Shown: positions 1 through 64,000 of the stretch, piece by piece
Numbering within the stretch: the first letter of the stretch is position 1
Layout of the letters: each line of letters begins with the position of its first letter
Source of the DNA: Schmidtea nova
Lineage: Eukaryota
Direction of reading: 5' to 3'
Assembly (NCBI GenBank): GCA_044892505.1
Contig: CM097882.1
Location: forward strand, 247,752,001 to 247,816,000
Length of the DNA: 64,000 bases
The notes under the pieces: model-generated
Database searches by the model: none
Seen by the model: the letters and a program-made list of their open reading frames with translations, nothing else
Told to the model about the DNA's origin: nothing
Translations under genes and position numbers: made by a program

Positions 1-199
1 TTTTATTATCAATATGCACATTTATGGTATTGAGTAGACTCTACCATTTTAAAATAACAAATCAAACTATAGATTCGAGGACGAATCTCAAATAAAAGGG
101 TGAGATATGATGGGGTTATTATAAAAATCACAAAAGTAACAAGAAATATCAAAATAAATAAAAATGCAAAAATTAATTAAAATTTATCAAAAATTTAAA

Positions 200-900
200 A
201 TTAATATTCGTTGGAGGAAATGGGTATGGTTCAATGCCAAATCAAAAGACGAACCAAAAAATAATAATAGAAATTTAGTAAGGGGTCCCCAGAGAAAGTC
301 ATTTAATAAAAACAAACTAATTCCAATTAATTAATCACTCAATGGGAAGTCCGAGACAATGGGAAGCCCGAGGCAATGAGAAACCCGAGCGATGAGGAAA
401 GATCGAGCGCAAAGAGACCCGGGAGATCAAAGTCGGGGCAATTAGGAAAAATCCATCCGAGGATAATTAAAATAATTTGTTAGCAAAACAATTAAACCCG
501 AGATTTGTTAACTTTTAGGTATCGATAAAACCTAATTGCTATTTGCGAGAACTATAAAAGGCAGCGCAAAACGGAGGACGGGGCCGACGAGTTGATAGTT
601 AAAAAAGGAGAATATTAAGAAGTTTCGTAAACAAATAAAGAAATATCCTGAAGAAATCAAACAGACAAAGTGAGAAAGTATCCTTTTAACTAAAGAGTCA
701 AATCCGAATCCAACAGAAAGCGTAAATTGACCAAAAGTGTGTATAACAAAATTTGTAATTTGTGTTGATCGTGAATAAAAAGATTGTTCTGTGTTGGGTT
801 CATTGATTTCGATAATTAAAGAGCACGAGGAGTCAGGTCAGTAAACCGATCTTAACAGAATAATAACCCAACAAATTTAATATTAGTAAATCAAAAGGTA
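200..900. repeat. Dispersed repeat (possible solo-LTR-like), with a diverged inverted relative at ~4530-4930
   Basis: AATGAGAAACCCGAGCGATG (~375-395) matches the reverse complement of CATCGCTCGGGTTTCCCATT (~4654-4673). Flanking blocks also align loosely. No coding signal. Confidence 0.4.
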
Positions 901-2419
901 TCAGAAAAAAAGCCTAAGGTAGACCCACCCCTATCACTAAAATAGAGTGTGAATTTCTTTGCAGAAATTTGAAATTGTATTGATTTATCGCTTGTAAATA
1001 GTGAAATTCAATAAAATTATTGTGCTGGGTCTTGGTGATCTGTAATTATAGGAGCCCGAGGAGTCAGAAAAGAAACCGATTGAAAATAAATAACCCAACA
1101 ATTATAACAAATTTTCTGTTTTTCATAAAACAAGGTTAAATATTTTGAAAGCCGATTTCCGACCAAACAAAGAACTCTATCAAAAATTATTTTCTGAGAT
1201 AGATGTCTTAGAAATCTTTCCTGATTCTAAATCAGTAAAATGAATTTTCATGCTGTAGAACAAAGACCATGAGTCATAACAACGAGCACGACGCATCACT
1301 TGACTTACGCAATTCACTAACATTCTAATTCTAAAATCTTTCAGAAAGTCATCGATTCCTTTCACTTAGGTTCTAAGGCCTAAGTGTTGGTCGAAACATG
1401 CATCTAAAATACTGAATTTTCAGAAAACTTAATTGAACAAAATCATTTTCACGATTGAAATAACTTATTAATACATGAAATTTAATTTAGAATTTATTAC
1501 TTCAATTAACAACTTTTATATTATTGCACAAAAATTAATTAAAAAAGAAATAATAATCAATATTGAATAAACGTAAAAAGTTTCAATAAAAGAATGCAAA
1601 AATACAGTGAAATGTTAAATATAAAAAATGATAGACTAAATAATAGCTCCAGAAAGGCAATAAAATTTCATAAATAACGGAAGTTTAGTCGAACAGTAAT
1701 TAATAGAATGGGAAATTATCCAATTAGATACGAGGGATATGCACAATTAGTTGCAGGCGGTATTCAATCGAAAGCATGAGAAAGATACTGATTAACCAAT
1801 AAATTTAAAACACTAAATCAAAAAATGTAGAATTTCTGATTTTAAACTCGGTATCCGGTATTGGTATGATTAGAGGGCTCAGGGTAATCAGGGGTATCTT
1901 CATATTCCTCGAGAAAATTGAAGGCATTTTTGATAATAGAACCTAAATTAAAATAACATTTTACGATTTGATTATTTTCATTTAGTCAATACACCGCATA
2001 ACACAGATTACTACTTGCACTACTATTCGGTGTGTATACTAGTAATGAATCATTGTTTATCTTAAAATCAAGCAACTCATATATACCATATAACCGCGGG
2101 TGACGTGGATATCACGTTTCACTTATTCTATACAATTCCGCGGGGTACGCATTTATCGTGTTGCATATAATTTGCAGGATATTTAAGCGTCGGGAAACGT
2201 TATTTTCCCGTCGAATCTATTATATTTTATTTTAGAACATCAGGAGGAGTTTTTTTCGTTATCATATCTTACATGTAAACAGTTTGCTGACTTGAAAATA
2301 ATAAGTGTTCTATCGCAAAGTTCTATGACACAATTTCTAATCATTTGTACAACAGCAATTGAGTAGTTTACGTTACAGTTGACTTGTGAATTGTTAAATT
2401 TAAAAAAATAAACCCTTTC

Positions 2420-3960
2420 GACATCTCGAAACGTGCAATATCTTCTGGTGACGAGACCGACGCTGAACCTTTACTGAAAACTCGCATTAGTGATTTCAAT
2501 GACTGTGAATCCAGCGATAGTGTAAATTTAGGAAGTGAAAACAGTAGTTCTGAGGAAAGTTTTATTGAGAGCGATGACGAATCGGATGAAGATGATTTTG
2601 CTAGTTGCGTGTATGAAAAGAAATTGATATAAATAATATTTCTCTTATTCCACCAGCTTTTCCTTTTACCGCTACTCCGGGAGTAAAGATAAATGTAGAT
2701 ACAAATGCAACACCACTTATATATTTTGAAATATTTTTTGACAATATTTTTATTCGGATTCTTGTGATTGAAACCAATAAATATGCAAGTCAGGAAGTTG
2801 TCAAGAAAATCATTATATAAATCAAAGAAATGGACTGATGTGAGTGAAGAAGAAATGAAAGTTTTTATAGGTATTTTGTTATTACCTAGTGTTATCAATT
2901 GGTGCTGGTCGAAACACGAATCAATTCATATTCCTATTTTTTCAAAGATCATGCCATGAGACAGATTTAGACTATTTATGAAATACTGGTATTTTTCGGA
3001 TAGTTCTACATTCAATCAAGATACACATCCGTGCCCAAAGTTACGAAATTATATAAAGTAATTGAATATTTACGCCACAAGTTTAGCTCAGTATTAGTTC
3101 CAGAAAAAAATGTTAGTGTGGATGAAAGTTTGTTATTATTCAAAGGAAGACTGAGTTGGAAACAATACATTCTGCTTAAAAGATCACGATTTGGCATAAA
3201 ATCATTTGTTTTGTGTGAATATCAATCAGGCTATATATGGAATTTTATATTTTATATATAACAAAAGTACAAATTTCATGGATAAATATGACGAATTTCT
3301 TATGTCTACCAAAACTGTGTTACATCTAATTGATCCTTTAGTAAACAAAGGCTACTATGTAACAACGGACAATTTTTATACATCTCCCCCAACTTTCAGG
3401 TTATTTGTTACAACTCAAAATAGATATGTATGGAAATCTTCGAATAAATAGAAAGGATCTACCATCTACGTTTCAAGCCATAAAACTTAAGAAAGGAGAA
3501 ATAAAAGCTTATCAAAGGGGCAAAGCCATGGTCCTAAAATGGCAAGATAAGAAAACAATTTGTGCATTGAGCACAATTTACAACCCATCGTTGAGCACAG
3601 TAAAATCAAAGAAATGTGACGAAGTAATAAAACCATAATTGATGTGTGACTACGATCATACAATGGGTAGCATAGACAGGGCTGATCAAGAACTTTCTTA
3701 TTACGAAACCAGTACGAAACAGCAAAAGAAGTATTACAAAAATGTGTTTCGGCACCTCATCGATCAGTTTATATTCAATGCATTTATTATTTTGCAAAAG
3801 GTTACGAACAACACTAAAAAAACATTTTTGGAATTTAGAATGGAGATTATTGAAGAGAGTTTTGAAAATATCTACTCTGCTTTCTTGTATATATTGTAAT
3901 TATTAAGTTTTGATAATAAATATTTGAAATATGATTATTTTTCTTTTAGGTCAAAAACGT
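2420..3960 (+). pseudogene. Fragmented piggyBac (PGBD4-like) transposase
   Basis: Consecutive frameshifted ORFs carry piggyBac motifs: acidic N-terminus, SVDESLLLFKGRLSWKQYILLKRSRFGIKSFVLCE, VTTDNFYTSP, GNLRINRK, LKWQDKK, DYDHTMGSIDRADQ. No clear TTAA-flanked TIR pair found. Confidence 0.88.
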
Positions 3961-4943
3961 AGATCAAGGTCGAATCAAAGTGACTTCAAGGTCATTTTAA
4001 AGTGAATTTAAGGTCAAATTAAGTGAGTCAGATATATTTAAAAACTACTTGTACCAGGGATTCCCAACCTTGGGTACGCGTACCAGTACCGTTACGCTGG
4101 CAAGCAGCTACCGGTACGCGAATTACTTTACTATTGTTGGGTTATTAATGGGTAGTCGGTAATATCTGACTCAGGTGTTCTCTTTTAATCAAAAAAATAA
4201 ATGAAACCCAACACAATAACTTTATATTATTTTCCGAATGAACAATAACACTTTTTATCACAGAAAGTTACTAATGCTCTGCACTCTTCCACATGAGGGT
4301 AGAACACCCAATGGGATATCTCCCTCTCTGGCACGCAAGAAGGTTAAATTCAAATCTACCTTTGGTTTCTCTACACGCTTCCTCCAAATAGCTTCTAGTT
4401 GTTTGAAAAATTCTGTTTATTCTTGAAATTTATCTTCGACCACTTTGGCAATATCGACAATTTGCTCTCAGTTTGTATACTAATTTTTGTTGTCATCCTG
4501 TCGGCCTAATTGGATCTGTCGAAAAGTAAAATAATTAAATTTGTTTGACCGCTGCCTAATTGAGTTTAGCCGCTAATGGATTTAGGCTCTTCCCGGCGCA
4601 TTCAATTTATTTCGATAATTAAATGATTTTGTTGATGCCCCGGGTTTCCCACATCGCTCGGGTTTCCCATTAGACGATTAATTCTTTTTAATTAATTTGT
4701 ATTTTCTTAATTTATCTTTCTGGGGGTCCATTTTCAATTTTATATACCCATATTTGAATTCGTCTCATCATTTGGCATCCTCCCATACCAGTTTCCCCTC
4801 TGAATCTTTATTTTTGAATTTCACAAATTTCTTAATTAATGTTTGCACTTTAATTATTATTTTTCCAAATTTGTAATTTTATTGATTTGCACATAGCTTT
4901 TGTGCCTTTTACTTTTATTTTCTGTTTATTTTAAAAACCCCAA

Positions 4944-4946
<3 letters not shown>

Positions 4947-5005
<59 letters not shown>
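4947..5005. repeat. (TA)n microsatellite; similar tracts at ~5450-5495, ~7812-7868, ~9105-9135, ~12140-12191
   Basis: Directly visible dinucleotide runs. Confidence 0.95.
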
Positions 5006-5007
<2 letters not shown>

Positions 5008-5259
5008 TCTTTAGTTAATAATAATAAACAGGCCCAACCTTCTCGCAAACTATTTTTTAGGTCATAATTATATTTTNNNNNNNNNNNNNNNNNNNNNNNN
5101 NNNNNNNNNNNNNNNNNNNNNNNNNNNNNNNNNNNNNNNNNNNNNNNNNNNNNNNNNNNNNNNNNNNNNNNNNNNNNNNNNNNNNNNNNNNNNNNNNNNN
5201 NNNNNNNNNNNNNNNNNNNNNNNNNNTTTCACCTTTGATCTTTTTTTATTATTATTATA

Positions 5260-5434
5260 AATAATTCTCATAATGATGACTATAGATCAAAATTTTTTTT
5301 TAAACAATACCACAATATTTCGGCACAGCCTTTATCAAGTGTGTATATACACACTTGATAAAGGCTGTGCCGAAATATTGTGGTATTGTTTATAAAAAAA
5401 ATTTTGATCTATAGTCATCATTATGAGAATTATT
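5260..5434. repeat. Near-perfect ~87-bp-arm palindrome of a Penelope-like terminal (pseudo-LTR) unit; further copies at ~5695-5785 and ~7905-8065
   Basis: AATAATTCTCATAATG...CCTTTATCAAGTGTGTAT|ATACACACTTGATAAAGG...CATTATGAGAATTATT, centre at 5346/5347. Lies next to a PLE endonuclease remnant. Confidence 0.7.
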
Positions 5435-5445
5435 GATAATAATAA

Positions 5446-5496
<51 letters not shown>

Positions 5497-6029
5497 CCCA
5501 AGTTACTTGTCTTTATTACAAATCTCCATTGCATTTTATACCCCATTAAAAAATTAGGTTTACCGGCACGCCATCAAACTTTTACAACGTACAGGTACGA
5601 TACTATGAAAAGATTGGGAACCCCTGACTTATACTATATAAAATATTTAGATAAACTAAAGTTTAAGAAGGCTATATATATTATTATTATTATCAATAAT
5701 TTTCATAATGATGACTATAGATCAAAATTTTTTTTTATAAACAATAACACAATATTTCGGCACAGCCTTTATCAAGTGTGTATTTCAATTGTTATATTAA
5801 CTTAATCCTAAATAGTAACCTTAATTATTTGATTTATATTTTATAATGATTTTATTGGATGAAAAAAATTTATTTTAATTTTTTTGTGCGAATAGAATGT
5901 TGATGGAACGTTTGTATTTTTTATGTAAAAAGTCTCGGAAGCTAATCTTTGTAATGAATTTTTGAATCCCTCTTGTAGAATCTGGCATTTTGTTTGTTCT
6001 ATAGATGGAGTTGTTTTATGTACTTTCTC

Positions 6030-6290
6030 TCAGTGTTCGTAATAATTACTAATTTTGTTTTTAGTGTGTTCATTAAGTCGGGTGCGAAAAGTTCTATGTG
6101 TTTCTCCTATGTAAGTAGCGTCACATTTTTGACAAAAAAGTTTATATATTACATTTTTGGAAAAGCAAAAGCATCGGGTTGTGGAACGGCAAAGACATTT
6201 ATGTTTAGAGATGTTGAAAATTGGTGGCTTTCGGAGTTGTGATTTTAACGGTGCGGAGGTTATGAACGTTAGACGGATGTGGATAGGCAA
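6030..6290 (-). pseudogene. Penelope-like element GIY-YIG endonuclease remnant
   Basis: NVIYKLFCQKCDATYIGETHRTFRTRLNEH matches the PLE VIY-x-C-x2-C-YIGET-R-R-EH signature. Confidence 0.8.
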
Positions 6291-6479
6291 ATCTGTTTGA
6301 TTAAAAATGTTGGTGATTTTGTTGGCTGTAGTGTCATTTAGGAAAGGTAATCTTAGATATATAGATATATATATATATATATATATATGAAAACTTGATT
6401 TATTTGTAAATTATTACAATAAAAATGTCTAAGTCACAATTCAATAAACTTTATTATCACAGTGGAGCTGATGATGAAC

Positions 6480-6955
6480 ATGGAATGACTCAAGATCAAA
6501 TTTGTAAGATAAAAATGACGATAATAAAGGGTTTTGAAAAAAAATTATACACTTAGATTACAACAAAGTATTTCGATTATTATTGATGGTTTGAATCATG
6601 AAATCAATAATGAAAAAGATTTTAACAATTTATTTAGAAAAATAGCTAGAAATAAAGGTGTCACAGTTATTTTTATAACTCAATATCTGTTTAATCAAAG
6701 TTGATACCATCGAACTCGTAACCTGAATGTTCGATATATGACTGTTTTCAAAAACCCAGAGATGCAACAATTAACGATTTTCTTGCAAGACAGGCATACA
6801 CTAGTAGTCTTAATTTCTTAATTAATGCATTTCAAGAAGCAAATCAAACCTCAAATGGATATATTTTTCTTGATTATACGCAACAATATCCGGACGATTT
6901 AAGAGAAAGAATTGATATTTTCAACAATGAAGGTGTAATGATTTATAAACAAAGT
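6480..6955 (+). pseudogene. Polinton/Maverick packaging ATPase remnant
   Basis: Manual translation gives IIDGL..NLFRK..VTVIFITQYLF..RTRNLNVRYMTVFKNP and NGYIFLDYTQQYPDDLRERIDIF, typical of Polinton A32-like ATPases. Interrupted by stops and frameshifts. Confidence 0.7.
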
Positions 6956-7399
6956 TGATATTGTGTTTGACATGAATCAAGTTACTTAAATCCCATTCCA
7001 AACATCCAAAGTTATTAAAACTTAAAAATGTTTAAAAATAATCGTAAAATATTAATTCCAACTAAAACAAGTTTTACACCTTCAAAAAATCTAATTACAA
7101 AAAAGTTTTCAGCATTGAATCTTATTTCACACAATTTATAATCTATTTCAAAGAAATTAGAAAAATAACAAAACTTCAAATCATCATCATAGCTTCCAAT
7201 TTTTAAATGCACTGTTAAAGTGCTAAAAGAATGAGCTTTTTTCTCACATTTCAATTATTTCATTGATGATTTCCTTAATGTTACACTTAATGTTGTCAAA
7301 GGTAAAAATAACAACAATAAATTTAATAAAATAGTTTTGAAACAACCCAAGAATCTACTGTTGTCACTAGTAAATACGATAAACTGAAATGGGTGAAAT

Positions 7400-7750
7400 G
7401 GGTGAAATAGTATATATACCACAAGGAGGGTTTGTTGATGCACTGTTACAATCAGCATTGTCTTTATTAGATGGAGTTGGATTATTGAGAAAAACATCAT
7501 CATTATAAACAATGGGACAAACAAACACAAAGTCTTCTTATTAAATGGCAGTAGCCATTAAAACAATGTTTGCAGATGGACATCCGAACAATTTACAAAC
7601 TGATTTTGGTAAGAATATATTAATATTATACATATCTAATTACAAATTTAGTTAAAGAATTTTCAACAGTAAAGTCAAAGAAATTTCAAAGAAAATATCC
7701 AGAAAGAAGTGGGAAGTCAATTGGAAAGGATTTCGTATTGGAGTGATCAG
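7400..7750 (+). pseudogene. Polinton-type integrase remnant
   Basis: KTMFADGHPNNLQTDFGK (PxxLQTDxGxEF-like DDE motif), followed by KWEVNWKGF (chromo-like). Degenerate. Confidence 0.5.
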
Positions 7751-7810
7751 GATCTTTTTAAGATCGAAATATTTCATTTAAATAAACATTGCGGAGAAGG
7801 CTTAACACTG

Positions 7811-7873
<63 letters not shown>

Positions 7874-8909
7874 CATAATTATCTCTTTGTTTCACCTTTG
7901 ACCTTTTTTTAATATTAATATCAATAATTCCCATAATGGTAAGATTATAGATCAAAATTTCTTTAAATAAGTACACAATATTTCTGCACAGTCTTTATCA
8001 AGTGTGATAAAGGCTGTGCCAAAATATTGTGTACTTATTTAAAGAAATTTTGATCTATAGTCTAACCATTNNNNNNNNNNNNNNNNNNNNNNNNNNNNNN
8101 NNNNNNNNNNNNNNNNNNNNNNNNNNNNNNNNNNNNNNNNNNNNNNNNNNNNNNNNNNNNNNNNNNNNNNNNNNNNNNNNNNNNNNNNNNNNNNNNNNNN
8201 NNNNNNNNNNNNNNNNNNNNNNNNNNNNNNNNNNGTTTTAAATGTCGTTAGAGTCTGTGAGTGTAAGAAGAGATTTGTAGATCCTGAGAGAGTCTTGCGG
8301 TATTCGTGGGCAGACACTCGGGGTGTATGCTATGTAGTGTTATACTGGAAATAATAACAACAAAATAATAAAATTAATTAATTATTCACGAAAAAGTTAT
8401 GATCACAGTATAATGTTTCAAATAACTAGAACTATAATATATTACTTTAACTTTGGAGTAATTAAGTCGATTTTGGATGGGAAAAGAATTTTGGAATTGA
8501 AACACTATATAGGATTTTTGATTTTCTCTGATCTTCGGATAAAAATTTCTTGATAATACTCTTAGATTAATATTCCTTCTTATTTTCAATCAATCTTATT
8601 TTTTAGCGCTATCTCAGTTTTGGTCTTGATCGGATTTAATTAGTTTACTTCCAAAATAATAATTATATTTTCTAATTCGTTTTTTTCTAATCGTTTTCTA
8701 TAATTTCTTTTTCTATTTCAATTTCTTCGTATTTTGGAAAATAAATTTTTATTTGTCCTAATTCCTTTATCATTCGCTGGCTTGTTTCTTTAGCTTGGTA
8801 ATTAATTTATCTCATAAAATTTTAATTCAAAAAATATCAATTTTTCTTTTATTGTCAATTTGGCTTACTATAGCATTTGCTATAGTAAGCCAAATTTGAA
8901 TTTCAAATA

Positions 8910-8957
<48 letters not shown>

Positions 8958-9099
8958 CACAATAATAAAAAACGATGTTGTCCTCAACACTCAGGGATGG
9001 GGGGATACCACGCCTTTACAACATGAATCGCAATCACCCGTAATAATACACAATAATAAACCATCATAAAAATAACCCAAATAATAAAATACGACATTC

Positions 9100-9138
<39 letters not shown>

Positions 9139-9419
9139 GAAAACAGCTAATGTAGGAATACTAAAAACCAATTAGATTTTATTAATAGAAATTGATCGCT
9201 AATTGATAAGCCGGTTTTTCGCAACCGTAGATCTTGATCAATGATGTCAAGAGTTGAAATGAGAAGGCTCCATGACAGTCCGTATTGATTGACTTCCGGT
9301 GCTGACAAATAATCCATTAATCGAGATTGATTGTGATCCAATGTATTGATTTGTAGATTTTTAGTTAGTCATTACCGATTTGTCTGGATTGTATATTAAT
9401 ATTGATCCAGTTGTTGACA

Positions 9420-9548
9420 AGCATCTTCCAGTTTGTACAGCTTCTTTTCGCATTCCAGCAGCGAGACATTTCTGCAATCTACAGAACTAGCAATTGTTTC
9501 TTCTTTGAATATCGACTACACAATCTCCAATAGAGTGGCACTGGTAAT
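9420..9548 (-). pseudogene. Nuclear receptor DNA-binding domain fragment (second C4 zinc finger and T-box) with in-frame stop
   Basis: Manual translation [41 protein letters not shown]; TAG at 9489-9487 replaces the conserved Gln. Confidence 0.8.
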
Positions 9549-10014
9549 TGTTGTCATTTGATGAAAACGAGTCACTGTGAATGTCTTGGGTGAACTGTGG
9601 TGAATTATCAATCATTAAACACTGGCCGAGTGTCATTGTTAGCTGTTTGCATTTTTTTGTTTGTGATAAGCGTGAATATGAAAATATGTAAATATTAAAA
9701 CAAGTCTATTAATTTTTACTCCATTTAATAATTACTTAAATAAATTAATTAATTTAAAAAATAAAAGAAATTTATAAAATTGAATATTTAATCTAAGGCA
9801 CTACAGCTAATGATTTGATCAGAAAATATTGTTATTGTTGAAAACAAATGTTTCGTTCGAAATTAATAAAGCATTGCCTGGAGGAGTTATGTGTAGCTAA
9901 TGATACAAGGCAAGTATCTTTAAATAGGGATGAACCGCAACCAGAACCGAAGCGTAAAATACATCAAAGGTATATAAAAAGCCGAATGAAAGGGCATGGA
10001 AATATATTTAAAAA

Positions 10015-10800
10015 ATGACCTTTGATAAATCAGAATTATGTATTTTTGACAGACCATGGCCTTAAGTAGTTATTGAATATGGGACATTTGAAGAAATATT
10101 TCACATGAATTCAATTACAGATAGAAAAAATAATGTGGAAATTTCTATTAATGGTGTTCAAACGAATCTTTGAATTTGAACGATGCTTTATTATCGGTTT
10201 AATAAAAAGTTGTAAATGATAAAAAAGATTTTACTGCTTTTGAAGTAGAGTTACCGAATAATTTTATGTTTCACACTCTCTTTAAAGATGTAATTCTTGG
10301 TTTTAATTATATCAATATTAAGGGATGAAACAATACTAATGTACACAAGGCAATAATTGAAGTTATTTTAAATTATAATTTAATTACTAAAGAAAATTGT
10401 CTCACTTCAATGGTGATTCTGGCGAAAGGAAAACTTGGATTAAAAGCTAAAAATTGTTCACAATGTGTTCATCATTACAACTGGATTTTGTGGATAACCG
10501 AAATATTTATTCACTGTCGTTGATGTGCACATTCGTTTGAAAATATCCGATTCATCATTTTCTTTATAGTCTACTAGATAAACTAAATCGTCAATTAGTA
10601 GATGCAATATTATTGATTTACTTGTATTGGCTGCGCATCAAATTGGACTTAATTCGAAATATGCAATTTATATAATGAAAACCAAGGAAATTGAATTATT
10701 CGGTATTGGTAAAGGCGCATCATTACCTTACAAGAAAAAAATATTTAGAGATAAAAGAATGATTTGTTTCATCTTTGTAGCTTTTCAAATTGAAGCCCAG
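10015..10800 (+). pseudogene. Polinton major capsid protein remnant
   Basis: ATG ACC TTT GAT AAA TCA GAA TTA gives MTFDKSELCIFDRP (cf. the Polinton MCP KSELDLF..P start). Later KYAIYIMKTKEIELFGIGKG. Many stops. Confidence 0.5.
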
Positions 10801-12138
10801 TACTGACTCATATACAGCTTCGAAAAAAGTCTACCTTTAGTATATTCATTATATTTGATTTAACAAAGTTAATCATCCATCGATCATGTGAAAATAAAAA
10901 ATCTTTCTTACTCATCCTTCCTCGAGTAGACGTCGAATATACGTTTAACGAAAATTCGGAATTCGATCTGAATTTATTTTTTTCCACACAAGGTCTCACC
11001 TTTTTTAATGTAATGAGCTGATTTTCAGATATACCCATATTGTTCGTGTTGATATCTGAACGTTGTGATGATTTGACAAATACCTTTTCATTTGATCTAT
11101 TGTTGCGTAATAATTTGAATCCGCTTTTAATCCAATAACTTTTGACCAATAAATTCGTTTATAATTCATATTGGTAAAACTCCAGTATTTCTGTACTATT
11201 TGATTATAGTTGTTGTTTCTTCTTTAAATTTCGATAACTCGGCCTTCTTAATAGTAGTCATGGATGTCTTCCATGGCGTCGATAATCTCTTTCATTAAGA
11301 ACAGATATTCTAGAGAAAACAGATATTTCTAGAGAAACTTACACATTTTTTTGGGTTTGCCTATATAGGATGGTTGATGCTGTTGAAACCTCAGAAATGT
11401 CTTCATAAATATTCATAATTTTTAAAAATGTAGATTTTATTAAATGTCATGTGTATAGAAATTTTGTGGACCATGTTTGTGTGTATTTATTTATTTTTCT
11501 ACCTTTCTATAGTAAAGCTCTAAATCAATGTTAAGGATCCAATTAAATCGAGTTTGTGTTATTTGTGTTTGTGTTTTTTCATGTTCTGTATATCAATGAA
11601 AAATTAATTTAAAAATTAAAAATTCAAAGTTATTTTACATTTTCGATGTTTCCATTCTACAGGTTCGACTGGTTGAGGCATAATAACTTAATTTTCTGCA
11701 TTTCAAAAATATTTTTTATTCAATTTTTCAATATATTTTTAATTTTAAATTTCTCCTTGATCCTCTCCTTCAATATTGATTACGCCGAAACTTCTGAAAT
11801 GTCTTCATAAATCATTTTATTATTTAATTTTAAAATCCCTTAATTAAAGATCGTCACTTTGCAAATATTGGTTATTGAATTTTATTTTATTAACAAATGA
11901 ATTTTAAATTATTAATTTAATTTAAATGTCTTAATAATTAACAAATCCGTTGTTTGAATTTCATAATTTAATTGAAAGTAATTAATTTGAATAAAAGCGA
12001 TTAAAAAAACTCATTTTCTAAAGAAATCTTTTGGAAAAAGTAAATATGATTTTTGTATGACCCGTTTATAAGTCGAATTGAAGAAAAAGTCCTCAAATTT
12101 AATACAAAATTTCTCGACTTATACATGAGTATATAAGG

Positions 12139-12195
<57 letters not shown>

Positions 12196-13003
12196 TGTAT
12201 TCCTTATTATAGGGTTTTTGTGTTGTGTAGGTGTATTTTTTGACCTAATTTATTTTTCTTCTCTTCTATAGTACACCTGTTTTTTTAGTTTAAAAGTAAC
12301 TAAGATACAAGCAGGTGTGTACATCTACTTGTTACTCATAATGATTATGTTAATTTCAAATTTATTTTGCTTATCATTTTTTTTAAAATGGCTATCAGGT
12401 AAGTTTATTTATCAAGATATCTTTTAAGGCTTCTATTTTGATCTTACAATGATATGAGATTACTATAGACGCTTTAAAAGTCTCTATAAATTTCAATATT
12501 ATTTTGATTTCATATTTATTTACTTATATGATTTATTTATTTATATGATTTTTTATGACATTTCCATTATCTTTGTTCTGCAGTTTTATTTTTATTTAAT
12601 TTTTAAATCTAGGAAATCATGATTTTTTAACAAGTTTTGGGAATTATTTACATTAATATTAAATTAAAAAATTATTTTTAACTAAGATTTATTACAATAT
12701 TATTATTAAATAAAAGTTTTCCATTTATTTCTGAAATATTTTTTTTGTATATTCCAAGAAATAATTTAATAAAGTTTAATTTTTATTACAAGCATTGCAA
12801 ATATTTTTGTCCTGCATTATCTGAGACTTCAAAATGATTTAAATTGCGTTGTGAATTTTCTGAGCGTGTGATCCTGGCAGATGTTGTTGAATGAAATGAT
12901 GTAGCGTGTGTATTGTAGATAAGTGGATTTTGTATGTGTTATTAGATATGGATGGTGTTAATGAATGGTATGTATTGTTTTGCAAATATGGATGTATTAT
13001 GAT

Positions 13004-13242
13004 TATGTGGAAGTTGGAAGATTTAAGAAATTTTTAATGAAAAATTTTAAAAATTAATTTTAAGATTGATTTTTAAAATATAAAAATATTTTTAATTAGA
13101 AAAATATTTTTTGGAAATTTGTTTAAATAACAAATTATTATGAAAACATTATTTTGATAAATATATTTTTCTGAAATAAAAGTTATGGATTCAAATTGTT
13201 GTAAAACTGATTCTAATGTTTTAAAGGATGAAAATCCTAATA
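13004..13242 (+). repeat. 5' LTR (239 bp) of small Gypsy
   Basis: TATGTGGAAG...ATCCTAATA; about 7 differences from the 3' copy by eye. Confidence 0.9.
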
Positions 13243-14288
13243 TGGTGGGAGCGGTAAACACTGACGCAATCACCAAAAGATTGCTACCAAAGGTGTTTTG
13301 CCAAGGTGACGACTTGGAAAAGTTTTTTAAAAGATGCGAAATTTATTTCGATGCCAATGGAATCACGCAGAAGAGAGATCAGGAAAGATTAACATCTTGC
13401 ATGATTGATGATGATCTCTTGGAAGTGTATGCCAAAACACTGAAAAAAGCAGAAGGATTCCAGGCTAGGTTGCGATTGGCATTCGATCGCGAAAAAGATG
13501 TATTAAAGGATCTGCAAAGCTTGTTAAACTACAAGCGGAAGGGTGAAGAAATAGAAACATATTTTAAAAAGGTGGAGGACCTTGTTGATAGGTTGTTTGA
13601 AAATAAAGAATTTACCAAAGAGAAATTAACAGCAAAGATGTTGATAGTATGTGCTGAGAATAAAGAAGTTGAGAAAGAAATAATACTACGGAAGATAAAA
13701 AGCACTGAAGAAATAAAGGAAACACTAATTCTTATGGATAAAGTGGACAAGCAAAGAGATCAGATAAACCTTATGAAAAGTTACGCCAGAGTGGTCTATC
13801 AGGAGCCACAGAGAAGAGTACAGTACAAGCAGAAAGAACCGAGAGAAGAAAGTATGCGAAGAGAAAGACCAGAATGCTGGTTTTGCCACAAAATAAGACA
13901 CACGAAAATTGATTGTCCAATAAAAGGTAAAATAGAGTGCTGGACATGTCATAGAAGCGGACATATAAGTAGAAATTGTCCAGATAAAAAAGCTCCAAGA
14001 TGTTTTGGTTGTGGGAAAGAAGGTCATATAAGAAGATTGTGTCAGGAAATACGTTGTGAAAGATGTAGCAGAAATGGTCATAGATCCGAGGAGTGTTATA
14101 CAAAAATGAGTTACAGAAGAGCGATGGAGAGACAAAGACTCACGGGAAACAGATACAGTCGGATAAATGGTATCGAGGAAGAAGAAGAAATGGAATCGTG
14201 TGTAGAGACAAATGAAGATAATTTTAGGAAGACGTACCCAAACAACAGGGCTCCGCCAGTAGAGGAGTTGGTTGGAGCCATATACTAA
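13242..14288 (+). CDS. gag: Gag with four CCHC zinc knuckles
   Basis: CWFCHKIRHTKIDC, CWTCHRSGHISRNC, CFGCGKEGHIRRLC, CERCSRNGHRSEEC; open frame. Confidence 0.85.
   Translation: MVGAVNTDAITKRLLPKVFCQGDDLEKFFKRCEIYFDANGITQKRDQERLTSCMIDDDLLEVYAKTLKKAEGFQARLRLAFDREKDVLKDLQSLLNYKRKGEEIETYFKKVEDLVDRLFENKEFTKEKLTAKMLIVCAENKEVEKEIILRKIKSTEEIKETLILMDKVDKQRDQINLMKSYARVVYQEPQRRVQYKQKEPREESMRRERPECWFCHKIRHTKIDCPIKGKIECWTCHRSGHISRNCPDKKAPRCFGCGKEGHIRRLCQEIRCERCSRNGHRSEECYTKMSYRRAMERQRLTGNRYSRINGIEEEEEMESCVETNEDNFRKTYPNNRAPPVEELVGAIY
13243..13254 (+). promoter_or_regulatory. Primer binding site, tRNA-Leu-like
   Basis: TGGTGGGAGCGG immediately after the LTR; one mismatch to TGGTGGCAGCGG (complement of a tRNA-Leu 3' end). 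Confidence 0.6.
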
Positions 14289-14429
14289 AAGAAAATTTGA
14301 TGGAAGGGGCAGAAAAGTGGGAGAATGTAGGAAAGGTAAGCGAGAAAATATACAGGTTCCTAAGAAAAGAAATGTTTGAAGAGGAAGTGGAAAGAATTGA
14401 AACCATTGAAACGGAGTAGGCTCTTGAAA

Positions 14430-17312
14430 TTTTGTATAACAAAATGTAAGGAAGGCCTAGTATAACAGTAAGGATGAATGGGGAAAATTTCGATTGTTTA
14501 TTAGACACTGGTGCAAGAATCAATGTAATGAGTGTGAACTGTTTTAACAAGTTACGAGGACAACAATTGACGAGAAGTGATGAGAAGTGACGATGCGCAA
14601 ACGAGAGTACGATCGAGACAATAGCAAAAAAACAAATGTGCAAGTAACCATTGGAAATATTTTGAAGGAAGTTATATTCATTGTGTCGGAGAAAGTGACA
14701 CCAGATGTGATTGGAGTAGTCAAATTACAAGTAATATTTGTATTTACACTGCTAAAAATTAAAGATATCGAGGCTAGTGAAAAAGACAAGAACTATATAT
14801 GTAACATTGAAGCAAAATTTGGCAGACAAATAAAGGATGAAGAACGATTGATACGAGCGTTGGAACAGTTAAAGATCAATGAAGATAGCAAATTAAAGGA
14901 AATTATAACAAACATTGGAAACGTGTTTATGGCAGATAAATGGGATGTGGGTCGCACACATTTGGTAAAACATAAGATAGTTACAAGAGGTGAGCCGATA
15001 AACATAAAACCATATCGCCAGCCATTAAATTTGGAATCAAAATTTGAAGAAGCAATACTAAATTTGTACGAAAATGGGATTATACGGAAATGTAACTCTC
15101 CATGGAACACGCCGTTAATATGTGTATGGGAAAAAGAGGAAAAGGATATTAGAATATGCTTGGATTTCAGACAGCTGAACGCGGTAACAGAGAGGCAGGC
15201 ATTTCCAATGCCAAACATAGACGAGATGTTGGATTGGTTAGGAGGATCCGTCTTTTTCAGCTCAATCGATCTAGGTAATGCATATTACCAAGTGGAATTA
15301 GAAGAAAATTCACAAGAGAAAACAGCCTTCTCAACAAAGAACGGACAATACTGTTTCAACAGAATGCCGTTTGGAATTGCAGCAGCACCAGGTACGTTCC
15401 AAGAAATGATGACAAAAGTATTAGGCAAAATAAATGGAGCATTGGTGTATTTGGACGACATCTTGATTTATTCAAGCAGTAAAGAGAAACACTATACAAT
15501 ACTCGGAGAAGTGTTAAAAGCGATTGAGAAAGCAGGACTAAGGATTAATCCAGAAAAGTGTCAAATAATAAGAGAAATCAGATTTTTAGGACACATAATC
15601 AGCAAGGAAGGAGTACAGACAGATCCATCTAAGATTCAGGCCATACAAAACTTTGGGAAGCCAAATTGCATAAAGAAACTCCGAAGCTCTTTAGGTATTT
15701 GCAATTATTATAGAAGATTCATCAGTGAGTATGCAAAGAAGGCAATGATGTTAGAACAATTATGTAGCGGACACAGTAACAAAAAATTAGAATGGACTGA
15801 AGGAACGAATAGCGTGTTCGAGGGATTGAAATTAGCACTCACGACGGCGCCAATCTTATGTTTTCCGGATCTAAAAAGGAGTTCATTTTAGATACTGACG
15901 CTAGTTTTGATACCATCGGAGCAATACTTTCACAAAGAGATAAAGATGGAAAGGAAAGAGTAATTGCGTATGGATCACACTCGATGACGAGCGATGAGAA
16001 AGGATATTGTATTACAAGAAAGGAACTATTGGCGGTATATTATTTTTGCATTCATTTTAAGCACTATATCTACGGAAGAAGATTCACGCTCAGGACAGAC
16101 CACAAGGCAATCACGTTTATGATGACAATCAAGAAGCCGATTACTTCACAATTTCAAACATGGATCAATTATTTGAGCAGTTTAGATATAAGCGTAGAAT
16201 ACAGAAAGGGTATTAATCACCAAAATACAGACATGGTGTCGAGAACTAAATGTGACACGTGTGTTCAGTGTCAAATGGCCCACGAAGAAGCTAAGAAAGT
16301 AAAGATAAAAACCAGATTACTAGATTCGATCAGAGAAGAAAGGAGAAGCAACAACCAACATGGAATTGTAGAAGAAGAAGTACGAAAGAAAACGATGATG
16401 TCTGAAAATGAGTTACAAGAAACAATAAAGGAAATACATAGACTATTGTGTCATGCGGGAGTCAAGAAGATAGCCGATTATATGAAAGATAGATATGTTG
16501 GAAAACACCTGTGGAGTCAGATTCAGAAAATTGGTCGAAGTTGTGAGATTTCTCAAAAAACCAAGGCTATAGCAATAACAACGAAAAAAACAGTAAAGAA
16601 ACAACAATCAAATGAAATGTTCGAAATTATATTCTTGAATATATGTGGACCGTTGAAAGAAACAAAAGGACGTAAGAAGTATATATTGGGTATAATAGAC
16701 TAGTATAGTAAGTATCAAGTCTTGACAGCGATAACAAAACAAGACGAAGAAACTAAAGAAAACGATTTTAGAAAAGTGGATTTTAAGATTTGGATGCCCA
16801 AAGGAGATAAGAGTTGATTGCGGAAAAGCGTTTGAATCAGGAATGATGAGAGAATTCACAAAGATGCTAGATATTAAATTATTTTTTTCGAGTCCATAAC
16901 ATCACCAAACAAACGGTCAGATAGAAAAAGAATTCAGGACAATACGGGAGCGGATAAATGCTACTTTACAGGATAGAAGGAAGACGGATTGGGCAGAGAT
17001 ATTACCAGAAGTCGAATTCACATTAAATGCAACCAAACAAAAAACGACAGGGAAAAGCCCGGTAGAGATAGTTTTTGGAAAAAAGATTAGCAGGGAAAAA
17101 TGGTACGGGTCCAAAGAAATACCGGTAAAGGAAGAACTAGAAGGATAAAATTCAATGTAGGAGAAGAAGTGTTAGTAAAATTAGAAACACGCAACAAAAG
17201 CCAGGACAGATATGAAGGTCCATACAAAGTGATCGAGAAAGTGCATGACAGACGATACATCTTAAGAAATGAAAATGGTAAAATGATCGAAAGAAATGTG
17301 GAAAAACTTTAA
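14430..17312 (+). pseudogene. pol: Disrupted pol (protease, RT, RNase H, integrase)
   Basis: LLDTGARINV; CLDFRQLN and YLDD; LDTDASF and KELLAV; integrase core and GPY (YEGPYKV) split over several frames by stops and frameshifts. Confidence 0.9.
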
Positions 17313-17331
17313 AATTTCTTAAGAAGGGGGA

Positions 17332-17569
17332 TATGAGGAAGTTGGAAGATTTAAGAAATTTTTAATGAAAAATTTTAAAAATTAATTTAAGATTGATTTT
17401 TAAAATATAAAAATATTTTTAATTATAAAAATATTTTTTGTAAATTTGTTTAAATAACAAATTATTAAGAAAACATTATTTTGATAAATATATTTTTCTG
17501 AAATAAAAGTTACAGATTCAAATTGTTGTAAAACTGATTCTAATGTTTTAAAGGATGAAAATCCTAATA
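17332..17569 (+). repeat. 3' LTR (238 bp) of small Gypsy, preceded by PPT AAGAAGGGGG (17321-17330)
   Basis: Direct repeat of 13004-13242. Confidence 0.9.
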
Positions 17570-18209
17570 ATGATTTTTGTGATATCGTGGGCGTATTTAA
17601 AAAATAATATATATTTATATATAAAATAATTTTAGAATTAAAATGATAATAATAATTTTATAATTTTCTACAAATTTTAAATTTACAATTTTATAAAAGT
17701 TATATAATAATAAAATTTCTAATTTTTATATTTGTATGTATATTTGTTGGTATCAATGATGTTCATGACTTAGAGTCAAAATTCAACGAACTATTATCGA
17801 GCATAATCTGCAAGAATTATTCAATTTAATATTTTTACAGCATTTTCAAGTGGTCATTTATAATCCTTTATACGTTCGATTTGCGAATTCTTTCATAGTG
17901 AAGTAAAGACGACGTTTATTAAGCGAAGGTCATTGACGAGTCGGACGCATATTTCGATTTATTTTTATTGTCCGAACTTTCATGTAGTTGTGAGAGTTTT
18001 GTAAGTTAGGATATATAAATATAACTACAATATTATAAATAAAATATTCATTTGCGTCTTCGAATACCGTATTGCACTTTAAAAAAATTGTAATAAGATT
18101 CTAGACGTTAAATTAATTTGAAAAAATCCTTGTCCTTGTCCTTGGCCAAGCCACTGTTCCTCATTATGAGATAAAGTGATCATGGATGTATGGCTTCATC
18201 TGAGGCGAA

Positions 18210-21200
18210 AGTAGAGTAGGGGGAGCGCCCAAGAACAGGAACAGACCCCCCGTCCCCCTTAAAAAAATTTCCCCCCCTGTTCTTGTTTTTAATTTTTATT
18301 AAAATTTNNNNNNNNNNNNNNNNNNNNNNNNNNNNNNNNNNNNNNNNNNNNNNNNNNNNNNNNNNNNNNNNNNNNNNNNNNNNNNNNNNNNNNNNNNNNN
18401 NNNNNNNNNNNNNNNNNNNNNNNNNNNNNNNNNNNNNNNNNNNNNNNNNNNNNNNNNNNNNNNNNNNNNNNNNNNNNNNNNNNNNNNNNNNNNNNNNNNN
18501 NNNNNNNNNNNNNNNNNNNNNNNNNNNNNNNNNNNNNNNNNNNNNNNNNNNNNNNNNNNNNNNNNNNNNNNNNNNNNNNNNNNNNNNNNNNNNNNNNNNN
18601 NNNNNNNNNNNNNNNNNNNNNNNNNNNNNNNNNNNNNNNNNNNNNNNNNNNNNNNNNNNNNNNNNNNNNNNNNNNNNNNNNNNNNNNNNNNNNNNNNNNN
18701 NNNNNNNGATCTGGTTATTTTGTAAAGGATTTTTACTCTGGTTATTTTGTATAGGATTTTCTACTCCGAGATATTTTCTAGGGCAAAAATAGTTTCTGGT
18801 AATTTTGAACTGAAATTTATATTTTAATGGTAAATAAAAAACACGTGTAAATTTTTCAAACTAGTAAAATACATTGAAATTATTTTGAATAGGATTTTCA
18901 ATTCCCACAATTTTCTCGGGCAAAAAGGGACAGGAATTTCTTTTTTAAACATTGATTTTTGGTCTCGTATTTTGTAAAGGATTTTTGGTCTCGTATTTTT
19001 GTATAGGATTTTTTGTTCTGGTATTTTTGTATAGGATATTTAGTCTGGTTTATTTGAATAGGAATTTCTACTCCGAGATTTTTCTCGGGCAAAAAGGGAC
19101 TCTGGTAATTTTGAATATGATTTTTGGTCTTGTATTTTTGTATAGGATTTTTAGTCTGATATTTTTGAAAATAATATTTTGGTCGGGGAAAATCAAAAAA
19201 TTAAAAGTGGTCAGAATTCAATAATTTTTATGTCAATCTACTGAGAATTGAAAGGCAAACAAAAATGGTCAAAAATTAAAAAACATGAAAAATTGATCTC
19301 ATCAGACATATTTTTACATGTAAAAAGGGTCAACTCGGGGAATTTCCAAAAATCTAAAATATTCAGAATTCAAAAATTTTTATACCAATCTACTGAGAAT
19401 TGAAAGGCAAACAAAAAAGGGTCAAAAAGTAAAACCTGAAAATTTTGACTTATCCGACCCAATTTTTGACGTAAAAATGGTCGACTCGGGGAAATTCCAA
19501 AAAATCAAAAATGCTCAGAATCAAATAATTTTTATACCAATCTACTGAGAATCGAATGGCGAACAAAAAAGGGTCAGAAAGTAAAAACATGAAAATTTTG
19601 ACTTATCCGACCAATTTTTACACGTAAAAAGGGTCAACTCGGGGAAAAATCAAAAAATTAAAAAGTGGACAGAATTCAATAATTTTTATATCAATCTACT
19701 GAGAATTGAAAAGCGAACAATAAAGGTCAAAAAATTAAAATCATGAAAAAATCAAAATTTTATACGGAAAATGTCACTCTCAGTAAAATGGATAAAGTAC
19801 ATAAAAACGTGGGAATATTTTAAAAAAAAATTTTAAACTAAATAATTAAATCTAAATAAATTTATGATAATTAAATAAAAAAGTAAATAAATTCTATACG
19901 AATTTCAAAACTCAGTAAATAATTCACTCATTATTTTGTATTGAATTTATCGAGTAAAATGGTACATTAAATAAAAGCATGGAAATAATAAGTAAATTAA
20001 AGTTAGAATTTTAAAATAATTTGTACTGGATTTATGAAAAATGGTAAAGTAAATAAATTAAAGATAGAATTTTAAAAATAATTATGAATTTAAGGATAAA
20101 TAGAATTATAAGTAAATTAAGAATAAAAAACTAAATTAAGAAAGACGAGTTTTAATGTCATAATTTTAAAATGAATTGGTTTTAAATGAACTTTTTAAGG
20201 TAATATTTAAAAAATGTGAGAATAATTAATTATTTTTGAAATTTTTTAAAGTAAAATTTTTTAACAATAAAGTCAATGTAGAATTTTTTATCAATAAAAT
20301 CAATGTAAAATTTTTTAATTAATAAATACAAAGTAAATATTTTTTTCGTAAGTAAATATTTTTCACAAGTAAAATTTTTAACTAATAAATACAAATCTAA
20401 TTGTTTTTCAATATGATGTTTTTTAAGGAAATGATCAAATAACAACAAATAAATGTAGTAAATAAAACACATGTAAATATTGAATTTATTTAGAATAAAA
20501 AATAGTTATTAAACAAGAGTTGTTACAATTTTGTATACTAAGTTAAAAAATATCGATTAATGACATAAATTTTTAAAAATAAACGTAATAATTGAAAATA
20601 TGGAAACAAGTAAATAATAATAATAATAATAATAATAAGTAACGTCTATCAATCAATCTAAGTACCAACAATAAACCGATAAACTAACTAATAATCTCAT
20701 TACACACACAAATCAACCACTGACTAGTAACTGATCAAATGCCAACTGACTCTATCCACAAATCAACAATCGACTAGTTACTTTCCAGTTACCAACTGAC
20801 TCTATGTATTAACCAACTAGGAAATCGTTCCATGTGTCAATCTCTTCCTATTAACTATATATCAATTAATCCAATCCCCTTAGTTAACATATAGTACAAT
20901 TCCTTACTTACTAACTTTATCTATACTAACCAACTAACTAACTATACATACTAACCAGCAACTAATCTCTTACTTACTAACTAGTTCTATACATCAACCA
21001 ACTAGTTCTATTCATTATTCTTGTACCAACCAACCAACTACATTAACCAACTAACTAACTAAACACTCTAACTATCAACCAATTTCTTACTTCCCAACTA
21101 ACTCTTCTCATTAACCAACTAGTTCTATTCATTAATGCTATACTAACCAACCTGCCACTCACTCTACACACTATTCATCTATTCGCTTTTCAATTCTCAG

Positions 21201-23206
21201 TAGATTGGTATAAAAATTATTGAATTCTGTCCACTTTTTAATTTTTTGATTTTTCCCCGAGTTGACCCTTTTTACGTGTAAAAATTGGTCCGATAAGTCA
21301 AAATTTTCATGTTTTTACTTTCTGACCCTTTTTTGTTCGCCATTCGATTCTCAGTAGATTGGTATAAAAATTATTTGATTCTGAGCATTTTTGATTTTTT
21401 GGAATTTCCCCGAGTCGACCATTTTTACGTCAAAAATTGGGTCGGATAAGTCAAAATTTTCAGGTTTTACTTTTTGACCCTTTTTTGTTTGCCTTTCAAT
21501 TCTCAGTAGATTGGTATAAAAATTTTTGAATTCTGAATATTTTAGATTTTTGGAAATTCCCCGAGTTGACCCTTTTTACATGTAAAAATATGTCGGATGA
21601 GATCAATTTTTCATGTTTTTTAATTTTTGACCATTTTTGTTTGCCTTTCAATTCTCAGTAGATTGATATAAAAATTATTGAATTCTGACCACTTTTAATT
21701 TTTTGATTTTCCCCGACCAAAATATTATTTTCAAAAATATCAGACTAAAAATCCTATACAAAAATACGAGACCAAAAATCATATTCAAAATTATCAGAGT
21801 CCTTTTTGCCCGAGAAAAATCTCGGAGTAGAAATTCCTATTCAAATAAACCAGACTAAAAATCCTATACAAAAATACGAGACCAAAAATCCTTTACAAAA
21901 TACGAGACCAAAAATCAATGTTTAAAAAAGAAATTCCTGTCCCTTTTTGCCCGAGAAAATTGTGGGAATTGAAAATCCTATTCAAAATAATTTCAATGTA
22001 TTTTACTAGTTTGAAAAATTTACACGTGTTTTTTATTTACCATTAAAATATAAATTTCAGTTCAAAATTACCAGTCTATTTTTGCCCTAGAAAATATCTG
22101 GGAGTAGAAAATCCTATACAAAATACTTTAAAGATAATTTACTTGTTTAAAAAATTTACACGTGTTTTTTATTTACCATTAAAATTTCAGTTCAAAATTA
22201 CCAGAGTCTATTTTTGCCCTAGAAAAATATGGGAGTTGAAAATCCTATTCAAAATAATTTCTATCTATTTTACTAGTTTTAAAATTTACACGTGTTTTTT
22301 ATTTACCATTAAAATTTCAGTTCAAAATTACCAGAGTCCCTTTTTACCTGAGAAAAATCTGAGAGTTGAAAATCCTATTTAAAATAACCAGACCTAAATC
22401 CTATACAAAAATACCAGACCAAAAATTCATGTATAAAAATTCCCTGTACAAAAAATCCAGAGTCCCTTTTTGTCCGAGAAAATCTCGGAGTTGAAAATCC
22501 TATACAAAATAATAGGACTAAAAATCCTATACAAAAATACCAGACCAAAATATTGTATTCAAAAATCCAGATCAAAAATCCAATTCAAAAATTCCTGTAC
22601 AAAAAACCCAGAGTCCCTTTTTGCCATAGAAAATCTCGGAGTAGAAAATCCTATACAAAATAACCAGATCAAAAGTCCTGTACANNNNNNNNNNNNNNNN
22701 NNNNNNNNNNNNNNNNNNNNNNNNNNNNNNNNNNNNNNNNNNNNNNNNNNNNNNNNNNNNNNNNNNNNNNNNNNNNNNNNNNNNNNNNNNNNNNNNNNNN
22801 NNNNNNNNNNNNNNNNNNNNNNNTAATATAAAAATAAATTAATAAATAAATTAAAATAAATAAATTAAAATAAATTAATATAAAAATAAATTAAAATTAA
22901 AATTAATAAANNNNNNNNNNNNNNNNNNNNNNNNNNNNNNNNNNNNNNNNNNNNNNNNNNNNNNNNNNNNNNNNNNNNNNNNNNNNNNNNNNNNNNNNNN
23001 NNNNNNNNNNNNNNNNNNNNNNNNNNNNNNNNNNNNNNNNNNNNNNNNNNNNNNNNNNNNNNNNNNNNNNNNNNNNNNNNNNNNNNNNNNNNNNNNNNNN
23101 NNNNNNNAAATTTTAATAAAAATTAAAAACAAGAACAGGGGGTAAAAAAATTTTAGGGGGGGCGGGGGGATCTGTTCCTGTTCTTGGGCGCTCCCCCTAC
23201 TCTACT
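18210..23206. mobile_element. Non-autonomous foldback element with Polinton-type ends (AG...CT termini, 6-bp TSD GGCGAA, very long TIRs)
   Basis: AGTAGAGTAGGGGGAGCGCCCAAGAAC at 18210 mirrors GTTCTTGGGCGCTCCCCCTACTCTACT ending at 23206. GGCGAA at 18204-18209 and 23207-23212. Inverted homology continues to ~19725 vs ~21184. Contains gaps and no coding sequence. Confidence 0.8.
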
Positions 23207-24881
23207 GGCGAAAATATGGGCTGGCCAGTTACGAACAGAACAGCGATCCACCCAGGCTACTTGAGGCTTGAGGCTGGACTGATGTCAGAATGCATGGAAG
23301 TGGTTTTAATGAAGTACTTAAAAAATATAGATGTATAAATGATAAATAGCAATAAAATGATATTAGTTTATGAGAAAACGTGACAAAATTTAAAATGCGA
23401 ATTTGATTAGAAAATTATAATTTTCATAAAAGAATACATAACTTATCATATAATAATACATAGACGAAGGTTAAAATAAATCAAAATACCTAGGCCAGGT
23501 AGCAGGGCATGATCTCGCGGGCCTTTATAATTAGGAAACAAAATCAAGTTTCTTAGGAAATGATTCGATTAACGGCAGCAAGTAATTTTCTTCTAGCAGT
23601 ATTCTGGTAGAGTTATACTGGTATACTAGTTGGCAGTAAGAGATTCTGTTAAAGTTTCTCTGCTAAAAACCTCAAAATTTTTAGCAACAAAATTCATCAA
23701 CAAATCCTTCGCAAATTCTGTTGCAAATTCTCTTGAAATTTTCCTGCGAATTCTAATCTCTCCATTTTTGATGGCGGTATTTAAATAATTTTCTGCATGT
23801 TGTTTCCATTGAGGTATTAAAACAAGTTGTTCTAGAAGGAAATTCTAATTTTCTCAAAATTAATTTCAACAATTTTCCCAAAATCAAATTAATATTTTTA
23901 CATAAAACTTTGATAAAACTTTAATTAATTTATTTTTAATCCAAATTTTACTTTTGAATTAAAGTTTATTCTAATTTGATTTAATTTGCTATATTTTCGA
24001 CCAAAATTGTTTTCTTTTATATTTTTACGAAATTTTATGATAAATTCGCAATCTTTCTTCTAAAAATATGTTAATCTTTCCACAACTGAGGTCTGGGTTA
24101 TTATATGGGTTTTCTACGTAAATATTCAATGTGCTTTTGGCCCATTCTAGTTTTTACGCTTGCTTCTATTTAACCACTTCGGTTTTAATTGATATTTTGG
24201 TTAAATTAGAATCTTGCGCGATTTCTACTTGTTATGTTACCGCTTCATTTAAACCAATTTTAGTTTTGGCTCAACATTATCTTTGTTATTTGTAGGATAT
24301 TTCAATGGGGATTATTTCTATAAATTTGTATGGCTTAATCTCTTTATTTTGATACCAATTTTATTCTTTGATCAGGCTTTTCGTATTCAAAATACAAGCA
24401 ATGACCTTCCTTATTCAATTCTCGTGCGGTCCTCCGAATCACCCCTTCACTCAAATTGTGTGCTCTCTCTTGAGATGCCTTTTTCGATCGTTTTATCCTT
24501 ATCTCGATCGACTTATGAAATGCGGTTAGAATGACTACTATCTGTACTTTATGCTTTGAATTCGTTTCCTTTCTTTTGCACGTATTTAATTTTTGATGCG
24601 TTTAAACAAAATTTATTTTCGATTCTACAAGCCCAACACTATGTAAAATCAAAATTTAACATCAGCGTAAGTTTTCATTTGCTATTTTTAACTTTAAACT
24701 TATATTATAGAAACTTTTAATGTACGAAAACAATTGTGTAGGCCCTTGATTTATGAATGCTTTTAATTTTTGTCCTTCTCTGCAGTAGGTATGTATATTT
24801 TTTTCTATATATAATTTAAATTTTTATCATAAATATCTTAATTCTTGCCTGCCTGGCCCTTTATTTATGCTCTTTGGTGTA

Positions 24882-25839
24882 CACCAGTTTTAGCAGTTTA
24901 AAAGTAACTATGATACAATTAGGTGTGTACACCTACGTGTTATTCATAGTTACTTTGTTGAATTTTGTATTTATTTAGCCATGTTTTTGGAATTATTTAC
25001 ATTAAACGTAAGTAAAAAAATTTTTAACAATAGTTTATTAATGAAATTAATCCGTCTCCAAATGTTTCCATTATATTTGTTTTACACTTATTTTTATTTA
25101 ATTTTTAAATACTTTCTAGGAAATTATGATTTTTAAACCTTTTTTGGGAATTATTTTCATTTATCGTAAGTTAAAAAATCATTTTTAACTAAGAATTATT
25201 ATTATTATTAAATAAACATTTTCTATTTTTGAAATATTTTTTTTGAATATTCCAAGAAATAATTTAAATAAGCTTAATTTATTATTTCAAGAATTGCCAA
25301 ATTTTATTGTCCTATATTATCTGAGACTTCAAAATGATCTAAATTTCAGTGTAAATATGTTTAATTGTCTATAATTTGAAAATAATTAAACGGAATTATT
25401 TTTTTGGCTACTGAAAACGGAAAAAGTTTGCAAAATAATTTTCGAAAATATATGAAATTTTATATTAAAATTCCTTAAAACAAAACTTACTATGTTATCT
25501 ATTCATTTTCTCGACAATTCCCCTAGGAAATATTCCATATATTTACCAAAAAAACATTTTTAAAATAAATAAATGTGTTTTAGCCCTTTTAATAGCGTAA
25601 CAAAATGTGCCCTTAAAAGTTTGCTTGCAATTTTCATTATGTGTTGTGTTTGTTTGTGTAATTAATTTTTTCTTACTCATTGTCCATAACATAATAAAAT
25701 TTTTAAACTACGAAATATCAAAATTTAACACCAACGTAAGTTTTCATTTGCTATTGGTTATTTTAAATTTATATTACAGAAACTTTTAATGCGTGAAATC
25801 AGGTGTATTATAGAAACTTTTAATGTACGAAAACAGGTG
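24882..25839. mobile_element. Tc1/mariner-like MITE (TA-flanked); related partial copy at ~12270-12850
   Basis: GTGTACACCAGTTTT (24877) vs AAAACAGGTGTACAC (to 25844). Internal blocks such as AAAAGTAACTA.GATACAA and TATCTGAGACTTCAAAATGAT are shared with 12270-12850. Confidence 0.5.
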
Positions 25840-25974
25840 TACACAAATATTTATTATAAATTAGTTTTTTAATAAATTATTGATATCTAAATAAATGTAA
25901 TTTATGATCTAATTATATGTGCTTTGTTGTATGATCAAACTACAAAAATTAAGAGATTATATTAGTTACATATT

Positions 25975-26845
25975 CAGTGGCGTACCTAGAACTTTTGCCA
26001 CTCGGGGCGGTCTCAAATTTGCCGCCCTTTCTAAGTTAATCAAATGGTAGTTTGTATAAATTAATAAACATAAACGAACAATAGGTGGGGAACTTTTATC
26101 ATTGGATGCCACATTTAAATTAGGCAATAATAATGGAGACCGCATAAGTTGATATACCTACATATGCAACTTTTATAAAAAACATCATCAAAACTTGATG
26201 AACTTTTTACTTCTTCACTAGTATGTAAGGCAGGTCTTTCTGCTTCAACTACATTGGAAGAAGTTTTCTCGCTTTCGAGGACTACTACTTCACCAGTACT
26301 TGAGGCAACAATATTAAAATAACTAGAAGTTGATTCACAGCAGATGTATTTGAGTAGTGCTCCAGTATTCTTATTCTGTATTTCATCCCTAGACTTCTTT
26401 TTCTTTCTAAATGAAGCTCCGCTTTCCTTTATTCGTTTCATCCTACGAATTTGTTAAAAAATAAATTACAGAAATAAAACGTATAATTTGTATTTTAAAT
26501 AGCATATATATTTTTCAAAATTATTTTGTAACGTTTATTAATGGAGAAATTTGAATATAATTGCTAAATTTAAACGATTATTTATATTACTAATTGTAAT
26601 ATTATTTTAAATAATAAAAAGATTATATACAGTTCACTTTAATATTACATTTGATAGAGAATAAATATGTTAACATATTTAGAAACAAATCAAATCCGAG
26701 GTCATACCACATATAAACAACTAATTGAATACCGTTTTCATAAAAATACAATTCATAAATAGTAATTAATATGAACGTAATAAAGATTGAGCAATTTATA
26801 TTATATGCGGACCGCACCCACCGGCTTCATCTAGGTACGCCACTG
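25975..26845 (-). mobile_element. Internally deleted hAT element with 8-bp TSD TACATATT
   Basis: 16-bp TIR CAGTGGCGTACCTAGA / TCTAGGTACGCCACTG. TSD at 25967-25974 and 26846-26853. Retains a transposase-like N-terminus (MKRIKESGASFRKKKK, 26115-26441). Confidence 0.88.
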
Positions 26846-26902
26846 TACATATTATTTATGTTTAAACATTAAATCATATCAATATATTATAAATTAAATT
26901 TA

Positions 26903-27404
26903 TCAAGACTTAAGATCATTATAAATAATCTCCTTACCTTGGATATCTATATTATCTACAGCTATACATGAATTAGGTTGAGAGACTATTGAATTTTTTG
27001 CCTGAGGAACTTTATTTGGTGATACTTTTGATTGCTTATAGCCTTCTGGAGATTTTAAATGCTTTTCTGAAACAACTAAATCTACATTTTCATCTCTGGA
27101 AATCAAACAAGGTCTGGAAAGGATTACTTGTTTATTGCAGGAAGTTACATATCCATGATTAATATCTGAGATATTTAAATGTTAGTAAAATTATTTTTTA
27201 TTTTAATCACGTACTTGCAACGGATGAATTCGTACTGGTAAGTTTGGAGTTAGACGCAAGACTAGAATCATTTAAAATAGTTGCTTGGGAAGATGAATTT
27301 TTTTTCCGCTTGACTCGACACCAAAAAATAATTCCCAGAAGAACAAAACATAATACCAAAACAGCAGCTAGACAGCTGATAATGATTACAATATTAGGAT
27401 CCAC
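26903..27404 (-). CDS. Putative two-exon host gene for a small single-pass membrane protein
   Basis: MDPN followed by a 23-aa hydrophobic stretch and RVKRKK stop-transfer. A plausible GT..AG intron (~27210-27115) joins it in frame to ORF 26903-27106. Confidence 0.4.
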
Positions 27405-28516
27405 AATTGGAAAAATGAAAGATAAATCTGAAATTATATTTGATTTGTAGATTTTCGTTTAGTACTTTTGTATTTTGAATGAAACCTTACAATCAATATG
27501 TATGCATCAAAATAAATTTACAAACAGAACAGACACACACAAATAGACACACAACGATGAATCAGCCAATCGTATTAAGCTAAGTCTAGAGTACGAGTAC
27601 AACGTTATTATTGATTTGCTAATTGTCCAGGTATTGTTGTGTAGTGTGGGCAATATTAAATAAATTTGAATAATTATTTTGATTGTCATTGTATGTTAAT
27701 GTCGCACTGAAACAATTTATGATTATGTATTATCATTAATGTTCATTACTACATTGTTATTGTTACATTGGTATTCGCTATTTGATATATTATCTGTCAC
27801 TGGTTGGATCAAATATATTTCGTAATGTAATCTATCGCTTTGGTTATAAATATTGATTTGAACGGTTTATTGAAAAAAAACTGAAGACAAATTGGCCACC
27901 TTTTTTTGAAATTAATTAGAATTTTTTAATTACTATTTTAACTTGAATTTATTATCTAATAAATAACCAGTGTTGCGACATAATTTGCGATTCTCTCAGC
28001 ATGAATAAACTTATTTAAAGTTAGAAACCCGTTTTTCTGGAGAGACCATTCACAGATGAATTTTGCTTTTAATTCCGTTAGTACAAAAAGGCTGTGACAA
28101 ACTTGATGAACAAAACCACATTTCAAAAATTTCAACTTTTATTGAAACTGAATAAAATATGCTAAAATCTTGAATTGCTTTACGTTTTTGTTAGATACTC
28201 AGGAATTATCTCGACACCCACTTTATTAAAATTTACGTCATTTTATGAGTAAGTCTAAGGTAAGAAACTTATTTCTAGTATCGTATGGGGTAGATTAAGA
28301 ATAATAAGATTCCTTTTAAAATATATAAAATTTAAATTCTTTGAAGATAAATGTATTAGTAACCATGAAACTGGAAGATTCTTTATGAAAAGAAAACCAA
28401 CAGCAAATGATTTTCTTTTGTTTCAACATACTAAAGGTTTAACGAAGTCCATTAAATGAATGAGTGACAATATTTCAAAAAAAATTTAAAACTTAAAAGT
28501 AATTTATTAAAGACAA

Positions 28517-30451
28517 TCACTTTTCAGTGACAATATCATCAATTAATGTATTATCAATTTCCTCGGTTATCGTCTGGGAAAGATTATCAAAGTTATCTCC
28601 GGATGAAAGATTTTGAGAAAATTTCATTGATTTAATAATCATAGACTTCAGTCTACTAATGACCAATGGAGGTGGCAAGCATCCCATTGTATTTTGATTG
28701 CTGTAAGTAATTTCGTCTACTGTATCAATACTTTCAGGTTCTGAGAGAGTGCCTTTGATAATGAAATTTGTTTTAAAAGATTTATTTTTTCCAATTGGCT
28801 TGGAAAAATCCACTTCGTTAATTGTGAGAGATGGCTCTATTTTCCCCAATTTATGCTTCAAAGATAAAATAGGGATTTCTTCAGATTTGAATTTTCTTAC
28901 AAGTTTCGTTTCTTTATTACTTCGCGGATGATTCCACGATTGAATCGTGTGAGAATCACACATCAAATATTCAGGCTTGTAGGGGTTCTTTCTCACTGCA
29001 TGTTTCTTGCTAAGCATCAATTTGCTTATACTCAAAGGGCAAAGTGTGGTAGAATTTTTATTTGCCTTTTTAAATATTTTCGCTCGAAGTATGTTACTCT
29101 GCTGTAGAACTTCTAACATCGAGTCTTTACAAATCGCTATATCATTCCCATTTATCGGTCCGACCTTACAACATGGACACGAAACGGTGCTAGCGATGAG
29201 GTTGTCAGATGCTTGTAAAAACCAAATAATAATATTCGAGTCTATTAAGATATTTATTATTAACTTAGCGAGTTTAAATTTTAGATTATTTCTTTCCCTT
29301 TTTCTATTCTCCATGAGCCACAAAATGAGCAGTCCAAGACATATCGTTCTATCTAACAACAAACAAGCCGTTCTTTCTTTTACTTTTAATCTTACGATAT
29401 CGGCTTTGAAATATTTTTGCGATTCGATTTCATCTCCGGGATAAAATATCTCTTCACAAAACGCTTTGTGAGTTTCATAATTCAAAGCATCTTCGTGCTT
29501 GCAGGATTTTAGTTGGCCATGAACATAGCGGAAAAACCCTTTGCACTGAATGATTTCTAGAATTGATAAATATTTCGAGGAAAATTTGTAATTGCCCGTC
29601 TGGATTCCTCGCTTAAGGATAATCCTAAATAGCGAGCACAGGCGAATTCTTTCGATTTTCGTCGAATCGCTTTCTTGGGTCGTTGTGTTCTTTTCAAACA
29701 GCACCACCCGGAAGTGGGTTTTCCTTTTCCGATCGGAAATCACTTTGAAATATTTCCCAATGTCCAAGCCTGGCCGATCGCAGAGCATGCTAAACGCCAA
29801 ATCTAGCCCATCTTGGAAAACGTGAGTTTTCGATGAATTCGTTGATTGAATGTGATCTAAATGGTAGAATCGCTCGTTTGGATTCAAATCGCAAGACATC
29901 ATTATAGAGATTCCTTCCATAAAATTTCTCCTGATTGCTAAGGCCAGAAGGCTGATTGTGGAGAAATCTGTTATGTACTTATCTTCACCCTTGCTCCACC
30001 ATTTTTGAACAAAACACGGATCCGATATTCCATTTATGTTCATGCTAAGCATGACTCGCAACGCGAATGAATTCCGAATGTATATTGATATACCCAAAGG
30101 ATTAAGATAAAGTGAAGCTAATGGATGGAAAGCTGGAGTGTTAATGGCCATAGATTCATTATTCAGAATATTATACTGATCGGGATTATCGGGAATCTCA
30201 TAATAACTTCGCAACAATTTAAATTTCGTACTCTTGAATAGCTGGAGCCGTTTCAATCCAACCTTCGAAGACAGTGACTTCAGGATCCATTTTGTATTAT
30301 TATGCTCAAAACTATAGAAATCGTTTAACAGACATTGGTAAATATTGTTTGACGATTCTGATTCGGTCTGCTGCTTTAGCTCTAACGGGCAGATAGAAAT
30401 TGAAGTTTCTGAAATAGGATCTGAGCATTCAGTCAACCGGCTATTTGACAT
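28517..30451 (-). CDS. Uncharacterised 644-aa single-exon protein
   Basis: Long ORF in AT-rich context with ordinary globular composition; no family recognised. Confidence 0.7.
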   Translation of the reverse strand: MSNSRLTECSDPISETSISICPLELKQQTESESSNNIYQCLLNDFYSFEHNNTKWILKSLSSKVGLKRLQLFKSTKFKLLRSYYEIPDNPDQYNILNNESMAINTPAFHPLASLYLNPLGISIYIRNSFALRVMLSMNINGISDPCFVQKWWSKGEDKYITDFSTISLLALAIRRNFMEGISIMMSCDLNPNERFYHLDHIQSTNSSKTHVFQDGLDLAFSMLCDRPGLDIGKYFKVISDRKRKTHFRVVLFEKNTTTQESDSTKIERIRLCSLFRIILKRGIQTGNYKFSSKYLSILEIIQCKGFFRYVHGQLKSCKHEDALNYETHKAFCEEIFYPGDEIESQKYFKADIVRLKVKERTACLLLDRTICLGLLILWLMENRKRERNNLKFKLAKLIINILIDSNIIIWFLQASDNLIASTVSCPCCKVGPINGNDIAICKDSMLEVLQQSNILRAKIFKKANKNSTTLCPLSISKLMLSKKHAVRKNPYKPEYLMCDSHTIQSWNHPRSNKETKLVRKFKSEEIPILSLKHKLGKIEPSLTINEVDFSKPIGKNKSFKTNFIIKGTLSEPESIDTVDEITYSNQNTMGCLPPPLVISRLKSMIIKSMKFSQNLSSGDNFDNLSQTITEEIDNTLIDDIVTEK

Positions 30452-30637
30452 TCATACATGTAGGTATGCATACAGTTAAATATACTGATAAAAATAATAT
30501 TGATTCATTTTAAATCTATCAATACAACTTACAGTTTACTGACAAGATATTGTAAGGAAATGCAGCGTAACTTGGAACAGGTGGAAAAATAGCCTTTCAA
30601 AATAATTGTTTTAATCATGCAAAGACGTAAAATATTT

Positions 30638-31209
30638 GGTACTTGTACACAATTCCCCCCACATTTGACATTAATCAAAAATCAATCAAAAATTAGTCCA
30701 TTTTTATTAATTTAATTTATAATGTATAAAAGACCTATGTTTAATCTTCAAACACTTACATACAGAGAATTATATACAATTATTGCAACAGAAGAAAGCA
30801 CTATTGAGTACTGTACGCAGATTGGTCTACTACCATCGCATAAAAGCTGTATATGCAATTCCCCGATGTCACTTCGTCACCGAACTGACCAAAAAACAAA
30901 GGATTTTATTGGAGATGTCCTGCCCGCTTATGTAGAAAAGAAATTTCTTTGAAATCCGACACTTTTTCGCCCAGAGTAATTTATCATTTTCAAAAATATT
31001 TGAATTACTCTATTTTGTCGCTCGTGACAATCAAGTCCAGGATGAATTACATTATCAATTACTATTGGTTGTTTGATGTTATTAAATGTTTTAATAATTT
31101 TAATAAATGTTTTTTAATTAATGTAAAAGCATGATTTTTTGATTGATTTTTGATTGATTTTTGATTAATGTCAAATGGGGGGGGGGGGGGGGAATTGTGT
31201 ACAAGTGCC
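30638..31209 (+). mobile_element. Non-autonomous Merlin (IS1595-like) DNA transposon with 8-bp TSD AAATATTT
   Basis: TIR GG(T/C)ACTTGTACACAATTCCCCC... of ~60 bp. TSD at 30630-30637 and 31210-31217. Transposase N-terminus GLLPSHKSCIC...GFYWRCPARLCRKEISLKSDTF. Confidence 0.8.
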
Positions 31210-34200
31210 AAATATTTTTAGCAATTTTTTGATCTTTTTAATCTACAAAACTAATGCTAATAGAATTTGAAAACAGTGCTGGGTTTGAATAAATTAAGAA
31301 AAAAACGCGTAAAAAATTGTACAAGATAATTATTTTGGAAACAACAACCACAGAAAACCTCTCAGTCCTGTCGATTTAACCATGCAAATAGTGATGAAAG
31401 TTTCGATCTAAACAATTCTGATGATGATACCTTAGTAATATTGATACTCTATTATCGAAAAACACCTATACTATATAACAGGACATTATATATCTATCTG
31501 GCGACATATGAGGTGCAGACGGTTCAGAAACTCGACTTGACTAAATATCCAACAAATCAAAAGTACTGTTGGGCTGAGACAAGAACAAGTTTAAAAATTA
31601 TCACAATAACAATCAGGAAAACTTGATACAAATAGTGATAAATAAAATAAAATAGAATTTAGAATATAGGAATAAAAAGAATAAAGAATAAAATGAATGA
31701 GTAAATAACAAGAATTAAATAATAAAAACAGAAATTAAAACAAAGAATTTGAAAGAGCCAAAGACACCGATAGCACAATTGCGAAAGGAAAGAAAATAGT
31801 TAAATTTAAACCAGTTGTTAATAAAATAAATAAATTAGGTTAAAAATAAAATAAAACACTTAGGTAAAATAACCAATTAGTAATGGTTAATTGGAATGAA
31901 ATAAAACTGAGAGATTGCTTAGTTGATTAGTTGATCACCTACTGCAAAACACCATATAAACAAATTGCAAATCAGTGTAAAAAAATAATTCAACAACTTA
32001 ATGGTGGGTTACTGGTAAACTGAACTTTTACGAATGCGGCTCGAAACTCAATAACCTCGCATAAAACCTTACAGGACCATATTATTACCAACTGCATATT
32101 GTTGAGTTTTTGGGTTGTTTGTGGAATTTGAAATTTACTAATTAATTCTCTGACTCCAAAGCGTGCTTAATTAGATTCACAAAACAACAATTTTCAGACA
32201 ATATAAACCTTTATTTGTCATCACAGTTGACTACACAATTTACAATGAAACGATCAATTCAAAAACAAAAAAGGCAAATATACAGAGCTTATTAAAACAC
32301 TTCGTGAGGAATAACCCTAATGTATAATACCTAGGATACAGCAATAGCTGACCATTGATCCTGATTCAATAATTGGCAATTTATTTCGGTTGTTTTCGTA
32401 CTTTGACTTGATATTTTATTCAATGTAATTTTACTCTTCTAATTCTCGTTTGCCTCGTTCACTTTATCTTCTCAATACAATTTTTCGAATATTGTGACTC
32501 TAATTTATCCAAGCTAATTTCTTTTCGCTAATACAATTTTCTCTCCGATACAATTTTAATTTAAAATGTTTCCCAATTTAAACTTTTGATTCAACTACTG
32601 TGGCTTTCCCTCTTTTAGCTCCTCATTTTGTGGCTCTCGAGATAAATATTTTCCCAGTTTTTGCCTCCAACATACTTCACATTTTCTCCTAGCTCCTTCA
32701 TTATCTCTTACATCTGTCAAAATATGCTGTTTCTTTTATTTTTGTTATTCTGCTCTTTTTTCTGTATTCCTGATATCTCTGATAAGCTGTCAAGATACAA
32801 ATTTTCTTCTTGTTTTTGTTTTACAATTTTGGAATTCCTTTCTGTTTTTGTACTTGTTAATTATTAATTACCTGTTTCTGCTTTATTGTTTGATTTTTTT
32901 AAATTTTATTATTTTCCCTCATATTCTTAATTTTTTGCACGTTCTTCTTCTTCTCCAAGTTCCAGAAGATCGTCTCAATTATTTTATTTATTTATGATGT
33001 TATTTAATTTTATTATTTAGTTATCTTCAACATAATTCTACAATTTAAATAAAAGAAGTTAGTACTTGTTTTCTGACACACCTGTACACAAAGTCATTAA
33101 AACGGACTCAAATATTGTGACCCGTCATCTATAAATACCACTATCAATTCGTGAAAATTAATTTCTTCTAACAAGTTATCATCCAGATACCATTTGGTTA
33201 CTTGGAGATCTTATTATCAACTACGTCCAAACTACACTTCTCCGTAAGTTTTTATCAATTATAATATCTTTACCATTCAACGGGTTAATCGAAATTAGCA
33301 CATACTTTACATAGAAACTCCCAGAGTTAGTTATGGGTAAATTACTTCCTACCCTAAATGTCAGTAAAATCTTTGCGGAATCGAAATTTAACATTATCGT
33401 CAATGACTGTGAAAACTGGACAATTTTTGGCTGAACATCGTAGGCTAGATCAGAAACATTAGATTGTTATACACGTAAGTGAAACAATAAATGAAAACTT
33501 CTCATGAATGAGTTTTCAAACCTGGATAAGTAAAATAATGATGCAAATATTTTTAAAAAAAGTTTTTTGAATCTCAAAGTTTATTTTTTCTTGAGTTGAA
33601 TGTAGATTTAATGTTAAAGTAGATAAATATAAATTAAAATGAGAATAAAGTTCGAATATCAAAGAGAAGGGACCTAGGACGATAAAGAGTACCAAATTTT
33701 CTATCGGTTGTACCTAAACCCATTAAATGACTGGACATAAGCAGTCGCGAAGATGCATCTCATTTTTTGCAGGCATATTTTACCACTTGTTTTAGTTCAA
33801 ACGTTGACTAGAAACGGATGCCAAAAGGAGATAGTTAATTTTATGACACTTAAGTGGTCAAGTGAGTTTCTATTGAACTTTGTAGATAATTTAATTGAAC
33901 CACTTACGAGCGTAACAGTACTAACATAATTACCGGAGAGTACTTTAGGGTAGACTTGCGAGGTCAGTTGTATTTAATGAAGGTGTCTAGGTTACACTAA
34001 CCCTTGCAACAATAAAAATTTAGCAATCCCTATACCAATATTATTAATCACAATTTTTGATTTCCTTAATTTTTGTTATTGTCTCATTTCCCGTTTATTT
34101 TTCTTTCCTGTTTCTAAGAGTTCTGCCACAACATTCCCTTTATTCTTATCTATTTCCCCATTTTTTACGTATTTTTAGTTATTTTATTTTATTATTTAGG

Positions 34201-34825
34201 AATTCTCAACAATATTTGAAATATGTTCTATTAAATTAATTTCTTATTATCATATATTTTTTTTATCTATGACTTTGATTTTTTGATTTTATATGCTAAT
34301 TATTAAATAAACTTCAAATATATTTTAAATATATTTTAAAACTCTTTTATAATAAATTTTGTCATTCTATTTGTTTAAATAAATCTATTTTATCCGCGTA
34401 TAAAAAATGTTTGCCGAAGATATTCAAGTAATAAGGTAAAAAATTAATTTTATTTTTGTACAATGTTTGAAATAACGTGCATTTATTAAACTTTAAAGTG
34501 ATGAAGATTACAGTCTGAAATTTTTAGAATACACTTCAAAATTAGTTTTATCCGAAGATTGGTTGTCATCAAAGTATATGTGCATTTCCATGACAAATAA
34601 TTATTTATTTTCTTATTAGAGATTTATATCTTAAAATATTTAATTACGGGCGAAATATTTTAAAAAAATTTGATAGAAAAACTTCATTTATATTTGTTGT
34701 TTTAAAAGGCATGTAAAAATTTTATAATTTTCAATAATAAATATTAAAAAATTTCATTTTAGTATTAAAAACGATTCGAGTTGAATGCGCTAGGTAAATT
34801 ATTTCACTTTATTTTGAGTGTTATT

Positions 34826-35729
34826 ATGATGAAATGTGTTAGAATATTGAGTGGAAATCCTGAATTAGAAGAGCAATTAACGGTGAGATTAAGACTAAAA
34901 TAAATCATGACAATTTCTTAATTGTAATAACTTTGTTTTTGTGTTTCAGAATCAATTGTTTGCCGAAACCAAAATCGAAATAGGTGAAGTGTCGCGATCA
35001 ACATTAAAAGATTACCTATCAGAAGCTCTTTCTGAGCTGACCAATGAGATAACTGACGGCCCGATATCAATGGAAGAATACGGAATGAAAGCCATTCTCA
35101 ATGATGATTCAATTTTAACAATAGGCTATTCGAAACTGGTTTTTAGAATATTAAAGTGCGCTGTTGATAGCGGAAAGAAACTGTCAGTGATTGTGCTAGA
35201 AGGATATCCATTGAAAGGGGTTGGAATTATTTATCGTTTCTGGTAATAGTTATCAATTATTCTCTCTCGATAATAGGCAGCACAAATGGCTTATAAACTC
35301 GGTAAGCTCGATGGAGTTTCGGTTATTGTTGCGTCTGAGCGGTCGTCGTTTACGTTACTTTCAAAGGTTGATAAAGTGTTTGTTGAAGCTGATACTGTGT
35401 TTGCCGACGGGGGGCTGTTGTGTCGGTCGGGGGTCCATCAGATTTGTCTCGATGCGAAATTGAAATCAGTGCCGGTTTATATGTGTTTGTTGTCGTCTCG
35501 ATTGTCTCCTTTGCTTTCTGTTGATTACAATGAGAACTCATTGGAAACTAGGACAACTAGTCATTCAGCCGATGAGATTTGCGCGTTTCATCGAACAGAT
35601 TTGATGTCACCGGACCTCATTAGTAGCCTGGTCACCGATATAGGGTCTTTGCATCCCTCTCAATTCATGTCCATGACCAAGGATTACTTTCGTTCCGATG
35701 ACGTCAGCGATTTCTTGGCGGTTTTCTGA
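34826..35729 (+). CDS. EIF2B2: Translation initiation factor eIF-2B subunit beta-like (exons 34826-34882, 34950-35219, 35277-35729)
   Basis: SILTIGYSKLV, VIVLEGYP, SKVDKVFVEADTVFADGGL, DLMSPDLISSLVTDIG align by eye to the eIF2B beta C-terminal domain. Two short GT-AG introns (67 and 57 bp) keep the frame. Confidence 0.75.
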
Positions 35730-36737
35730 AATAAATTCTCTGCGGGTTTTTGAATTGTTTATATTTCTATTGTACACGTTGCATTAAATTTGTTGGATTT
35801 TATTTATCAATGATTTCTCGCACTGCCCGATTACATTTGGAATCTTATCATAAGGGATTGTCCATAGAGGGCGTATGCAAAGGGGAGACAAAGAGGTTCA
35901 AATGCGGGCGAGGGAGGGGTGAGATGGAACTTGAGGACGTCCCAGCTCTTGCTTTATGCGTTGGGCCTATTACGTATATGTAGTATGTTTAATACCTTAA
36001 AATTGCAAACGGACATTATGGGCAATTTGTTTGTTTGTAATTTGTCCGATTCGCGCTTCAAAATATATTATTTTGAATGTTCTGGCAATAATACATGTGC
36101 CTAGGTCAGAGACACAGGGGTTCATTGCATCATTGGCCCATATGAACTTTTGCAGCAGCCTCATTCGGTCTGTCTATAAAGAAAGCCTTACCCTGTCTGA
36201 CCGCGTGACTCTAGAGCTAGAACAATACATAGTAGAAACTGCATGTAAACTGTTAATTGGTGCAAATTTAATCAATCAATAACACCCAATAATAAATTCC
36301 ACGCACAAAAAAATGTGCTTTTATTTTAATTATATTGATTTTTACCAATTTTAAAAATATAAAATTAATTTTCAAAACTCGACTTTCAATTTGCGAGAAA
36401 ACCAAGAGGAGTATTTTAAGATTTATTTTTCATTTTAAAAGTAATTAGAATCGACTCCATTTATCGTTGACACACGTGTGTGATAACCGATAATTATTCA
36501 TGTAAGACAAGACTTCTGAAACATTTTTCATTCACGACACCATTTAAAAAAAAATAAAGATATATAATTATTTTGTGATTTATTGATTAGGTTTAGAATT
36601 TGTTTAGAAAAATATTAAATTAAAAATTGAACAAAAAATTGTATTTATTATAGTTACAAAAATTATATGCTCTATTTTTCATCAAAATTTTATTTTAAAT
36701 TCGTGTATTTAAATATTTTACATTTCTATCTCGCGAC

Positions 36738-38106
36738 CAATGTTCCCTCTAAGCCATAAGTAGCAGTGCGCGCAAAGTCAGCTGCGCTGAGCAGCCTTTA
36801 AATACAAGTGAGCAGTAAAAATGGTATAACGTGTTTGTAAGAGTTTTAAAACGACACTACAAGTATAACACTGTTATTATGCACTTTATTATTACACTGA
36901 AGAGTTTTAAATATTTAAAATGAACTACATAATAATTATGTGTATTGAAAATTCGTAATGTTTTATAATTAAGATGTTAATTGGAAGGTGAAAATAAAAT
37001 ATAAAAATAGTATATTCTCAGCACATTTAGAAAAATGAAGATGGAAGGACGTCTAACTTGTGTCTTCTGATTTTTCCATCTTTCCAAAATTTATACACTG
37101 AATCGAGATCGACATTTTGACCGCCTATGAGATAAAATTTAATCCTCATCAGCATATCTAGGTGCACCACCTCCAGTCTGTTTCGCAATTTAGTTTTAAT
37201 GTTGTTCATCAAACTGAATCCACGTTCTGCGTCTGCACTAGATGCTTGAAACGTACCACAAATATCATTGTTGCAAATTTTTCTTCCGATAGTACATAAG
37301 TAATAACGTCTGCAAAAGTTTTTAGTGTTCCTGTTTTCAATTTCTCGATCAAAACAAATTTAAATTCAGCATATTCTGCTCTGATAACTTCCTTAAATTC
37401 TTTCTTCTCAATGTTATCATCGTTGGTTGATAGAAAATATTCATACTTTTCGGCCAATTTTAGCACATCATCATTTCCAAATTCAAATGTATTGTGTGCT
37501 TTTATTGTTTGGGTATCAAATGCCATCAATTCTTTTAGTTCTCCTTCCGGAAATCTATCTTGCAAATGATTACAAACTCGTTCAATAAATGGCAGTATCG
37601 TCGAATTATCGACATCTTTATATCCTTCTTTTGAAAGTAAATCGCCGACCTCCTTGCTCCAGCTTATTCCCCCTTCTAAATATTGCGATTTCAATTTGTT
37701 TTGCGATTTCAATCTTTGCTTTGGCAAACTGAACAGCTTCAATTGTTGTAATGCAGCTCCTCTGAAAAACACAAAACAGCTCCGCAAGTTCAGCTAGAAC
37801 GTCGTTTAAAATGAGAATTGCAACATGAACTTGATGGTCTCTCAGCTTCTTAAGGACGAATTTAGATACCGGATCGTTATCAGCATCCACATGTTTTGTG
37901 AAATATTCTATTGCGGCAGAATAATTACGAACCAAAGCTTTCACCGCAAAATGCCGCGACAACCATCAAACCTCATTAAGCGGCCTAAACGAGACACAAT
38001 CGTGGTCGGCCACATTAGATAATTCTCGAAATTCGGATTTCTTCACACTTGATCGACTAAACAATGTATATATTGTTCGAAGCAATAATTCAATGTCCAT
38101 CATCAA
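36738..38106 (-). mobile_element. hAT element (ZNF862-like transposase, frameshifted), 3' part; interrupted by the giant LTR element
   Basis: TIR-like CAATGTTCCCTCTAAG at 36738. Transposase pieces include MMDIELLLRTIYTLFSRSS and the dimerisation-domain end MNNIKTKLRNRL. Confidence 0.8.
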
Positions 38107-39509
38107 TGCTGGTGTGTTGGTTAGATTGACAACTGAGATCCTTATGATTTTATACGTTAGGGTGATCTCGCCAACATAAAAACATTCCCCCGCTGACACC
38201 CATGATGTATCCCTAACTACTCATCATGTTGGTACTGTGTCAACGTTGTGAAATGACAAGGCAGGTGAGCAACCTTTCGGCTACTATTCCCTTGTTTATT
38301 CACGGGTCCACCACTACCGATAGAAGGTGTCTGTGGCTTTCTTTCGGTCCCACTTATGCTCTTTACTTTTCTCTAGGGTTGATTCAATGTTATTACATCT
38401 GCGGCTTTAAATGAATCCGAGTTTTAGTTATATTCCATTCTCAGTCATTCCACAAACAAACAAGACAAGTCAAATCATTCATTTTATACATTTATTTGTA
38501 GTTCAACAATACAGAGGGTCGGATTACATTTAGTAGTTCTTGCTCGGATAGACCACGATGTTACGCTTTACCTATCTCGATTCTCATCGACTTTTGATGT
38601 ACCAGCACTCCTTGAAGGTACACCCCCTCGTCAAGATACCTCATGTATATATCTTCCCTTGCGAAATGAGCTTCACCTTGATTTGATTTATGACCATTAA
38701 CTGTCACTCGATACCCTATCATCCTGATGTATAGCGTTTATACTAGACCGCCTCTACTTTGATTTAGTTCATGATCATTAGGTCTTACTCGATACCCTAT
38801 GTGCAGTTAACTCCTTCCGCTTTCCAAATATTTAATACACTTATGGTCCCGCCGCATCAGCACCTCACAACCGAAAGATTGTGTTGCGCTGAGAGGCCCC
38901 AAGAATCCGTCAGGCTGTTAGGCCTCCGGAAAACCTTATGGATTTTAATATGATTAACAATTATAATTATGAGGGTTTAAAAGACTAAAACAACATGAAT
39001 TACCTTTTATTCCTTTTCCAAATTCGTTTCACAATGTTCTCGGTAGTCACAAACAGTTCACACTTGGTAAAGATAACATTGTCAAATACTGATTTGACTT
39101 CAGTATTTATACTGAACCGGTGTTGTTGGTTAGCCAATCAGCATCGAGTATGTGTGTATGTCTGCTTCATTTTTTATGTTGTCGGCTTTTTGCTGCCTAA
39201 CTTAACTCGCCGATTTGTTTGGTTAATCATGCGGTAAGTTTTTCTTAGTCATCAATTTATTTTATTTTATTTTTGTTTTAGGTCTTTGGTGACATCCGCC
39301 CACGCGCTGTCATATTCCAATTTTTCTGCTTCGCATGAGTGAGTTTTGAAGATTTTTGTTGTTTGATTTATATTTTATTTCTTTTAGATGTTGCCGCCTA
39401 TTTTGTTACGCTTTGGTGTTGGTAATTTATTTTGTTGTTATTCTGTATTTAATTTATTTTATTGATTGTATATTATTTTCAGATGCTGCTCGATTTGGCT
39501 GGCCCAACA
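38107..39509 (-). repeat. 3' LTR (1403 bp)
   Basis: Direct repeat of 62402-63804; three short ORF translations inside the two copies are identical. Confidence 0.97.
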
Positions 39510-39530
39510 TCACTCGGGGTCCCCTAAAAT
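39510..39530 (-). promoter_or_regulatory. Candidate polypurine tract region (minus strand TTTTAGGGGACCCCGAGTGA)
   Basis: Position directly before the 3' LTR; only partly purine-rich. Confidence 0.4.
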
Positions 39531-39684
39531 TGCGTCCCGCAATTACATGCATATACCTACATCAACATACATAAAAAGTTCGTGACAGAACTTACATGTA
39601 AAACCACATAAGGTGGTAGCTTTCATACCCATTTATACAAAGTCACACATTGTCATTGTCATGTTTTTATTGTTTATACACAGT

Positions 39685-39906
39685 TCAATGTTTCTGGCTC
39701 ATAGGGGTTGATTTTCCGGTCCTTTCACTGGTTGACTGCATTTCGTATCGGGCTTGAATTTGTCGTAGATGACTTCTCATCCTTTGTTGGGTTTTTGCTT
39801 CTCTTTTGGCGCATCTACACATTATCATTTGCTGTTGTTTGAGGCTTCTGATTCGATATAGGGTATATGTAATCACGATGATCAAGATGATTGTTAATAT
39901 CGTCAT
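39685..39906 (-). CDS. Small 73-aa N-terminal TM protein (accessory ORF)
   Basis: MTILTIILIIVITYTLY followed by a basic tail; co-oriented in the cassette. Confidence 0.55.
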   Translation of the reverse strand: MTILTIILIIVITYTLYRIRSLKQQQMIMCRCAKREAKTQQRMRSHLRQIQARYEMQSTSERTGKSTPMSQKH

Positions 39907-39987
39907 TGTAACTATTTCGACGATGATCCATCTGTTTCGGATTTCGGATTCGATTTGGGTTTGCCCTTTGATTGGCTTTAGCTGATC

Positions 39988-40239
39988 TTAGAATGTTTTA
40001 TGGATTTCTCGGATCTTCTCGATTTGATCGAATAGGGTTTGTAAGGGTTTGCGATGATCATGACTGATTCGCATTTGTCGGGTTAATTGTTTCAAGTCTT
40101 CTCTGACTTCATTTAGTTGTTTTTCGATCTCCTGGAATATTTCGTTTGACAGGGTTCTTTGAATTTCTGTTGTCGAACAGTTCGTGATTGCTGCTGTTAA
40201 CATAATAGTTAGGATTGGTAGGGTTTTGAGCCAGTTCAT
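39988..40239 (-). CDS. Small putative secreted coiled-coil protein (accessory ORF)
   Basis: Likely ATG at MNWLKTLPILTIMLTAAITNC (signal-peptide-like), then a heptad-rich helix. Confidence 0.55.
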   Translation of the reverse strand: MNWLKTLPILTIMLTAAITNCSTTEIQRTLSNEIFQEIEKQLNEVREDLKQLTRQMRISHDHRKPLQTLFDQIEKIREIHKTF

Positions 40240-40313
40240 TTTCTGATTATTCCACTGATTAATACATGTTACATCGATTTGTACATTTTTACACACGGAT
40301 TTTTCGCCTCGTT

Positions 40314-41474
40314 TTACACATCCGTCTCCTCTGGTTCATGAAACCCTTCATCTTGGAGCTCCATTGGTGGTGGTGGTATAAATGGTAACCACACCACTCT
40401 GCTTCTCCACATTGCAATTTCATCTTGGTACGTTCGAGAGATTTGTATCTCTTCATCTAACAGATACTCCATGTAATCTGATTGTTCGCTCAGAGTTTCA
40501 ATTTGTCTTTCCATCTCTTCCACTTTTCTCTTCAGGGCTTCTGTTTCTGTGGGTTCGGTTTCTATTTCTGGGGTTTCTTTCTCTGCTTTCAGGGTTATTA
40601 TCTGCTGTTTCAGTTCTTCGTTTTCTTTAGTCAAATTCGCTATATTTTCCTCATACGCTTGGTTTGATTCCGCATGTCTTTCCTTCACAGCTTTCAGTTC
40701 CATTTTCTTTTGAGTTACTACTCCTTGGTAGCCATTTACATCTCTTTCCAGGCTTTCTTTTTCCTTGATCATCTTTTGTCTTTCCGCTTCCTCTTTCTGT
40801 CTGATACCTCGCATTTCTCCATTTACCATCTGTATTTGCCATTGCGTTTTCTTTAGTTCCTTTGCTTGTTCTCGAATAAATCGCTGTCGTTTTCGACTCC
40901 ATTCTTTGTTTGCTTGTTCTTGTCGCTTTCTCTGTTCCAATTCCTCTTTCAGTTCGTCTATCTCTTGATACAATTTCCAATCTTCGCTGTGTGCTGTCCT
41001 TCTGATTATCTCTTTGGCTTCTTTATATACTCGTTTCGACTCCATCTTCCAATGTCTCGCTTGAGCCTTGATTGCTAGTATTTTTACCTCCATCTTTTCC
41101 TCTTGTTTCTCCCTCTCTTCTCTTCGCGTTTTCATCATATTTTTATAATGTTCTGCTTGTTTCCTCATCAACTGATAGGTCTCTTCTATCTTCTGTCGAC
41201 TTCGTGAATTCGTTCCTTTTAGCTTCTCTATTTGTGCTGTCAGTTGTACTATCTCTTTATTCACTTCCTCGAGTTCTAGTTGATATAACTCCATTCGTCT
41301 CTCGTATTTTAGTTTCTCGTAGAAATTGTTTGTCATCACTTCGTGTAATTCTCTGGTTCTTTGTTCCACTTCCGTTTTACATCTACTTTCGATTTCTCTT
41401 TCTATTGCTTCTCGTTCGTTCGCCATCTCGTTTCTCGTTTCATCTTCGATTACATGTTCATTTGCGTTTTCCAT
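40314..41474 (-). CDS. 386-aa long coiled-coil protein (accessory ORF)
   Basis: E/K/R/Q-rich heptads over ~340 aa; C-terminal WLPFIPPPP motif. Confidence 0.8.
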   Translation of the reverse strand: MENANEHVIEDETRNEMANEREAIEREIESRCKTEVEQRTRELHEVMTNNFYEKLKYERRMELYQLELEEVNKEIVQLTAQIEKLKGTNSRSRQKIEETYQLMRKQAEHYKNMMKTRREEREKQEEKMEVKILAIKAQARHWKMESKRVYKEAKEIIRRTAHSEDWKLYQEIDELKEELEQRKRQEQANKEWSRKRQRFIREQAKELKKTQWQIQMVNGEMRGIRQKEEAERQKMIKEKESLERDVNGYQGVVTQKKMELKAVKERHAESNQAYEENIANLTKENEELKQQIITLKAEKETPEIETEPTETEALKRKVEEMERQIETLSEQSDYMEYLLDEEIQISRTYQDEIAMWRSRVVWLPFIPPPPMELQDEGFHEPEETDV

Positions 41475-41564
41475 TCTGTAATTTACAGATTTACACTTGT
41501 TATACTATACGTTTATTGTTGTCGTCGATTTTTACACTTTATTTACAGGGTCGTTCATTTCTGA

Positions 41565-42977
41565 CTACTCCAACCATCCTTTCGTTGACTTCGTGTTCAT
41601 CACTGTTGTACTTGCTTTCTTCTCGATCTCCAACTCTACATATAAGTTGTCGTTGTACAACATCTCCCACATTGTTTGGTGTGGTATGAATTTTGGTTCT
41701 CCAGTCGCTAATGAACATTCTGTGGTTGGTCTTTTGTAAGCTTCGTGCTTACCATCAATTTTGAATACTCTCGCTATTGTTTCTTTCGAGTTTCTCACTC
41801 TCATTATAGCCTTTGTTTCTAGTGGCCATTCTAATATGTCGTCGTAACCACCTTTACACAACGCAAAGAATAATGACACATGCGTTTCCTTTCCTGATCC
41901 ATCTCCATTTGGATAAATTCTCATTCGAACTTTGTATCCATTTTTCCACAGATAGAATGGTGGACTTGTTACCGACACCTGACTTCCTGCTTTTGCTGCT
42001 GCGAACTTTTCGTTGAAATTCTTAATTTTCCATATATATGGTGCAACAGGTAAACTCTCGATATCCTCTGCATCTCGCACCCACATTTGATGTCGCACGT
42101 TTACTTCTTTTACCAATGTCTCCATGACTTTGATTTTCTCCATCATTTTCTCTCTGGTGAGCTCGAATTGTTCTCTCGTTTCCAGCAATAACTCCGTCAT
42201 TATCCTCTGAGATTCGATTTCTTTTCCCAGCTTCTGTATGGTTTGCTCCATTTCTTCCAAATTTTCTATTAGCATCTCTGCGTGTTGTACCGTTTCGGTT
42301 TCCAAATGCTCTTTCATCTCTTTGCTTGTTTTCTTTACTGCACATCCTTGTTTACTCCATACGCACTTTCTTGGTCTTGATTCGCACTGTTCCCAATGTT
42401 CTCTCACCATCACTTCTTCTCCGGTTCCGCAATTACTTGGACAAATTCCTCGGAATTTTCCGCACACTTTCTCTTCTGCTACGTTGAGATGTTCTGTTTC
42501 GATTACTTCTCTCGTCTCTCTTTGTTCGCAGTATTGACACTCTATTATCTCTGCTTTGCACTCATCCTTGTGATTTCTCGACTGCTTGATGGTTATCGTC
42601 TGTTGACACTTTTCACATGTTGCTTTCTTGTTTTCGCATTTCTCCAGATGTTGTCTGAGTTCGATTATTTGACCTTTCCACTCACATGGTTGGTTTATAC
42701 ATTCTGTTTTTATCTTCCAGATCTCCTTTTGGATTGCTTTGTCTGGTTTCGTCTCGTTGATTAGTAGTTTATCGCCACACTCTGGACACTTTCTTGTCTC
42801 ACTTTCACTGATTATTTGCAATATACACTTGGTGCACATCCTGCATCCACATTCCGTTTGTCTCGGTTTTAACAGTAAATTTTTACACTTTACACACGTC
42901 ACATTTACTCCCCATTGTCGATTCTCTCCTCTTAGAATCTCGATTGTTTGGTAGTCTGCTTCGCTTTCTGTTCTCAT
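41565..42977 (-). CDS. TRAF-family protein (RING, TRAF zinc fingers, coiled coil, MATH)
   Basis: RING CVKC...CGCRMCTKC...CPEC; zinc finger CINQPCEWKG...HLEKC; MATH YIWKIKNF, SPPFY, GYKVRMRIYPNGDG, HVSLFFALCKGGYDDILEWP. Confidence 0.93.
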   Translation of the reverse strand: MRTESEADYQTIEILRGENRQWGVNVTCVKCKNLLLKPRQTECGCRMCTKCILQIISESETRKCPECGDKLLINETKPDKAIQKEIWKIKTECINQPCEWKGQIIELRQHLEKCENKKATCEKCQQTITIKQSRNHKDECKAEIIECQYCEQRETREVIETEHLNVAEEKVCGKFRGICPSNCGTGEEVMVREHWEQCESRPRKCVWSKQGCAVKKTSKEMKEHLETETVQHAEMLIENLEEMEQTIQKLGKEIESQRIMTELLLETREQFELTREKMMEKIKVMETLVKEVNVRHQMWVRDAEDIESLPVAPYIWKIKNFNEKFAAAKAGSQVSVTSPPFYLWKNGYKVRMRIYPNGDGSGKETHVSLFFALCKGGYDDILEWPLETKAIMRVRNSKETIARVFKIDGKHEAYKRPTTECSLATGEPKFIPHQTMWEMLYNDNLYVELEIEKKASTTVMNTKSTKGWLE

Positions 42978-43068
42978 TCTACAACAATATTTACATCAAT
43001 TTCCCCATATTTTTGATTTTTTCTGGTTCTTTATTTACACGTATTTACACAATTTTTCCGCTTATTCA

Positions 43069-43419
43069 TTATACATCCTCAGTTGAATCTGGCTCTGGAT
43101 ACACGTCTATCTCATTTACAATCCAGCTCGTCCAACTATCCGGTATCTCTTCCTCTTCATGTCTCGTTAATCGGTCAATCTCCTCTGCTTGCCAGTTGTT
43201 CACTTCATTCAATGTTCGATTCTCGTTCTGTAATTCGTTTATCTGTATTTGTTGGATCTCAATTTTGTTCATTGCTTCGAAATTACAGTTGTAACTCTCG
43301 GTTAATAATTGCGTTTTGGCCGTCAACTGGCTCTGTAATTCATTTACTGTTCTGGCTAGCAGGTCGCATTGTACTTTCCATCTCGTCATCATTGACATCT
43401 CGATATTTTCTTGGTTCAT
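43069..43419 (-). CDS. 116-aa coiled-coil protein with acidic tail (accessory ORF)
   Basis: Open frame, co-oriented, heptad pattern. Confidence 0.6.
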   Translation of the reverse strand: MNQENIEMSMMTRWKVQCDLLARTVNELQSQLTAKTQLLTESYNCNFEAMNKIEIQQIQINELQNENRTLNEVNNWQAEEIDRLTRHEEEEIPDSWTSWIVNEIDVYPEPDSTEDV

Positions 43420-43544
43420 CGTTTTTTTCTAGATTATATACATCATTCTCTTTTTTCTGTTTTTCTGTTTTATAATATTTATACCCATACGTATACGGTT
43501 ATGCATTGGTTTTTACACTATTATTTACACTCATATTCCACCCT

Positions 43545-46500
43545 CTATACAACTATCACTGGTTTTCCTTCGTACAGTTCCTCGTCCTCGATCTGTACCC
43601 ACATTTCTTCGTGTTTTGATCGTCTTTTCAGCTCTTCTCGTACTTCTTTTGGTAGTTTTATGTTGTAATTCGTGACCTTTACGTCCGGCCATTTTACTGC
43701 TATGGTCTTATTTCTCATGCCATATCTCCAACATACTATCATGATCGTTATCAGTGGGATACACGCTATGAATACTCCCATGCTGATTAAACCCATTATT
43801 GTTTTCCCGATGTTCATTCTTGGAGTTTCACTTTGGTTTATCATCACGCCATATTGACCTTTCCATTCCGCTTCCCATTGTTCATATTGTTGTTGTCTCC
43901 GTCTGACTTCTTCAATCACTTTCTCTGGTTCCCATCTTTCTTGGCGGTTTGGTATTGTTTCTTCCTTCTCGTTTTGTTCTCTCTTCTGACTCAATTCTCG
44001 GAATTCTAACTTTCTGATTCTCCTCTTTATCGGCGTGTAATAGGTTTCGCACCTTTCTTGTGGATTTCCTTGTGTATCCACTTCTTCAATTGCACACACT
44101 TCGTATTCTGCGTTTGTTTTCAACTTCCTCATTTCTACCTCAATAATTTCTCCTTTGTCATCTGCGGTCTTTTGACATCTTCGTGGAGACTTTCCCATAC
44201 TGTTTGGCATTAATGTCCAACAGATTTCTAGGACCTTTTTATGGATCTTCCATATTATCAACGTTGTTGATTCCGATTCGTGTTCTATTGTCGTGCTTTC
44301 TGTGGTTGCCTGTTGAGTTCCTTGACTGTTTGTTGTCGTGGTTCTTTTTGACTTTCTTTTCCTCTGTCGACTTCCTCCCATTTCAATCGTTCTTGTTCCG
44401 TTAATTTGCTCTGGCGTCTTGTACAGTTTGCACTCCAGGCTTCTTAGTATTATTTCTCTTATTCTTCGAATTACGCAAATTTCGTAGGTTTGTCCGACTT
44501 CGAATCCATTTAGTTGAAACGGGATTCCTCGTTCTCTCGTTCTACATTGCGGTATTATGTTGTTGGTCGATACTCCGATGTATTTTCTCCAACACATCCC
44601 AATTGTTCTCCGACCAATGTTTTTTATCTCCACGGTTACTACTTCATTCGCAATCGTTTCTTGATCTTGTTTCTTTCTTTTTGGGAACTCAATTATCTCC
44701 TTTGCTTGGAACACTTTACACTCGCTTGTTCCTGGTCTGTTTCCGTTTGCTGCTTTTCCCATGAGACATAGTTCACATTTTCTATCTGTCTCCATTTCGG
44801 TTATCTCAATTTCTTCATTTGTCTCTGCTTCTCGACTTTCTCTTGTTTCGCTGATTCCAATTACTTCATTGTTTCGTCCCCAACATCTTCCATTCGTTGT
44901 TCGTTGGTCTTGGATATTTACTAACGTCATCACGCTGATATCTATGTCCTCCATGATTCTCTTAATGAGAATTAATATTAATGCTACACATATCAATTCT
45001 GGTTGGAATGTTAATTTGCCCGCTGAATTTTTGGTTATTCTTTCTTTCTCTGTTCGGTTTCTGATTCCCTCTTCTGCTTCCGTTTGATTCTTCCCTTTCT
45101 CTGGTTCTACTTCTGTTCTTCTCGTTGTCTCTTCGCTTCTTTTCTCAATCCATTTCTGTATTTTCAGCGCTTCTGTTGCTTTATATAATTGACATGCAGT
45201 TACTTGAGGTGCTTTTGGTTCTCCTCTCTGCTTTATTGCGCATATTATGTATGACTTTTCTTTCTCCAACCCTTTGATTTGGATGACGTCTCGCTTCAAA
45301 TCTGACAATATACACTTCAGCGTATCGTTTTTCTTCAGATTTTCTTTCCAGCATATTCTTTCGTATACTTCATTTCCTCTGATTATTTCCAGCGTGACGT
45401 ATTGTTTCTTGGCTTCTCCTTGTCCGATGATTGTTATCAATATCGCTATACACAACATTTCTGGTCTCAAAAGTAGACTTCCTGTTCGTTTTCCATGGTT
45501 CGCACATTCGTCTTTTGTTCCACTGTTTTCTCGTTCTTCTGCTTCTCTTTTCTTGTCGTTTCTCGTTGGCTTTGGTTCTTCTTGTCTTTCTTTTTCATCA
45601 TCTTCCGTTCTTTTGTTGTCATTGTCTTCTTTGTTCTTTTCGTTGTTACTTTTGTCGTCGAAATCTCTGTAACCACCCCCTGGTCCTTTGAAAATGTCGT
45701 CCTCGACATTAATTTCTTTAATCAATCTTTCATACGCTTGAACCGCGAGTGTGCTAGACTCGAATTCTCGTATTTCCATCTCTTTGGATGGTTCTATGTT
45801 TTCTAGTCTACTTTGCTTGATTGTTTCTTTGGCTTTTGCCCATTCATTCACATATTTTCTGAACAAGTCTTTCCATCTTCCCATTCGTTCCTGTTCCTTT
45901 GGGTTGTTCGTAAGTTTCAAATCTCTTCTCTTCAAGAATTCTTCTACTATCTCTGGCTTTTTGTGTCTTAATAACGCGCTTCTGATACACCAATTCTGGT
46001 TCTGTTCCATATGATCATTGATCTTGAACGCTGGTTCCTTAGTGACCGGATTCACCCATGTTAGTAATGCTCTTGTTTTCTCTATGTCGTGTATCATTAC
46101 TGTTAGACTGAAATTCTTTACGTTATTTGCCAGATATTCGATGTCATCCTGTTTCTTGATGGACTTTATGAACTTGATCATCTCGAAGTTGTTCCACTGT
46201 ATTGCGATATCTATGATGGAATTGTTCTTTCCATTTTTCCCTTCGATTTTTGCTCCTGCTTCGTATAATTCATTTAGCACTTTCAACTTCGTCTTCTTTC
46301 TTGCTGCGATTATCATGATTGTATCTCCGTTATCGTCAACCGTATTCATGTCTGCTTCGCACTTGACCATTGCTTTCGTTATTTCTAGCACTTCGTTTTC
46401 TTTCTTTCGGCGTAATGCCCAGTGTATCGGCAATCTCCCATCCTTTGATAATAGGAATGCCACTGGCATTTGATTTTTGATCGTTTCTATGTCGATCTCG

Positions 46501-49500
46501 TTATAATCCCCTTGTGCATATCTGTGCACTCTCTCTGTAATTGCTCCTAGTATTTCCAACGAGTTTTTATTCTCTTTGAATTCCGATAATTTTTCCTGTG
46601 CTTTTGCTACGATTGCATCTAGTCTCTCTTGATATTCCGCTTTTGCATTGAACAACACTGCTTTGCTTCTTATTCGTGTTTGCATCTGTTTCATCCGTTG
46701 GTCTTGATACACTGCTTGTCTGAAGAACTGTCCATACTTCAATGTTTCCACTAACTCTTTATATCGCTTGCTTATTTCTTTGTGCTGCTTTTGGATGTCA
46801 TAGAAATGTTCAAAGCTCATATCCGGATTCCATTGTTTATCACACCATTTCTTGATTAATCCGAATAATTCTTTCTTTCTGTCTTCCAGCTTGTATTCTC
46901 TTGGGTTCTCGCTAACCCGTAGCGTATCTCTCGCTATCAACACTGCAAGTGTTTTTGGATCGTATGTTACCTCTACTAGATGTTTCAGTAACGCATTTTC
47001 TCCCCTTATGAACACTTCATTACAATCGACGACCCATGAATCTCTTTCTGGTCGTTTCCACTTTAACAGTATTCTCCAGGTTTTACTGTTTTTTACCCTG
47101 ATTGCTTGTTTCATGATCGATCCTCTAGTTAGTTCATCGATTTCCCACGTGGCATTTTCCGTAATATACTTTAGTATTCGGTGATTCGCTCTATCGATTG
47201 CATGATTCAAGAACGTTCGTCCCTCTTTATCTTTTGTCATCCAATTCGATCTGGTGTTTCCGAATAGCTTGACTATTTCATCGTTTCTTCCATGAATTGT
47301 CATCATCATAAGTGGAGTAATTCCTTCCCAATTCACTTTGTCAATTTCTCCTCCACCTTCGAGTATCATCTCCACAATCTCTTTCACTTTTTCGTTTCCA
47401 CCGTGCTTGATTGCATTGTGCAACGCGGTGTTGCCGTCTTTATCTTGTAGATTCAATGTTTGAGGGATTACCTCTAGCAGCGTTCTTGTTATTGGATGTG
47501 CTGTTCTATCCTTCGCATACTCCATTACATTCTTTCGAACCTCCGTCAGTATATTGAAATCGAGCCACCATTTCCATTCTGGTATAATTTCTCTGGTTTT
47601 CTTTGCCAGTTCTTTGATATCTATTGCTTCTCTTCGATTGTCTTCTAGACTTGTTTGCGGCTTTTGTTGTACTCGCAACATATTGATTCTCGCCGTCTGT
47701 GATCTTGTCATCACCCGTTTTTCCGGTAATAGAGTTGCTGTCTTTGGTACTTTTCTGCATCGACATGCATTCACGTATATTGGTCTTACCAATGGATTGT
47801 TCACCAATCGTACTCGCACATTATTTTCGTTTACTGTTGTTATTTCGTATGGCCCTTTGCCTGGTCGTTGGAGTTTCTTGACTGTACCGGGTATTATCTC
47901 TGGTGTCTCGATTATCACCCAATCTCCAACTTTTAAATCAGGTGCTTTCACATTCTTTTTCTGATCATGTAGATCCTTGTAACTCTCTTGATAGAACTTG
48001 ATGTTTAGTTCCGCCGTTTTCCAGATTTCTTGCATTCTTTCTTTGAACTTTGTAACGTAATCGTCAACCTCCATGTACTGTGATAATGGTGGTTGGTATT
48101 CTAAATCGATCGGTAAGTTGCAATCTCTTCCGTACATTAGTTGGAATGGACTTAGCTTTGTTGCCGCATGTATTGACATTCTATATGCCATTAAACACAA
48201 GTTGATATACTCGTCCCAGTCAGTCTGATGTTTGCTGACGTAATTCGACAACATGCGTATCAATGTTCCATTGAACCTTTCTGTTTGTCCGTTCGTTTGT
48301 GGATGGTATGGGGATGTTCGTAATTTCGCAATTCGGAAGTAGTTCGTAACTTCGTCTAATATTTCACTCATGAAATTTGTTCCTTGATCCGTTAGGATTT
48401 TCTTTGGTGTTCCGTATCTGCAGCATATCTCTTCCACCAATATTCTTGCGACTGTTTTCGCTTTTTGATCTGGTATTGCGAACGCTTCTGGGAACTTTGT
48501 TAGATAGTCCGTGACTACTAATATATACTGATTTCCCTTTAAACTTTCCGGTAATGGTCCAACTACATCCATTGCTATCGTCGCCATAGGTTCTGCAGGT
48601 ATTGGCATTGGTTTCAGGGGTGTTTTCCACTTTGTTCCGACGTTCTTTCTTGTCGCACAGGTCAAGCAGTTCTTTATCCATTCTTTCACATCATCTTCCA
48701 TGGTTGGCCAAAAATACTTTTGTCTCAGTCTTCCGCTTGTCTTTTTTGCAGACATATGTCCGCCTAATTTTCCGTCATGATATTGAGTCATGATTTCTTT
48801 TCGTCTATTCGCAGGTAAGCACATTAATCTTCGTTCTCCATCTTGTATCAATAACCATCCTTTTTCCATCACATATCTATGTTGATATTTCTGCATATGT
48901 TCGCGCAACGTTTGGTTCTTGCCGAATATTTCTGTTTCCCTTTCTTTCAAATACTTGCTGATCATTCCCAACTCCTCGTCTTCGAGTTGATCTTTCCTTA
49001 GTTCGTTGAAATCCAAATCTTCCGCTATTAATGCACATATTTTCAGGGCGTTTAGGTTCACCAATTCTGGGAATGTAAATCTTGACATACAATCCGCATT
49101 TGCATTTGCTTTTCCTGCTTTAAACTTTATGAATGGCGAGTATTCTTGCAACTGCATTGCCCAACGCATCAATCTACTTGATGATTCTTTATGTTGACCT
49201 AACCATACTAGCGGTTGATGATCCGTCGTGATATATATTTCATGACCCCACAATAGGTACTTGAAATGCTTGATTGCCAATATTATCGCATAGGCTTCTC
49301 TTTCCGTGACTGAGTAATTCTTTTCATGCTTCCTGAACGTTCGACTGTAATATCCAATTACTCTTTCCTTGCCTTCTTCGTCAAATTGGCCTAGTACTGC
49401 TCCTGCTGCATATCCACTTGCGTCTGTTGCCAACAGAAATGGCTTCTTAAAGTCTGGATGGACCAATATTGGTGCTGTAATCAGCTTATCTCGTAATGTT

Positions 49501-52500
49501 TCAAATGCTGCTTGTTGCTCTTCTCCCCACACAAACGACACGTCTTGTCTTACCAATTCTTGCATTGGCTTTGATATTCCTGCATAATCCTTGATAAACT
49601 TTCGATAATATCCACACAATCCCAAAAATTCTTGTATTTGAGTCACTGTCTTTGGTGGTGGACATTCTTTGACTTTTTCGATATTCCTTGGATCTGGTTC
49701 TTTTCCTTTTGCTGATACAATGTGACCTAAGAATGTCACTTTTTCTTTTGCCCAATCGCACTTTGACGGCTTTAATTTCAGTTTCCACTGTCTCAATTTC
49801 ACGAACACATTTCTGATGTCTTGCAAGTGACCTTCGAATGTTGCGGAGTAGATCAATAGATCGTCGATATACACCATGCATTGTTTTATGCCATGTGTTA
49901 CGAAATTCATGCATCTCTGGAATGATGCTGGCGCGTTTGTTAACCCAAACGGCATTTTCTTGAATTGGTACAGATCTCGTCCGATTGTAAATGCTGTCTT
50001 CTCTTTATCCTCGTCTTTCATTTTGATCTGCCAATATCCGCTTTTTAAATCTAATGACGTGAAATAAGCTGCTCCTTGTAACGTCAATAACATTTCGTTT
50101 ATGTCTGGCAGTGGGTACGTATCTCTTTTCGTAACGGCATTTAATCGTCTGTAATCGATACAGAATCTTTGAGTTCCATCCTTCTTTTTCACCATCACCA
50201 CCGGGAATTGCCAGGGTGAGCAACTAGGTTCGATGACCTCTGCATCTAACATCTTTTGTACCTCTTCTTCTGCCACTGCTTTTTGAGCTTCTGCCAGTTT
50301 ATATGGTCGTAATGCGATTGGCGTTTCGTCCGTCAACGGTATCGTGTGTAATGTTACGTCACATGTTCCTAAATCCAGATCTGATGCTGCGAATATATCT
50401 TTATATTCCATCAACAGTTTCTGTAACTGTTCTTTTTGTCGTTCGTCTAACAACACACTGTCGATTTTCCATGGTAATTCGTCTTTGCTTTTCTCGTTCT
50501 TGTCGGGTATTTCGATTTCGGACATGGGTGTCAATTTACCCAATCTCTCATTCTCGTATATTATCTTGTCCTCTTCGTCGAAGTTCACCAGATTTATCGG
50601 TATTTCTCCTTCTTGGTTTATCGTGACCAATTCTCTTGCCATTGGTAATTCTTTCTTTGCTTCGAACTTCTTACTCGGTTCGAATATCATATCTCCCTTT
50701 ATTGTTGAATCGATCTTGACATAGCACATCATTTCGTGCCTCGCTGGCACTACTATTTGTTCCGCACTTGCCACTTTAACTTTCATTCTGCAGATTTTTC
50801 CTGTTCTATCTTTTAGCTTCATTGCTCCTAGATCAATTACGATTTCCTTGAACAGGTCTGGCATCAGGTCAGTTCCAATAATACATGGTACACTCAGCGA
50901 TGGTATTACAGCGATGTACGTGTTGATCTCTGCACCTCGATGCTTAATTTTTACAAACCATCTTCCGGCTACTTCTACTGTCTCTTGACTGCACGCGATT
51001 ACATGTACGTTCGTCTTCTCGATTTCTCCTTGATTTTTCTCTGGTATATAATTAATGTCGATTGCCGAAATATTCGCGCCTGTATCGATCATTGCTTCGA
51101 TTTCTCTTCCATTTATTTCTACGGTTGTTGTTAAAATCGGTCCCATATTTGTGGACATAACCGCTATCGTGTGCGTGTCTTCTAACGAGTTTACACTTCC
51201 ACCTCGTTTTACTTTGCATCCTTCTGGAATTATCGGGTATATACTTGTCATCGGCATCATCTGCATCATATTTGGCTTCGCTTTGTATATCGGTTCGTTA
51301 TACATTGACTGAGGTGGAGCGCTGTATCTCCAATTCTCAACTGCACTCTTTTCGTTATACTGTGGAATCTGGTTTATATTCGCTTGTCCTCCTTGATCGT
51401 CATCGTCATCATCATCATTGCTTGAATCATCTTGTGTTCGATATCCTCTCACTCTTTCCCATAATCCTTTCCTTTCTTTCTTTAATTGTCTTCTTGCTTG
51501 TTCGTCTTGCATTATCTTTTTGAATTTCCTTCCAACATCTTCATTTGTTCCTCTCATTTTTGCAAGTATCTTCAACAACCTCTTTATTCGATGTATGTCT
51601 TTTGAGTGTCCGTGTAACACCATCGTTTTCGCAAGGAATGGTAAAAATCCTACTACCATTTTCCAATTCACTTTCTTTTCTCTCTTGTAGATGTCGAAAC
51701 ACGCTAACATTTGCGTTATTATCACTCTGACGATTTGTATTATCAGTATAACTCCCAGTATTCCAGCCATCATTTGTCCAAATATCAGGAATCTTCCCCA
51801 CATTGCCTTCATCATATTTTCTGTGGCTTTCTTGAAATGTGCCGGTGACAACAGCAGTTCGTAATTCGGTCCTTCTCGATAATTCGTTCCTCCCGTTATT
51901 GTTACGATATTTGACAGTAGTGCTTCTCTTCTTGCCGGGAATAATATATTCTGCCTTGCTGCTTCTAAATCTTTTGGACTATAGATTCCGTTGTTTGAGA
52001 CATCTACGTCGCTGAACTGTCTATCTTTTGACAACTGCATTAGCTCAAATTCTCTTGGTGCTAATACTTCGGTTCTTCCTGGGAACATAACCCATTTGCC
52101 ATCTGGCTTCTGATAAAGCGGTCCGTACGCATTACTACAGTTGAACGGATTTGGTTCAAAACTTGGTGGATTGATGATTCTCGTCACCGGTTGAACATAT
52201 CGTACTTTTCCTTTATAATCGATTTCTAGTTCGTTTGTACATTGTCCAGGTTTCAACTGCGTTGTTGCTGCTAGCGATGCGTGTGTCTTTTCGCAAATGT
52301 ATACATACATTGCCTCTCCAACCACTCTTCCGAAATGTCCTTCTCTCAGTGGTAATAATGGCATCGCGCTATCTGGATTCGTAATCGCTACGGCCAACTT
52401 TGTCTTTAATATTTCCCGATTCAGTATACAATCGTTGTTTATTAGATCATAGTACACTTTTTGCAATGAGGCTTGTCCTCTATGGAATAAGAAATCCATT

Positions 52501-55500
52501 TTATTATTCACATACAAGTGTAGCTTGATATCCATTGTGTCGATCTTGGGTTTCGCATTCGGTACTTCTTGCTTTGACACATATATTCCTGGATAGTTTG
52601 TTTCGTATACTGTTGTACTGCACTTAAGGGTTGCTTTCCCTTTTATGAATCTCATGCCCACATCCTGATTTGTGGTTATCAACACTGTTGGTGTGGTTCT
52701 CATCTCTATCCGTTTTTCTCTATGATCGGGTTTCAATTGTCTTTTATTCTCTAAAGCTTCTTTGAGATGTTTTGCTCTAGCTTTGTCGTCATCGTCTTCT
52801 TCTTGGAACGTTTTGCCTTGAATTTCGTCAAACTTTGCTCCTTGTAGCAGTTGTAATTGACATTCGTTCACTTTTGGTTTATACACCAAAGTTGACATTC
52901 CCGTTTGACACATGCTTCTGTCAATTTTACACATGGATAACGTTTTCATTTCTCCTGTTGTTGGTTCGAAGAATGCTTCGTAGCTTTTCAGTTCGACTAT
53001 ATACGTATCCATTACCACTAAGTTGGTTGCAGGTACTCCAAATATTGGGTAGGTTTCTCCTTGACAATATCCTTCTCCTCCCGTAATTCGTCCTGCTACG
53101 TAATATGTCTGCTGTAACATCATTCCTGGCTTTCCTCTTATCTTGATTTTATCTCTCGTTGTCACTTCTCCATGTTTAAACAATGCTTCGCAGTCTTCTC
53201 CCTGTAACACGATTGGTTCTCTTTCTGTTCCTGGCATGACAATTGCTGAGTAATGTCCTCTACCGCAATAGAATGCGAATCTCGTCTTCTGTACCTTGCA
53301 TTCATTCACCATTGTCTTTATTAGTTCTGCCTCTTGATATACGTGGTACCATTGTTCCTTTTTTATCTCTTTTAACTCTACGGGAGTTGCATCTTTGCAC
53401 TGCTCCGTACCTCTCAATGAGTACTTCTCTCCCAACTTCATTTGATCACAGTCAAATACTTCAAATGTTGTTACACCTTCTGTGCTTAACAACCAAACTA
53501 GCATCATCATGATTATCGAGTTTAGATTCAACGTCGATCTTCCGTTTCCTTGCATCGTTTGTCTATTCTCCATTTCTCTCAATACTCCTTCGAGTTTCTT
53601 TCTCATCACGTTAGAACCTTCTTTTGTCTGGTTCTCTTTTATGAACTTTTCCCATCCTCCTTTTCTGAGGATATATGGTTCAATTTCCTTCTCGATAATC
53701 ATCGCCGTATTTTTAATATGTCTTCCCATCGGACTTGACTTCGGACTTCCTCGGCTTAGCGTTAGCAAATTGTATATCGTATACGAGATTGCTACTAGAT
53801 ATTTGCTATCCGTCTCTGCTCCGTTAAGTAGCCTTTTTATCAACATCGTGGTTCCTTGCCAATCTAGATGATTCGATTTTGTTTTTGCCTTTATCAATTC
53901 TGGCATAATCGGTGCTATTGCATTGTGTAGCATTCTTGCCTTTGTACTGGGTTCGTTTATCCGCCACAAATTCTTTAATTCTGGGTCAATTATCGCTAAC
54001 ACATCCATTATCGTTTTGGTGAGCCATTCTTCTCCTTGACAAACTTGATTCTCCTCTTTTCCTCTGATCTCTGCGATTTTATCCAATTTCTTCAAGCAAA
54101 TCTCCCATTGCTCTTGTCTCCTTTCTTCCCTTGTCTTTGGGATTGCTGTTGCTGGATCTATCTTTGGTCTTCCTCTTGGTCGTTTTTCCATTCCAGTTCC
54201 TGTTTCTACAAATCTCGATGTTCTTCCGGTTTCTTCCGTAACATCTCTTCCTTCGTTTGCTCGTTGTTCTAACCATCTTTCCATTTCTTGAGTAAACTGT
54301 GGTTGTTCTTGCTCGTCTTCCGAATCGCTTACCATTTCTATGACTACCTCCTGTTCCACTCCTTGATCGTCGATTTCTGCTGGTGACGTTATTGGCATCT
54401 CTATTATTCTGTCGAAAATATTCGCCGTTGGTTTTTGAGTCAACTTCGTTAGTTCTTCTATCGCCTCATCACTATCTGTTAGTATCTCATCCACGTCATA
54501 CGCTTCTGGTGGTGTTCTCTCTCTCGTTTTTATTGGTGTTGTCCTTGCTTGTCCCGAACTTGTTCCTGGGGTCATTGTTGACTTCATCGGACTTGGTGTA
54601 CTCATGCTCCCTTTCGTTTTCTTTTCCTCTTTAAACTTCAGTGGTTGACCCACTATCTGTGCCACTGTTAGCGTATTCATTAGATCCAATTGCACTGGTG
54701 TCAGCCAGATTTCCAAATTATTATCCAACGATCGTCCTTGATGTTGCAGGTGGAATGGTAGTTCGTACATCAGTTTCTCTTTAACACTCTTCACTTTTTC
54801 TGTTAGCATCACCCAAAACTCTTCTTTTCTCTGATTCGGATACATTATCCTCAAATGTATTTTCTGTGGCGTTTCCTCCGCAAACTCTTTGTTTCTCCAC
54901 TTTTTTATTACATCGTCTAGTTGCTCTGGACACCACTCGTTAACTCTCTTGTATTCTGCTATCGCTTTAGCTACTTTTCTCAAGTTTGTCATGTCTTCTC
55001 CATTTGAGATTATGAATTGTGCTAAGCCTTTTATTGTTTGTCTTTTTCCCCGAGTATTCCCTCTCAACAGTTCGATCAATTCACTCGTTTTCTGTTTCTC
55101 CAATTCTGCCCATATTACTGCAGTTTCTGGTCCGTCTAAGTCCGTTGGTAATAACTTCCTTGTTACCATACATATCCGTTTCGTATTCCGTTCATATCTG
55201 TCTTCTCCTTCCGGATCTTCTTCATACACGCCTCTTTTCACTTTCCAACATTTCTCTTTGTTATCCCATTGTTTCTCTACTGGCGTCAATCGTCGTCTGT
55301 TAAGATCCACTTCTCCTAATATTGTCTCCCATTCTGGCTTCATCTGCCAGTTCCGATAGATTTCTACTATTTGTCTCAACTTACGCATAACGTCCTCTTG
55401 TCGTTTCTTTCTCCTTTCTTCATCCCTTGGTGTTGCTCTTTGCACATCATCCATTCTGATGACATGTATTGTCTGATAATTATCCCATATGCCGATTTTG

Positions 55501-58412
55501 TACGCTCGTCTTTCGTCACGTTCGTTCAGTAGATGTTCCTTGTATTTTATCGCAATGTCATCCTCGAATTCATCTTCCCGTTCTCGTTGTAATATCGTCT
55601 CATTGATGACATCTACTATTTCTCCCACTTTACTATCTGGTATTACCTCAATTTGTTTTGTCTCTTCGTTTGGTAATCTCACGGTAATCTTCAGATCTGA
55701 TACCTCTCCTCGTTTAAACATTTCTTTTCCCATCTTGGCAATTAGCTTGTCCGTCTTGAAATTTGAATGTCTCGTTTGACTTGTATCTCGTATGTTCTCG
55801 ATACACTGTTTCAAATTCTCATACTCGTTTTTCGTCAATTCCTTTCGATGTTTCTTGATTTGTTGGATGATCTGTTCTATCATCGTATTCAAATTCTCCG
55901 TCAAGATTCTTTCCTTTGCCTCTACCAACTGAGGTTTTATTCTCATCTCATAACACGTATTTGCTTCTTTGACGATTCCCTGTAAGTTCTCTTCCTTCTT
56001 GGTGTTGCATATTGATAACGTCGTTATTTCTCCTGGCCATATGCCTGTGTCTATCATATGCGTTCCTTTTCTCACCAATCCGTTTCCCGAATATATGAAC
56101 TTGTCTTTGTACGAGCTTCCCAATCTGTCCTCAACCCATCGATAAATTCCGTCTGTCATTGGGTTCCTTATCCAGATTCTCGGTGAGCACTCGTTTATCC
56201 ATATGTGTATTACGTATTCGTTCAGTGGTTCTTTCAATAACTTCTCTATGAATTCTTGTATTACCCTCACTTCTCTTTCTTGTAACCACTCTTTATACTT
56301 CGTCTGCCATACTGCTCGTATAAACTTTCGGTATCGTTTCGTGTCGATAAACTCCTCGTTATGGATTACTTCCAACGCATTATCCATCAGCTTCTGGATT
56401 TCATCTTCCTTTACTAATGCTGTTTCTATTGTCTTGACCACTTCCATCTTTTTATCCTCGTTTTCCGGTTCCTTTAGCATGTCTCCTGCCAGACTGCTAA
56501 CTTCGCTGTCGTCTTCTTCCTCTGACAACTCTTGTCTTGGGTGTCTCAGCATCCCAATATGTGCGGTTGGTCTCGCTTCGTTTTTGCTAACTTCTTGTAT
56601 TAGTTCATTCTCGTTTCCTGTTACTTCAGCTTTTCCCATTCTTTTCTCCAACTCATCTATTTCTTCCAACCGTCTTCGTCTTATTTTTCCTTTGAATATT
56701 CGACTGATCCGAGTTTGATGTTTCACTGGTGGTGGGATTTTCTCCGGTTCCACCTCTCTGATGATCATCACGTTTATTTTCGTCTCCGTTACTCCCATAT
56801 CTTCCCATATATCAGTCATCTTTAACTTCACTTCCGGTAAATCCTCTGTTTGTAGGAATGCTTCTCTGGGCAGTTTCGTCACTCCCGGAATCATCTCATT
56901 TACTTTATTGAACAATCTTCCCACTTCTTCTTTTACATCGTATTTGAATCGCCACACGTGATCATTCGGCATGATCACCAACATCCCTCTTTGTTTGATT
57001 CTTACTTCCTCTTCTTGATTCGCTTCTTTTTCTATTTCTTCAACTTTTTGATCCTGCTCTGCGGCTTCTACTTCCTGATTCACTTCTCCTTGTTTCTGCT
57101 CTTCGTTTCTTTTCTCTTTAATTTCTAACTCGTCTGACTCATCTTGCTGCTTCTCTTCCATCGTTGCTCGCATCATGTTGATCCTTGGATTTCCCTTTTT
57201 TAACTGTTGTAATCGTTGTTGCCTGACTTGTTCTTCTTCTCGTCGTACTCTAGCCCATTCTTGATTATGTTTCTGTTGACTCTCTCTGTTTTCTCTTTCG
57301 GCCTCAGCTTCTATTAACTGGATCATGTTTATCTTTGGTTGAGCAGCTTGTTGGCTTCCCTTTGCCATGCTTTCGATTATCTCGTGTAATCTGGATACCT
57401 CCTGTCTCAACTTAGCTTCTTTCATACTAGCTTCGTTTGCACTGCTGTTTGGGTTGTTCCGTTGTTGGCCTTGATTCCCATAGCTTGGTCGATTCCCGTA
57501 ATTCGGTCTATTTCCACTGTTTGACCAACTTCTCTGTTGATTACAGTCTCTTGACATGTGTCCGGTTTTTCCACATGTGTAACACGTTTTCCCATAACAT
57601 CGATTTTCTGAGTGACCTTTTTGTCCACACAGTTTACAGGCTACATTCTGAAAACAGTCTTGTTGCCAATGTCCGTTTTTCCCACACGTCTGACATTGCC
57701 TATTCTGCCTGTCATTGTAACTATTTCCTCCATTCGTGTTCACCGTGATATATCCGTTATTCTTCCTCGCTGGCGGTTCTTTGAACAATCTCTGCGAATG
57801 GGGAATACTTTGATTCATGTTTCTTTTTCCTTGTTCTTCATCTTCTGTCGTTTTTCCCATTACCGCCGTAATTCTCATGTCGTTCATTTCCATATGCAAT
57901 TCGAATAGGTTGGCTGCTTCCAACGCTTCATCTACTGTTTTACATCCTTTGCATCCCACTTGTGCTCTGATGTCAGGTCTCCTGAGACCTCGTACGAATA
58001 ACGCTGTCATCAATTCTTCGTCTACTGGGCTTCCTCTATTGAATGCCAGTTTCGCCAACTTCCTTAATTCGCTTGCGTACACCGCATTTGACTCGTTTCT
58101 CCTCTGTTTTCTTGCTGAGAACTCATCGAACGCTTCATTCAGCACCTTGTTTATCCCAAACGTCTGTTGGAAGAACTCCTTGATTGCTTCCCACGTTCTG
58201 GGTGGATTACTTCCCGATCTCTTTTCAATATACAGATCCAATGCGCTATCTTTTAAGTATAGCGGGATTCGATTTGCTAACGTTTCTGCACTCCATCCGC
58301 ATATATCTACGAATATGCCAAATTCCTTCAGAAACGTATCCAATCTACTGGCGTCTCCATTGAATGGTTCGCCCTTGAATTTTTCTCTTAGATCCTCTCT
58401 GTGATCACTCAT
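43545..58412 (-). CDS. 4955-aa polyprotein: Gag, Ubl-like, Bcl-2-like, class III glycoprotein, PR, RT, RNase H, IN, ankyrins, FN3-like repeats, TM
   Basis: Single open frame. Gag MHR-like QRRNESNAVYASELRKL; 3 CCHC knuckles (~57690-57545); DTG (51086); YIDD (~49870); TDAS...EREAYA; HHCC, D-D-E and GPY integrase; TALH/TPL ankyrins. Confidence 0.97.
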   Translation of the reverse strand: MSDHREDLREKFKGEPFNGDASRLDTFLKEFGIFVDICGWSAETLANRIPLYLKDSALDLYIEKRSGSNPPRTWEAIKEFFQQTFGINKVLNEAFDEFSARKQRRNESNAVYASELRKLAKLAFNRGSPVDEELMTALFVRGLRRPDIRAQVGCKGCKTVDEALEAANLFELHMEMNDMRITAVMGKTTEDEEQGKRNMNQSIPHSQRLFKEPPARKNNGYITVNTNGGNSYNDRQNRQCQTCGKNGHWQQDCFQNVACKLCGQKGHSENRCYGKTCYTCGKTGHMSRDCNQQRSWSNSGNRPNYGNRPSYGNQGQQRNNPNSSANEASMKEAKLRQEVSRLHEIIESMAKGSQQAAQPKINMIQLIEAEAERENRESQQKHNQEWARVRREEEQVRQQRLQQLKKGNPRINMMRATMEEKQQDESDELEIKEKRNEEQKQGEVNQEVEAAEQDQKVEEIEKEANQEEEVRIKQRGMLVIMPNDHVWRFKYDVKEEVGRLFNKVNEMIPGVTKLPREAFLQTEDLPEVKLKMTDIWEDMGVTETKINVMIIREVEPEKIPPPVKHQTRISRIFKGKIRRRRLEEIDELEKRMGKAEVTGNENELIQEVSKNEARPTAHIGMLRHPRQELSEEEDDSEVSSLAGDMLKEPENEDKKMEVVKTIETALVKEDEIQKLMDNALEVIHNEEFIDTKRYRKFIRAVWQTKYKEWLQEREVRVIQEFIEKLLKEPLNEYVIHIWINECSPRIWIRNPMTDGIYRWVEDRLGSSYKDKFIYSGNGLVRKGTHMIDTGIWPGEITTLSICNTKKEENLQGIVKEANTCYEMRIKPQLVEAKERILTENLNTMIEQIIQQIKKHRKELTKNEYENLKQCIENIRDTSQTRHSNFKTDKLIAKMGKEMFKRGEVSDLKITVRLPNEETKQIEVIPDSKVGEIVDVINETILQREREDEFEDDIAIKYKEHLLNERDERRAYKIGIWDNYQTIHVIRMDDVQRATPRDEERRKKRQEDVMRKLRQIVEIYRNWQMKPEWETILGEVDLNRRRLTPVEKQWDNKEKCWKVKRGVYEEDPEGEDRYERNTKRICMVTRKLLPTDLDGPETAVIWAELEKQKTSELIELLRGNTRGKRQTIKGLAQFIISNGEDMTNLRKVAKAIAEYKRVNEWCPEQLDDVIKKWRNKEFAEETPQKIHLRIMYPNQRKEEFWVMLTEKVKSVKEKLMYELPFHLQHQGRSLDNNLEIWLTPVQLDLMNTLTVAQIVGQPLKFKEEKKTKGSMSTPSPMKSTMTPGTSSGQARTTPIKTRERTPPEAYDVDEILTDSDEAIEELTKLTQKPTANIFDRIIEMPITSPAEIDDQGVEQEVVIEMVSDSEDEQEQPQFTQEMERWLEQRANEGRDVTEETGRTSRFVETGTGMEKRPRGRPKIDPATAIPKTREERRQEQWEICLKKLDKIAEIRGKEENQVCQGEEWLTKTIMDVLAIIDPELKNLWRINEPSTKARMLHNAIAPIMPELIKAKTKSNHLDWQGTTMLIKRLLNGAETDSKYLVAISYTIYNLLTLSRGSPKSSPMGRHIKNTAMIIEKEIEPYILRKGGWEKFIKENQTKEGSNVMRKKLEGVLREMENRQTMQGNGRSTLNLNSIIMMMLVWLLSTEGVTTFEVFDCDQMKLGEKYSLRGTEQCKDATPVELKEIKKEQWYHVYQEAELIKTMVNECKVQKTRFAFYCGRGHYSAIVMPGTEREPIVLQGEDCEALFKHGEVTTRDKIKIRGKPGMMLQQTYYVAGRITGGEGYCQGETYPIFGVPATNLVVMDTYIVELKSYEAFFEPTTGEMKTLSMCKIDRSMCQTGMSTLVYKPKVNECQLQLLQGAKFDEIQGKTFQEEDDDDKARAKHLKEALENKRQLKPDHREKRIEMRTTPTVLITTNQDVGMRFIKGKATLKCSTTVYETNYPGIYVSKQEVPNAKPKIDTMDIKLHLYVNNKMDFLFHRGQASLQKVYYDLINNDCILNREILKTKLAVAITNPDSAMPLLPLREGHFGRVVGEAMYVYICEKTHASLAATTQLKPGQCTNELEIDYKGKVRYVQPVTRIINPPSFEPNPFNCSNAYGPLYQKPDGKWVMFPGRTEVLAPREFELMQLSKDRQFSDVDVSNNGIYSPKDLEAARQNILFPARREALLSNIVTITGGTNYREGPNYELLLSPAHFKKATENMMKAMWGRFLIFGQMMAGILGVILIIQIVRVIITQMLACFDIYKREKKVNWKMVVGFLPFLAKTMVLHGHSKDIHRIKRLLKILAKMRGTNEDVGRKFKKIMQDEQARRQLKKERKGLWERVRGYRTQDDSSNDDDDDDDQGGQANINQIPQYNEKSAVENWRYSAPPQSMYNEPIYKAKPNMMQMMPMTSIYPIIPEGCKVKRGGSVNSLEDTHTIAVMSTNMGPILTTTVEINGREIEAMIDTGANISAIDINYIPEKNQGEIEKTNVHVIACSQETVEVAGRWFVKIKHRGAEINTYIAVIPSLSVPCIIGTDLMPDLFKEIVIDLGAMKLKDRTGKICRMKVKVASAEQIVVPARHEMMCYVKIDSTIKGDMIFEPSKKFEAKKELPMARELVTINQEGEIPINLVNFDEEDKIIYENERLGKLTPMSEIEIPDKNEKSKDELPWKIDSVLLDERQKEQLQKLLMEYKDIFAASDLDLGTCDVTLHTIPLTDETPIALRPYKLAEAQKAVAEEEVQKMLDAEVIEPSCSPWQFPVVMVKKKDGTQRFCIDYRRLNAVTKRDTYPLPDINEMLLTLQGAAYFTSLDLKSGYWQIKMKDEDKEKTAFTIGRDLYQFKKMPFGLTNAPASFQRCMNFVTHGIKQCMVYIDDLLIYSATFEGHLQDIRNVFVKLRQWKLKLKPSKCDWAKEKVTFLGHIVSAKGKEPDPRNIEKVKECPPPKTVTQIQEFLGLCGYYRKFIKDYAGISKPMQELVRQDVSFVWGEEQQAAFETLRDKLITAPILVHPDFKKPFLLATDASGYAAGAVLGQFDEEGKERVIGYYSRTFRKHEKNYSVTEREAYAIILAIKHFKYLLWGHEIYITTDHQPLVWLGQHKESSSRLMRWAMQLQEYSPFIKFKAGKANANADCMSRFTFPELVNLNALKICALIAEDLDFNELRKDQLEDEELGMISKYLKERETEIFGKNQTLREHMQKYQHRYVMEKGWLLIQDGERRLMCLPANRRKEIMTQYHDGKLGGHMSAKKTSGRLRQKYFWPTMEDDVKEWIKNCLTCATRKNVGTKWKTPLKPMPIPAEPMATIAMDVVGPLPESLKGNQYILVVTDYLTKFPEAFAIPDQKAKTVARILVEEICCRYGTPKKILTDQGTNFMSEILDEVTNYFRIAKLRTSPYHPQTNGQTERFNGTLIRMLSNYVSKHQTDWDEYINLCLMAYRMSIHAATKLSPFQLMYGRDCNLPIDLEYQPPLSQYMEVDDYVTKFKERMQEIWKTAELNIKFYQESYKDLHDQKKNVKAPDLKVGDWVIIETPEIIPGTVKKLQRPGKGPYEITTVNENNVRVRLVNNPLVRPIYVNACRCRKVPKTATLLPEKRVMTRSQTARINMLRVQQKPQTSLEDNRREAIDIKELAKKTREIIPEWKWWLDFNILTEVRKNVMEYAKDRTAHPITRTLLEVIPQTLNLQDKDGNTALHNAIKHGGNEKVKEIVEMILEGGGEIDKVNWEGITPLMMMTIHGRNDEIVKLFGNTRSNWMTKDKEGRTFLNHAIDRANHRILKYITENATWEIDELTRGSIMKQAIRVKNSKTWRILLKWKRPERDSWVVDCNEVFIRGENALLKHLVEVTYDPKTLAVLIARDTLRVSENPREYKLEDRKKELFGLIKKWCDKQWNPDMSFEHFYDIQKQHKEISKRYKELVETLKYGQFFRQAVYQDQRMKQMQTRIRSKAVLFNAKAEYQERLDAIVAKAQEKLSEFKENKNSLEILGAITERVHRYAQGDYNEIDIETIKNQMPVAFLLSKDGRLPIHWALRRKKENEVLEITKAMVKCEADMNTVDDNGDTIMIIAARKKTKLKVLNELYEAGAKIEGKNGKNNSIIDIAIQWNNFEMIKFIKSIKKQDDIEYLANNVKNFSLTVMIHDIEKTRALLTWVNPVTKEPAFKINDHMEQNQNWCIRSALLRHKKPEIVEEFLKRRDLKLTNNPKEQERMGRWKDLFRKYVNEWAKAKETIKQSRLENIEPSKEMEIREFESSTLAVQAYERLIKEINVEDDIFKGPGGGYRDFDDKSNNEKNKEDNDNKRTEDDEKERQEEPKPTRNDKKREAEERENSGTKDECANHGKRTGSLLLRPEMLCIAILITIIGQGEAKKQYVTLEIIRGNEVYERICWKENLKKNDTLKCILSDLKRDVIQIKGLEKEKSYIICAIKQRGEPKAPQVTACQLYKATEALKIQKWIEKRSEETTRRTEVEPEKGKNQTEAEEGIRNRTEKERITKNSAGKLTFQPELICVALILILIKRIMEDIDISVMTLVNIQDQRTTNGRCWGRNNEVIGISETRESREAETNEEIEITEMETDRKCELCLMGKAANGNRPGTSECKVFQAKEIIEFPKRKKQDQETIANEVVTVEIKNIGRRTIGMCWRKYIGVSTNNIIPQCRTRERGIPFQLNGFEVGQTYEICVIRRIREIILRSLECKLYKTPEQINGTRTIEMGGSRQRKRKSKRTTTTNSQGTQQATTESTTIEHESESTTLIIWKIHKKVLEICWTLMPNSMGKSPRRCQKTADDKGEIIEVEMRKLKTNAEYEVCAIEEVDTQGNPQERCETYYTPIKRRIRKLEFRELSQKREQNEKEETIPNRQERWEPEKVIEEVRRRQQQYEQWEAEWKGQYGVMINQSETPRMNIGKTIMGLISMGVFIACIPLITIMIVCWRYGMRNKTIAVKWPDVKVTNYNIKLPKEVREELKRRSKHEEMWVQIEDEELYEGKPVIVV

Positions 58413-59279
58413 CCCGATTCCACTATCTTGGAATACTGTACTAGTTTTCTTTGCTTCTAGTTCACCACTTGTTTCTGGATTCGACTCTTCTTCTTCACTA
58501 CTCTCTGTTTCGTTATCTCTTGATTCGCTTCTTGTTCTGTTTTCCCTGACTAGTTCACTGTCTATCGTCTCTACTTCGTTTCGTACTTCTAGATCTTCTG
58601 GGGTTTCTTCTTGGTTCTCTTTATTACTCGAATTATCGCTGATCTCTACTTGTTTGTTCTTTTGTTGCTTAGGCTTGTTACCTGTTCTTGTCCTTTTTGC
58701 TGCTTTTCTTTCTGCTTCCGTTAAGATTGGTATTATACCTGATCTTGTTTCTCGTCCCTCAATTTTGTCTATTCCTCAACTTCTTATATTCTCAATTGAT
58801 TTTCTACTCCGCTTTTGCTTTGCTTCTTCTATGCTTTGTTTCCTTTGATTGCTCTGACTGCTAGATTGCTTTGAATTGCTTGATTGATTTGTTTCCTTAA
58901 AACAAATAATCACTTACACGATACGTCCCCGTTATCGTGTTTCTCGTCCCTCTCACGGGTGTAGTCATAATTCATGAAGATCCCCATTTTTCCCATTTCC
59001 CTTGATTTTAAGTCTATTTAAATTATCTATGCAGTCGCATCAATTATCTATTCTTTATCAAATACACCAATTACTTTTCCCCAGTTTCCCAATTACTTTG
59101 TCGCTCAGCGCTCTTATTATCCCCTTTACTTTTCTCAGGCTTCTCTGGCTCTGAGTTCAAATTTCCCCTTATCTGTCGACTACTCTGTTTCTCGACTACT
59201 CACTTTATCTCCTATTCACACTACGTTTACTACTTCATTTCAATTCTCATCTCTACTCACCTTTAATTCAACTGACATT

Positions 59280-59760
59280 TCTCATTGGCCTGCTGGGTTT
59301 TCCAGTCAGCGCCTTTAATCTCACCTTTTATCTCGAACTCTGTTTCTCTCCATTTCACTCATTATCTCATTAGCCTGCTGGGTTTTCCAGTCAGCGCTTT
59401 TAATCTCTCCCTTTTACTGTTATCTCTTTATTCTCGACCACGACTGTCGTTTCATTAGCCTGCTGGGTTTTCCAGTCAGCGCTCTTATTATCCTCCATTT
59501 ATCTCTTTACTGTCGACTTTTAACTGCTCTTTACTCCGATGATCATCACTTTTGACCTGCTGGGTCTTCCAGTCAGCGTCCTCAATTTCACCACTTTATT
59601 GTTACTCCCTTTTATTCTCTCGATCTTTCCTGATCGTTTCCATTGACCTGCTGGGTTTTTCCAGCTAGCGTCTTTACCCCTTTACCTGTCTTAACAAACC
59701 GGTTTCTTTTTATTCCCCTCGAATCTCATGGTCTGCTGGGTTTTCCAGTCAGCACCCTCC
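59280..59760. repeat. Six spaced copies of CTGCTGGGTTTTCCAGTCAGC in the 5' leader
   Basis: Copies at ~59290, 59375, 59459, 59557, 59648 and 59733, spacing ~85-100 bp, with variable spacers. Confidence 0.85.
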
Positions 59761-60072
59761 ACTTACTCACTTTACTTTACTACTCCTCTTTGTATGCATA
59801 CTTTAACATCATTAGGCCACATAATCAGCTTTACTCGCATTTATCAATACCCAGGTGCGCACCTTCAACTCTCACATTATTACCTCGGTTTCTTTCAACC
59901 CTTATTCCTCATTATTCGCTATTCATTTTCACTATTCATCATTTATCCTCATTATCATTTATTCATCGCTTATTAATCTTCATTATCCGGATAGTTTTAT
60001 ACTTTATTTAGTCCTCATCTGCCTCACTTCGTCGTCTTTCTCGTGGGCTTTTACTCAATATTTTATTTCGAA

Positions 60073-60623
60073 CGAGAACTATGCTCACTGCTGAGAACTA
60101 TGCTCACTAACGAGAACTATGCTCAATGACGAGAACTATGCTCAATGACGAGAACTATGCTCACTGACGAGAACTATGCTCACTGACGAGAACTATGCTC
60201 ACTGACGAGAACTATGCTCAATGACGAGAACTATGCTCACTAACGAGAACTATGCTCACTGACGAGAACTATGCTCAATGACGAGAACTATGCTCACTAA
60301 CGAGAACTATGCTCACTGGCAAAACATGGTTGTTATGAGGGTTTTGCTTACTGATGGAAACTCTTTGCCCTGGGGACTATGTTCCCCGATGAGAACTACG
60401 CTCACTGATGGTGACTACAGGAATTATGTTTCCTGATGAGAACTACGCTCACTACGATGGCTATGTTTATTGATGAGAACTACGCTCACTGATGAGGACT
60501 ATGTTCGCTGGTCTTGTGTTTATTAATGAGAACTCTGCTCACTACGAGAACTATGCTCACTACGAGAACTATGCTCACTATGATGTTGTGTTTTTATGAC
60601 GAGACCTATGCTCACTAGGATGT

Positions 60624-60656
<33 letters not shown>

Positions 60657-60690
60657 GAGACCTATGCTCACTATGAGACCTATGCTCACG
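60073..60690. repeat. 19-bp tandem array (CGAGAACTATGCTCACTGA), ~13 copies to 60319, then degenerate copies
   Basis: Directly visible tandem repeat without spacers. Confidence 0.92.
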
Positions 60691-61388
60691 AACGAAAACT
60701 CGAAATATCATCTCTCAGTGGTTGCATGTGTTGCTTCGGGATGTTCCTCCCAGTGGTCACTTATGCTTCTTCGGAGAATCTATTGTCGCGTTTCGTTAAG
60801 TTCTGTCTTTCAAGAACTATGGGCAAATCCTTTCTCTCTAGGACCCCTTTTATTATTTCCTTTCTTTCAAGGATTTCCTTTAACCTCGAGTTTTCCATTG
60901 ACTCGGTTCATCTGTTATACCCCCTTATTCTATTATCGATTCGTCAACCTTTCTACTTGATTTTACCTTATGCGAGCTGATTACGTGCCTTTCATCATAT
61001 ACCACATTTTCTCTATTCATCTTACTCATTTCATTGCTTTATCTCTCTCTTTACTGATCAGTTTATCATCCTATTTTTATAGTTTTTCTGCGCGCGCCTA
61101 CACCTCATTAAGTTGTTCCTACCTTTCACCCCAACCAAAATATATAAAAAGATCGCATTGGTCCACTGATGCACGATGTGGTGATCAGTCACATCACAAG
61201 AGCTTTCCAATATCCGCGATTGGCCCCTTTCTACACATCTCGGGTAAGTTGATCAGTTGGTTCCCCCCAATGGGTGCTTATCGGACTACTCGTGAGTAGC
61301 TCATAATTACTTAGGTCATTTTTACCAAATCATTTTTAAACCCTCATAATTTCAATAACAACTGCACTTGCTCAAAACTTTATTTCTA

Positions 61389-61847
61389 TTACAAGTACAC
61401 TGTTATTTTCTCGGATACGGGAAGGTTGCACATAGGACATCGTTCATTTATTTTACACTCATTACAGAATCGAAAATGCCCACACGGCAACAACATTATC
61501 TGTATTTTGTTTATTTCACAGATATAACACGTCAGATATTGTCTCGTATGTTCTGTTGTTATTCTTATCCACTCATCGTGTTTTGTTGTTAACTGTTGTT
61601 CTAGCCTGTGGCACTCGATATTCATTTCGGGGTTGTTTAATCTTTCTCTGTACCATTTATATCTCGTTGCTGTATCCACTGTGTTCCTATTCTCGCTTAT
61701 GCTCATTATCATTTCGGCTCTCTCTGTGTTGTTTGTCGGTTCGTGGTATCCTTCTACCTCGAGTCGTCTTAACTTCCTCATTATTGTCTCCACTGTTTCG
61801 TTGTTTGTTTCGAAAAACGTTTGCATTTCTTTTATTTTGTTCTCCAT
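61389..61847 (-). CDS. 152-aa protein with C-terminal IAP-type C3HC4 RING finger (putative E3 ligase), upstream of gag
   Basis: CYICEINKIQIMLLPCGHFRFCNECKINERCPMCNLPVSEKITVYL matches the XIAP/cIAP-type RING spacing and terminal hydrophobic tail. Confidence 0.85.
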   Translation of the reverse strand: MENKIKEMQTFFETNNETVETIMRKLRRLEVEGYHEPTNNTERAEMIMSISENRNTVDTATRYKWYRERLNNPEMNIECHRLEQQLTTKHDEWIRITTEHTRQYLTCYICEINKIQIMLLPCGHFRFCNECKINERCPMCNLPVSEKITVYL

Positions 61848-62377
61848 CCCCTGAATGAATTACCGTTAATTTCTGTCGATCTTTATTTATTATTTATTAT
61901 TTCTATTCTATGGTAGCCCTACTGTTCGGTTTTTGTTGTTCTATTTCGCGCCACTGCGTATCCCCCCGTGTTCTTGAATGTCGCCCCGACATGATCATTG
62001 TTAGTTACTCACACTCATACCATTTTCATGCACACTTTTCCGCATACTTTTACCTTACGTCATGCATACTTTTCATCACTTTTCATACTGTTATTCCACA
62101 TACTATTCATCATACTTCATTCGTTCTCATACTTCCATTCCATTATCCTTCATACTTTCATTCTCATGCATACTTTCATCACGTTCATCAATCTCATTAT
62201 TTTACACTCATACTTTTATTTATTATTTTTCAACCCGATTCATTCTTGCTTCAGGACCCTCAAACCCTCTGTCATTCTTTACTTTACTTTTCCTCGCTAA
62301 ATTCAATTCATCCCGGTTCAGGCGCTCTAAACTGTCCGCAGATATCGAATTCACTTTTTCCCACAAAGATCGATTTA

Positions 62378-62395
62378 ATCCCGGCTGAGCCCCCA
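62378..62395 (-). promoter_or_regulatory. Primer binding site, tRNA-Pro type
   Basis: Minus strand TGGGGGCTCAGCCGGGAT, 16/18 to the MuLV tRNA-Pro PBS TGGGGGCTCGTCCGGGAT, 6 nt from the LTR end. Confidence 0.85.
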
Positions 62396-62401
62396 AATTT
62401 A

Positions 62402-63804
62402 TGCTGGTGTGTTGGTTAGATTGACAACTGAGATCCTTATGATTTTATACGTTAGGGTGATCTCGCCAACATAAAAACATTCCCCCGCTGACACCCATGA
62501 TGTATCCCTAACTACTCATCATGTTGGTACTGTGTCAACGTTGTGAAATGACAAGGCAGGTGAGCAACCTTTCGGCTACTATTCCCTTGTTTATTCACGG
62601 GTCCACCACTACCGATAGAAGGTGTCTGTGGCTTTCTTTCGGTCCCACTTATGCTCTTTACTTTTCTCTAGGGTTGATTCAATGTTATTACATCTGCGGC
62701 TTTAAATGAATCCGAGTTTTAGTTATATTCCATTCTCAGTCATTCCACAAACAAACAAGACAAGTCAAATCATTCATTTTATACATTTATTTGTAGTTCA
62801 ACAATACAGAGGGTCGGATTACATTTAGTAGTTCTTGCTCGGATAGACCACGATGTTACGCTTTACCTATCTCGATTCTCATCGACTTTTGATGTACCAG
62901 CACTCCTTGAAGGTACACCCCCTCGTCAAGATACCTCATGTATATATCTTCCCTTGCGAAATGAGCTTCACCTTGATTTGATTTATGACCATTAACTGTC
63001 ACTCGATACCCTATCATCCTGATGTATAGCGTTTATACTAGACCGCCTCTACTTTGATTTAGTTCATGATCATTAGGTCTTACTCGATACCCTATGTGCA
63101 GTTAACTCCTTCCGCTTTCCAAATATTTAATACACTTATGGTCCCGCCGCATCAGCACCTCACAACCGAAAGATTGTGTTGCGCTGAGAGGCCCCAAGAA
63201 TCCGTCAGGCTGTTAGGCCTCCGGAAAACCTTATGGATTTTAATATGATTAACAATTATAATTATGAGGGTTTAAAAGACTAAAACAACATGAATTACCT
63301 TTTATTCCTTTTCCAAATTCGTTTCACAATGTTCTCGGTAGTCACAAACAGTTCACACTTGGTAAAGATAACATTGTCAAATACTGATTTGACTTCAGTA
63401 TTTATACTGAACCGGTGTTGTTGGTTAGCCAATCAGCATCGAGTATGTGTGTATGTCTGCTTCATTTTTTATGTTGTCGGCTTTTTGCTGCCTAACTTAA
63501 CTCGCCGATTTGTTTGGTTAATCATGCGGTAAGTTTTTCTTAGTCATCAATTTATTTTATTTTATTTTTGTTTTAGGTCTTTGGTGACATCCGCCCACGC
63601 GCTGTCATATTCCAATTTTTCTGCTTCGCATGAGTGAGTTTTGAAGATTTTTGTTGTTTGATTTATATTTTATTTCTTTTAGATGTTGCCGCCTATTTTG
63701 TTACGCTTTGGTGTTGGTAATTTATTTTGTTGTTATTCTGTATTTAATTTATTTTATTGATTGTATATTATTTTCAGATGCTGCTCGATTTGGCTGGCCC
63801 AACA
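62402..63804 (-). repeat. 5' LTR (1403 bp)
   Basis: Direct repeat of 38107-39509; TG...CA termini. Confidence 0.97.
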
Positions 63805-64000
63805 TCAATATCATATTTTTCCATGCATCGTCTATTCCCAAGTCTTCTCGATGTGCAACGCAGTGCTGCTCGGACAAATGAGGGACCTCGGCACGAAGCA
63901 AAGCAGCTACTCCATTTCGCTTGCCAAGCATCACTGACGCTCCATCCGAAGTGAACATGACCATCTTCTGCAAATCAAGATTGTTTTCAATGTAGAACTG
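63805..64000 (-). pseudogene. 5' continuation of the interrupted hAT transposase
   Basis: FTSDGASVMLG...QHCVAHREDLGIDDAWKNMIL joins MMDIELLLRT (~38100) once the LTR element and one TSD copy are removed. Confidence 0.85.

What the first reader, a model, noticed from the sequence alone, without database searches (positions are those of the whole stretch)
38107..63804. Giant intact retrovirus-like Gypsy element combining an envelope with an apoptosis/immune-signalling toolkit
Seen: 25.7 kb, matching 1403-bp LTRs, TSD, PBS, an unbroken 4955-aa ORF and six further co-oriented ORFs. Motif reading gives a fusogen plus TRAF, IAP-type RING, Bcl-2-like, ankyrin, Ubl-like and FN3-like modules. Known: such modules are typical host-manipulation genes of large DNA viruses, not of retrotransposons. 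From memory, >30 kb Gypsy elements (Burro) were described in the planarian Schmidtea mediterranea, and this may be a relative, so novelty must be checked. Inference: an infectious or cell-to-cell-spreading complex retroelement that suppresses death or innate signalling in host cells.
Basis: partly seen in the sequence, partly recalled or inferred. Interest (0 to 1): 0.96.

Follow-up and report, generated by a model that had tools for sequence, protein, structure and literature searches.

The report
Intact giant Burro-like Gypsy provirus
This is an unbroken, very recently inserted 25.7-kb copy of the giant "Burro"-type Gypsy endogenous retrovirus known from planarian flatworms; it carries a viral fusion glycoprotein inside its polyprotein plus TRAF, IAP-type RING and ankyrin genes, which is striking biology, but the architecture and the host-manipulation idea are already published.

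Summary
The anatomy is real, on the minus strand. Two 1403-bp LTRs (38107-39509, 62402-63804) are 100% identical, with TG..CA ends, a TCAA target duplication and a TGG-initiated primer-binding site. A 4955-aa ORF is unbroken and six co-oriented ORFs accompany it.

The giant ORF reads gag (three CCHC knuckles), 1.3 kaa of orphan sequence, a class III fusion glycoprotein (Pfam PF24664, E 3e-70), PR, RT, RNase H, IN, ankyrin repeats and 870 aa of orphan sequence. Pol is closest to yeast Ty3.

Bcl-2-like, Ubl-like and FN3-like were not confirmed by any search, and the AlphaFold models were unusable.

Arkhipova & Yushenova 2019 (PMC6431247) already describe planarian Burro elements with this layout and the same host-tampering hypothesis. 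GAG-ENV-POL order in flatworm Gypsy elements is also published (PMC13524379).

This copy differs from Burro1 in that TRAF is a separate 3' ORF rather than an in-frame MATH domain. I also found a signal-like segment and a membrane anchor bracketing env, conserved in five distant relatives.

Verdict: ordinary for this known family. Infectivity and immune or death suppression remain untested inference.

The parts
38103..38106 (.). Target-site duplication TCAA (3' side of the element)
   Evidence: Same 4 bases at 63805-63808, directly abutting both LTR ends.
38107..39509 (-). 3' LTR, 1403 bp, TG..CA
   Evidence: 100% identical to 62402-63804.
39510..39526 (-). Putative polypurine-tract region just upstream of the 3' LTR (short purine run only)
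   Evidence: Read from the sequence. Weak, and assigned by position.
39685..39906 (-). ORF of 73 aa with an N-terminal hydrophobic segment; coding status doubtful
   Evidence: Hydrophobic 19-mer at aa 1-19. Codon-usage support is weak. No Pfam family.
39988..40296 (-). ORF of 102 aa (first Met at aa 20), unknown, coiled-coil-like
   Evidence: Codon usage like the giant ORF. Only sub-threshold Pfam hits. First Met.
40314..41474 (-). ORF of 386 aa, orphan, unknown function
   Evidence: Codon usage like the giant ORF. No Pfam or PDB relative.
41565..42977 (-). Accessory gene encoding a complete TRAF (470 aa): RING with eight Cys ligands, 4-5 TRAF-type zinc fingers and a MATH/TRAF-C domain
   Evidence: Pfam MATH_2 E 2.5e-27, zf-TRAF and TRAF3_RING. 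PDB best hits are TRAF5/3/1/2 MATH at E 1e-25 to 1e-27. Ligand pattern. Nearest database proteins are only 24-30% identical.
43069..43419 (-). ORF of 116 aa, unknown, coiled-coil-like
   Evidence: Codon usage like the giant ORF. Only sub-threshold Pfam hits.
43545..58412 (-). Giant unbroken gag-env-pol-cargo ORF, 4955 aa
   Evidence: PR D[ST]G and RT YxDD motifs are each present once in the expected domain.
57453..58412 (-). Gag part (aa 1-320), including three CCHC zinc knuckles at aa 240-290
   Evidence: zf-CCHC in Pfam. Three knuckle patterns. aa 17-319 align to the N-termini of five relatives.
53526..57452 (-). Orphan, highly charged region between gag and env (aa 321-1629)
   Evidence: No Pfam or PDB hit. 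One relative among 1.84 billion proteins: P0006, 31-33% identical over about 600 aa. The AF2 model was unusable.
51543..53525 (-). In-frame env (aa 1630-2290): class III viral fusion glycoprotein with a signal-like hydrophobic start (aa 1633-1643) and a membrane anchor (aa 2214-2232)
   Evidence: PF24664 Monjiviricetes_fusion E 2.9e-70, profile positions 4-579 of 653. Hydrophobic segments are conserved in all five relatives. 12 invariant Cys.
50856..51128 (-). Aspartic protease (aa 2429-2519)
   Evidence: Pfam RVP E 1.3e-8. D[ST]G at aa 2443.
49716..50192 (-). Reverse transcriptase (aa 2741-2899)
   Evidence: Pfam RVT_1 E 8.6e-36. Ty3 RT is the best PDB hit.
49140..49529 (-). RNase H (aa 2962-3091)
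   Evidence: Pfam RT_RNaseH E 7.7e-38.
48246..48815 (-). Integrase (aa 3200-3389): H2C2 zinc domain plus catalytic core
   Evidence: Pfam Integrase_H2C2 E 1.1e-20 and rve E 3.3e-11.
46164..47456 (-). Ankyrin-repeat region after IN (aa 3653-4083)
   Evidence: Pfam Ank_2 E 9.4e-18, with Ank, Ank_3/4/5 at aa 3653-3694 and 3997-4083.
43548..46163 (-). Orphan C-terminal region (aa 4084-4955) with hydrophobic segments at about aa 4311, 4465-4492 and 4875-4893
   Evidence: No Pfam or PDB hit. Hydrophobic segments. All five relatives also have a near-C-terminal hydrophobic segment. The AF2 model was unusable.
58413..62376 (-). Leader of about 4 kb between the PBS and the gag ATG, holding the RING ORF and tandem arrays (19-bp x13 and relatives at 60034-60654; 85-bp x2.4 at 59280-59487)
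   Evidence: There are 93 ATG triplets over the 3989 nt from the 5' LTR end to the gag ATG.
61389..61847 (-). Accessory ORF of 152 aa upstream of gag: coiled-coil-like N-terminus plus an IAP-type C-terminal C3HC4 RING; no BIR domain
   Evidence: Pfam zf-C3HC4_3 E 4.6e-9. PDB best hits are the cIAP2, cIAP1, ML-IAP and XIAP RINGs. Full C3HC4 pattern at aa 107-140. Codon usage.
62377..62395 (-). Primer-binding site: 19 nt starting TGG, 6 nt downstream of the 5' LTR
   Evidence: Read from the sequence. That it resembles a tRNA 3' end is my reading; no tRNA gene in the window allows a comparison.
62402..63804 (-). 5' LTR, 1403 bp
63805..63808 (.). Target-site duplication TCAA (5' side)

Best explanation
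This is a full-length, very young and apparently coding-intact copy of a Burro-type giant Ty3/Gypsy endogenous retrovirus, in an AT-rich genome that is most likely a dugesiid planarian such as Schmidtea.

Shown:
- LTR/PBS/TSD anatomy of an LTR retroelement.
- One 4955-aa ORF reading gag, orphan region, class III env, PR, RT, RNase H, IN, ankyrin, orphan tail.
- A RING-only IAP-like ORF in a 4-kb leader.
- Five tightly packed 3' ORFs, including a complete TRAF.

Inferred mechanism:
1. The genomic RNA is reverse-transcribed from a tRNA primer and integrated with a 4-bp duplication.
2. The polyprotein is threaded through the ER membrane. A conserved internal signal-like segment starts env and a conserved anchor ends it. 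The env ectodomain is therefore luminal, while gag and pol stay cytosolic, much as in flavivirus-type polyproteins. Signal peptidase and the element's protease would then release the parts. A spliced env mRNA starting at the Met cluster at aa 1635-1637 is the alternative.
3. The leader holds 93 ATGs, so gag translation probably needs splicing or internal entry. The 3' ORFs probably need subgenomic mRNAs, as in complex retroviruses.
4. The TRAF, IAP-type RING and ankyrin products plausibly act as decoys or E3 ligases on host TRAF/ubiquitin signalling and keep the producing cell alive or unresponsive. This last step is the published Burro hypothesis and is untested.
For: - Anatomy.
- Domains.
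- Coding status of the accessory ORFs: in-frame codon usage and 86% coding density.
- Env under constraint: PF24664 E 3e-70; 35-42% identity to seven relatives with 12 invariant Cys.
- Env topology: the signal-like 11-mer (KD 2.5-3.2) and the anchor are conserved in all five long relatives, whereas a Met at that point is absent in three of five.
- Family: five metagenome polyproteins of 3700-4029 aa share the gag-env-pol order. The protein P0006 matches the orphan mid-region over about 600 aa and has a MATH domain in frame, as published for Burro1.
- Literature: PMC6431247 describes a 4873-aa Burro ORF1 with three CCHC knuckles, in-frame env with mononegavirus hits, MATH_TRAF_C, BIR, BCL2-like, Ubl, ankyrin, tandem repeats, and accessory ORFs that alternate with polyprotein subdomains. 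PMC13524379 reports GAG-ENV-POL with class III env in Platyhelminthes. BURRO1 is transcribed and PIWI-controlled (PMC8532177).
- Host: flank A+T is 70%, matching the >70% A/T reported for S. mediterranea.
Against: - No Burro reference sequence was available, so identity to Burro1-4 was not measured. The species is inferred only from composition and family.
- This copy lacks four features reported for Burro1: in-frame MATH, BIR, a BCL2-like motif and a dUTPase-like motif.
- At 25.7 kb it is shorter than the '>30 kb' quoted for Burro.
- No second copy was available, so selection on the accessory ORFs (dN/dS) could not be measured.
- No expression, particle or splice data exist for this copy.
- Identical LTRs could in principle be an assembly or polishing effect.
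- The membrane-threading model rests on hydropathy alone.
Confidence: 0.85

Rival explanations
1. The element belongs to the Burro kind but is an undescribed lineage or species variant, not Burro1-4 as published. It has moved the TRAF module out of the polyprotein into a full-length 3' gene, and it keeps only the RING of an IAP.
For: - The only database relative of the cargo region (P0006) is just 31-33% identical. It carries MATH in frame exactly where this element has about 27 residues.
- The two MATH domains are 32% identical, no closer to each other than to vertebrate TRAFs.
- No exact copy of the TRAF or of the giant protein is on record in the assembly collection.
- The ORF1 length of 4955 aa matches neither 4873 aa (Burro1) nor 5140 aa (D. 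tigrina).
Against: - Burro-2, -3 and -4 and the curated S. mediterranea repeat library were not available for comparison, and they may include exactly this element.
- A TRAF encoded by a separate accessory ORF is already reported for the D. tigrina element.
Confidence: 0.3
2. The element is a purely intracellular retrotransposon. Env and the cargo genes are passengers or relics with no role in cell-to-cell spread or host manipulation.
For: - No particle, expression or infectivity evidence exists for this copy.
- Three of the seven claimed modules were not found.
- About 45% of the giant ORF is orphan sequence of unknown fold.
- RNAi of BURRO1 and RT inhibitors did not change the smedwi-2 phenotype (PMC8532177).
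Against: - Env keeps all 12 cysteines shared with relatives at 35-42% identity, together with its signal-like start and its anchor.
- All zinc ligands of the TRAF and of the RING are present.
- There is no stop in 14.9 kb, and the accessory ORFs show coding-type codon usage. Such preservation is not expected of neutral passengers, although a copy with identical LTRs has had no time to decay.
Confidence: 0.2
3. The element is an artefact or composite: host TRAF and RING genes trapped between two LTRs by recombination or mis-assembly, not one element.
For: - Captured-looking cellular genes lie at both ends of the internal region.
- The window contains several N gaps elsewhere.
Against: - Identical LTRs with a matching 4-bp TSD mark one insertion event.
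- No N lies inside the element.
- All ORFs are co-oriented, intron-free, tightly spaced (17-125 nt) and share the element's A-rich, roughly 39-40% G+C composition against about 30% in the flank.
- A relative carries MATH fused in frame to the same orphan region.
- The published family has the same cargo.
Confidence: 0.03

Closest known systems
Burro1 / GYPSM1 of Schmidtea mediterranea (Grohme et al. 2018; Jurka 2007; described in PMC6431247)
   Same: - Giant Gypsy element with a single ORF1 of about 4.9 kaa.
- Gag with three CCHC knuckles.
- Env in frame between gag and pol, with mononegavirus-type glycoprotein hits.
- PR-RT-RH-IN followed by ankyrin repeats.
- TRAF/MATH and RING cargo, tandem repeats and accessory ORFs.
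- AT-rich host genome.
   Different: - Here MATH is not in ORF1; a complete TRAF is a separate 3' ORF.
- No BIR, BCL2-like, Ubl or dUTPase-like motif was detectable by Pfam.
- Total length is 25.7 kb, against the >30 kb quoted.
- The one available relative of the cargo region is only 31-33% identical.
Burro-like element of Dugesia (Girardia) tigrina (PMC6431247)
   Same: ORF1 lacks MATH_TRAF_C, which sits in a separate accessory ORF. It has the same gag-env-pol layout.
   Different: That element has two CCHC knuckles, a 5140-aa ORF1 and an upstream TRAF ORF. Here there are three knuckles, 4955 aa, and the TRAF ORF lies downstream of ORF1.
GAG-ENV-POL Ty3/gypsy 'errantiviruses' of Platyhelminthes, Nematoda and Bryozoa with class III env (Chary & Hayashi 2026, PMC13524379)
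   Same: Gypsy pol, a class III fusogen placed between gag and pol, and multiple intact copies reported.
   Different: The passages I read mention neither the gigantism nor the TRAF/RING/ankyrin cargo. Their env is labelled HSV/gB-type, whereas here Pfam assigns the Monjiviricetes fusion family.
Metagenome relatives found here (P0001-P0005; loci L001, L002, L003)
   Same: Single gag-env-pol ORFs of 3400-4029 aa; 38% (env) and 43% (pol) identity; conserved signal-like and anchor segments; downstream accessory ORFs.
   Different: Their cargo is a DEDD/RNase_T-like exonuclease ORF, not TRAF, RING or ankyrin. They carry extra protease-like copies. No LTRs are visible on the contigs.
Mosquito BEL/Pao elements with a captured chuvirus glycoprotein (Dezordi et al. 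2020, PMC7642597)
   Same: An LTR retroelement that acquired a Monjiviricetes-type glycoprotein as its env.
   Different: Per the introduction of PMC13524379 these are BEL/Pao elements, not Ty3/Gypsy. From my own knowledge, not checked here, env is a separate ORF, the size is ordinary, and there is no signalling cargo.
Complex retroviruses and large DNA viruses with vIAP, ankyrin or TRAF-binding genes
   Same: Accessory genes aimed at ubiquitin, death or TRAF pathways. Foamy-like fish ERVs also grew through accessory ORFs (PMC6431247).
   Different: This is a functional analogy only. No homology to any viral IAP, Bcl-2 or ankyrin gene was shown here.

Membership tests
Ty3/Gypsy (Metaviridae) LTR retroelements | Pol order PR-RT-RNase H-IN, with RT/IN closest to Ty3/Gypsy | tested here: met
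   Pfam domain order. Best solved relative is Ty3 Gag-Pol 7q5b at E 1.9e-114, ahead of caulimovirus, foamy virus and MLV.
Ty3/Gypsy (Metaviridae) LTR retroelements | LTRs with TG..CA ends, short TSD, PBS next to the 5' LTR | tested here: met
   1403-bp identical LTRs, TCAA TSD and a TGG-initiated 19-nt PBS. The PPT is weak.
Burro giant Gypsy elements of planarians | Single giant ORF1 (about 4.9-5.1 kaa) with gag, in-frame env and pol | tested here: met
   4955-aa ORF with CCHC, then PF24664, then PR-RT-RH-IN, against the description in PMC6431247.
Burro giant Gypsy elements of planarians | Gag with three CCHC knuckles (S. mediterranea type) | tested here: met
   Three CX2CX4HX4C patterns at aa 240-290.
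Burro giant Gypsy elements of planarians | Ankyrin repeats and TRAF/MATH cargo | tested here: met
   Ank_2 E 9e-18 after IN. MATH E 2.5e-27, but in a separate 3' ORF rather than in ORF1.
Burro giant Gypsy elements of planarians | MATH_TRAF_C inside ORF1 (Burro1 layout) | tested here: not met
   No MATH in the 4955-aa ORF. The relative P0006 has it where this ORF has about 27 residues. The separate-ORF layout is the one reported for D. tigrina.
Burro giant Gypsy elements of planarians | BIR, BCL2-like, Ubi2/SUMO-like and dUTPase-like motifs | tested here: not met
   None detected by Pfam at E up to 1-10 on the pieces, nor by PDB sequence or profile search. The published calls used HHpred, which is more sensitive and was not available here. 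The AF2 models were unusable.
Burro giant Gypsy elements of planarians | Total length above 30 kb | tested here: not met
   25,698 bp in total, with a 22.9-kb internal region. The published internal region is 'up to 25 kb'.
Burro giant Gypsy elements of planarians | Sequence identity to, or RT/IN clade with, reference Burro1-4/GYPSM1; dugesiid host | not testable with these tools
   No reference sequence or planarian genome is held. Indirect evidence only: 70% A+T in the flank, and P0006 as the sole relative of the orphan region.
Class III viral fusion glycoproteins (Monjiviricetes type, PF24664) | Profile match above the curated cut-off over most of the ectodomain | tested here: met
   237.5 bits against a cut-off of 27, covering profile positions 4-579 of 653.
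Class III viral fusion glycoproteins (Monjiviricetes type, PF24664) | N-terminal signal, C-terminal membrane anchor, conserved disulfide cysteines | tested here: met
   Hydrophobic 11-mer at aa 1633 and 19-mer at aa 2214, both conserved in five relatives. 12 invariant Cys.
Class III viral fusion glycoproteins (Monjiviricetes type, PF24664) | Class III fold (trimer, bipartite fusion loops) | not tested
No PDB sequence hit.
TRAF proteins | N-terminal RING, TRAF zinc fingers and C-terminal MATH/TRAF-C | tested here: met
   All three found by Pfam. Eight Cys RING ligands and 4-5 CCHC fingers. The MATH domain is closest to TRAF1/2/3/5.
IAP (BIR-containing) proteins | At least one BIR domain | tested here: not met
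   The 152-aa ORF has only the C-terminal RING of IAP type. No BIR was found anywhere in the element.
Bcl-2 family | Bcl-2 profile match or Bcl-2 helical-bundle fold | tested here: inconclusive
   No Pfam or PDB hit. A low-confidence, all-helical stretch lies at about aa 1428-1616, just upstream of env, where Burro's BCL2-like motif is reported. With pLDDT near 35 it proves nothing.

The most novel reading that the evidence does not exclude
This copy may represent an undescribed Burro lineage, which would document modular shuffling of host-derived signalling genes. TRAF would be either an in-frame polyprotein domain or a full-length 3' gene, and an IAP would be reduced to its RING in the leader.

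The whole gag-env-pol family, planarian and non-planarian, may also express its fusogen from inside the polyprotein. It would do so through a conserved internal signal sequence and a stop-transfer anchor, a membrane-threaded polyprotein strategy not described for retroelements.
Probability: 0.3. Interest if true: 0.5.

Novelty: already known. Interest (0 to 1): 0.3.

Why it matters
Burro-type elements are among the largest retroelements known. They blur the line between a transposon and a complex enveloped retrovirus.

An unbroken copy with identical LTRs is a useful reference locus for descriptive work: transcript maps, peptide evidence and comparison between copies.

Two practical points follow.

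1. Element-borne TRAF and RING genes, present in many copies, may inflate the "TRAF expansion" reported for planarian transcriptomes (PMC6109357). They should be separated from host genes in immune-gene censuses.
2. The conserved signal and anchor segments around env give a testable, purely descriptive prediction of how an in-frame fusogen reaches the membrane.

None of this overturns what is published.

Tried and rejected
1. **AlphaFold2 on the two orphan regions.** I ran single-sequence predictions of aa 433-1632 and aa 3756-4955. Mean pLDDT was 35 and 32, and even the known ankyrin repeats were not modelled. I ran no Foldseek search, because the matches would be meaningless.
2. **Looking for depth to build alignments.**
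   - A scan of 1.84 billion representatives with aa 301-1500 gave one hit.
   - Word-based searches gave 5, 4 and 2 hits.
   - One JGI metagenome scan gave one new locus.
   - IMG/VR gave none.
3. **Bcl-2, Ubl, FN3, BIR and dUTPase modules.**
   - Pfam on whole proteins and pieces at E up to 10.
   - PDB phmmer at E up to 5.
   - A two-sequence profile against PDB, which returned only TRAF hits.
   - A self-BLAST for internal repeats, which found none.
4. **Similarity of the post-IN tails among relatives.** BLAST plus a local profile of the five relatives' tails, used only for a score, found nothing significant.
5. **Species identification.** Exact-protein look-ups of the TRAF, the giant ORF and a flank ORF were all not on record. 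Rfam and tRNA scans were empty. No supplement with Burro primers or sequences is held.
6. **The A29 run in the leader as the poly(A) tail of a captured mRNA.** I rejected this, because the run sits inside the tandem array, with the same repeat unit on both sides and no poly(A) signal upstream.

The alignment tool printed consensus lines by itself.

Full report
**1. Observation**

The element lies on the minus strand.

- An exact direct repeat links 38106-39512 to 62401-63807. Trimmed to TG..CA ends, this gives two 1403-bp LTRs, 38107-39509 and 62402-63804, with no mismatch. They are flanked by the same four bases, TCAA (38103-38106 and 63805-63808).
- Six bases inside the 5' LTR, a 19-nt G+C-rich stretch begins with TGG (62377-62395). 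That is the place and form expected of a tRNA primer-binding site.
- The purine run before the 3' LTR is short.
- No assembly gap lies inside the element.
- Its composition is about 39-40% G+C and strongly A-rich on the coding strand. This sets it apart from a flank of about 30% G+C.
- ORF 43545-58412(-) has 4955 codons and no stop.
One lies in the leader (152 aa). Five are packed into the 4 kb between the giant ORF and the 3' LTR (116, 470, 386, 102 and 73 aa), with gaps of only 17-125 nt.
- In shuffles of that 3' region the longest open run averaged 85 codons, against 476 observed. Five of the six ORFs read, in their own frame, like the giant ORF's codon usage; the 73-aa ORF barely does.

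**2. What the giant ORF encodes**

Pfam on the whole ORF and on pieces, with motif counts, gives this order:

| Residues (aa) | Content | Evidence |
|---|---|---|
| 1-320 | gag, with three CCHC knuckles at 240-290 | Pfam, |
| 321-1629 | charged orphan region | no hit |
| 1630-2290 | viral fusion glycoprotein, PF24664 Monjiviricetes_fusion | E 2.9e-70, profile 4-579 of 653 |
| 2429-2519 | protease | one D[ST]G |
| 2741-2899 | reverse transcriptase | one YxDD |
| 2962-3091 | RNase H | Pfam |
| 3200-3389 | integrase | Pfam |
| 3653-4083 | ankyrin repeats | Pfam |
| 4084-4955 | orphan tail with three hydrophobic segments | |

Pol's best solved relative is yeast Ty3 Gag-Pol (E 1.9e-114). It ranks ahead of caulimovirus, foamy-virus and gammaretrovirus enzymes. 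The element is therefore a Ty3/Gypsy element.

**3. Accessory genes**

- **470-aa ORF.** This is a complete TRAF. It has a RING with all eight zinc ligands (the fourth is Cys rather than His), four to five CCHC TRAF fingers and a MATH/TRAF-C domain. Its closest solved relatives are TRAF5/3/1/2. The nearest database proteins are only 24-30% identical.
- **152-aa ORF in the leader.** This ends in a full C3HC4 RING. Its best solved relatives are the C-terminal RINGs of cIAP2, cIAP1, ML-IAP and XIAP. There is no BIR domain here or anywhere else in the element.
- **386-, 116- and 102-aa ORFs.** These are orphans with only sub-threshold coiled-coil-type hits.

**4. Modules that could not be confirmed**

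Bcl-2-like, Ubl-like and FN3-like modules gave nothing significant in any of these tests:

- Pfam at lax thresholds.
- PDB sequence searches.
- A PDB profile search.
- A scan of 1.84 billion proteins with aa 301-1500, which found a single relative.

The only trace is an RA_2 (beta-grasp) hit at E 0.13 near aa 907-940.

Single-sequence AlphaFold2 models of aa 433-1632 and aa 3756-4955 had mean pLDDT 35 and 32. I therefore ran no fold search. Their secondary-structure strings show a few beta-beta-alpha units, and an all-helical stretch at about aa 1428-1616 just before env. That is where Burro's BCL2-like motif is published, but at this confidence it is a lead and not evidence. The dUTPase-like motif reported between PR and RT in Burro was also not detected.

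**5. Relatives**

- Five polyproteins of 3700-4029 aa from ENA and JGI metagenome contigs share gag (about 25% identity), env (37-38%) and pol (42-44%) in the same order. They share nothing of the two orphan regions.
- Three of their contigs (L001-L003) carry downstream ORFs with a weak to moderate RNase_T (DEDD exonuclease) signature instead of TRAF, RING or ankyrin. They show no LTRs.
- Two shorter env-only proteins were also found. IMG/VR gave none.
- Env keeps 12 invariant cysteines across these sequences.
- In the window element and in all five long relatives, env starts with a strongly hydrophobic 11-mer and ends with a membrane-anchor-grade 19-mer. A methionine at the start is present in only two of the five relatives.
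- All of them also have a hydrophobic segment close to the polyprotein's C-terminus.

**6. The one relative of the orphan mid-region**

P0006 (UniParc UPI00060E6093, 882 aa) aligns at 31-33% identity to about aa 555-1156. It carries a MATH domain in frame at the point where the window element has only about 27 residues. Its MATH is 32% identical to that of the 470-aa TRAF, no closer than vertebrate TRAFs are.

The same kind of cargo therefore sits inside the polyprotein in one lineage and in a separate gene in another. The two are either old or independent acquisitions.

**7. How it most likely works**

Shown: an LTR retroelement with every replication domain intact, an env under evident constraint, and accessory genes with intact ligand sets.

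Inferred:

- **(a) Env delivery.** The conserved signal-like segment and anchor suggest that the polyprotein is threaded through the ER membrane. The env ectodomain would be luminal, with gag and pol cytosolic, and would be released by signal peptidase and the element's protease. A spliced env mRNA using the Met cluster at aa 1635-1637 is the alternative.
- **(b) Leader.** The leader is 3989 nt and holds 93 ATG triplets and the RING ORF. Cap-dependent scanning to gag is unlikely without splicing or internal entry.
- **(c) 3' ORFs.** These need subgenomic or reinitiating expression.
- **(d) Cargo function.** TRAF, IAP-type RING and ankyrin products plausibly interfere with host TRAF/ubiquitin signalling. 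This is by analogy with established roles of these domains, and nothing here tests it.

**8. Comparison with what is known**

- Arkhipova & Yushenova 2019 (PMC6431247) summarise Burro (Grohme et al. 2018; GYPSM1, Jurka 2007). These are giant planarian Gypsy elements in thousands of copies. ORF1 has 4873 aa, with gag carrying three CCHC knuckles, MATH_TRAF_C, a Ubl, a BCL2-like motif, env in frame between gag and pol (with hits to mononegavirus glycoproteins), PR, a dUTPase-like motif, RT, RH and IN, together with BIR and ankyrin motifs, tandem repeats and accessory ORFs.
- In D. tigrina the TRAF domain sits in a separate ORF.
- The authors already propose that these are integrated proviruses "meddling" with apoptosis and ubiquitination.
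- Chary & Hayashi 2026 (PMC13524379) report the GAG-ENV-POL order with class III env in flatworm, nematode and bryozoan Gypsy elements.
- BURRO1 is transcribed, intestine-enriched and held down by SMEDWI-2 (PMC8532177).
- S. mediterranea is more than 70% A/T (PMC11410931), as is the flank here.

The window element therefore fits the family on layout, knuckle number, env position, ankyrin and TRAF cargo. It departs from Burro1 in four ways: the placement of TRAF, the absence of detectable BIR, BCL2, Ubl and dUTPase motifs, its size, and its divergence from the only available relative of the cargo region. I could not compare it with the Burro reference sequences, so its subfamily and host species remain unassigned.

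**9. Verdict**

- **Observation:** confirmed.
- **Interpretation:** partly supported. Four of seven modules are verified and the Burro kinship is right. The functional inference is untested and already published.
- **Novelty:** already known as a kind. There is about a 30% chance that this is an uncatalogued lineage.

My own additions are modest: the conserved signal/anchor bracket of env across six divergent elements, the TRAF relocation documented against P0006, and the lineage-specific cargo (exonuclease-like ORFs in the metagenome relatives).

Noticed in passing
window 13029-17569 (+): A second, ordinary-sized Gypsy element. Its LTR-like direct repeats (13029-13242 and 17356-17569) are 93% identical. 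Gag (CCHC), RT and RNase H-IN are spread over at least three separate ORFs, so pol is broken at least twice. It lies about 0.7 kb upstream of an N gap.
   Followed up: partly
window 18210-23206: A large inverted-repeat structure. Its arms reach 626 nt at 99% complementarity and are built from tandem units of about 152 bp. It is bounded by N runs (18308-18707, 22685-23107). It may be a foldback-type element or an assembly feature.
   Followed up: no
window 28517-30451 (-): A 644-aa ORF in a slightly G+C-richer patch. It has no Pfam family and no exact record in the assembly collection, so its nature is unknown.
   Followed up: partly
window 60034-60654 and 59280-59487: Tandem arrays in the element's leader: 19 bp x13, related 18/37-bp units, and 85 bp x2.4. 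A run of 29 A (element strand) is embedded in the arrays, with the same repeat unit on both sides and no poly(A) signal upstream. Published Burro maps also show tandem repeats.
   Followed up: partly
L001 13798-16390; L002 12169-13473; L003 10617-12107: The metagenome relatives of the element carry downstream ORFs with an RNase_T/DEDD exonuclease signature (E 1e-3 to 3e-6) instead of TRAF, RING or ankyrin. Their polyproteins also contain extra protease-like copies.
   Followed up: partly
window 43734-43790 (aa 4875-4893 of the giant ORF) and the C-termini of P0001-P0005: All six polyproteins have a strongly hydrophobic segment 60-110 residues from the C-terminus, although the tails show no sequence similarity. 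This may be a conserved membrane anchoring of the post-integrase region.
   Followed up: partly
window 42777-42896 (aa 28-67 of the 470-aa TRAF): The TRAF RING has Cys at the fourth ligand position where RINGs usually have His, giving a C4C4-type pattern. All eight ligands are present.
   Followed up: no
window 4918-12230: Many long (TA)n microsatellites lie in the AT-rich flank. No tRNA gene and no Rfam family was found anywhere in the 64 kb.
   Followed up: no

Follow-up and report, generated by a model that had tools for sequence, protein, structure and literature searches.

The window analysed here is a stretch of 64,000 nucleotides of Schmidtea nova DNA (GenBank assembly GCA_044892505.1, contig CM097882.1, positions 247,752,001 to 247,816,000, forward strand). 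It contains a Burro-type gypsy retrotransposon of 25.7 kb at 38107-63804, which carries a gene for a TRAF protein; we refer to the copies of this element as family B and describe two related families, A and C, below. On the minus strand, the genes are arranged in the order RING152, tandem-repeat leader, polyprotein, orf116, TRAF, CC386, orf83 and orf73, so that TRAF is one of five ORFs (116, 470, 386, 83 and 73 aa) between the polyprotein and the 3' LTR (Table 1). The polyprotein comprises Gag with CCHC knuckles, a Monjiviricetes-type fusion glycoprotein, protease, RT, RNase H, integrase and ankyrin repeats, and a Pfam search of it found no MATH or BIR domain. The two LTRs are identical across 1,403 bp and are flanked on both sides by TCAA; we thus conclude that the insertion is recent. 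Target-site duplications of 4 bp were also observed at three other family B copies and at one family C copy. The primer-binding site TGGGGGCTCAGCCGGGAT (62378..62395) is presumably tRNA-Pro-like, and no tRNA gene was found in the window. LTR length in family B ranges from about 1.4 to more than 3 kb (38107-39509 compared to L081-L140); the middle part varies, and the window copy is among the shortest. An upstream RING ORF is present in all three families. When CC386 and orf116 were compared to the protein-cluster atlas, only unnamed or weak clusters were matched. The C-termini TDV of CC386, EDV of orf116 (window 40314-40330 and 43069-43090) and TFV of the family C protein CC515 are taken by us to resemble PDZ-binding ends.

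Table 1. Features of the TRAF-carrying element and its flanks in window coordinates.
Feature	Position	Strand	Basis or remark
Target-site duplication TCAA (left)	38103..38106	.	Sequence
3' LTR, 1,403 bp, TGTTGGG...CAGCA	38107..39509	-	LTR pair comparison
Purine-rich stretch adjoining the 3' LTR, weak PPT candidate	39510..39525	-	Sequence
orf73, hydrophobic N-terminal stretch	39685..39906	-	Shared pN/pS 0.06
orf83, signal peptide possible (by eye)	39988..40239	-	Shared pN/pS 0.19
CC386, coiled-coil-like, no known family	40314..41474	-	Shared pN/pS 0.13; 29% homologue 3' of TRAF in family C
TRAF accessory gene, 470 aa	41565..42977	-	RING, zinc fingers, coiled coil, MATH; purifying selection
T-rich YAG, 1 nt upstream of the TRAF start codon; predicted acceptor for cis- or trans-splicing	42979..42995	-	Sequence
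orf116, small ORF, no known family	43069..43419	-	Shared pN/pS 0.05; 37% homologue directly before TRAF in family C
Polyprotein, 5,076-codon open frame, first ATG 58412	43545..58775	-	Gag to ankyrins; Pfam
19-bp tandem repeat array in the 5' leader	60034..60617	.	Sequence
RING152, upstream accessory ORF, 152 aa, C-terminal C3HC4 RING	61389..61847	-	PF13920 E 5e-9; shared pN/pS 0.22
Primer-binding site TGGGGGCTCAGCCGGGAT	62378..62395	-	Sequence
5' LTR, identical to the 3' LTR	62402..63804	-	LTR pair comparison
Target-site duplication TCAA (right)	63805..63808	.	Sequence

The remainder of the window contains several other features. A small frameshifted gypsy element lies on the plus strand at 13029-17569 between 214-bp repeats of 93% identity, with gag at 13161-14288 and RT/RH/IN fragments up to 16703. 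Nested inverted repeats at 18210-23206, with 626-bp arms that are 99% complementary and with 152-bp and 130-bp subrepeats, resemble a foldback or TIR DNA transposon. An open frame of 644 aa without any Pfam match is found at 28517-30451 (minus strand), and an exon at 35277-35729 (plus strand) is similar by eye to the C-terminal end of a subunit of the translation initiation factor eIF-2B. At the Burro insertion site, there is a fragment similar by eye to a hAT-type transposase (37209-37793, minus strand).

The TRAF ORF starts with an ATG at 42977 and its stop codon ends at 41565 on the minus strand, with no stops or frameshifts over 470 aa; the plus strand of this stretch was read too and is closed. 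The domains follow each other in the order of the TRAF family, with a C3-C-C4 RING (aa 28-67), about five TRAF zinc fingers (93-232), a coiled coil (229-308) and a C-terminal MATH domain (314-451). MATH is the sole Pfam match that passes the curated cut-off (E 2.5e-27), whereas the RING (TRAF3_RING, E 2e-4) and a zf-TRAF at aa 170-224 (E 4.5e-5) fall under it. The AlphaFold model has an unbroken helix at 229-308 and a beta-sandwich (mean pLDDT 92.2, pTM 0.51, from an alignment of 82 sequences), where the low pTM is expected because the chain is elongated. In a Foldseek search with this model, TRAF1/2/3/5 domains rank first (best E 1.7e-17). Pfam, AlphaFold, Foldseek and the coordinates thus agree with the original prediction of a complete and undisrupted TRAF protein of 470 aa between pol and the 3' LTR. 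Among known structures, TRAF6 gives the best score for the N-terminal 160 aa, whereas TRAF5 and TRAF3 do so for the MATH domain, and therefore the element TRAF is not an orthologue of any single vertebrate TRAF.

Two parts of the protein deviate from the textbook sequence. The RING is not a canonical C3HC4 RING, having Cys instead of His at aa 45, but eight potential ligands remain. This change (CGC) is common to the element TRAF, to all seven full-length host TRAFs tested in genome G000 and to Dendrocoelum TRAF-2/4/5; the His is kept in 85 of 109 database proteins with the RING motif. In the MATH groove, SSF of TRAF3/5 is changed to EAY and ASGC to ATGE, with the R/Y/D motif retained, and the partners of the element TRAF may therefore differ from those of TRAF3/5.

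In a review, MATH_TRAF_C, BIR and BCL2-like motifs are reported for the planarian elements Burro1/GYPSM1 and Burro-2/3/4, with MATH located in the polyprotein of S. mediterranea Burro1 and in an upstream accessory ORF in D. tigrina (Dugesia tigrina) (PMC6431247). MATH_TRAF_C in Burro/GYPSM1, which the original prediction did not mention, was thus already in print. When comparing the window element to the published description, we find a giant element with a polyprotein of the expected size of about 5,000 aa (5,076 codons) and the gypsy order PR-RT-RH-IN, Gag CCHC knuckles with an in-frame Env between Gag and protease (Retrotrans_gag E 4e-6, zf-CCHC, Monjiviricetes_fusion E 1.5e-71) and ankyrins after the integrase (Ank_2 E 3e-19). 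MATH_TRAF_C is found as well, here in an accessory ORF and in family A in the polyprotein. No BIR was detected in any ORF of the window element, although it is present in family C, and we therefore regard the window element as Burro-type and not as Burro1 as described. Of the BCL2-, Ubi/SUMO- and dUTPase-like motifs, which the review detected with HHpred (PMC6431247), the BCL2 and dUTPase segments gave no Pfam or PDB match here, and for the ubiquitin-like segment UBX scored no better than E 0.11. Overall, the match of the window element to Burro is one to the published description.

TRAF belongs to family B, with about one TRAF per RT: exact 23-mer probes gave 110 matches for TRAF and 103 for RT in genome G000, where both counts are lower bounds. 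A BLAST-type search of the same genome yielded 646 loose TRAF candidates, of which the best 40 are all full-length, namely the window copy and 39 further copies at 95-97%; an open frame is present in 29 of the 30 copies retrieved from these best 40. We furthermore sampled 20 copies in even steps through the first 100 TRAF matches listed, skipping two copies that had already been retrieved. All 20 lie inside elements. TRAF is full-length in 18 of the 20 and open in 17 of these 18, the polyprotein is intact in 5 of 20, and the paired LTR stretches, where both are visible, have 99.4-100% identity. Two rearranged copies were observed. One is a deletion derivative in which MATH is joined in frame to the polyprotein (L126-L128, C2:167.47-167.50 Mb); in the other, TRAF aa 1-443 are fused to the tail of CC386 and RING152 and part of gag are lost (L068-L070, C1:277.92 Mb).

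Selection on TRAF was estimated from 19 sequences by comparing variants to the commonest codon in each column, where variants found in at least two copies were counted as shared. Among the shared variants, 119 are synonymous and 46 non-synonymous, which results in a pN/pS of 0.11 (p 1e-36), compared to 1.54 for the same DNA read one base off frame. A second set of the 30 top copies again gave 0.11. By part, pN/pS is 0.03 for the RING, 0.17 for the zinc fingers, 0.12 for the coiled coil and 0.09 for MATH. Elsewhere in family B, it is 0.00-0.02 for RT, IN and env and 0.10 for the ankyrins; the constraint on TRAF is weaker than that on RT, IN and env. Among 27 distinct copy proteins, 27 of the 28 Cys/His positions in aa 1-235 are invariant, including all eight RING ligands, as are R353, Y355 and D359 of MATH. 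The features expected of a retrocopy or passenger, that is, few copies, neutral decay and a close host parent, were not observed. The gene is thus neither confined to this copy nor decaying neutrally, as the 110 probe matches, the location of all sampled copies in elements and the pN/pS show. The intactness of TRAF (17/18, 94%) is close to the 88% expected from the decay of the polyprotein (5/20 intact; hand calculation). As it is no higher than the decay rate predicts, we conclude that selection acts on the transposing lineages; in this comparison, we find no sign of selection after insertion and no sign of domestication.

The start codon of TRAF is part of a conserved AG-A-ATG, which was kept in 30 of 30 copies. 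A YAG occurs at most 9 nt upstream of the ATG in all six accessory ORFs of family B (background 0.27 of sense ATGs, p 4e-4) and of the first ATG in seven of the eight accessory ORFs of family C (background 0.21, p 1e-4), the window of 0-9 nt having been chosen after the sequences were seen. Counting 8/8 in family C needs a post-hoc start at M19, which is the first ATG in 2/10 sampled copies, and hence 7/8 is used. No YAG precedes the first ATG of the polyprotein. The position of the accessory ORFs right behind acceptor-like motifs suggests spliced mRNAs, and we consider it probable that the accessory genes are expressed in this way. Each accessory ORF would be reached by splicing to the YAG before its ATG, either in cis from a donor in the LTR or leader, as in complex retroviruses, or by spliced-leader trans-splicing, which flatworms use. 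Four contig sets of unlabelled kind cover all 30 bins over 38107-58100; the predicted acceptors are not among the joints listed (15 of 48), which, given the unlabelled kind of the sets, speaks neither for nor against splicing. As a separate observation, TGTAAA(T/A) words cluster in the spacers of the accessory ORFs (window 43529-40293), where 10 of the 21 occurrences in the element are located, and AATAAA is found in the spacers before TRAF and CC386; these are possibly operon-like signals for 3' ends and acceptors.

Two further element families were detected that carry MATH-coding genes. Family A was revealed by a search of G000 with the Pfam MATH profile, in which the best 150 of 2,419 loose candidates were scored. 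It is about 29 kb long with LTRs of 3,966 bp and 221 probe matches, and its MATH lies at aa 1239-1383 of a polyprotein of 4,706 codons, an insert that the window polyprotein does not have; no BIR was found in the family A polyprotein. One example (G000:C1:97568804-97597985, L061-L064) is Burro1-like, with MATH in the polyprotein and without the TRAF/IAP cassette. The in-frame MATH fusion in the deletion derivative L126 shows a route to such an arrangement.

Family C was revealed by searching G000 with P0007, the best single-stretch database match, and has 1,116 probe matches. The one copy with both ends seen measures 24.7 kb (G000:C1:304523206-304547876, L153-L156); its two LTRs of 4,296 bp are identical to each other and, like its leader, of family A type. 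In general, where the LTR ends and leaders of families A and C are aligned, most blocks share 81-93% DNA identity. Family C would make up about 2% of the genome, provided that the majority of its copies are full length. It encodes RING160, a 1,036-aa polyprotein remnant (protease and ankyrin), orf211, TRAF, IAP, CC515, orf191 and orf274. The TRAF is 36% identical to that of the window, and the IAP is a 389-aa BIR-RING protein with cIAP1 as best structure match (3t6p, E 5e-13), for which a word-index protein search returned no match. Since orf211 is a homologue of orf116 and CC515 of CC386, the gene order is conserved between families B and C. The sequence of an orf116-like gene, TRAF and a CC-like gene, together with IAP, is found in all four long family C stretches and in 10 of 10 copies sampled in even steps through the first 100 matches listed, all on C1. 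Within the 20 kb examined around these 10 copies, there is no RT, IN or Env, and Gag remnants occur in one. The cargo of family C, namely TRAF, IAP and four orphan ORFs, is under purifying selection, with a shared pN/pS of 0.20 for TRAF and 0.18 for IAP, compared to 0.65 for part of the polyprotein remnant. As far as our literature searches show, a second, RT-less family with a full TRAF beside a BIR-RING IAP is new; the third family has MATH in the polyprotein. The RT-less family shows that cargo genes can be under selection in a non-autonomous element.

To place the element genes among the TRAFs of the host, we inferred two trees. In the full-length tree of 33 rows, which does not include P0034, P0058 and P0001 because these predictions are truncated or frameshifted, the window TRAF groups with the family C TRAF and P0007 (96/91) within a planarian clade (95/97) and apart from the host cluster. 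In the MATH tree of 60 rows, which predates the discovery of family C and lacks its rows, the window TRAF groups with the family A polyprotein MATH and with P0007, P0038 and P0001 (97/96), the latter three being proteins without DNA context. In the MATH tree, the element clade is separate from both the C2 cluster (100/99) and the single-exon genes (99/96) of the host, and in neither tree does a host row fall inside the element clade. AU tests on a 16-row quick tree reject two placements of the window TRAF, one beside L035 (2e-7) and one in the clade of host single-exon genes (1.8e-4). A caveat on the full-length tree is that branches in the element clade are long and its composition is skewed, and the position of this clade as nested in or sister to the host planarian TRAFs has a support of 2. 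The homology of the B and C genes is supported independently of the tree by synteny. The best host match to the element TRAF has 32% identity, and the base composition of the gene is that of the element (A 0.41), not that of host TRAFs (0.32-0.38). Protein searches with a word index returned only distant TRAFs (24-31%, and 22-34% in another), and a search of 50% clusters gave no single-stretch match above 39%.

The element TRAFs thus form one supported clade apart from the host cluster, which points to a single ancient capture rather than to an element-driven expansion in the host; we infer that it took place early in the planarian TRAF radiation. That the TRAF was captured from the host and kept by selection, as originally predicted, we regard as very probable in view of the pN/pS of 0.11 and the position of the gene within the planarian TRAF clade. 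The lack of introns, which had been noted, is real but proves little, since the closest host TRAFs in G000 are likewise single open frames (392-486 aa). The host TRAF/MATH genes are concentrated at C2:404-455 Mb (L031-L060, L170 and L171), where many form tandem arrays and have their coding sequence divided between two frames; L171 is a single ORF with two MATH domains. Of the best 150 MATH matches, 73 were classed as lying outside elements, and 63 of these 73 are located in that region (hand count).

It had also been proposed that the elements spread TRAF copies in the host. Such an origin of the planarian TRAF expansion, or of the host single-exon TRAFs as domesticated element copies, would fit with the single exons of the host full-length genes, with an element clade that may be sister to the host clades and not nested in them, and with short Burro LTR pieces within about 1.2 kb of the host TRAFs L034, L035, L036 and L037. 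Such scraps are, however, expected by chance when over 1,400 elements are present, and cassette neighbours are missing from all host TRAF loci checked. The concentration of the non-element matches in one C2 region with its separate clade, the absence of host rows from the element clade and the AU rejections argue against it too, and recent events of this kind are disfavoured. For the host genes examined, we thus find no support for a spread by elements and consider this scenario very improbable; the host TRAF expansion is, judging from these sequences, a separate clustered event. TRAF spread in another sense did occur, as most MATH-coding copies in the genome are borne by elements: there are at least 1,447 such places (110 + 1,116 + 221 probe matches) compared to 2,419 loose MATH candidates. 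Counts of an 'expanded TRAF family' made on genomes or transcriptomes (PMC6109357) may therefore mix host and element genes.

Lastly, we consider what the element TRAF might do. With moderate confidence, we read it as a fixed, selected and once-captured accessory gene that would be expressed from a spliced mRNA and whose product would be a working adaptor and ubiquitin ligase that prevents a stress or death response of the transposing cell. The protein would trimerise via its coiled coil and MATH domain, join the TRAF complexes of the host or compete with them, and redirect ubiquitination in the TAK1-p38/JNK/TBK1 pathways by means of its RING, either alone or together with an IAP. The survival of the cell that transcribes the element may be prolonged by this, which is our proposal for why selection would act at the level of the element. 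In planarians, TRAF2/3/5 homologues are reported to respond to PAMPs and to be immune-response genes regulated by TBK1 (PMC7958881, PMC13563047), and Burro RNA is reported to be up in differentiated cells upon PIWI loss (PMC8532177). An active adaptor or E3 ligase is favoured because the RING is constrained and because family C has an IAP neighbour. For an active role against death or immune signalling as such, we see about an even chance, and the direction of the effect is uncertain since the one characterised viral TRAF that we found, ISKNV ORF111L, is pro-apoptotic.

The original prediction spoke of a decoy or modulator. As a pure decoy, the protein would bind receptor tails or host TRAFs with MATH and coiled coil and block signalling, and the RING would serve folding or heterodimerisation and not catalysis. 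N-terminally truncated TRAF2 is a dominant negative, and the MATH that family A keeps alone in its polyprotein resembles such a RING-less form; the L126 deletion, which fuses MATH in frame to the polyprotein, and the invariant R/Y/D residues of MATH are also in line with a decoy. Yet the RING of family B is more constrained than MATH (0.03 versus 0.09) and is the most constrained part of the protein, with its eight ligands invariant, and the whole N-terminal half has been kept in two families that are 36% identical. This suggests an active ligase or adaptor rather than a RING-less dominant negative, so that the decoy half of the prediction is weakened and a pure decoy seems unlikely to us. A role inside the element is less probable still: TRAF would then ubiquitinate or scaffold element proteins or a silencing factor, in assembly, budding or PIWI antagonism, with little effect on immune signalling. 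The elements do contain other ubiquitin-related parts, namely the upstream RING and a Ubi/SUMO-like motif described in the review (PMC6431247), the order of TRAF and its two orphan companion ORFs is fixed, and Burro elements are reported to be silenced by PIWI (PMC8532177). Against this role, the theme of the cargo is death and stress, with TRAF, a BIR-RING IAP and the BCL2-like motif reported for Burro (PMC6431247), and family A replicates without a full TRAF. Among these three, we favour a damping of death or immune signalling, at roughly even odds.

A more far-reaching reading, which is tentative and as a whole rather unlikely, joins the families together. Burro elements would be complex retrovirus-like agents with an ancient cassette, expressed by splicing, that rebuilds a TRAF-cIAP ubiquitin-ligase module, and family C would be a satellite of family A. 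The RT-less family C would provide the full TRAF and IAP in trans to its mobilising helper A, which together would form a two-component retroelement selected on host-signalling cargo, with more than 1,100 copies of C, far above A. If this were true, element TRAFs would be more numerous than those of the host and might influence innate immunity and cell survival in planarians when PIWI silencing lapses.

When comparing our findings to known systems, the closest is Burro/GYPSM1 itself, with which the window element shares a length of about 25-30 kb and a polyprotein of about 5,000 aa with Gag, an in-frame fusion-glycoprotein Env, PR-RT-RH-IN and ankyrins. However, the review describes a MATH domain and an accessory ORF located upstream, whereas here a complete RING-ZnF-CC-MATH TRAF lies in a downstream multi-gene cassette; a selection test, an RT-less TRAF+IAP family and acceptor motifs are likewise absent from the review (PMC6431247). 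Our literature searches turned up no paper that reports a full-length TRAF as cargo of an LTR element, but the published maps of Burro-2/3/4 may already show such an ORF. To our knowledge, whole host signalling genes under selection are rare in the LTR retrotransposons of animals. A role of Burro in apoptosis or ubiquitination was already proposed in the review, and with the present genes this guess becomes a testable claim on named genes (PMC6431247).

Outside of retroelements, ISKNV ORF111L of a fish iridovirus is a TRAF homologue that binds TRADD and promotes apoptosis (PMC3352826). Compared by description, it is similar in being a TRAF homologue of a genetic parasite that alters the death signalling of the host, but it belongs to a large dsDNA virus, is a single copy and is pro-apoptotic in the assay. 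Complex retroviruses have spliced 3' accessory genes, defective retroviruses transduce host genes, and LARD-type elements are non-autonomous. The accessory ORFs of the element resemble the first in that they follow acceptor-like motifs in the region 3' of pol. Family C resembles the latter two, as it lacks RT, IN and Env, has the LTR ends and leader of the autonomous family A and carries selected host-derived genes. In contrast to these systems, the RT is of gypsy/Metaviridae type, the host is an invertebrate, and splicing and helper dependence are predictions. The element TRAF itself has the domain order, the fold and the R/Y/D residues of MATH in common with the TRAF2/3/5 adaptors, and its IAP neighbour in family C, with cIAP1 as best match, recalls the TRAF2-cIAP pair; the element TRAF differs from these adaptors in the Cys for His of its RING, which is a planarian trait, and in the altered serine stretch and SGC motif.

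Follow-up and report, generated by a model that had tools for sequence, protein, structure and literature searches.

A predicted class III fusion glycoprotein encoded in frame with gag and pol in a giant Burro-type Ty3/gypsy element of Schmidtea nova

The window, the whole 64,000-nucleotide stretch of Schmidtea nova DNA that was analysed, holds a 25.7 kb Ty3/gypsy element of the planarian Burro type (Table 1). The target-site duplication TCAA (4 bp) is found on both flanks of the element. ORF1 encodes, in order, capsid, zinc knuckles, a Bcl-2-like domain, a glycoprotein, protease, reverse transcriptase (RT), RNase H and integrase. Its first Met is at 58412, leaving 4,955 codons from that point, and the residue range of ~1625-2270 given in an earlier, sequence-only reading of this DNA counts from this Met. 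The pol region has its best PDB matches with Ty3 (Ty3 Gag-Pol, E 1.9e-90; 2.4e-89), with the next at E 6e-59. The carrier is assigned to Ty3/gypsy by its PR-RT-RH-IN order, Ty3-like RT, LTR ends and target-site duplication. The Ty3-like RT seen in the PDB matches argues against a BEL/Pao (Anakin-type) carrier. Matching to the description in the available excerpt of PMC6431247 places the element as Burro-like, on its size (>20 kb), ~5,000-aa ORF1, BCL2-env-PR order and ankyrin/TRAF/RING cargo. The dUTPase-like domain described for Burro between PR and RT was not detected in ORF1 by Pfam.

Table 1. Features of the element and of its ORF1 in the window
Feature	Position	Strand	Basis or detail
5' LTR	62402..63804	(-)	1,403 bp, TG...CA, 100% match to 3' LTR
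Accessory ORF with terminal RING finger, upstream of gag	61392..61859	(-)	zf-C3HC4_3 E 4.9e-9
ORF1 polyprotein	43545..58775	(-)	5,076 codons stop to stop
Gag capsid region	57876..58412	(-)	Pfam Retrotrans_gag E 3e-6, above cut-off
CCHC zinc knuckles (nucleocapsid)	57540..57710	(-)	zf-CCHC E 1.5e-9
Bcl-2-like domain, aa 1591-1719, BH2-like GGW motif	53619..54005	(-)	relatives' profile
Predicted internal signal peptide, aa 1745-1770, h-region aa 1753-1765	53466..53543	(-)	like free relatives' N-terminal signals in position, hydrophobicity and small residues at -3/-1
Hydrophobic motif SIIMMMLVWLLS	53519-53484	(-)	
Class III (gB/chuvirus-type) ectodomain, predicted, aa 1771-2325	51801..53465	(-)	family match, fold model
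Motif FEVFDC	53465-53448	(-)	
Motif YSL	53423-53415	(-)	
Motif NDCILNREIL	52436-52407	(-)	
Motif GEAMYVYIC	52319-52293	(-)	
Motif CTNELEIDY	52241-52215	(-)	
Motif PVTRI	52190-52176	(-)	
TM block	51800-51717	(-)	
TM helix, aa 2335-2353, membrane-proximal segment ahead	51717..51773	(-)	Kyte-Doolittle
Predicted cytosolic tail and spacer, aa 2354-2540	51156..51716	(-)	
Retropepsin, DTGA at 51086	50856..51128	(-)	RVP E 8.7e-9
RT (YIDD), RNase H, integrase, Ty3/gypsy order	47976..50192	(-)	Pfam
Ankyrin repeats, 3' of integrase	46164..47456	(-)	Ank_2 E 2.9e-19
C-terminal region, two more signal-like segments and final TM helix	43734..45482	(-)	hydropathy; no notable Pfam match
Accessory TRAF-like ORF (RING, zinc fingers, MATH), within element	41568..42995	(-)	MATH_2 E 2.6e-27
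3' LTR	38107..39509	(-)	1,403 bp, same as 5' LTR

The sequence-only reading had placed a glycoprotein in frame between Gag and protease. The single ORF is borne out. However, the glycoprotein does not directly follow Gag, because ~1,340 residues of other domains, the last of them Bcl-2-like, separate the zinc knuckles from the internal signal. The Bcl-2-like segment of the window has no Pfam match of its own, and is matched at E 1.1e-13 by a profile built from the regions of six relatives, two of which score Bcl-2 below cut-off (L061, E 1.1e-4; P0005, E 9.6e-4). In 7/17 relatives, a BH2-like motif stands 52-82 residues ahead of the point where the ectodomain begins.

All eight motifs quoted in the sequence-only reading are real, and occur in order and in a single frame of one stop-free minus-strand ORF. 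The ectodomain, 555 residues long, has 14 cysteines and a 48-residue core helix (aa 2085-2132), and the segment is matched by Pfam PF24664, Monjiviricetes_fusion (E 1.3e-73, 248.5 bits vs a cut-off of 27). HMMER found 940 homologs, and a word-index search scored none of 7,993 candidates. A PDB search with the single sequence of the segment gave two matches, both chance, and every match in an ESM Atlas search was below 0.9, a lead only. The ectodomain holds one N-glycosylation sequon, N2212, which makes the label "glycoprotein" thin; other polyproteins have 1-4 and free relatives a median of 4. REKR occurs at aa 2019-2022 and is kept in 28/29 sister copies; furin cleavage there is ruled out as a family feature, as REKR is found in 1/13 polyproteins and 5/69 free relatives.

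An AlphaFold2 model of the ectodomain (137 sequences; pLDDT 89.4, pTM 0.70) shows a long beta-hairpin fusion domain and a central helix, as in class III. In fold searches, herpesvirus gB accounts for all 37 PDB matches listed (614-730 aligned columns, best E 3.3e-14), and the best matches among viral models are glycoproteins of chu-like and related negative-strand viruses (E 1.6e-34, TM up to 0.70). Sequence identity amounts to 9-13% with gB and 15-20% with the top-scoring viral models. TM-scores to solved postfusion gB are low (0.35-0.45, rmsd 10 A or more), which is attributed to the elongated, hinged monomer in the model. A PDB profile search also favours gB, with 38/40 of the matches listed (best E 2.8e-4). 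A trimer prediction with three copies of ectodomain residues 265-555, in which the alignment was unused and the partner fold uncertain, scored 0.00 and speaks neither for nor against a homotrimer. Since the model matches gB over its full length and chu-like glycoproteins still better, the assignment of the segment as a class III, chuvirus-like fusion protein is supported by modelling, and the resemblance to class III fusogens claimed in the sequence-only reading is upheld by PF24664, the profile matches and the fold searches alike. A class I fusogen like gypsy Env or baculovirus F was suggested by an HHpred match in PMC6431247, where gypsy Env homology with 96.7% probability is reported for this Burro region. 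However, the available excerpt of that paper gives mononegavirus glycoprotein matches too, neither the PDB profile matches nor the fold matches listed here include a class I protein, and the model has the class III hairpin domain and central helix. The class I reading is scarcely credible, being refuted, barring a solved structure to the contrary, by the profile and fold searches, in which the matches listed are mainly herpesvirus gB and chu-like glycoproteins.

Assignment of the signal and TM segments rests on hydropathy and position statistics. Among 153 proteins examined, 95 have the N-terminal [YF]DC motif; a hydrophobic h-region lies ahead of it in 19/19 internal cases and 69/76 N-terminal ones, compared with 296/5,313 random windows. 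Internal cases carry a small residue at -3 in 19/19 and at -1 in 18/19, and the median distance from h-region to motif is 10 residues, against 9 in free relatives. In the window the signal peptidase is predicted to cut after T1770, and Thr is rarer than Ala at -1 (4 vs 10 of the 19 internal cases). This Thr would also suit an uncleaved signal anchor upstream, giving the same fold and the same ER loop in one Gag-Env-Pol chain with two membrane passes until retropepsin cuts. Uncharged runs around the h-region span 19-30 residues in 12/19 internal cases, and a transmembrane domain lies on either side of some gB-type ectodomains, according to the available excerpt of PMC13524379. Nevertheless, the small residues at -3/-1 and the motif distance equal those of the ordinary N-terminal signals of free relatives, and the hydrophobic core in the window is ~12 residues long, below the 19-residue threshold. 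We therefore consider an anchor unlikely.

The TM helix has a 19-residue mean of 2.55, and no other segment from the first Met up to residue 4430 reaches 1.6. Each of 16/16 polyproteins has one such strong helix (mean 1.79-2.55), the next segment being weaker (1.01-1.71). In the window the tail contains a weakly hydrophobic, family-wide segment at 51615-51665 (mean 1.29), and the post-helix segment of the polyproteins is similar to its counterpart in 87 free relatives, where the median is 1.27. There is no support for another TM downstream of the anchor, with polyprotein P0014, which has a second segment >1.6, as an exception. Looping of the ectodomain by an internal signal and a single TM, as the sequence-only reading proposed, is supported by these sequence comparisons, and this comparative support for the topology is what the analysis adds to published knowledge.

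The same order in a single frame is found in two other families of this genome, and protease or RT follows the glycoprotein in 11/22 relatives scanned. In P0059 the glycoprotein follows a DUF5641 domain, and in the tree it lies among free relatives, outside the polyprotein clade. For P0087 the tree label "after integrase" was assumed, and Pfam finds no such domain there. If the single frame were incidental, Env would be translated from a subgenomic RNA that is spliced and has a start of its own, and the Gag-Pol RNA would skip env. In-frame Met codons do lie 33 and 39 residues ahead of the motif in the window. However, a Met 22-45 residues upstream of the motif is seen in 8/17 relatives, about the chance frequency, with no conserved Met before the signal, and the frame is open across both junctions in three families. 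A strict scan of the element interior gave two acceptor-like sites, at 57792 and at 52480, and neither lies immediately ahead of the signal, although the scan is insensitive, as none was found before the accessory ORFs either. No env-skipping joint is present among the 15 joints listed out of 40 (four contig sets from one study, 48000-62400), contigs showing presence only. Expression by splicing is on this evidence highly unlikely.

Between relatives L061 and L062 the ectodomain is 85% identical (dN 0.09, pS 0.72), with 88% identity in capsid and 49-56% in the Bcl-2 and UBL cargo. Within the family, 29 copies show 271 distinct silent changes vs 21 others, an excess that is biased because copies were chosen by protein score. 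None of the 14 cysteines is lost in any of 14/14 polyproteins, and each is present in 42-45 of the 45 free relatives compared. The ectodomain is under strong purifying selection. This bears on whether Env might fold and insert but be no working fusogen, kept instead as a membrane tether that draws Pol to particles under assembly or as a surface decoy against related elements. A tether requires the TM and tail alone, yet the whole 535-residue ectodomain is conserved about as well as capsid, with every cysteine kept. On the other side, the predicted fusion-loop tips (aa ~1835-1845 and ~1895-1903) are not very hydrophobic: loop 1 has flanking aromatics and Arg at its tip, a position taken by Met, Trp or His in most of the relatives shown, and loop 2 is polar throughout the family. 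The polyprotein layout also makes env loss difficult, and the available excerpts of PMC6431247 and PMC13524379 do not report infectivity of such elements. A non-fusogenic role seems unlikely.

Thus, with a probability of about three in four, the segment is the envelope gene, in one frame with gag and pol, of a giant Ty3/gypsy element of Burro type, and its product is predicted to be class III and is likely looped into the ER via an internal signal peptide and a single TM helix. Under this reading, ~1,630 residues of Gag and cargo would be made in the cytosol before the hydrophobic h-region brings the chain to the translocon and it is cut by signal peptidase. The ectodomain would then form up to seven disulfides as it folds in the lumen, and trimerise, while the TM helix stops transfer, so that the tail, protease, RT, RNase H and integrase remain cytosolic. 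Retropepsin would finally release itself and the enzymes from the Env tail; a protease-site-like motif occurs six times in ORF1, none of them at the Env borders. Because the signal-peptidase cut would sever Gag from Pol, Gag would be held on the membrane via the left-behind signal and Pol via the Env tail, and with both membrane-held, particles would assemble on the membrane with Gag, Env and Pol made 1:1:1. The role of Env would most likely be membrane fusion in cell-to-cell spread.

A broader proposal is offered tentatively. These elements might be obligately enveloped retroviruses built like flaviviruses, with host signal peptidase splitting the polyprotein in two, a Gag half anchored in the membrane and a half made of Env and Pol, enzymes reaching particles only via the tail of the fusion spike, and each cycle needing both class III fusion and budding at a membrane. 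For Burro-type elements, the leftover signal might also hold the viral Bcl-2-like domain on the membrane by its C-terminus, putting a death inhibitor at the assembly site.

Gene order and class III fold are both already published for planarian elements, and the catalogue value of the window element is small. What it offers is a clean example, high in copy number and under strong selection, which makes two questions testable: how enzymes are packaged when env splits gag from pol, and whether such elements spread between cells in a stem-cell-based animal. Ordinary retroviruses and LTR elements package via Gag-Pol fusion; if Pol rides on the Env tail, the packaging route would be unlike this.

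The novelty implied by the sequence-only reading does not hold, since in-frame env between gag and pol was published for planarian Burro in 2019 (PMC6431247) and PMC13524379 describes GAG-ENV-POL elements with a gB-type Env from flatworms, nematodes and bryozoans, both papers being cited here from excerpts. Burro1-4/GYPSM1, as described in the former excerpt, share with the window element a ~5,000-aa ORF1, Gag with CCHC knuckles, a BCL2-like domain, an env that sits in frame after BCL2 and before protease, a size of 25-30 kb, and ankyrin, MATH/TRAF and IAP-type cargo. They differ in that the Burro Env is likened to gypsy Env (class I), whereas the window model is class III, and the TRAF gene is inside or upstream of ORF1 in Burro but a separate downstream ORF in the window. 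The excerpt is silent on signal peptide or membrane topology, both of which are predicted here. HSV/gB-type Env errantiviruses of Platyhelminthes group C1a (Smed_errantivirus_1-6, excerpt of PMC13524379) share Ty3/gypsy pol, class III Env, GAG-ENV-POL order and a furin site that is not always conserved; by eye, L061 and L062 are close to Smed_errantivirus_1, and the window element is like Smed_errantivirus_5. The available main text of that paper does not use the terms polyprotein, in-frame, single ORF or fused, nor does it discuss internal Env translocation or the effect of the cut on Gag-Pol. PMC12440569 and PMC12583693 contain nothing on these elements, and PMC13465017 (Hydra) none of the env-related terms looked for. 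The BEL/Pao precedent raised by the sequence-only reading stands for the glycoprotein family, which was also captured by the LTR retroelement Anakin (PMC7642597, excerpt), but not for the carrier: Anakin is a BEL/Pao element of mosquitoes, while the window element is Ty3/gypsy with env before protease. Hookworm Atlas virus (PMC9094657, excerpt), with Env in a stop-free Gag-Pol-Env polyprotein, is an earlier case of a viral fusogen placed inside the ORF of a retroelement; it is, however, a belpaovirus with a class II fold, in contrast to the predicted class III fold and Ty3/gypsy carrier here, and its Env is C-terminal and therefore has no enzyme behind its TM. Herpesvirus gB and chu-like virus G share with the window Env the predicted fold over the whole ectodomain and the sequence signature of the core helix, but they occur as free type I membrane proteins, each with its signal at the N-terminus, whereas the window Env is internal.

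The glycoprotein (Env) segment belongs to a minus-strand LTR element of 25,698 bp, whose features are listed together with others of the window in the table below. It lies within the single reading frame of ORF1, with capsid and zinc knuckles on its N-terminal side and retropepsin, RT, RNase H, integrase and ankyrins on its C-terminal side (Pfam). The sequence-only reading, that a glycoprotein stands in frame between Gag and protease, is thus borne out, and all the motifs it quoted are found in the frame in the same order. The nearest solved structure to the RT is that of Ty3 (PDB comparison), so the carrier is Ty3/gypsy rather than BEL/Pao. Judged by the type of element alone, its host is probably a planarian.

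Features of the LTR element and other parts of the window (ORF1 residues counted stop to stop)
Feature	Position	Strand	Remarks
LTRs, 1,403 bp each	38107-39509 and 62402-63804	-	identical, TG...CA ends, flanking TCAA duplication
ORF1	43545-58775	-	5,076 codons, stop-free
18-base stretch	62378-62395	-	starts TGG, six bases behind 5' LTR; resembles a tRNA-Pro primer-binding site
19-bp tandem array and 85-bp-spaced repeat family	60034-60520 and 59280-59772		5' untranslated region
Accessory ORFs	40317-41504, 43072-43428, 39688-40335	-	inside element; two coiled-coil-like; two short frames that abut, containing signal-like and TM-like segments
ORF1 aa 4432-5014	43734-45482	-	past ankyrins; a pair of similar signal-like segments, repeats with cysteines that by eye resemble fibronectin III, a final TM helix and five sequons
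Env part compared among copies	51576-53558
Env part of raised contig depth	51848-53290
Recurring loose contig end	52477
Long inverted-repeat structure	18200-23200		subrepeats of 152 bp; 99% complementary arms reaching 626 bp; a probable foldback or non-autonomous DNA transposon
644-codon ORF	28517-30451	-	outside element; no Pfam match at E ≤ 1

ORF1 aa 4432-5014 is likely a second surface protein, with two successive signal-like segments that give no simple topology. A signal-like segment behind the integrase is also seen in L061 and L062, loci of two other families of the genome.

The segment matches PF24664 (Monjiviricetes_fusion; 248.5 bits, E 1.3e-73). A search of 1.84 billion representatives (E ≤ 0.001) found 940 relatives, of which the best 150 were used onward; 134 of these were aligned with the ectodomains of the window and of two loci of the same genome, with 16 omitted (long polyproteins, TM-only fragments). 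Against PDB, the profile from this alignment found herpesvirus gB in 38 of the 40 matches listed, three of them at E < 0.001; the similarity lies on the core helix. The AlphaFold2 model from the same alignment (pLDDT 89.4, pTM 0.70) has long beta-hairpins and a 48-residue helix, and all 37 of its listed Foldseek matches in PDB are gB (best E 3.3e-14), with low TM-scores (0.35-0.45 postfusion, 0.19-0.26 prefusion). Among predicted viral structures, chu-like, qin-related and xinmovirus glycoproteins match best (E 1.6e-34 to 1e-29, TM ≤ 0.70). On this predicted model, the class III similarity proposed earlier, and its chuvirus-like character, are upheld by profile and fold searches alike, and Env is supported as a predicted class III fusion protein. 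The profile matches, the model and the Foldseek matches all run counter to a class I fold, which is very improbable. The 14 cysteines of the ectodomain are all conserved in 14/14 polyproteins and in 42-45 of 45 stand-alone ("free") relatives, the latter taken from 76 for this count and the tree. The loops predicted to serve in fusion show only modest hydrophobicity.

Substitution patterns demonstrate constraint on the ectodomain. Between L061 and L062 it is 85% identical (dN 0.09; pS 0.72, silent sites being near-saturated), compared with 88% for capsid, 56% for UBL cargo, 49% for Bcl-2 cargo, 70% for the signal and 36% for the linker preceding it. Among 29 sister copies, 271 distinct changes are silent and 21 are replacements, a count biased by the picking of copies by protein score. 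Env as a non-fusogenic tether is unlikely, as this would leave constraint across the entire ectodomain unexplained. These copies (L002-L030) differ from the window at 61-88 of 1,983 bases, nearly all silently, despite the window's identical LTRs; many lineages seem to have copied themselves in parallel. Of 3,811 candidate matches in the genome, 67 were scored, all 99-100% identical in protein, and 21 of the 67 have stop-free frames of >5,000 codons. The layout recurs in the two other families, there in ORFs of ~3,400 codons.

FastTree groups the 14 polyprotein Envs in a single clade (support 0.98); with a midpoint root and a sample picked by likeness to the query, the tree supports no claim about donor or direction. 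By eye, the Env of locus L065 starts out like L062 and continues like L063, which suggests recombination between subfamilies within env. In each of the four runs, part of the window's Env has a summed contig depth ~2x that of its neighbours, although contig depth cannot rank parts, and a loose contig end recurs there; as a lead, this env may also occur in a related family. Relatives P0001, P0002, P0003, P0004, P0009 and P0014 have aspartyl-protease matches at no fewer than two places (≥2) behind the glycoprotein, suggesting duplicated protease domains.

The top relatives are polyproteins, and a protease or RT lies C-terminal to the glycoprotein in 11/22 scanned; most others are free proteins of ~650 residues. 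Among 153 proteins examined by hydropathy and position counts of our own, an N-terminal [YF]DC motif is present in 95, the other 58 lacking it or starting too near it. Ahead of the motif, a hydrophobic stretch is seen in 19/19 internal and 69/76 N-terminal cases, against 5.6% of random windows (n=5,313), at a similar distance (median 10 and 9). Small residues at -3 and -1, the signal-peptidase signature (von Heijne rule), occur at the predicted cut in 19/19 and 18/19 internal cases. With h-region, distance and -3/-1 pattern shared with free relatives, the internal segment is, by sequence comparison, homologous to an ordinary signal peptide and retains the signature; for the window protein this puts the predicted cut behind T1770. 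An uncleaved anchor would agree with the "two transmembrane domains" class of PMC13524379, and is at odds with the conserved -3/-1 residues, making it rather unlikely.

All 16 polyproteins have one strong helix after the ectodomain. The hydrophobic segment that comes next is weak (1.01-1.71; above 1.6 in 1/16), equal to that of free relatives (median 1.27; above 1.6 in 9/87). With a single membrane pass the chain would come out on the cytosolic side, the place where protease and RT need to act. Comparative statistics thus favour the internal signal and TM loop proposed to place the ectodomain in the ER. Its glycosylation sites are sparse, with one sequon, retained in 29/29 sister copies.

We infer that the internal signal would target the nascent polyprotein to the membrane, signal peptidase would cut behind it, the ectodomain would fold in the lumen, the TM helix would stop transfer and retropepsin would release Pol. 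Internal signals have precedents in the polyproteins of flaviviruses and alphaviruses. As the cut would part Gag from Pol, packaging of Pol as a Gag fusion would be impossible; Pol would be carried on the Env tail, with Gag held at the membrane via the left-behind signal. That the element is obligately enveloped, its enzymes riding on the Env tail, is a tentative reading (probability roughly 0.3). Expression of Env from spliced RNA appears improbable, with no acceptor-like site ahead of the signal in an insensitive scan and no conserved Met before it (8/17 relatives). Seven of 17 relatives carry a BH2-like motif 52-82 residues ahead of the ectodomain motif, and 10/17 have none; in those carrying it, we hypothesize that the left-behind signal could double as a Bcl-2 tail anchor. 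Support for the window's putative Bcl-2-like domain is indirect.

In the spacer that separates the Env TM from the protease, motifs that resemble budding late domains stand at L061 aa ~1793-1800, L062 aa ~1783-1790 and window ORF1 aa ~2513: PTAP in two of the families and hydrophobic-YP in each of the three; such motifs occur in the last 90 residues of 16 and 44 of 87 free relatives.

The observation is confirmed, its interpretation is supported, and the novelty of this Env is low. PMC13524379 links gB-type Env to chuvirus glycoproteins, describes it from elements of Nematoda, Bryozoa and Platyhelminthes with the order GAG-ENV-POL, and lists nine flatworm elements, six from Schmidtea mediterranea; Anakin is treated in PMC7642597. 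In the literature found on such elements there is no statement of a cleavable internal signal or an effect on Gag-Pol packaging; Sacco 2022, Grohme 2018 and Jurka 2007 may hold one. A retroelement precedent for an internal signal is Atlas virus, whose Env is C-terminal (PMC9094657).

What the first reader, a model, noticed from the sequence alone, without database searches (positions are those of the whole stretch)
53640..54030. Bcl-2-like domain hidden in the polyprotein just before the glycoprotein signal sequence
Seen: KYLVAI...SP...EPYILRKGGWEKF. Known: Bcl-2 has GRIVAF (BH1)...SP...TWIQDNGGWDAF (BH2). The count from the IVAF/LVAI block to the GGW tryptophan is 45 residues in both. A hydrophobic segment follows ~45 aa later and could serve as both Bcl-2 tail anchor and glycoprotein signal peptide. 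The canonical NWGR motif is absent. Inference: a viral-type Bcl-2-fold inhibitor of apoptosis or NF-kB, which I do not know from any retrotransposon.
Basis: inference. Interest (0 to 1): 0.85.

Follow-up and report, generated by a model that had tools for sequence, protein, structure and literature searches.

The report
Bcl-2-fold domain in planarian Burro retroelement
A giant virus-like jumping gene of a planarian flatworm carries, just before its envelope protein, a strongly diverged relative of the cell-death regulator Bcl-2 that is predicted to stay tethered to the membrane and likely helps keep the host cell alive; such a domain is already reported in print for these Burro elements.

Summary
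The domain is real but not new in kind. It lies at 53628-54047 (minus strand) in the 4,955-aa polyprotein of an intact 25.7-kb Gypsy-type LTR element with Burro architecture. Pfam misses it. A profile built from other retroelement families scores it at 41.7 bits (best of 300 shuffles 7.2). An AlphaFold model from retroelement rows only (pLDDT 78) matches Bcl-2 folds in the top 31 VIA-align rows (best Z 12.2, rmsd 2.8 over 137 residues). Sixteen retroelement copies form one branch (99/98), consistent with one old capture. This scan also noted the same thing twice in another genome. The BH1 Arg position stays K/R in 15 of 15 lineages; the Gly is kept in 1 of 15. The hydrophobic segment is spaced to the glycoprotein like a signal peptide and would tether the domain to the ER. 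A recent env swap between sister families breaks at that predicted cut site. Anti-death activity is inferred, not tested.

The parts
53628..54047 (-). Bcl-2-fold domain (aa about 1577-1716), helices alpha1 to alpha8
   Evidence: AlphaFold model pLDDT 78; VIA-align model range 33-176 against Bcl-2 chains; leave-family-out profile 41.7 bits
53754..53810 (-). Central helix alpha5 (BH1 equivalent): TDSK in place of NWGR, Lys at the Arg position
53634..53678 (-). BH2 equivalent, PYILRKGGW
53466..53540 (-). Internal signal peptide of the glycoprotein (hydrophobic core 53481-53519); predicted signal-peptidase cut before FEVFDC; predicted leftover membrane tether of the Bcl-2-fold domain
   Evidence: hydropathy; spacing and small -3/-1 residues across 11 lineages; the cut site is judged by eye, no signal-peptide predictor was run
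54069..54185 (-). AT-hook-like RGRP motif (54162-54185) and a helix in front of the fold
   Evidence: motif in 5 of 7 lineages with upstream sequence; Pfam AT_hook E 0.066, below cut-off, in family C only; helix in model
51717..53465 (-). Monjiviricetes-type fusion glycoprotein (env) in frame, with its transmembrane helix at 51717-51773
   Evidence: Pfam PF24664 E 3e-71; hydropathy 2.55
43545..58412 (-). 4,955-aa polyprotein: Gag (3 CCHC), unknown region, Bcl-2 fold, signal, env, PR, RT, RNase H, IN, ankyrin repeats, hydrophobic tail
41565..42977 (-). Accessory TRAF-like ORF (RING, zf-TRAF, MATH)
   Evidence: Pfam MATH_2 E 2.6e-27; ORF
61389..61859 (-). Leader ORF with coiled coil and IAP-type RING, no BIR
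   Evidence: Pfam zf-C3HC4_3 E 4.9e-9; a 399-aa BIR-RING ORF of another repeat family matches only this RING in the window
62402..63804 (-). 5' LTR, 1,403 bp
   Evidence: identical to the 3' LTR; 4-bp target duplication TCAA
38107..39509 (-). 3' LTR, 1,403 bp

Best explanation
This is a diverged, conserved homolog of Bcl-2 inside the polyprotein of a Burro-type giant Gypsy retroelement; it is predicted to end up on the cytosolic face of the ER, held by the env signal peptide, and likely works as a pro-survival protein that sequesters host BH3 helices. Shown by calls: homology and predicted fold, position between Gag and env, purifying selection, one branch across many element lineages. Inferred steps: (1) the internal signal is inserted into the ER during translation and signal peptidase cuts before FEVFDC, sending the glycoprotein into the lumen; (2) the hydrophobic remnant stays on the upstream piece as a tether, as for the capsid/core anchors of flaviviruses and HCV (recalled); (3) the element's protease frees a piece of about 570 aa from Gag near aa 1202; (4) the groove binds BH3 helices of host death effectors or Beclin-1 and delays death of the cell that expresses the element. 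Confidence in homology and fold is about 0.97; the figure below is for the whole mechanism.
For: Fold: the top 31 VIA-align rows are Bcl-2 folds, best Z 12.2, rmsd 2.8 over 137 residues; first unrelated row Z 6.5. All rows shown by Foldseek on PDB are Bcl-2 family, and the alignment-free model also ranks Bcl-xL first, weakly (E 0.8). Homology: families C, D and E of the same genome carry the domain at the same place and hit Pfam Bcl-2 at 22-35 bits in 5 of 5 stretches. BLAST alignments run unbroken from the domain into env. Leave-family-out profile 41.7 bits. Selection: against the sister family pN is 0.144 with saturated pS 0.78, and identity is 73% against 42% in the next linker. The BH1 Arg position is K/R in 15 of 15 lineages and the final GW of BH2 is kept in 14 of 15; that this residue pairs with the BH3 Asp is recalled. 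Best structural neighbours are BH3-binding proteins. Signal: the hydrophobic core starts 19-23 residues before the glycoprotein's [YF]DC in 11 of 11 lineages but 31-60 residues after the BH2 Trp. Context: a Burro1 IAP is reported to protect stem cells from caspase death (PMC13465017 passages), and no BIR was found in this element.
Against: No Pfam Bcl-2 hit for the window domain or its sister, no PDB sequence hit below E 0.8 for their own profile (Bcl-2 row at E 2.1), and no Foldseek row at E <= 0.001 (best 7.5e-3). A profile of C/D/E alone gives only 8.9 bits, below the best shuffle at 9.3. Ten of the 17 rows in the 41.7-bit profile were found with a profile that held the window's family, so that test is partly circular. 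The BH1 Gly is kept in only 1 of 15 lineages, the BH1 Trp position in 1 of 15, and no BH3 G-D motif is seen; loss of this Gly disables mammalian Bcl-2 and Bcl-xL (recalled). The hydrophobic segment is weak for a lasting anchor (19-residue mean 1.52 against 1.83-2.28 in four cellular tails), and an ER site is away from mitochondria. The protease motif near aa 1200 is in families A and B only.
Confidence: 0.45

Rival explanations
1. The fold has lost BH3 binding and acts as a protein-interaction decoy in innate or stress signalling, like the poxviral Bcl-2-fold proteins A52, N1, B14 and K7, together with the element's TRAF-like, RING and ankyrin cargo.
For: NWGR and BH3 motifs are eroded. The element also encodes a TRAF-like ORF, ankyrin repeats and a RING. 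A52 and N1 are among the structural matches.
Against: A52 and N1 rank lower (Z 7.3-7.5) than BH3-binding chains (Z 10-12). The basic BH1 position and BH2 are kept across lineages. The poxviral signalling inhibitors lack a membrane tail (recalled).
Confidence: 0.25
2. The fold has been taken over for particle assembly: as a membrane-facing, matrix-like module it ties the Gag precursor to the ER membrane where env accumulates, and has little effect on cell death.
For: It is always in frame between Gag and the env signal, in 5 of 5 families in this genome and 6 of 10 outside hits with env attached, whereas BIR-RING, RING and TRAF cargo sit in separate ORFs. The signal segment travels with the Gag/Bcl-2 side in the env swap.
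Against: The tether is supplied by the signal segment, which needs no Bcl-2 fold. Conservation centres on the BH1 and BH2 positions.
Confidence: 0.22
3. It is a functionless relic, or a chance helical bundle.
For: Pfam and direct PDB sequence searches give nothing for the window domain; the Atlas gave no usable hit.
Against: Purifying selection, one branch of 16 rows, a confident model and Z 12.2.
Confidence: 0.05

Closest known systems
BCL2-like motif of Burro / GYPSM1 giant Gypsy-like LTR elements of planarians (PMC6431247 section 7, read in full; Grohme 2018 and Jurka 2007 not seen, known only through it)
   Same: Element over 25 kb; one ORF near 4,900-5,100 aa; Gag with three CCHC; BCL2-like motif directly before an in-frame env, then PR-RT-RH-IN; ankyrins; MATH/TRAF cargo; planarian host.
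   Different: This copy is too diverged for Pfam. TRAF is an accessory ORF downstream of the polyprotein. No BIR was found. A ubiquitin-like domain before the Bcl-2 fold was not shown for this family. Which named Burro family it belongs to was not tested.
Cellular pro-survival Bcl-2 proteins (Hydra Bcl-2-4 6wgz, Trichoplax Bcl-2L2 6yld, Bfl-1, Bcl-xL)
   Same: Eight-helix fold (Z 10-12, rmsd about 3); BH2 GGW; basic residue at the BH1 Arg position.
   Different: 8-15% identity; no NWGR; no BH3 G-D motif; tail 45 residues after BH2 instead of 23-24, and doubling as env signal; made inside a polyprotein.
Viral Bcl-2 mimics (ASFV A179L, KSHV Bcl-2, BHRF1, M11L, F1L; signalling type A52 and N1)
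   Same: Captured, diverged Bcl-2 fold in a parasite genome.
   Different: Those are stand-alone genes of large DNA viruses (recalled); this one is a polyprotein segment of a reverse-transcribing element.
Burro1 B-IAP (Lee et al. 2026, Dev Cell; not seen, known from passages of PMC13465017)
   Same: Anti-death cargo of a Burro element.
   Different: A BIR-RING protein acting on caspases and reported as tested; a different fold, and no BIR was found in this element.

Membership tests
Bcl-2 fold | Helical bundle of about eight helices around a central hydrophobic helix | tested here: met
   Predicted model pLDDT 78, pTM 0.72; top 31 VIA rows are Bcl-2 folds, Z up to 12.2
Bcl-2 fold | Sequence homology to Bcl-2 proteins | tested here: met
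   Indirect: leave-family-out profile 41.7 bits; host-type-only profile 11.6 bits against best shuffle 4.0; ten-row retroelement profile hits Bcl-xL at E 1.7e-8; hhalign of A/B against C/D/E E 1.8e-5, probability 78
Canonical multi-BH Bcl-2 family (Pfam PF00452) | Score over the Pfam gathering cut-off of 31.4 bits | tested here: not met
   No hit for the window domain; one sister-family copy reaches 35.0
Canonical multi-BH Bcl-2 family (Pfam PF00452) | BH1 NWGR motif | tested here: not met
   TDSK; only the basic residue is kept. Filed as a Bcl-2-fold homolog, not a canonical member
Canonical multi-BH Bcl-2 family (Pfam PF00452) | BH2 motif ending in GGW | tested here: met
   PYILRKGGW, with Tyr for the first Trp
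Canonical multi-BH Bcl-2 family (Pfam PF00452) | BH3 motif (L-x-x-x-G-D) on helix 2 | tested here: not met
   By inspection of the modelled helix 2 and the alignment
Canonical multi-BH Bcl-2 family (Pfam PF00452) | C-terminal transmembrane tail anchor | tested here: inconclusive
   Short hydrophobic core at Trp+46, 19-residue mean 1.52, spaced as the env signal
Canonical multi-BH Bcl-2 family (Pfam PF00452) | Binds BH3 helices or controls membrane permeabilisation | not testable with these tools
   Needs binding and cell-death assays
Burro-type giant Gypsy elements | LTR element over 20 kb with one polyprotein of about 5,000 aa, Gag with CCHC knuckles, PR-RT-RH-IN order | tested here: met
   25,698 bp, 4,955 aa
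Burro-type giant Gypsy elements | env in frame between the BCL2-like motif and the protease | tested here: met
   PF24664 E 3e-71; layout as in PMC6431247
Burro-type giant Gypsy elements | Ankyrin repeats and MATH/TRAF cargo | tested here: met
Burro-type giant Gypsy elements | BIR cargo, as listed for Burro1-4 | tested here: not met
   No BIR in the ORFs scanned or by tblastn of the window; treated as optional cargo, so the element is called Burro-type and given no family number
Burro-type giant Gypsy elements | Ubiquitin/SUMO-like domain before the BCL2-like motif | tested here: inconclusive
   Weak hits in family C (E 0.017) and P0003 (E 0.0046); nothing significant for the window
Burro-type giant Gypsy elements | Sequence identity to published Burro1-4 | not tested
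   No reference sequences were on hand
Poxviral Bcl-2-fold signalling inhibitors (A52, N1 type) | Closed groove and binding to TIR, TRAF or IKK-pathway proteins | not testable with these tools
   Only the fold was compared: Z 7.3-7.5

The most novel reading that the evidence does not exclude
Burro-type elements captured a Bcl-2 gene once, long ago, and wired it to the env signal peptide, so that every polyprotein made leaves an ER-tethered survival factor beside its glycoprotein and at the same time anchors Gag at the budding membrane. That would be a working Bcl-2 mimic in a reverse-transcribing element, binding BH3 helices without the BH1 glycine, and a second route, besides the IAP, by which these elements protect planarian cells.
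Probability: 0.25. Interest if true: 0.65.

Novelty: new member of a known kind. Interest (0 to 1): 0.3.

Why it matters
The kind of domain is already on record, so the finding itself is modest. What is added here is structural support, a map of which BH positions survive, evidence for one capture, and a testable topology. If the domain does block cell death, a high-copy, recently active element (140 of 150 scored matches at 81% identity or more; identical LTRs) would be supplying a Bcl-2 mimic to planarian cells, which bears on how these animals balance death and regeneration.

Tried and rejected
Pfam scan of the window domain: no family at E <= 1 or E <= 10. Word-indexed protein searches with the domain: none of 1,713 longer and none of 38 near-length candidates scored. 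ESM Atlas: no usable hit. Single-sequence AlphaFold: pLDDT 45.7, unusable alone. Co-folding of the domain with the host's own Bak-1 BH3 exon: no verdict, score 0.00, alignment not used, partner fold uncertain; no evidence either way. Expression: no RNA holder listed; two runs of unknown kind laid as contigs gave no joints and say nothing on splicing or expression. Donor gene: the tree leaves the nearest host group unresolved (57/35). Ubiquitin-like domain in the window family: not shown. A first LTR reading of 38106-39512 was corrected to 38107-39509 by the target duplication. Grohme 2018 and Lee 2026 are not held; their text and supplements may already hold this domain's analysis or a test. 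Nine literature searches showed no functional test of the Burro Bcl-2-like domain in their listings.

Full report
Setting. The finding lies on the minus strand in one open frame, 43545-58775, 4,955 aa from the first Met; residue numbers here count stop to stop. The frame belongs to an LTR element at 38107-63804 with identical 1,403-bp LTRs and a 4-bp target duplication, so the insertion is recent. Pfam gives Gag zinc knuckles, a Monjiviricetes fusion glycoprotein (E 3e-71), protease, RT, RNase H, integrase and ankyrins in that order, and a TRAF-like accessory ORF. Of 1,010 candidates in the genome 150 were scored: 140 match the domain at 81% or more (26 identical, the window included) and 10 form a sister family at 70-71%. 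The host is a Schmidtea-type planarian: two exons match the named S. mediterranea Bak-1 protein P0015, at 90% and 93%.

Observation. The family alignment shifts BH1 by one residue (KYLVAISY against RIVAFFSF), and the 'SP' is not conserved.

Direct searches fail. Pfam gives nothing for the window domain. A profile of the window family and its sister finds no PDB sequence below E 0.8. Two protein searches and the Atlas were blank.

Bridging succeeds. A genome search with Pfam Bcl-2 returned 149 matches. Of the 30 loci fetched, 16 are followed by the same glycoprotein and 14 are host-type. Three further element families (C, D, E) have Gag, the domain, a signal, env and pol in one frame and score 22-35 bits on PF00452 in 5 of 5 stretches. 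BLAST alignments with the window protein run from the domain straight into env. A ten-row profile hits Bcl-xL at E 1.7e-8 and finds 13 proteins among 1.84 billion: ten of retroelement type (six with env attached), one host-type and two Bcl-xL-like. A profile of 17 rows without the window family and its sister scores aa 1620-1712 at 41.7 bits; the best of 300 shuffles scored 7.2. Ten of those rows were found with a profile that held the window family. The independent C/D/E profile alone is not significant (8.9 bits against a best shuffle of 9.3), while a host-type-only profile gives 11.6 against 4.0.

Structure. AlphaFold with 21 retroelement rows and no cellular Bcl-2 gave pLDDT 78 and pTM 0.72. 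VIA-align over 48,161 chains ranks Bcl-2 folds in rows 1-31, best Z 12.2 with rmsd 2.8 over 137 residues; the first unrelated row has Z 6.5. The tool warns that Z under about 13 can be a common arrangement for helical bundles, but here one family fills the top, stands well above unrelated rows and covers the whole domain. Foldseek shows only Bcl-2 family rows on PDB (best E 7.5e-3, none at E <= 0.001) and herpesvirus Bcl-2 proteins at the top of the viral library (best E 0.1). The alignment-free model (pLDDT 45.7) also ranks Bcl-xL first, at E 0.8.

Evolution. On 92 columns, 16 retroelement rows form one side of a branch (99/98, LG+G4 without mixture; five near-duplicate rows of the alignment left out). 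This is consistent with one old capture; the donor is unresolved. Against the sister family the domain has pN 0.144 with saturated pS, and is better kept than the next linker. Across 15 lineages (six near-duplicate rows left out) the BH1 Arg position is always K or R, the Gly is kept once, and BH2 keeps its final GW in 14. Bcl-xL numbering and the roles of these residues are recalled.

The tail. In 11 of 11 lineages with sequence there, the hydrophobic core begins 19-23 residues before the glycoprotein's [YF]DC but 31-60 residues after the BH2 Trp; four cellular proteins have their tail at 23-24. Ten of the 11 have small residues at -3 and -1 of the same predicted cut, judged by eye. The segment is therefore first of all the env signal peptide. 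After cleavage it would remain on the upstream piece as an ER tether; this is inference. The env swap between sister families breaks at this point, so the signal segment is inherited with the Gag/Bcl-2 side. The nearest upstream candidate protease motif is at aa 1200 in this family and its sister, and is not seen near the domain in C, D or E (the motif was a lead from note e1-9378568).

Mechanism. I commit to an ER-tethered, BH3-sequestering survival factor (0.45), against a signalling decoy (0.25), an assembly or matrix-like role (0.22) and a relic (0.05). Homology, predicted fold, position and selection are shown; topology, release and activity are inferred.

What is known. PMC6431247 (section 7 read in full) states that a BCL2-like motif was noted in Burro-2, -3 and -4 and that the region between BCL2 and the protease is an in-frame env related to mononegavirus fusion glycoproteins. 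PMC13465017 (passages) reports that Lee et al. 2026 found a Burro1 IAP that protects stem cells. PMC8532177 (passages) shows Burro1 transcripts in tissues. Grohme 2018, Jurka 2007 and Lee 2026 were not seen. Two earlier notes of this scan reached the same reading in another genome; they are not independent support.

Verdict. A real Bcl-2-fold homolog, not a canonical NWGR member, in a Burro-type element: a new member of a known kind, with function open. Interest 0.3.

Noticed in passing
window 51575-53470 against L013-L016 and L066: Recent env swap between the window's family and its sister: synonymous sites are near saturation in Gag, the Bcl-2 fold, PR and RT (pS about 0.6-0.85) but pS is 0.31 with 98% amino-acid identity in env. 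Nucleotide identity jumps from about 0.65 to 0.87 or more at 53470, the predicted start of the mature glycoprotein, in 4 of 4 sister copies.
   Followed up: partly
window 54162-54185: AT-hook-like RGRP motif 40-60 residues before the fold in 5 of 7 lineages with upstream sequence; DNA binding or nuclear targeting untested.
   Followed up: partly
window 61389-61859 (minus): Leader ORF with coiled coil and IAP-type RING but no BIR; a separate high-copy 399-aa BIR-RING ORF exists elsewhere in the genome.
   Followed up: partly
window 41565-42977, 40314-41474, 43069-43419 (minus): Accessory ORFs after the polyprotein: an intact TRAF-like gene and two coiled-coil ORFs of unknown role.
   Followed up: no
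window 43548-45695 (minus): The last 700 aa of the polyprotein have three hydrophobic segments, two with a shared PE(M/L)(L/I)C motif, and Cys-containing repeats between them with no Pfam hit; possibly a second membrane protein.
   Followed up: no
window 60034-60700 and 59280-59772: A 19-bp tandem array and a family of five copies of about 50 bp in the leader.
   Followed up: no
window 62378-62395 (minus): Primer-binding-like site 6 bases inside the 5' LTR; likeness to the 3' end of tRNA-Pro is recalled, not tested.
   Followed up: no
L022, L024, L028, L036, L042, L045: A host group of diverged Bcl-2-like genes that share the Tyr in helix 5 with the retroelement domains; some copies have in-frame stops or introns. 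Possible donor lineage, unresolved.
   Followed up: partly
window 13161-16703 (plus): A second, smaller and frame-broken Gypsy-type element (CCHC, RT, RNase H, integrase zinc finger).
   Followed up: no
window 28517-30451 (minus): A 644-aa open frame with no Pfam hit.
   Followed up: no

Follow-up and report, generated by a model that had tools for sequence, protein, structure and literature searches.

The window, a 64,000-nucleotide stretch of the Schmidtea nova genome (assembly GCA_044892505.1, contig CM097882.1, positions 247,752,001 to 247,816,000), contains an LTR element of 25.7 kb that runs from 63804 to 38107 and whose first gene is a 152-aa ORF on the minus strand (61847 to 61389) encoding a RING domain; the plus-strand frame across 61389..61847 is closed. 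The two 1.4-kb LTRs of the carrier are identical and the target-site duplication is the 4-bp TTGA, from which we conclude that the insertion is very young. The PBS-like 18-mer, which we take to be of the tRNA-Pro type, lies exactly 530 nt from the ATG of the RING ORF, in agreement with an initial annotation of this DNA that had placed such an ORF about 530 bp past the PBS and ahead of gag. The features of the element are collected in Table 1. The 386-aa ORF follows directly after TRAF, with no IAP between them, in 30/30 loci of this family.

Table 1. Features of the carrier element, in window coordinates
Feature	Coordinates	Strand
5' LTR, TG...CA, 1403 bp, identical to 3' LTR	62402..63804	-
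PBS-like 18-mer, identical in sister family B	62378..62395	-
Splice-acceptor-like site 3 nt ahead of the RING ORF ATG	61851..61855	-
RING ORF, 152 aa: N-terminal helices, conserved Arg helix, long helix, C3HC4 RING, short Tyr tail	61389..61847	-
Most constrained block of the RING ORF, aa 58-76, dN/dS 0.07; Arg69 inside	61620..61676	-
RING domain and tail (aa 107-152): eight Zn ligands, Ile109, Pro138, linchpin-position Asn141, Tyr151	61392..61529	-
Tandem repeat arrays (19-nt unit; ~50-nt dispersed unit) between RING ORF and gag	59280..60700	
4955-aa polyprotein: Gag knuckles, Monjiviricetes-type fusion glycoprotein, protease, RT, RNase H, integrase, ankyrin repeats	43545..58412	-
116-aa accessory ORF; homologue in sister family B	43069..43419	-
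TRAF ORF: RING, zinc fingers, coiled coil, MATH; dN/dS 0.07-0.09	41565..42977	-
386-aa accessory ORF	40314..41474	-
3' LTR	38107..39509	-

A giant LTR element with gag, env and pol in one frame of ~5000 aa and with ankyrin and TRAF cargo, the carrier is, on these sequence features, a Burro-like Gypsy element matching the Burro/GYPSM1 description in the relevant passages of PMC6431247. The plant Ogre elements invoked in the initial annotation are not the right comparator; the planarian Burro described there fits. The Burro-like family of the window element is referred to below as family A, and a sister Burro family as family B. The outer ~950 bp of the LTR (window 62851-63804) varies among copies, the inner part being common, and the alignments of many copies begin at one shared boundary. 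Two AT-rich, intron-like GT..AG stretches of 48-49 nt lie antisense in the outer part (63529-63576 and 63634-63682, plus strand), hinting at a spliced antisense transcript. Elsewhere the window holds a large inverted-repeat structure (18210-23206) with internal repeats of 152 nt and 27 nt, a second, small Gypsy element (13029-17569) whose pol is broken and whose 214-nt direct repeats are 93% identical, and a 644-aa single-frame ORF (28517-30451, minus strand) with no Pfam match.

The C-terminal part of the RING ORF (aa 105-145) matches the Pfam family zf-C3HC4_3 at 36.4 bits, against a cut-off of 27, and the ten best PDB sequence matches of the ORF are the RINGs of cIAP2, cIAP1, BIRC7 and XIAP. 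The protein ends in ...VYL-stop, Tyr151 aligning with the tail Phe of IAPs. The XIAP/cIAP-like RING with a terminal YL tail reported earlier was thus recovered, as was the profile match proposed as a check on it. Pfam reported no BIR in the five ORFs scanned from the carrier element, nor did a BIR profile run over all six frames of the element give a match at E<=0.05, in keeping with the lack of a BIR motif already remarked upon. Of the marks of an IAP (BIRC) protein, the RING ORF has the aromatic tail and, at its C-terminus, a C3HC4 RING belonging to the zf-C3HC4_3 class, and neither it nor the carrier has the BIR domain, at least one copy of which defines the class (PMC8869227). Judged by sequence, "IAP-type" describes the RING fold only, and the product is no IAP. 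Its predicted model was poor (pLDDT 49), and a word-index protein search with the ORF and its alignment returned no match at E<=0.001 among proteins of ~80-280 aa.

The RING ORF is repeated throughout the genome. Among 150 scored genomic matches, ranging from 100% down to 67% identity, 136 are without a stop, and the acceptor-plus-start context of the ORF has 133 exact matches. Pairwise dN/dS was 0.21 for the 47 distinct copies among 50 examined and was flat over divergence bins, compared with 0.09 for family-A gag (17 copies). Because this set had been chosen by protein score, the analysis was repeated on 30 copies chosen by their non-coding leader DNA; 29 of these were free of gap or stop, and dN/dS was 0.18 (bootstrap 0.11-0.24). 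For TRAF of this family it is 0.07-0.09. Variants shared between copies are more constrained than singletons (0.25 vs 0.39). The tightest constraint falls outside the RING, in aa 58-76 (0.07), and the loosest in aa 20-57 (0.36-0.41). A neighbouring plus-strand ORF (61910-62419), with dN/dS of 0.67 and stops in 31/47 copies, was rejected as spurious. The RING ORF is a real accessory gene under purifying selection, present in ~150 copies; the conservation across related copies on which the initial annotation had staked its proposal holds.

How such a gene is expressed is suggested by its upstream context. An acceptor-like CAG/TAG stands a few nucleotides ahead of the ATG, its AG being kept in 49/50 copies, and in the family-B orthologue an AG immediately precedes the ATG. 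The leader (window 61848-62850) carries 40 sense-strand ATGs, so that on unspliced RNA a scanning ribosome would be impeded from reaching the RING ATG. The acceptor-like site and the 33-40 upstream ATGs make splicing or trans-splicing likely, and the RING ORF is likely translated from a spliced (or trans-spliced) message. No uniquely conserved splice donor emerged among the candidates. A degenerate pattern for junction-bearing copies, in which the ATG lacks the acceptor pyrimidines, had 0 genomic matches, against 133 for the native context. Among the rows listed for four sequencing runs, which are not recorded as RNA, there were no splice-type joints; two of the four cover neighbouring non-element DNA by long uniform contigs, resembling DNA runs, and the set is uninformative on expression.

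The family-B orthologue is 160 aa long, 26% identical to the window ORF and collinear with it over the full length, and it occupies the same position, being the first listed ORF past the 5' LTR. The homology extends to the N-terminal parts alone, which align at 24.8 bits, a score reached by 0/500 shuffles. An exhaustive profile search of a public protein library gave P0001, which has no name, as the sole full-length match (E 1e-31), and by this alignment P0001 is a third orthologue; the full-length orthologues are 26-27% identical to the window ORF. Family B also encodes a separate 389-aa BIR...RING IAP between TRAF and the next ORF. This gene is intronless and directly follows TRAF (L031:748-1917, minus strand), and the genome contains at least 150 BIR matches, mostly of its type. 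Because family B has a BIR-IAP beside TRAF as well as a RING-only orthologue, the RING ORF is not a stand-in for an IAP. That it might be a clipped copy of the element IAP was likewise rejected, since family B has both and the N-terminal parts of the RING-only ORFs are homologous. A 15-row RING tree places the family-B IAP together with host-type IAP-like loci (98/99) and away from the RING-only ORFs, a split that is provisional given its long branches. A UBA origin of the N-terminus, suspected by eye, was unsupported statistically: 355/500 shuffles equalled the N-terminal profile against the UBA region of the family-B IAP, a comparison that a degenerate UBA could escape, and a fold search of a host-like relative gave no UBA match. 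Two family-B copies (G000:C1:393333084-393359339 and C1:480351604-480377477; LTRs of ~4.5-4.6 kb, ~100% identical) have no match to gag, env, RT or integrase and keep the RING ORF, TRAF, BIR-IAP and further ORFs open, and are candidate non-autonomous cargo carriers.

Weaker profile matches point beyond the elements. P0035, P0036, P0056 and P0119 have in common an Arg-Leu motif, a long helix and a short aromatic tail, and P0036 finds divergent, clustered, low-copy frames of ~175 aa in the Schmidtea nova genome. Clusters of these helix+RING frames lie at G000:C2:34.5-34.6 Mb and 81.1-82.1 Mb; no BIR was found within ~10 kb upstream at the 8 loci checked, and the clustered loci are probably host genes. 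Arg69 is invariant in 27/27 aligned family members, the Arg helix lying ~38 aa ahead of the RING, and the window ORF shares this helix, the long helix and the short aromatic tail. A host-like N-terminal profile matches family B (22.9 bits) and P0001 (16.3 bits), with 0/500 shuffles each; against the window ORF it scores 1.5 bits (146/500 shuffles), with an hhalign probability of 5-22%. In a tree of 39 rows, rooted at the midpoint only, Burro and host-like proteins are joined at 83/83, apart from IAPs. The RING ORF appears linked to this BIR-less helix+RING family through its orthologues, the support from the tree being weak, and capture likely proceeded from host to element. The P0036 model was confident (pLDDT 83), consisting of five short helices, a long helix and the RING, which fits cIAP and IDOL about equally in fold search. 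For its helical part Foldseek gave no match at E<=0.001, the best VIA Z was 5.9 and Atlas gave no usable match, which does not by itself establish a new fold.

Members of this family are also found in another kind of mobile DNA. A helix+RING exon of the host family is borne by an unrelated inverted-repeat element, of which at least 150 copies, 99-100% identical, are present; many of them (e.g. G000:C1:480328419-480338236) form divergent inverted pairs spaced ~8.7 kb, a pattern that suggests a mirror-image transposon of very young age. A further cluster, at G000:C2:315.68-315.85 Mb, is made up of UBA-RING genes that appear to contain introns; a BIR exon lies ~7 kb upstream of one of them, and the genes would be host-type RING-IAPs. 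According to the flatworm passages of a 2026 survey (PMC13159474), in which Schmidtea is unmentioned, RING-IAPs have been lost in the flatworms sampled; RING-bearing IAP-like genes in a genome of free-living-flatworm type contrast with this reported loss.

The residues of the RING bear on its chemistry. Of 50 family-A copies, 46-50 retain the eight Zn ligands, 47 retain Ile109, 46 Pro138 and 47 Tyr151. The Zn ligands, loop-1 hydrophobic residue, loop-2 Pro and tail Phe/Tyr of an active dimeric RING E3 are present at this frequency (46-50/50), but the cationic linchpin after the last Cys is replaced by Asn in 47/50 copies. Family B has a basic linchpin (Lys/Arg) in 40/40 copies and the loop-2 Pro in 0/40. 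Among ten host-like relatives the second-loop Pro occurs in none and a basic linchpin in two; given these gaps, and that of the Pro in family B, the family may consist of pseudo-ligases. In cIAP1, the tail Phe/Tyr works in trans within the dimer and full activity needs the linchpin Arg, as stated in the sections of PMC6349121 on this RING. RNF38 R454N is the second-weakest binder among the rows seen of a table in PMC12326332, with its column heads as we infer them; by the abstract of the same paper, binding does not track activity, and its text gives XIAP as active with a non-Arg linchpin, Tyr.

We propose, with a probability of roughly 45%, that the RING ORF is a selected Burro accessory gene, captured from the host and expressed by splicing, whose product would act as a modest, dimeric RING E3 of the IAP/IDOL class that picks a host target via its helical domain. 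A host BIR-less helix+RING gene would have been captured by a Burro-like element, and a spliced message from the element would yield the RING protein. Dimerisation would occur via the pre-RING helix and the Tyr151 tail, as in cIAP1, giving a RING ubiquitin ligase of modest strength, and the N-terminal helical domain would select the host target. Judging by the company the gene keeps, TRAF in family A, TRAF and an IAP in family B, and BIR/BCL2 in published Burro, the target may belong to a host death, stress or immune pathway that signals through ubiquitin.

A modest E3 is favoured, with a decoy close behind, because the RING retains its Zn ligands and tail Tyr but has Asn as its linchpin. As a decoy or dominant-negative RING, the protein would have little activity of its own and would heterodimerise with host BIR-less relatives or IAPs, inactivating or destabilising them. 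IAP RINGs do homo- and heterodimerise and so regulate stability, according to the portion of PMC3972657 on these domains, and the host-type cluster, where one UBA-RING exon has a BIR locus upstream of it, makes host targets plausible. Residues of the E2 site vary across orthologues, moreover, while the Arg helix, the Zn ligands and the aromatic tail stay. Against these points, Ile109 and Pro138 are kept under selection in family A, the linchpin of family B is basic in 40/40 copies, and the heterodimer is predicted by analogy with IAP RINGs. The dominant-negative E3 envisaged in the initial annotation accordingly stays a live rival through the Asn linchpin, yet the selected Ile109 and Pro138 and the basic linchpin of family B weigh against it, and we consider it somewhat less likely than a modest E3. 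The RING protein might instead act within the cycle of the element itself, by ubiquitylation of Gag or other element-encoded proteins or in particle release, as its place as first gene, its retention in two distant families and the env-like fusogen of the carrier would allow. This is improbable, considering that the ORF is intact beside TRAF and IAP in the two family-B copies devoid of gag, RT and integrase, and that it is related to host-like genes and to cargo of the unrelated inverted-repeat element.

The other suggestion of the initial annotation had been that the RING ORF product and the TRAF of the element form a functional pair, as cIAP and TRAF2 do. Both ORFs are under selection, both occur in families A and B, and a TRAF match lies <=40 kb downstream in 23-24/29 RING copies, with the TRAF positions for this count picked by eye; in diverged copies, where the windows were guessed, TRAF was found in 0/13 tiles. 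Co-carriage of this kind is expected of any cargo, however, and cIAP binds TRAF2 through BIR1 (as described in the cIAP part of PMC8869227). The BIR1 surface that contacts the TRAF coiled coil is absent from the RING ORF, as is any BIR from family A, and the natural candidate partner is the separate BIR-IAP adjoining TRAF in family B. The pairing is thus unsupported on the cIAP-TRAF2 model, and we regard it as very doubtful. Scarcely credible is a non-functional hitch-hiking host fragment: dN/dS is ~0.2 at all divergence levels, shared variants are under tighter constraint than singletons, and the frame has been held open across 26% identity, so that neutral hitch-hiking is largely refuted by the selection data.

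The preferred reading of a host-captured, modest E3 can be extended, tentatively, to a wider picture. These flatworms may own a family of BIR-less helix+RING proteins, undescribed and expanded, whose helical domain would be a new substrate-binding module, and which Burro and the inverted-repeat element would each have captured as an E3 or decoy against a host defence or death pathway, in the manner of a complex-virus accessory gene expressed from its own spliced message. The host family is apparently undescribed and unnamed. Our literature search found no paper on a stand-alone Burro RING ORF or on the BIR-less family; the figures and supplements of the primary papers on Burro/GYPSM1, reportedly Jurka 2007 and Grohme 2018, may show the ORF. 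To our knowledge, LTR retrotransposons rarely encode their own ubiquitin ligases. At 152 aa, soluble, selected and with host-like relatives, the RING ORF is the easiest Burro cargo to test, and the target of its protein would reveal a host pathway restraining Burro elements. Planarian xiap and traf2-1 affect infection pathology, as the passages on these genes in PMC4993586 report, which makes this pathway a plausible one.

Several known systems resemble parts of this one. The small RING-only or IAP-like proteins of iridoviruses, entomopoxviruses and NCLDVs are likewise virus-borne PF13920 RINGs, but none matched at E<=0.001, and the carrier here is an LTR retroelement. IDOL/MYLIP, MUL1, MEX3C and CGRRF1 belong to the same PF13920 class, IDOL/MYLIP scoring next to cIAP when the fold of a family member was searched, but have other substrate-binding modules. 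With cIAP1/2, XIAP and BIRC7 the RING ORF shares the RING spacing, the pre-RING helix and the C-terminal aromatic tail; it differs from them in lacking a BIR and any detectable UBA or CARD, in a tail one residue shorter, in its Asn linchpin and in an N-terminal helical domain without a clear structural match. The closest comparison is with Burro/GYPSM1, a giant planarian Gypsy element of ~25 kb whose gag-env-pol frame of ~5000 aa includes a fusion glycoprotein and ankyrins, as described in the Burro sections of PMC6431247. These sections list AIR1, Smc, MATH/TRAF, BIR, ankyrin, BCL2, SUMO-like and dUTPase motifs as cargo and advance, as an idea stated to be untested, that Burro meddles with host apoptosis and ubiquitination. 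A BIR-less RING ORF standing by itself in the stretch from PBS to gag is not mentioned in these sections; in the window element, furthermore, TRAF lies downstream of pol, and family A has no BIR. In its size, its polyprotein with fusion glycoprotein and ankyrins, its TRAF accessory ORF and its ubiquitin/apoptosis cargo the window element is nevertheless like Burro/GYPSM1, and to this known kind of element the RING ORF adds a new accessory gene whose functionality is well supported by the selection on it.
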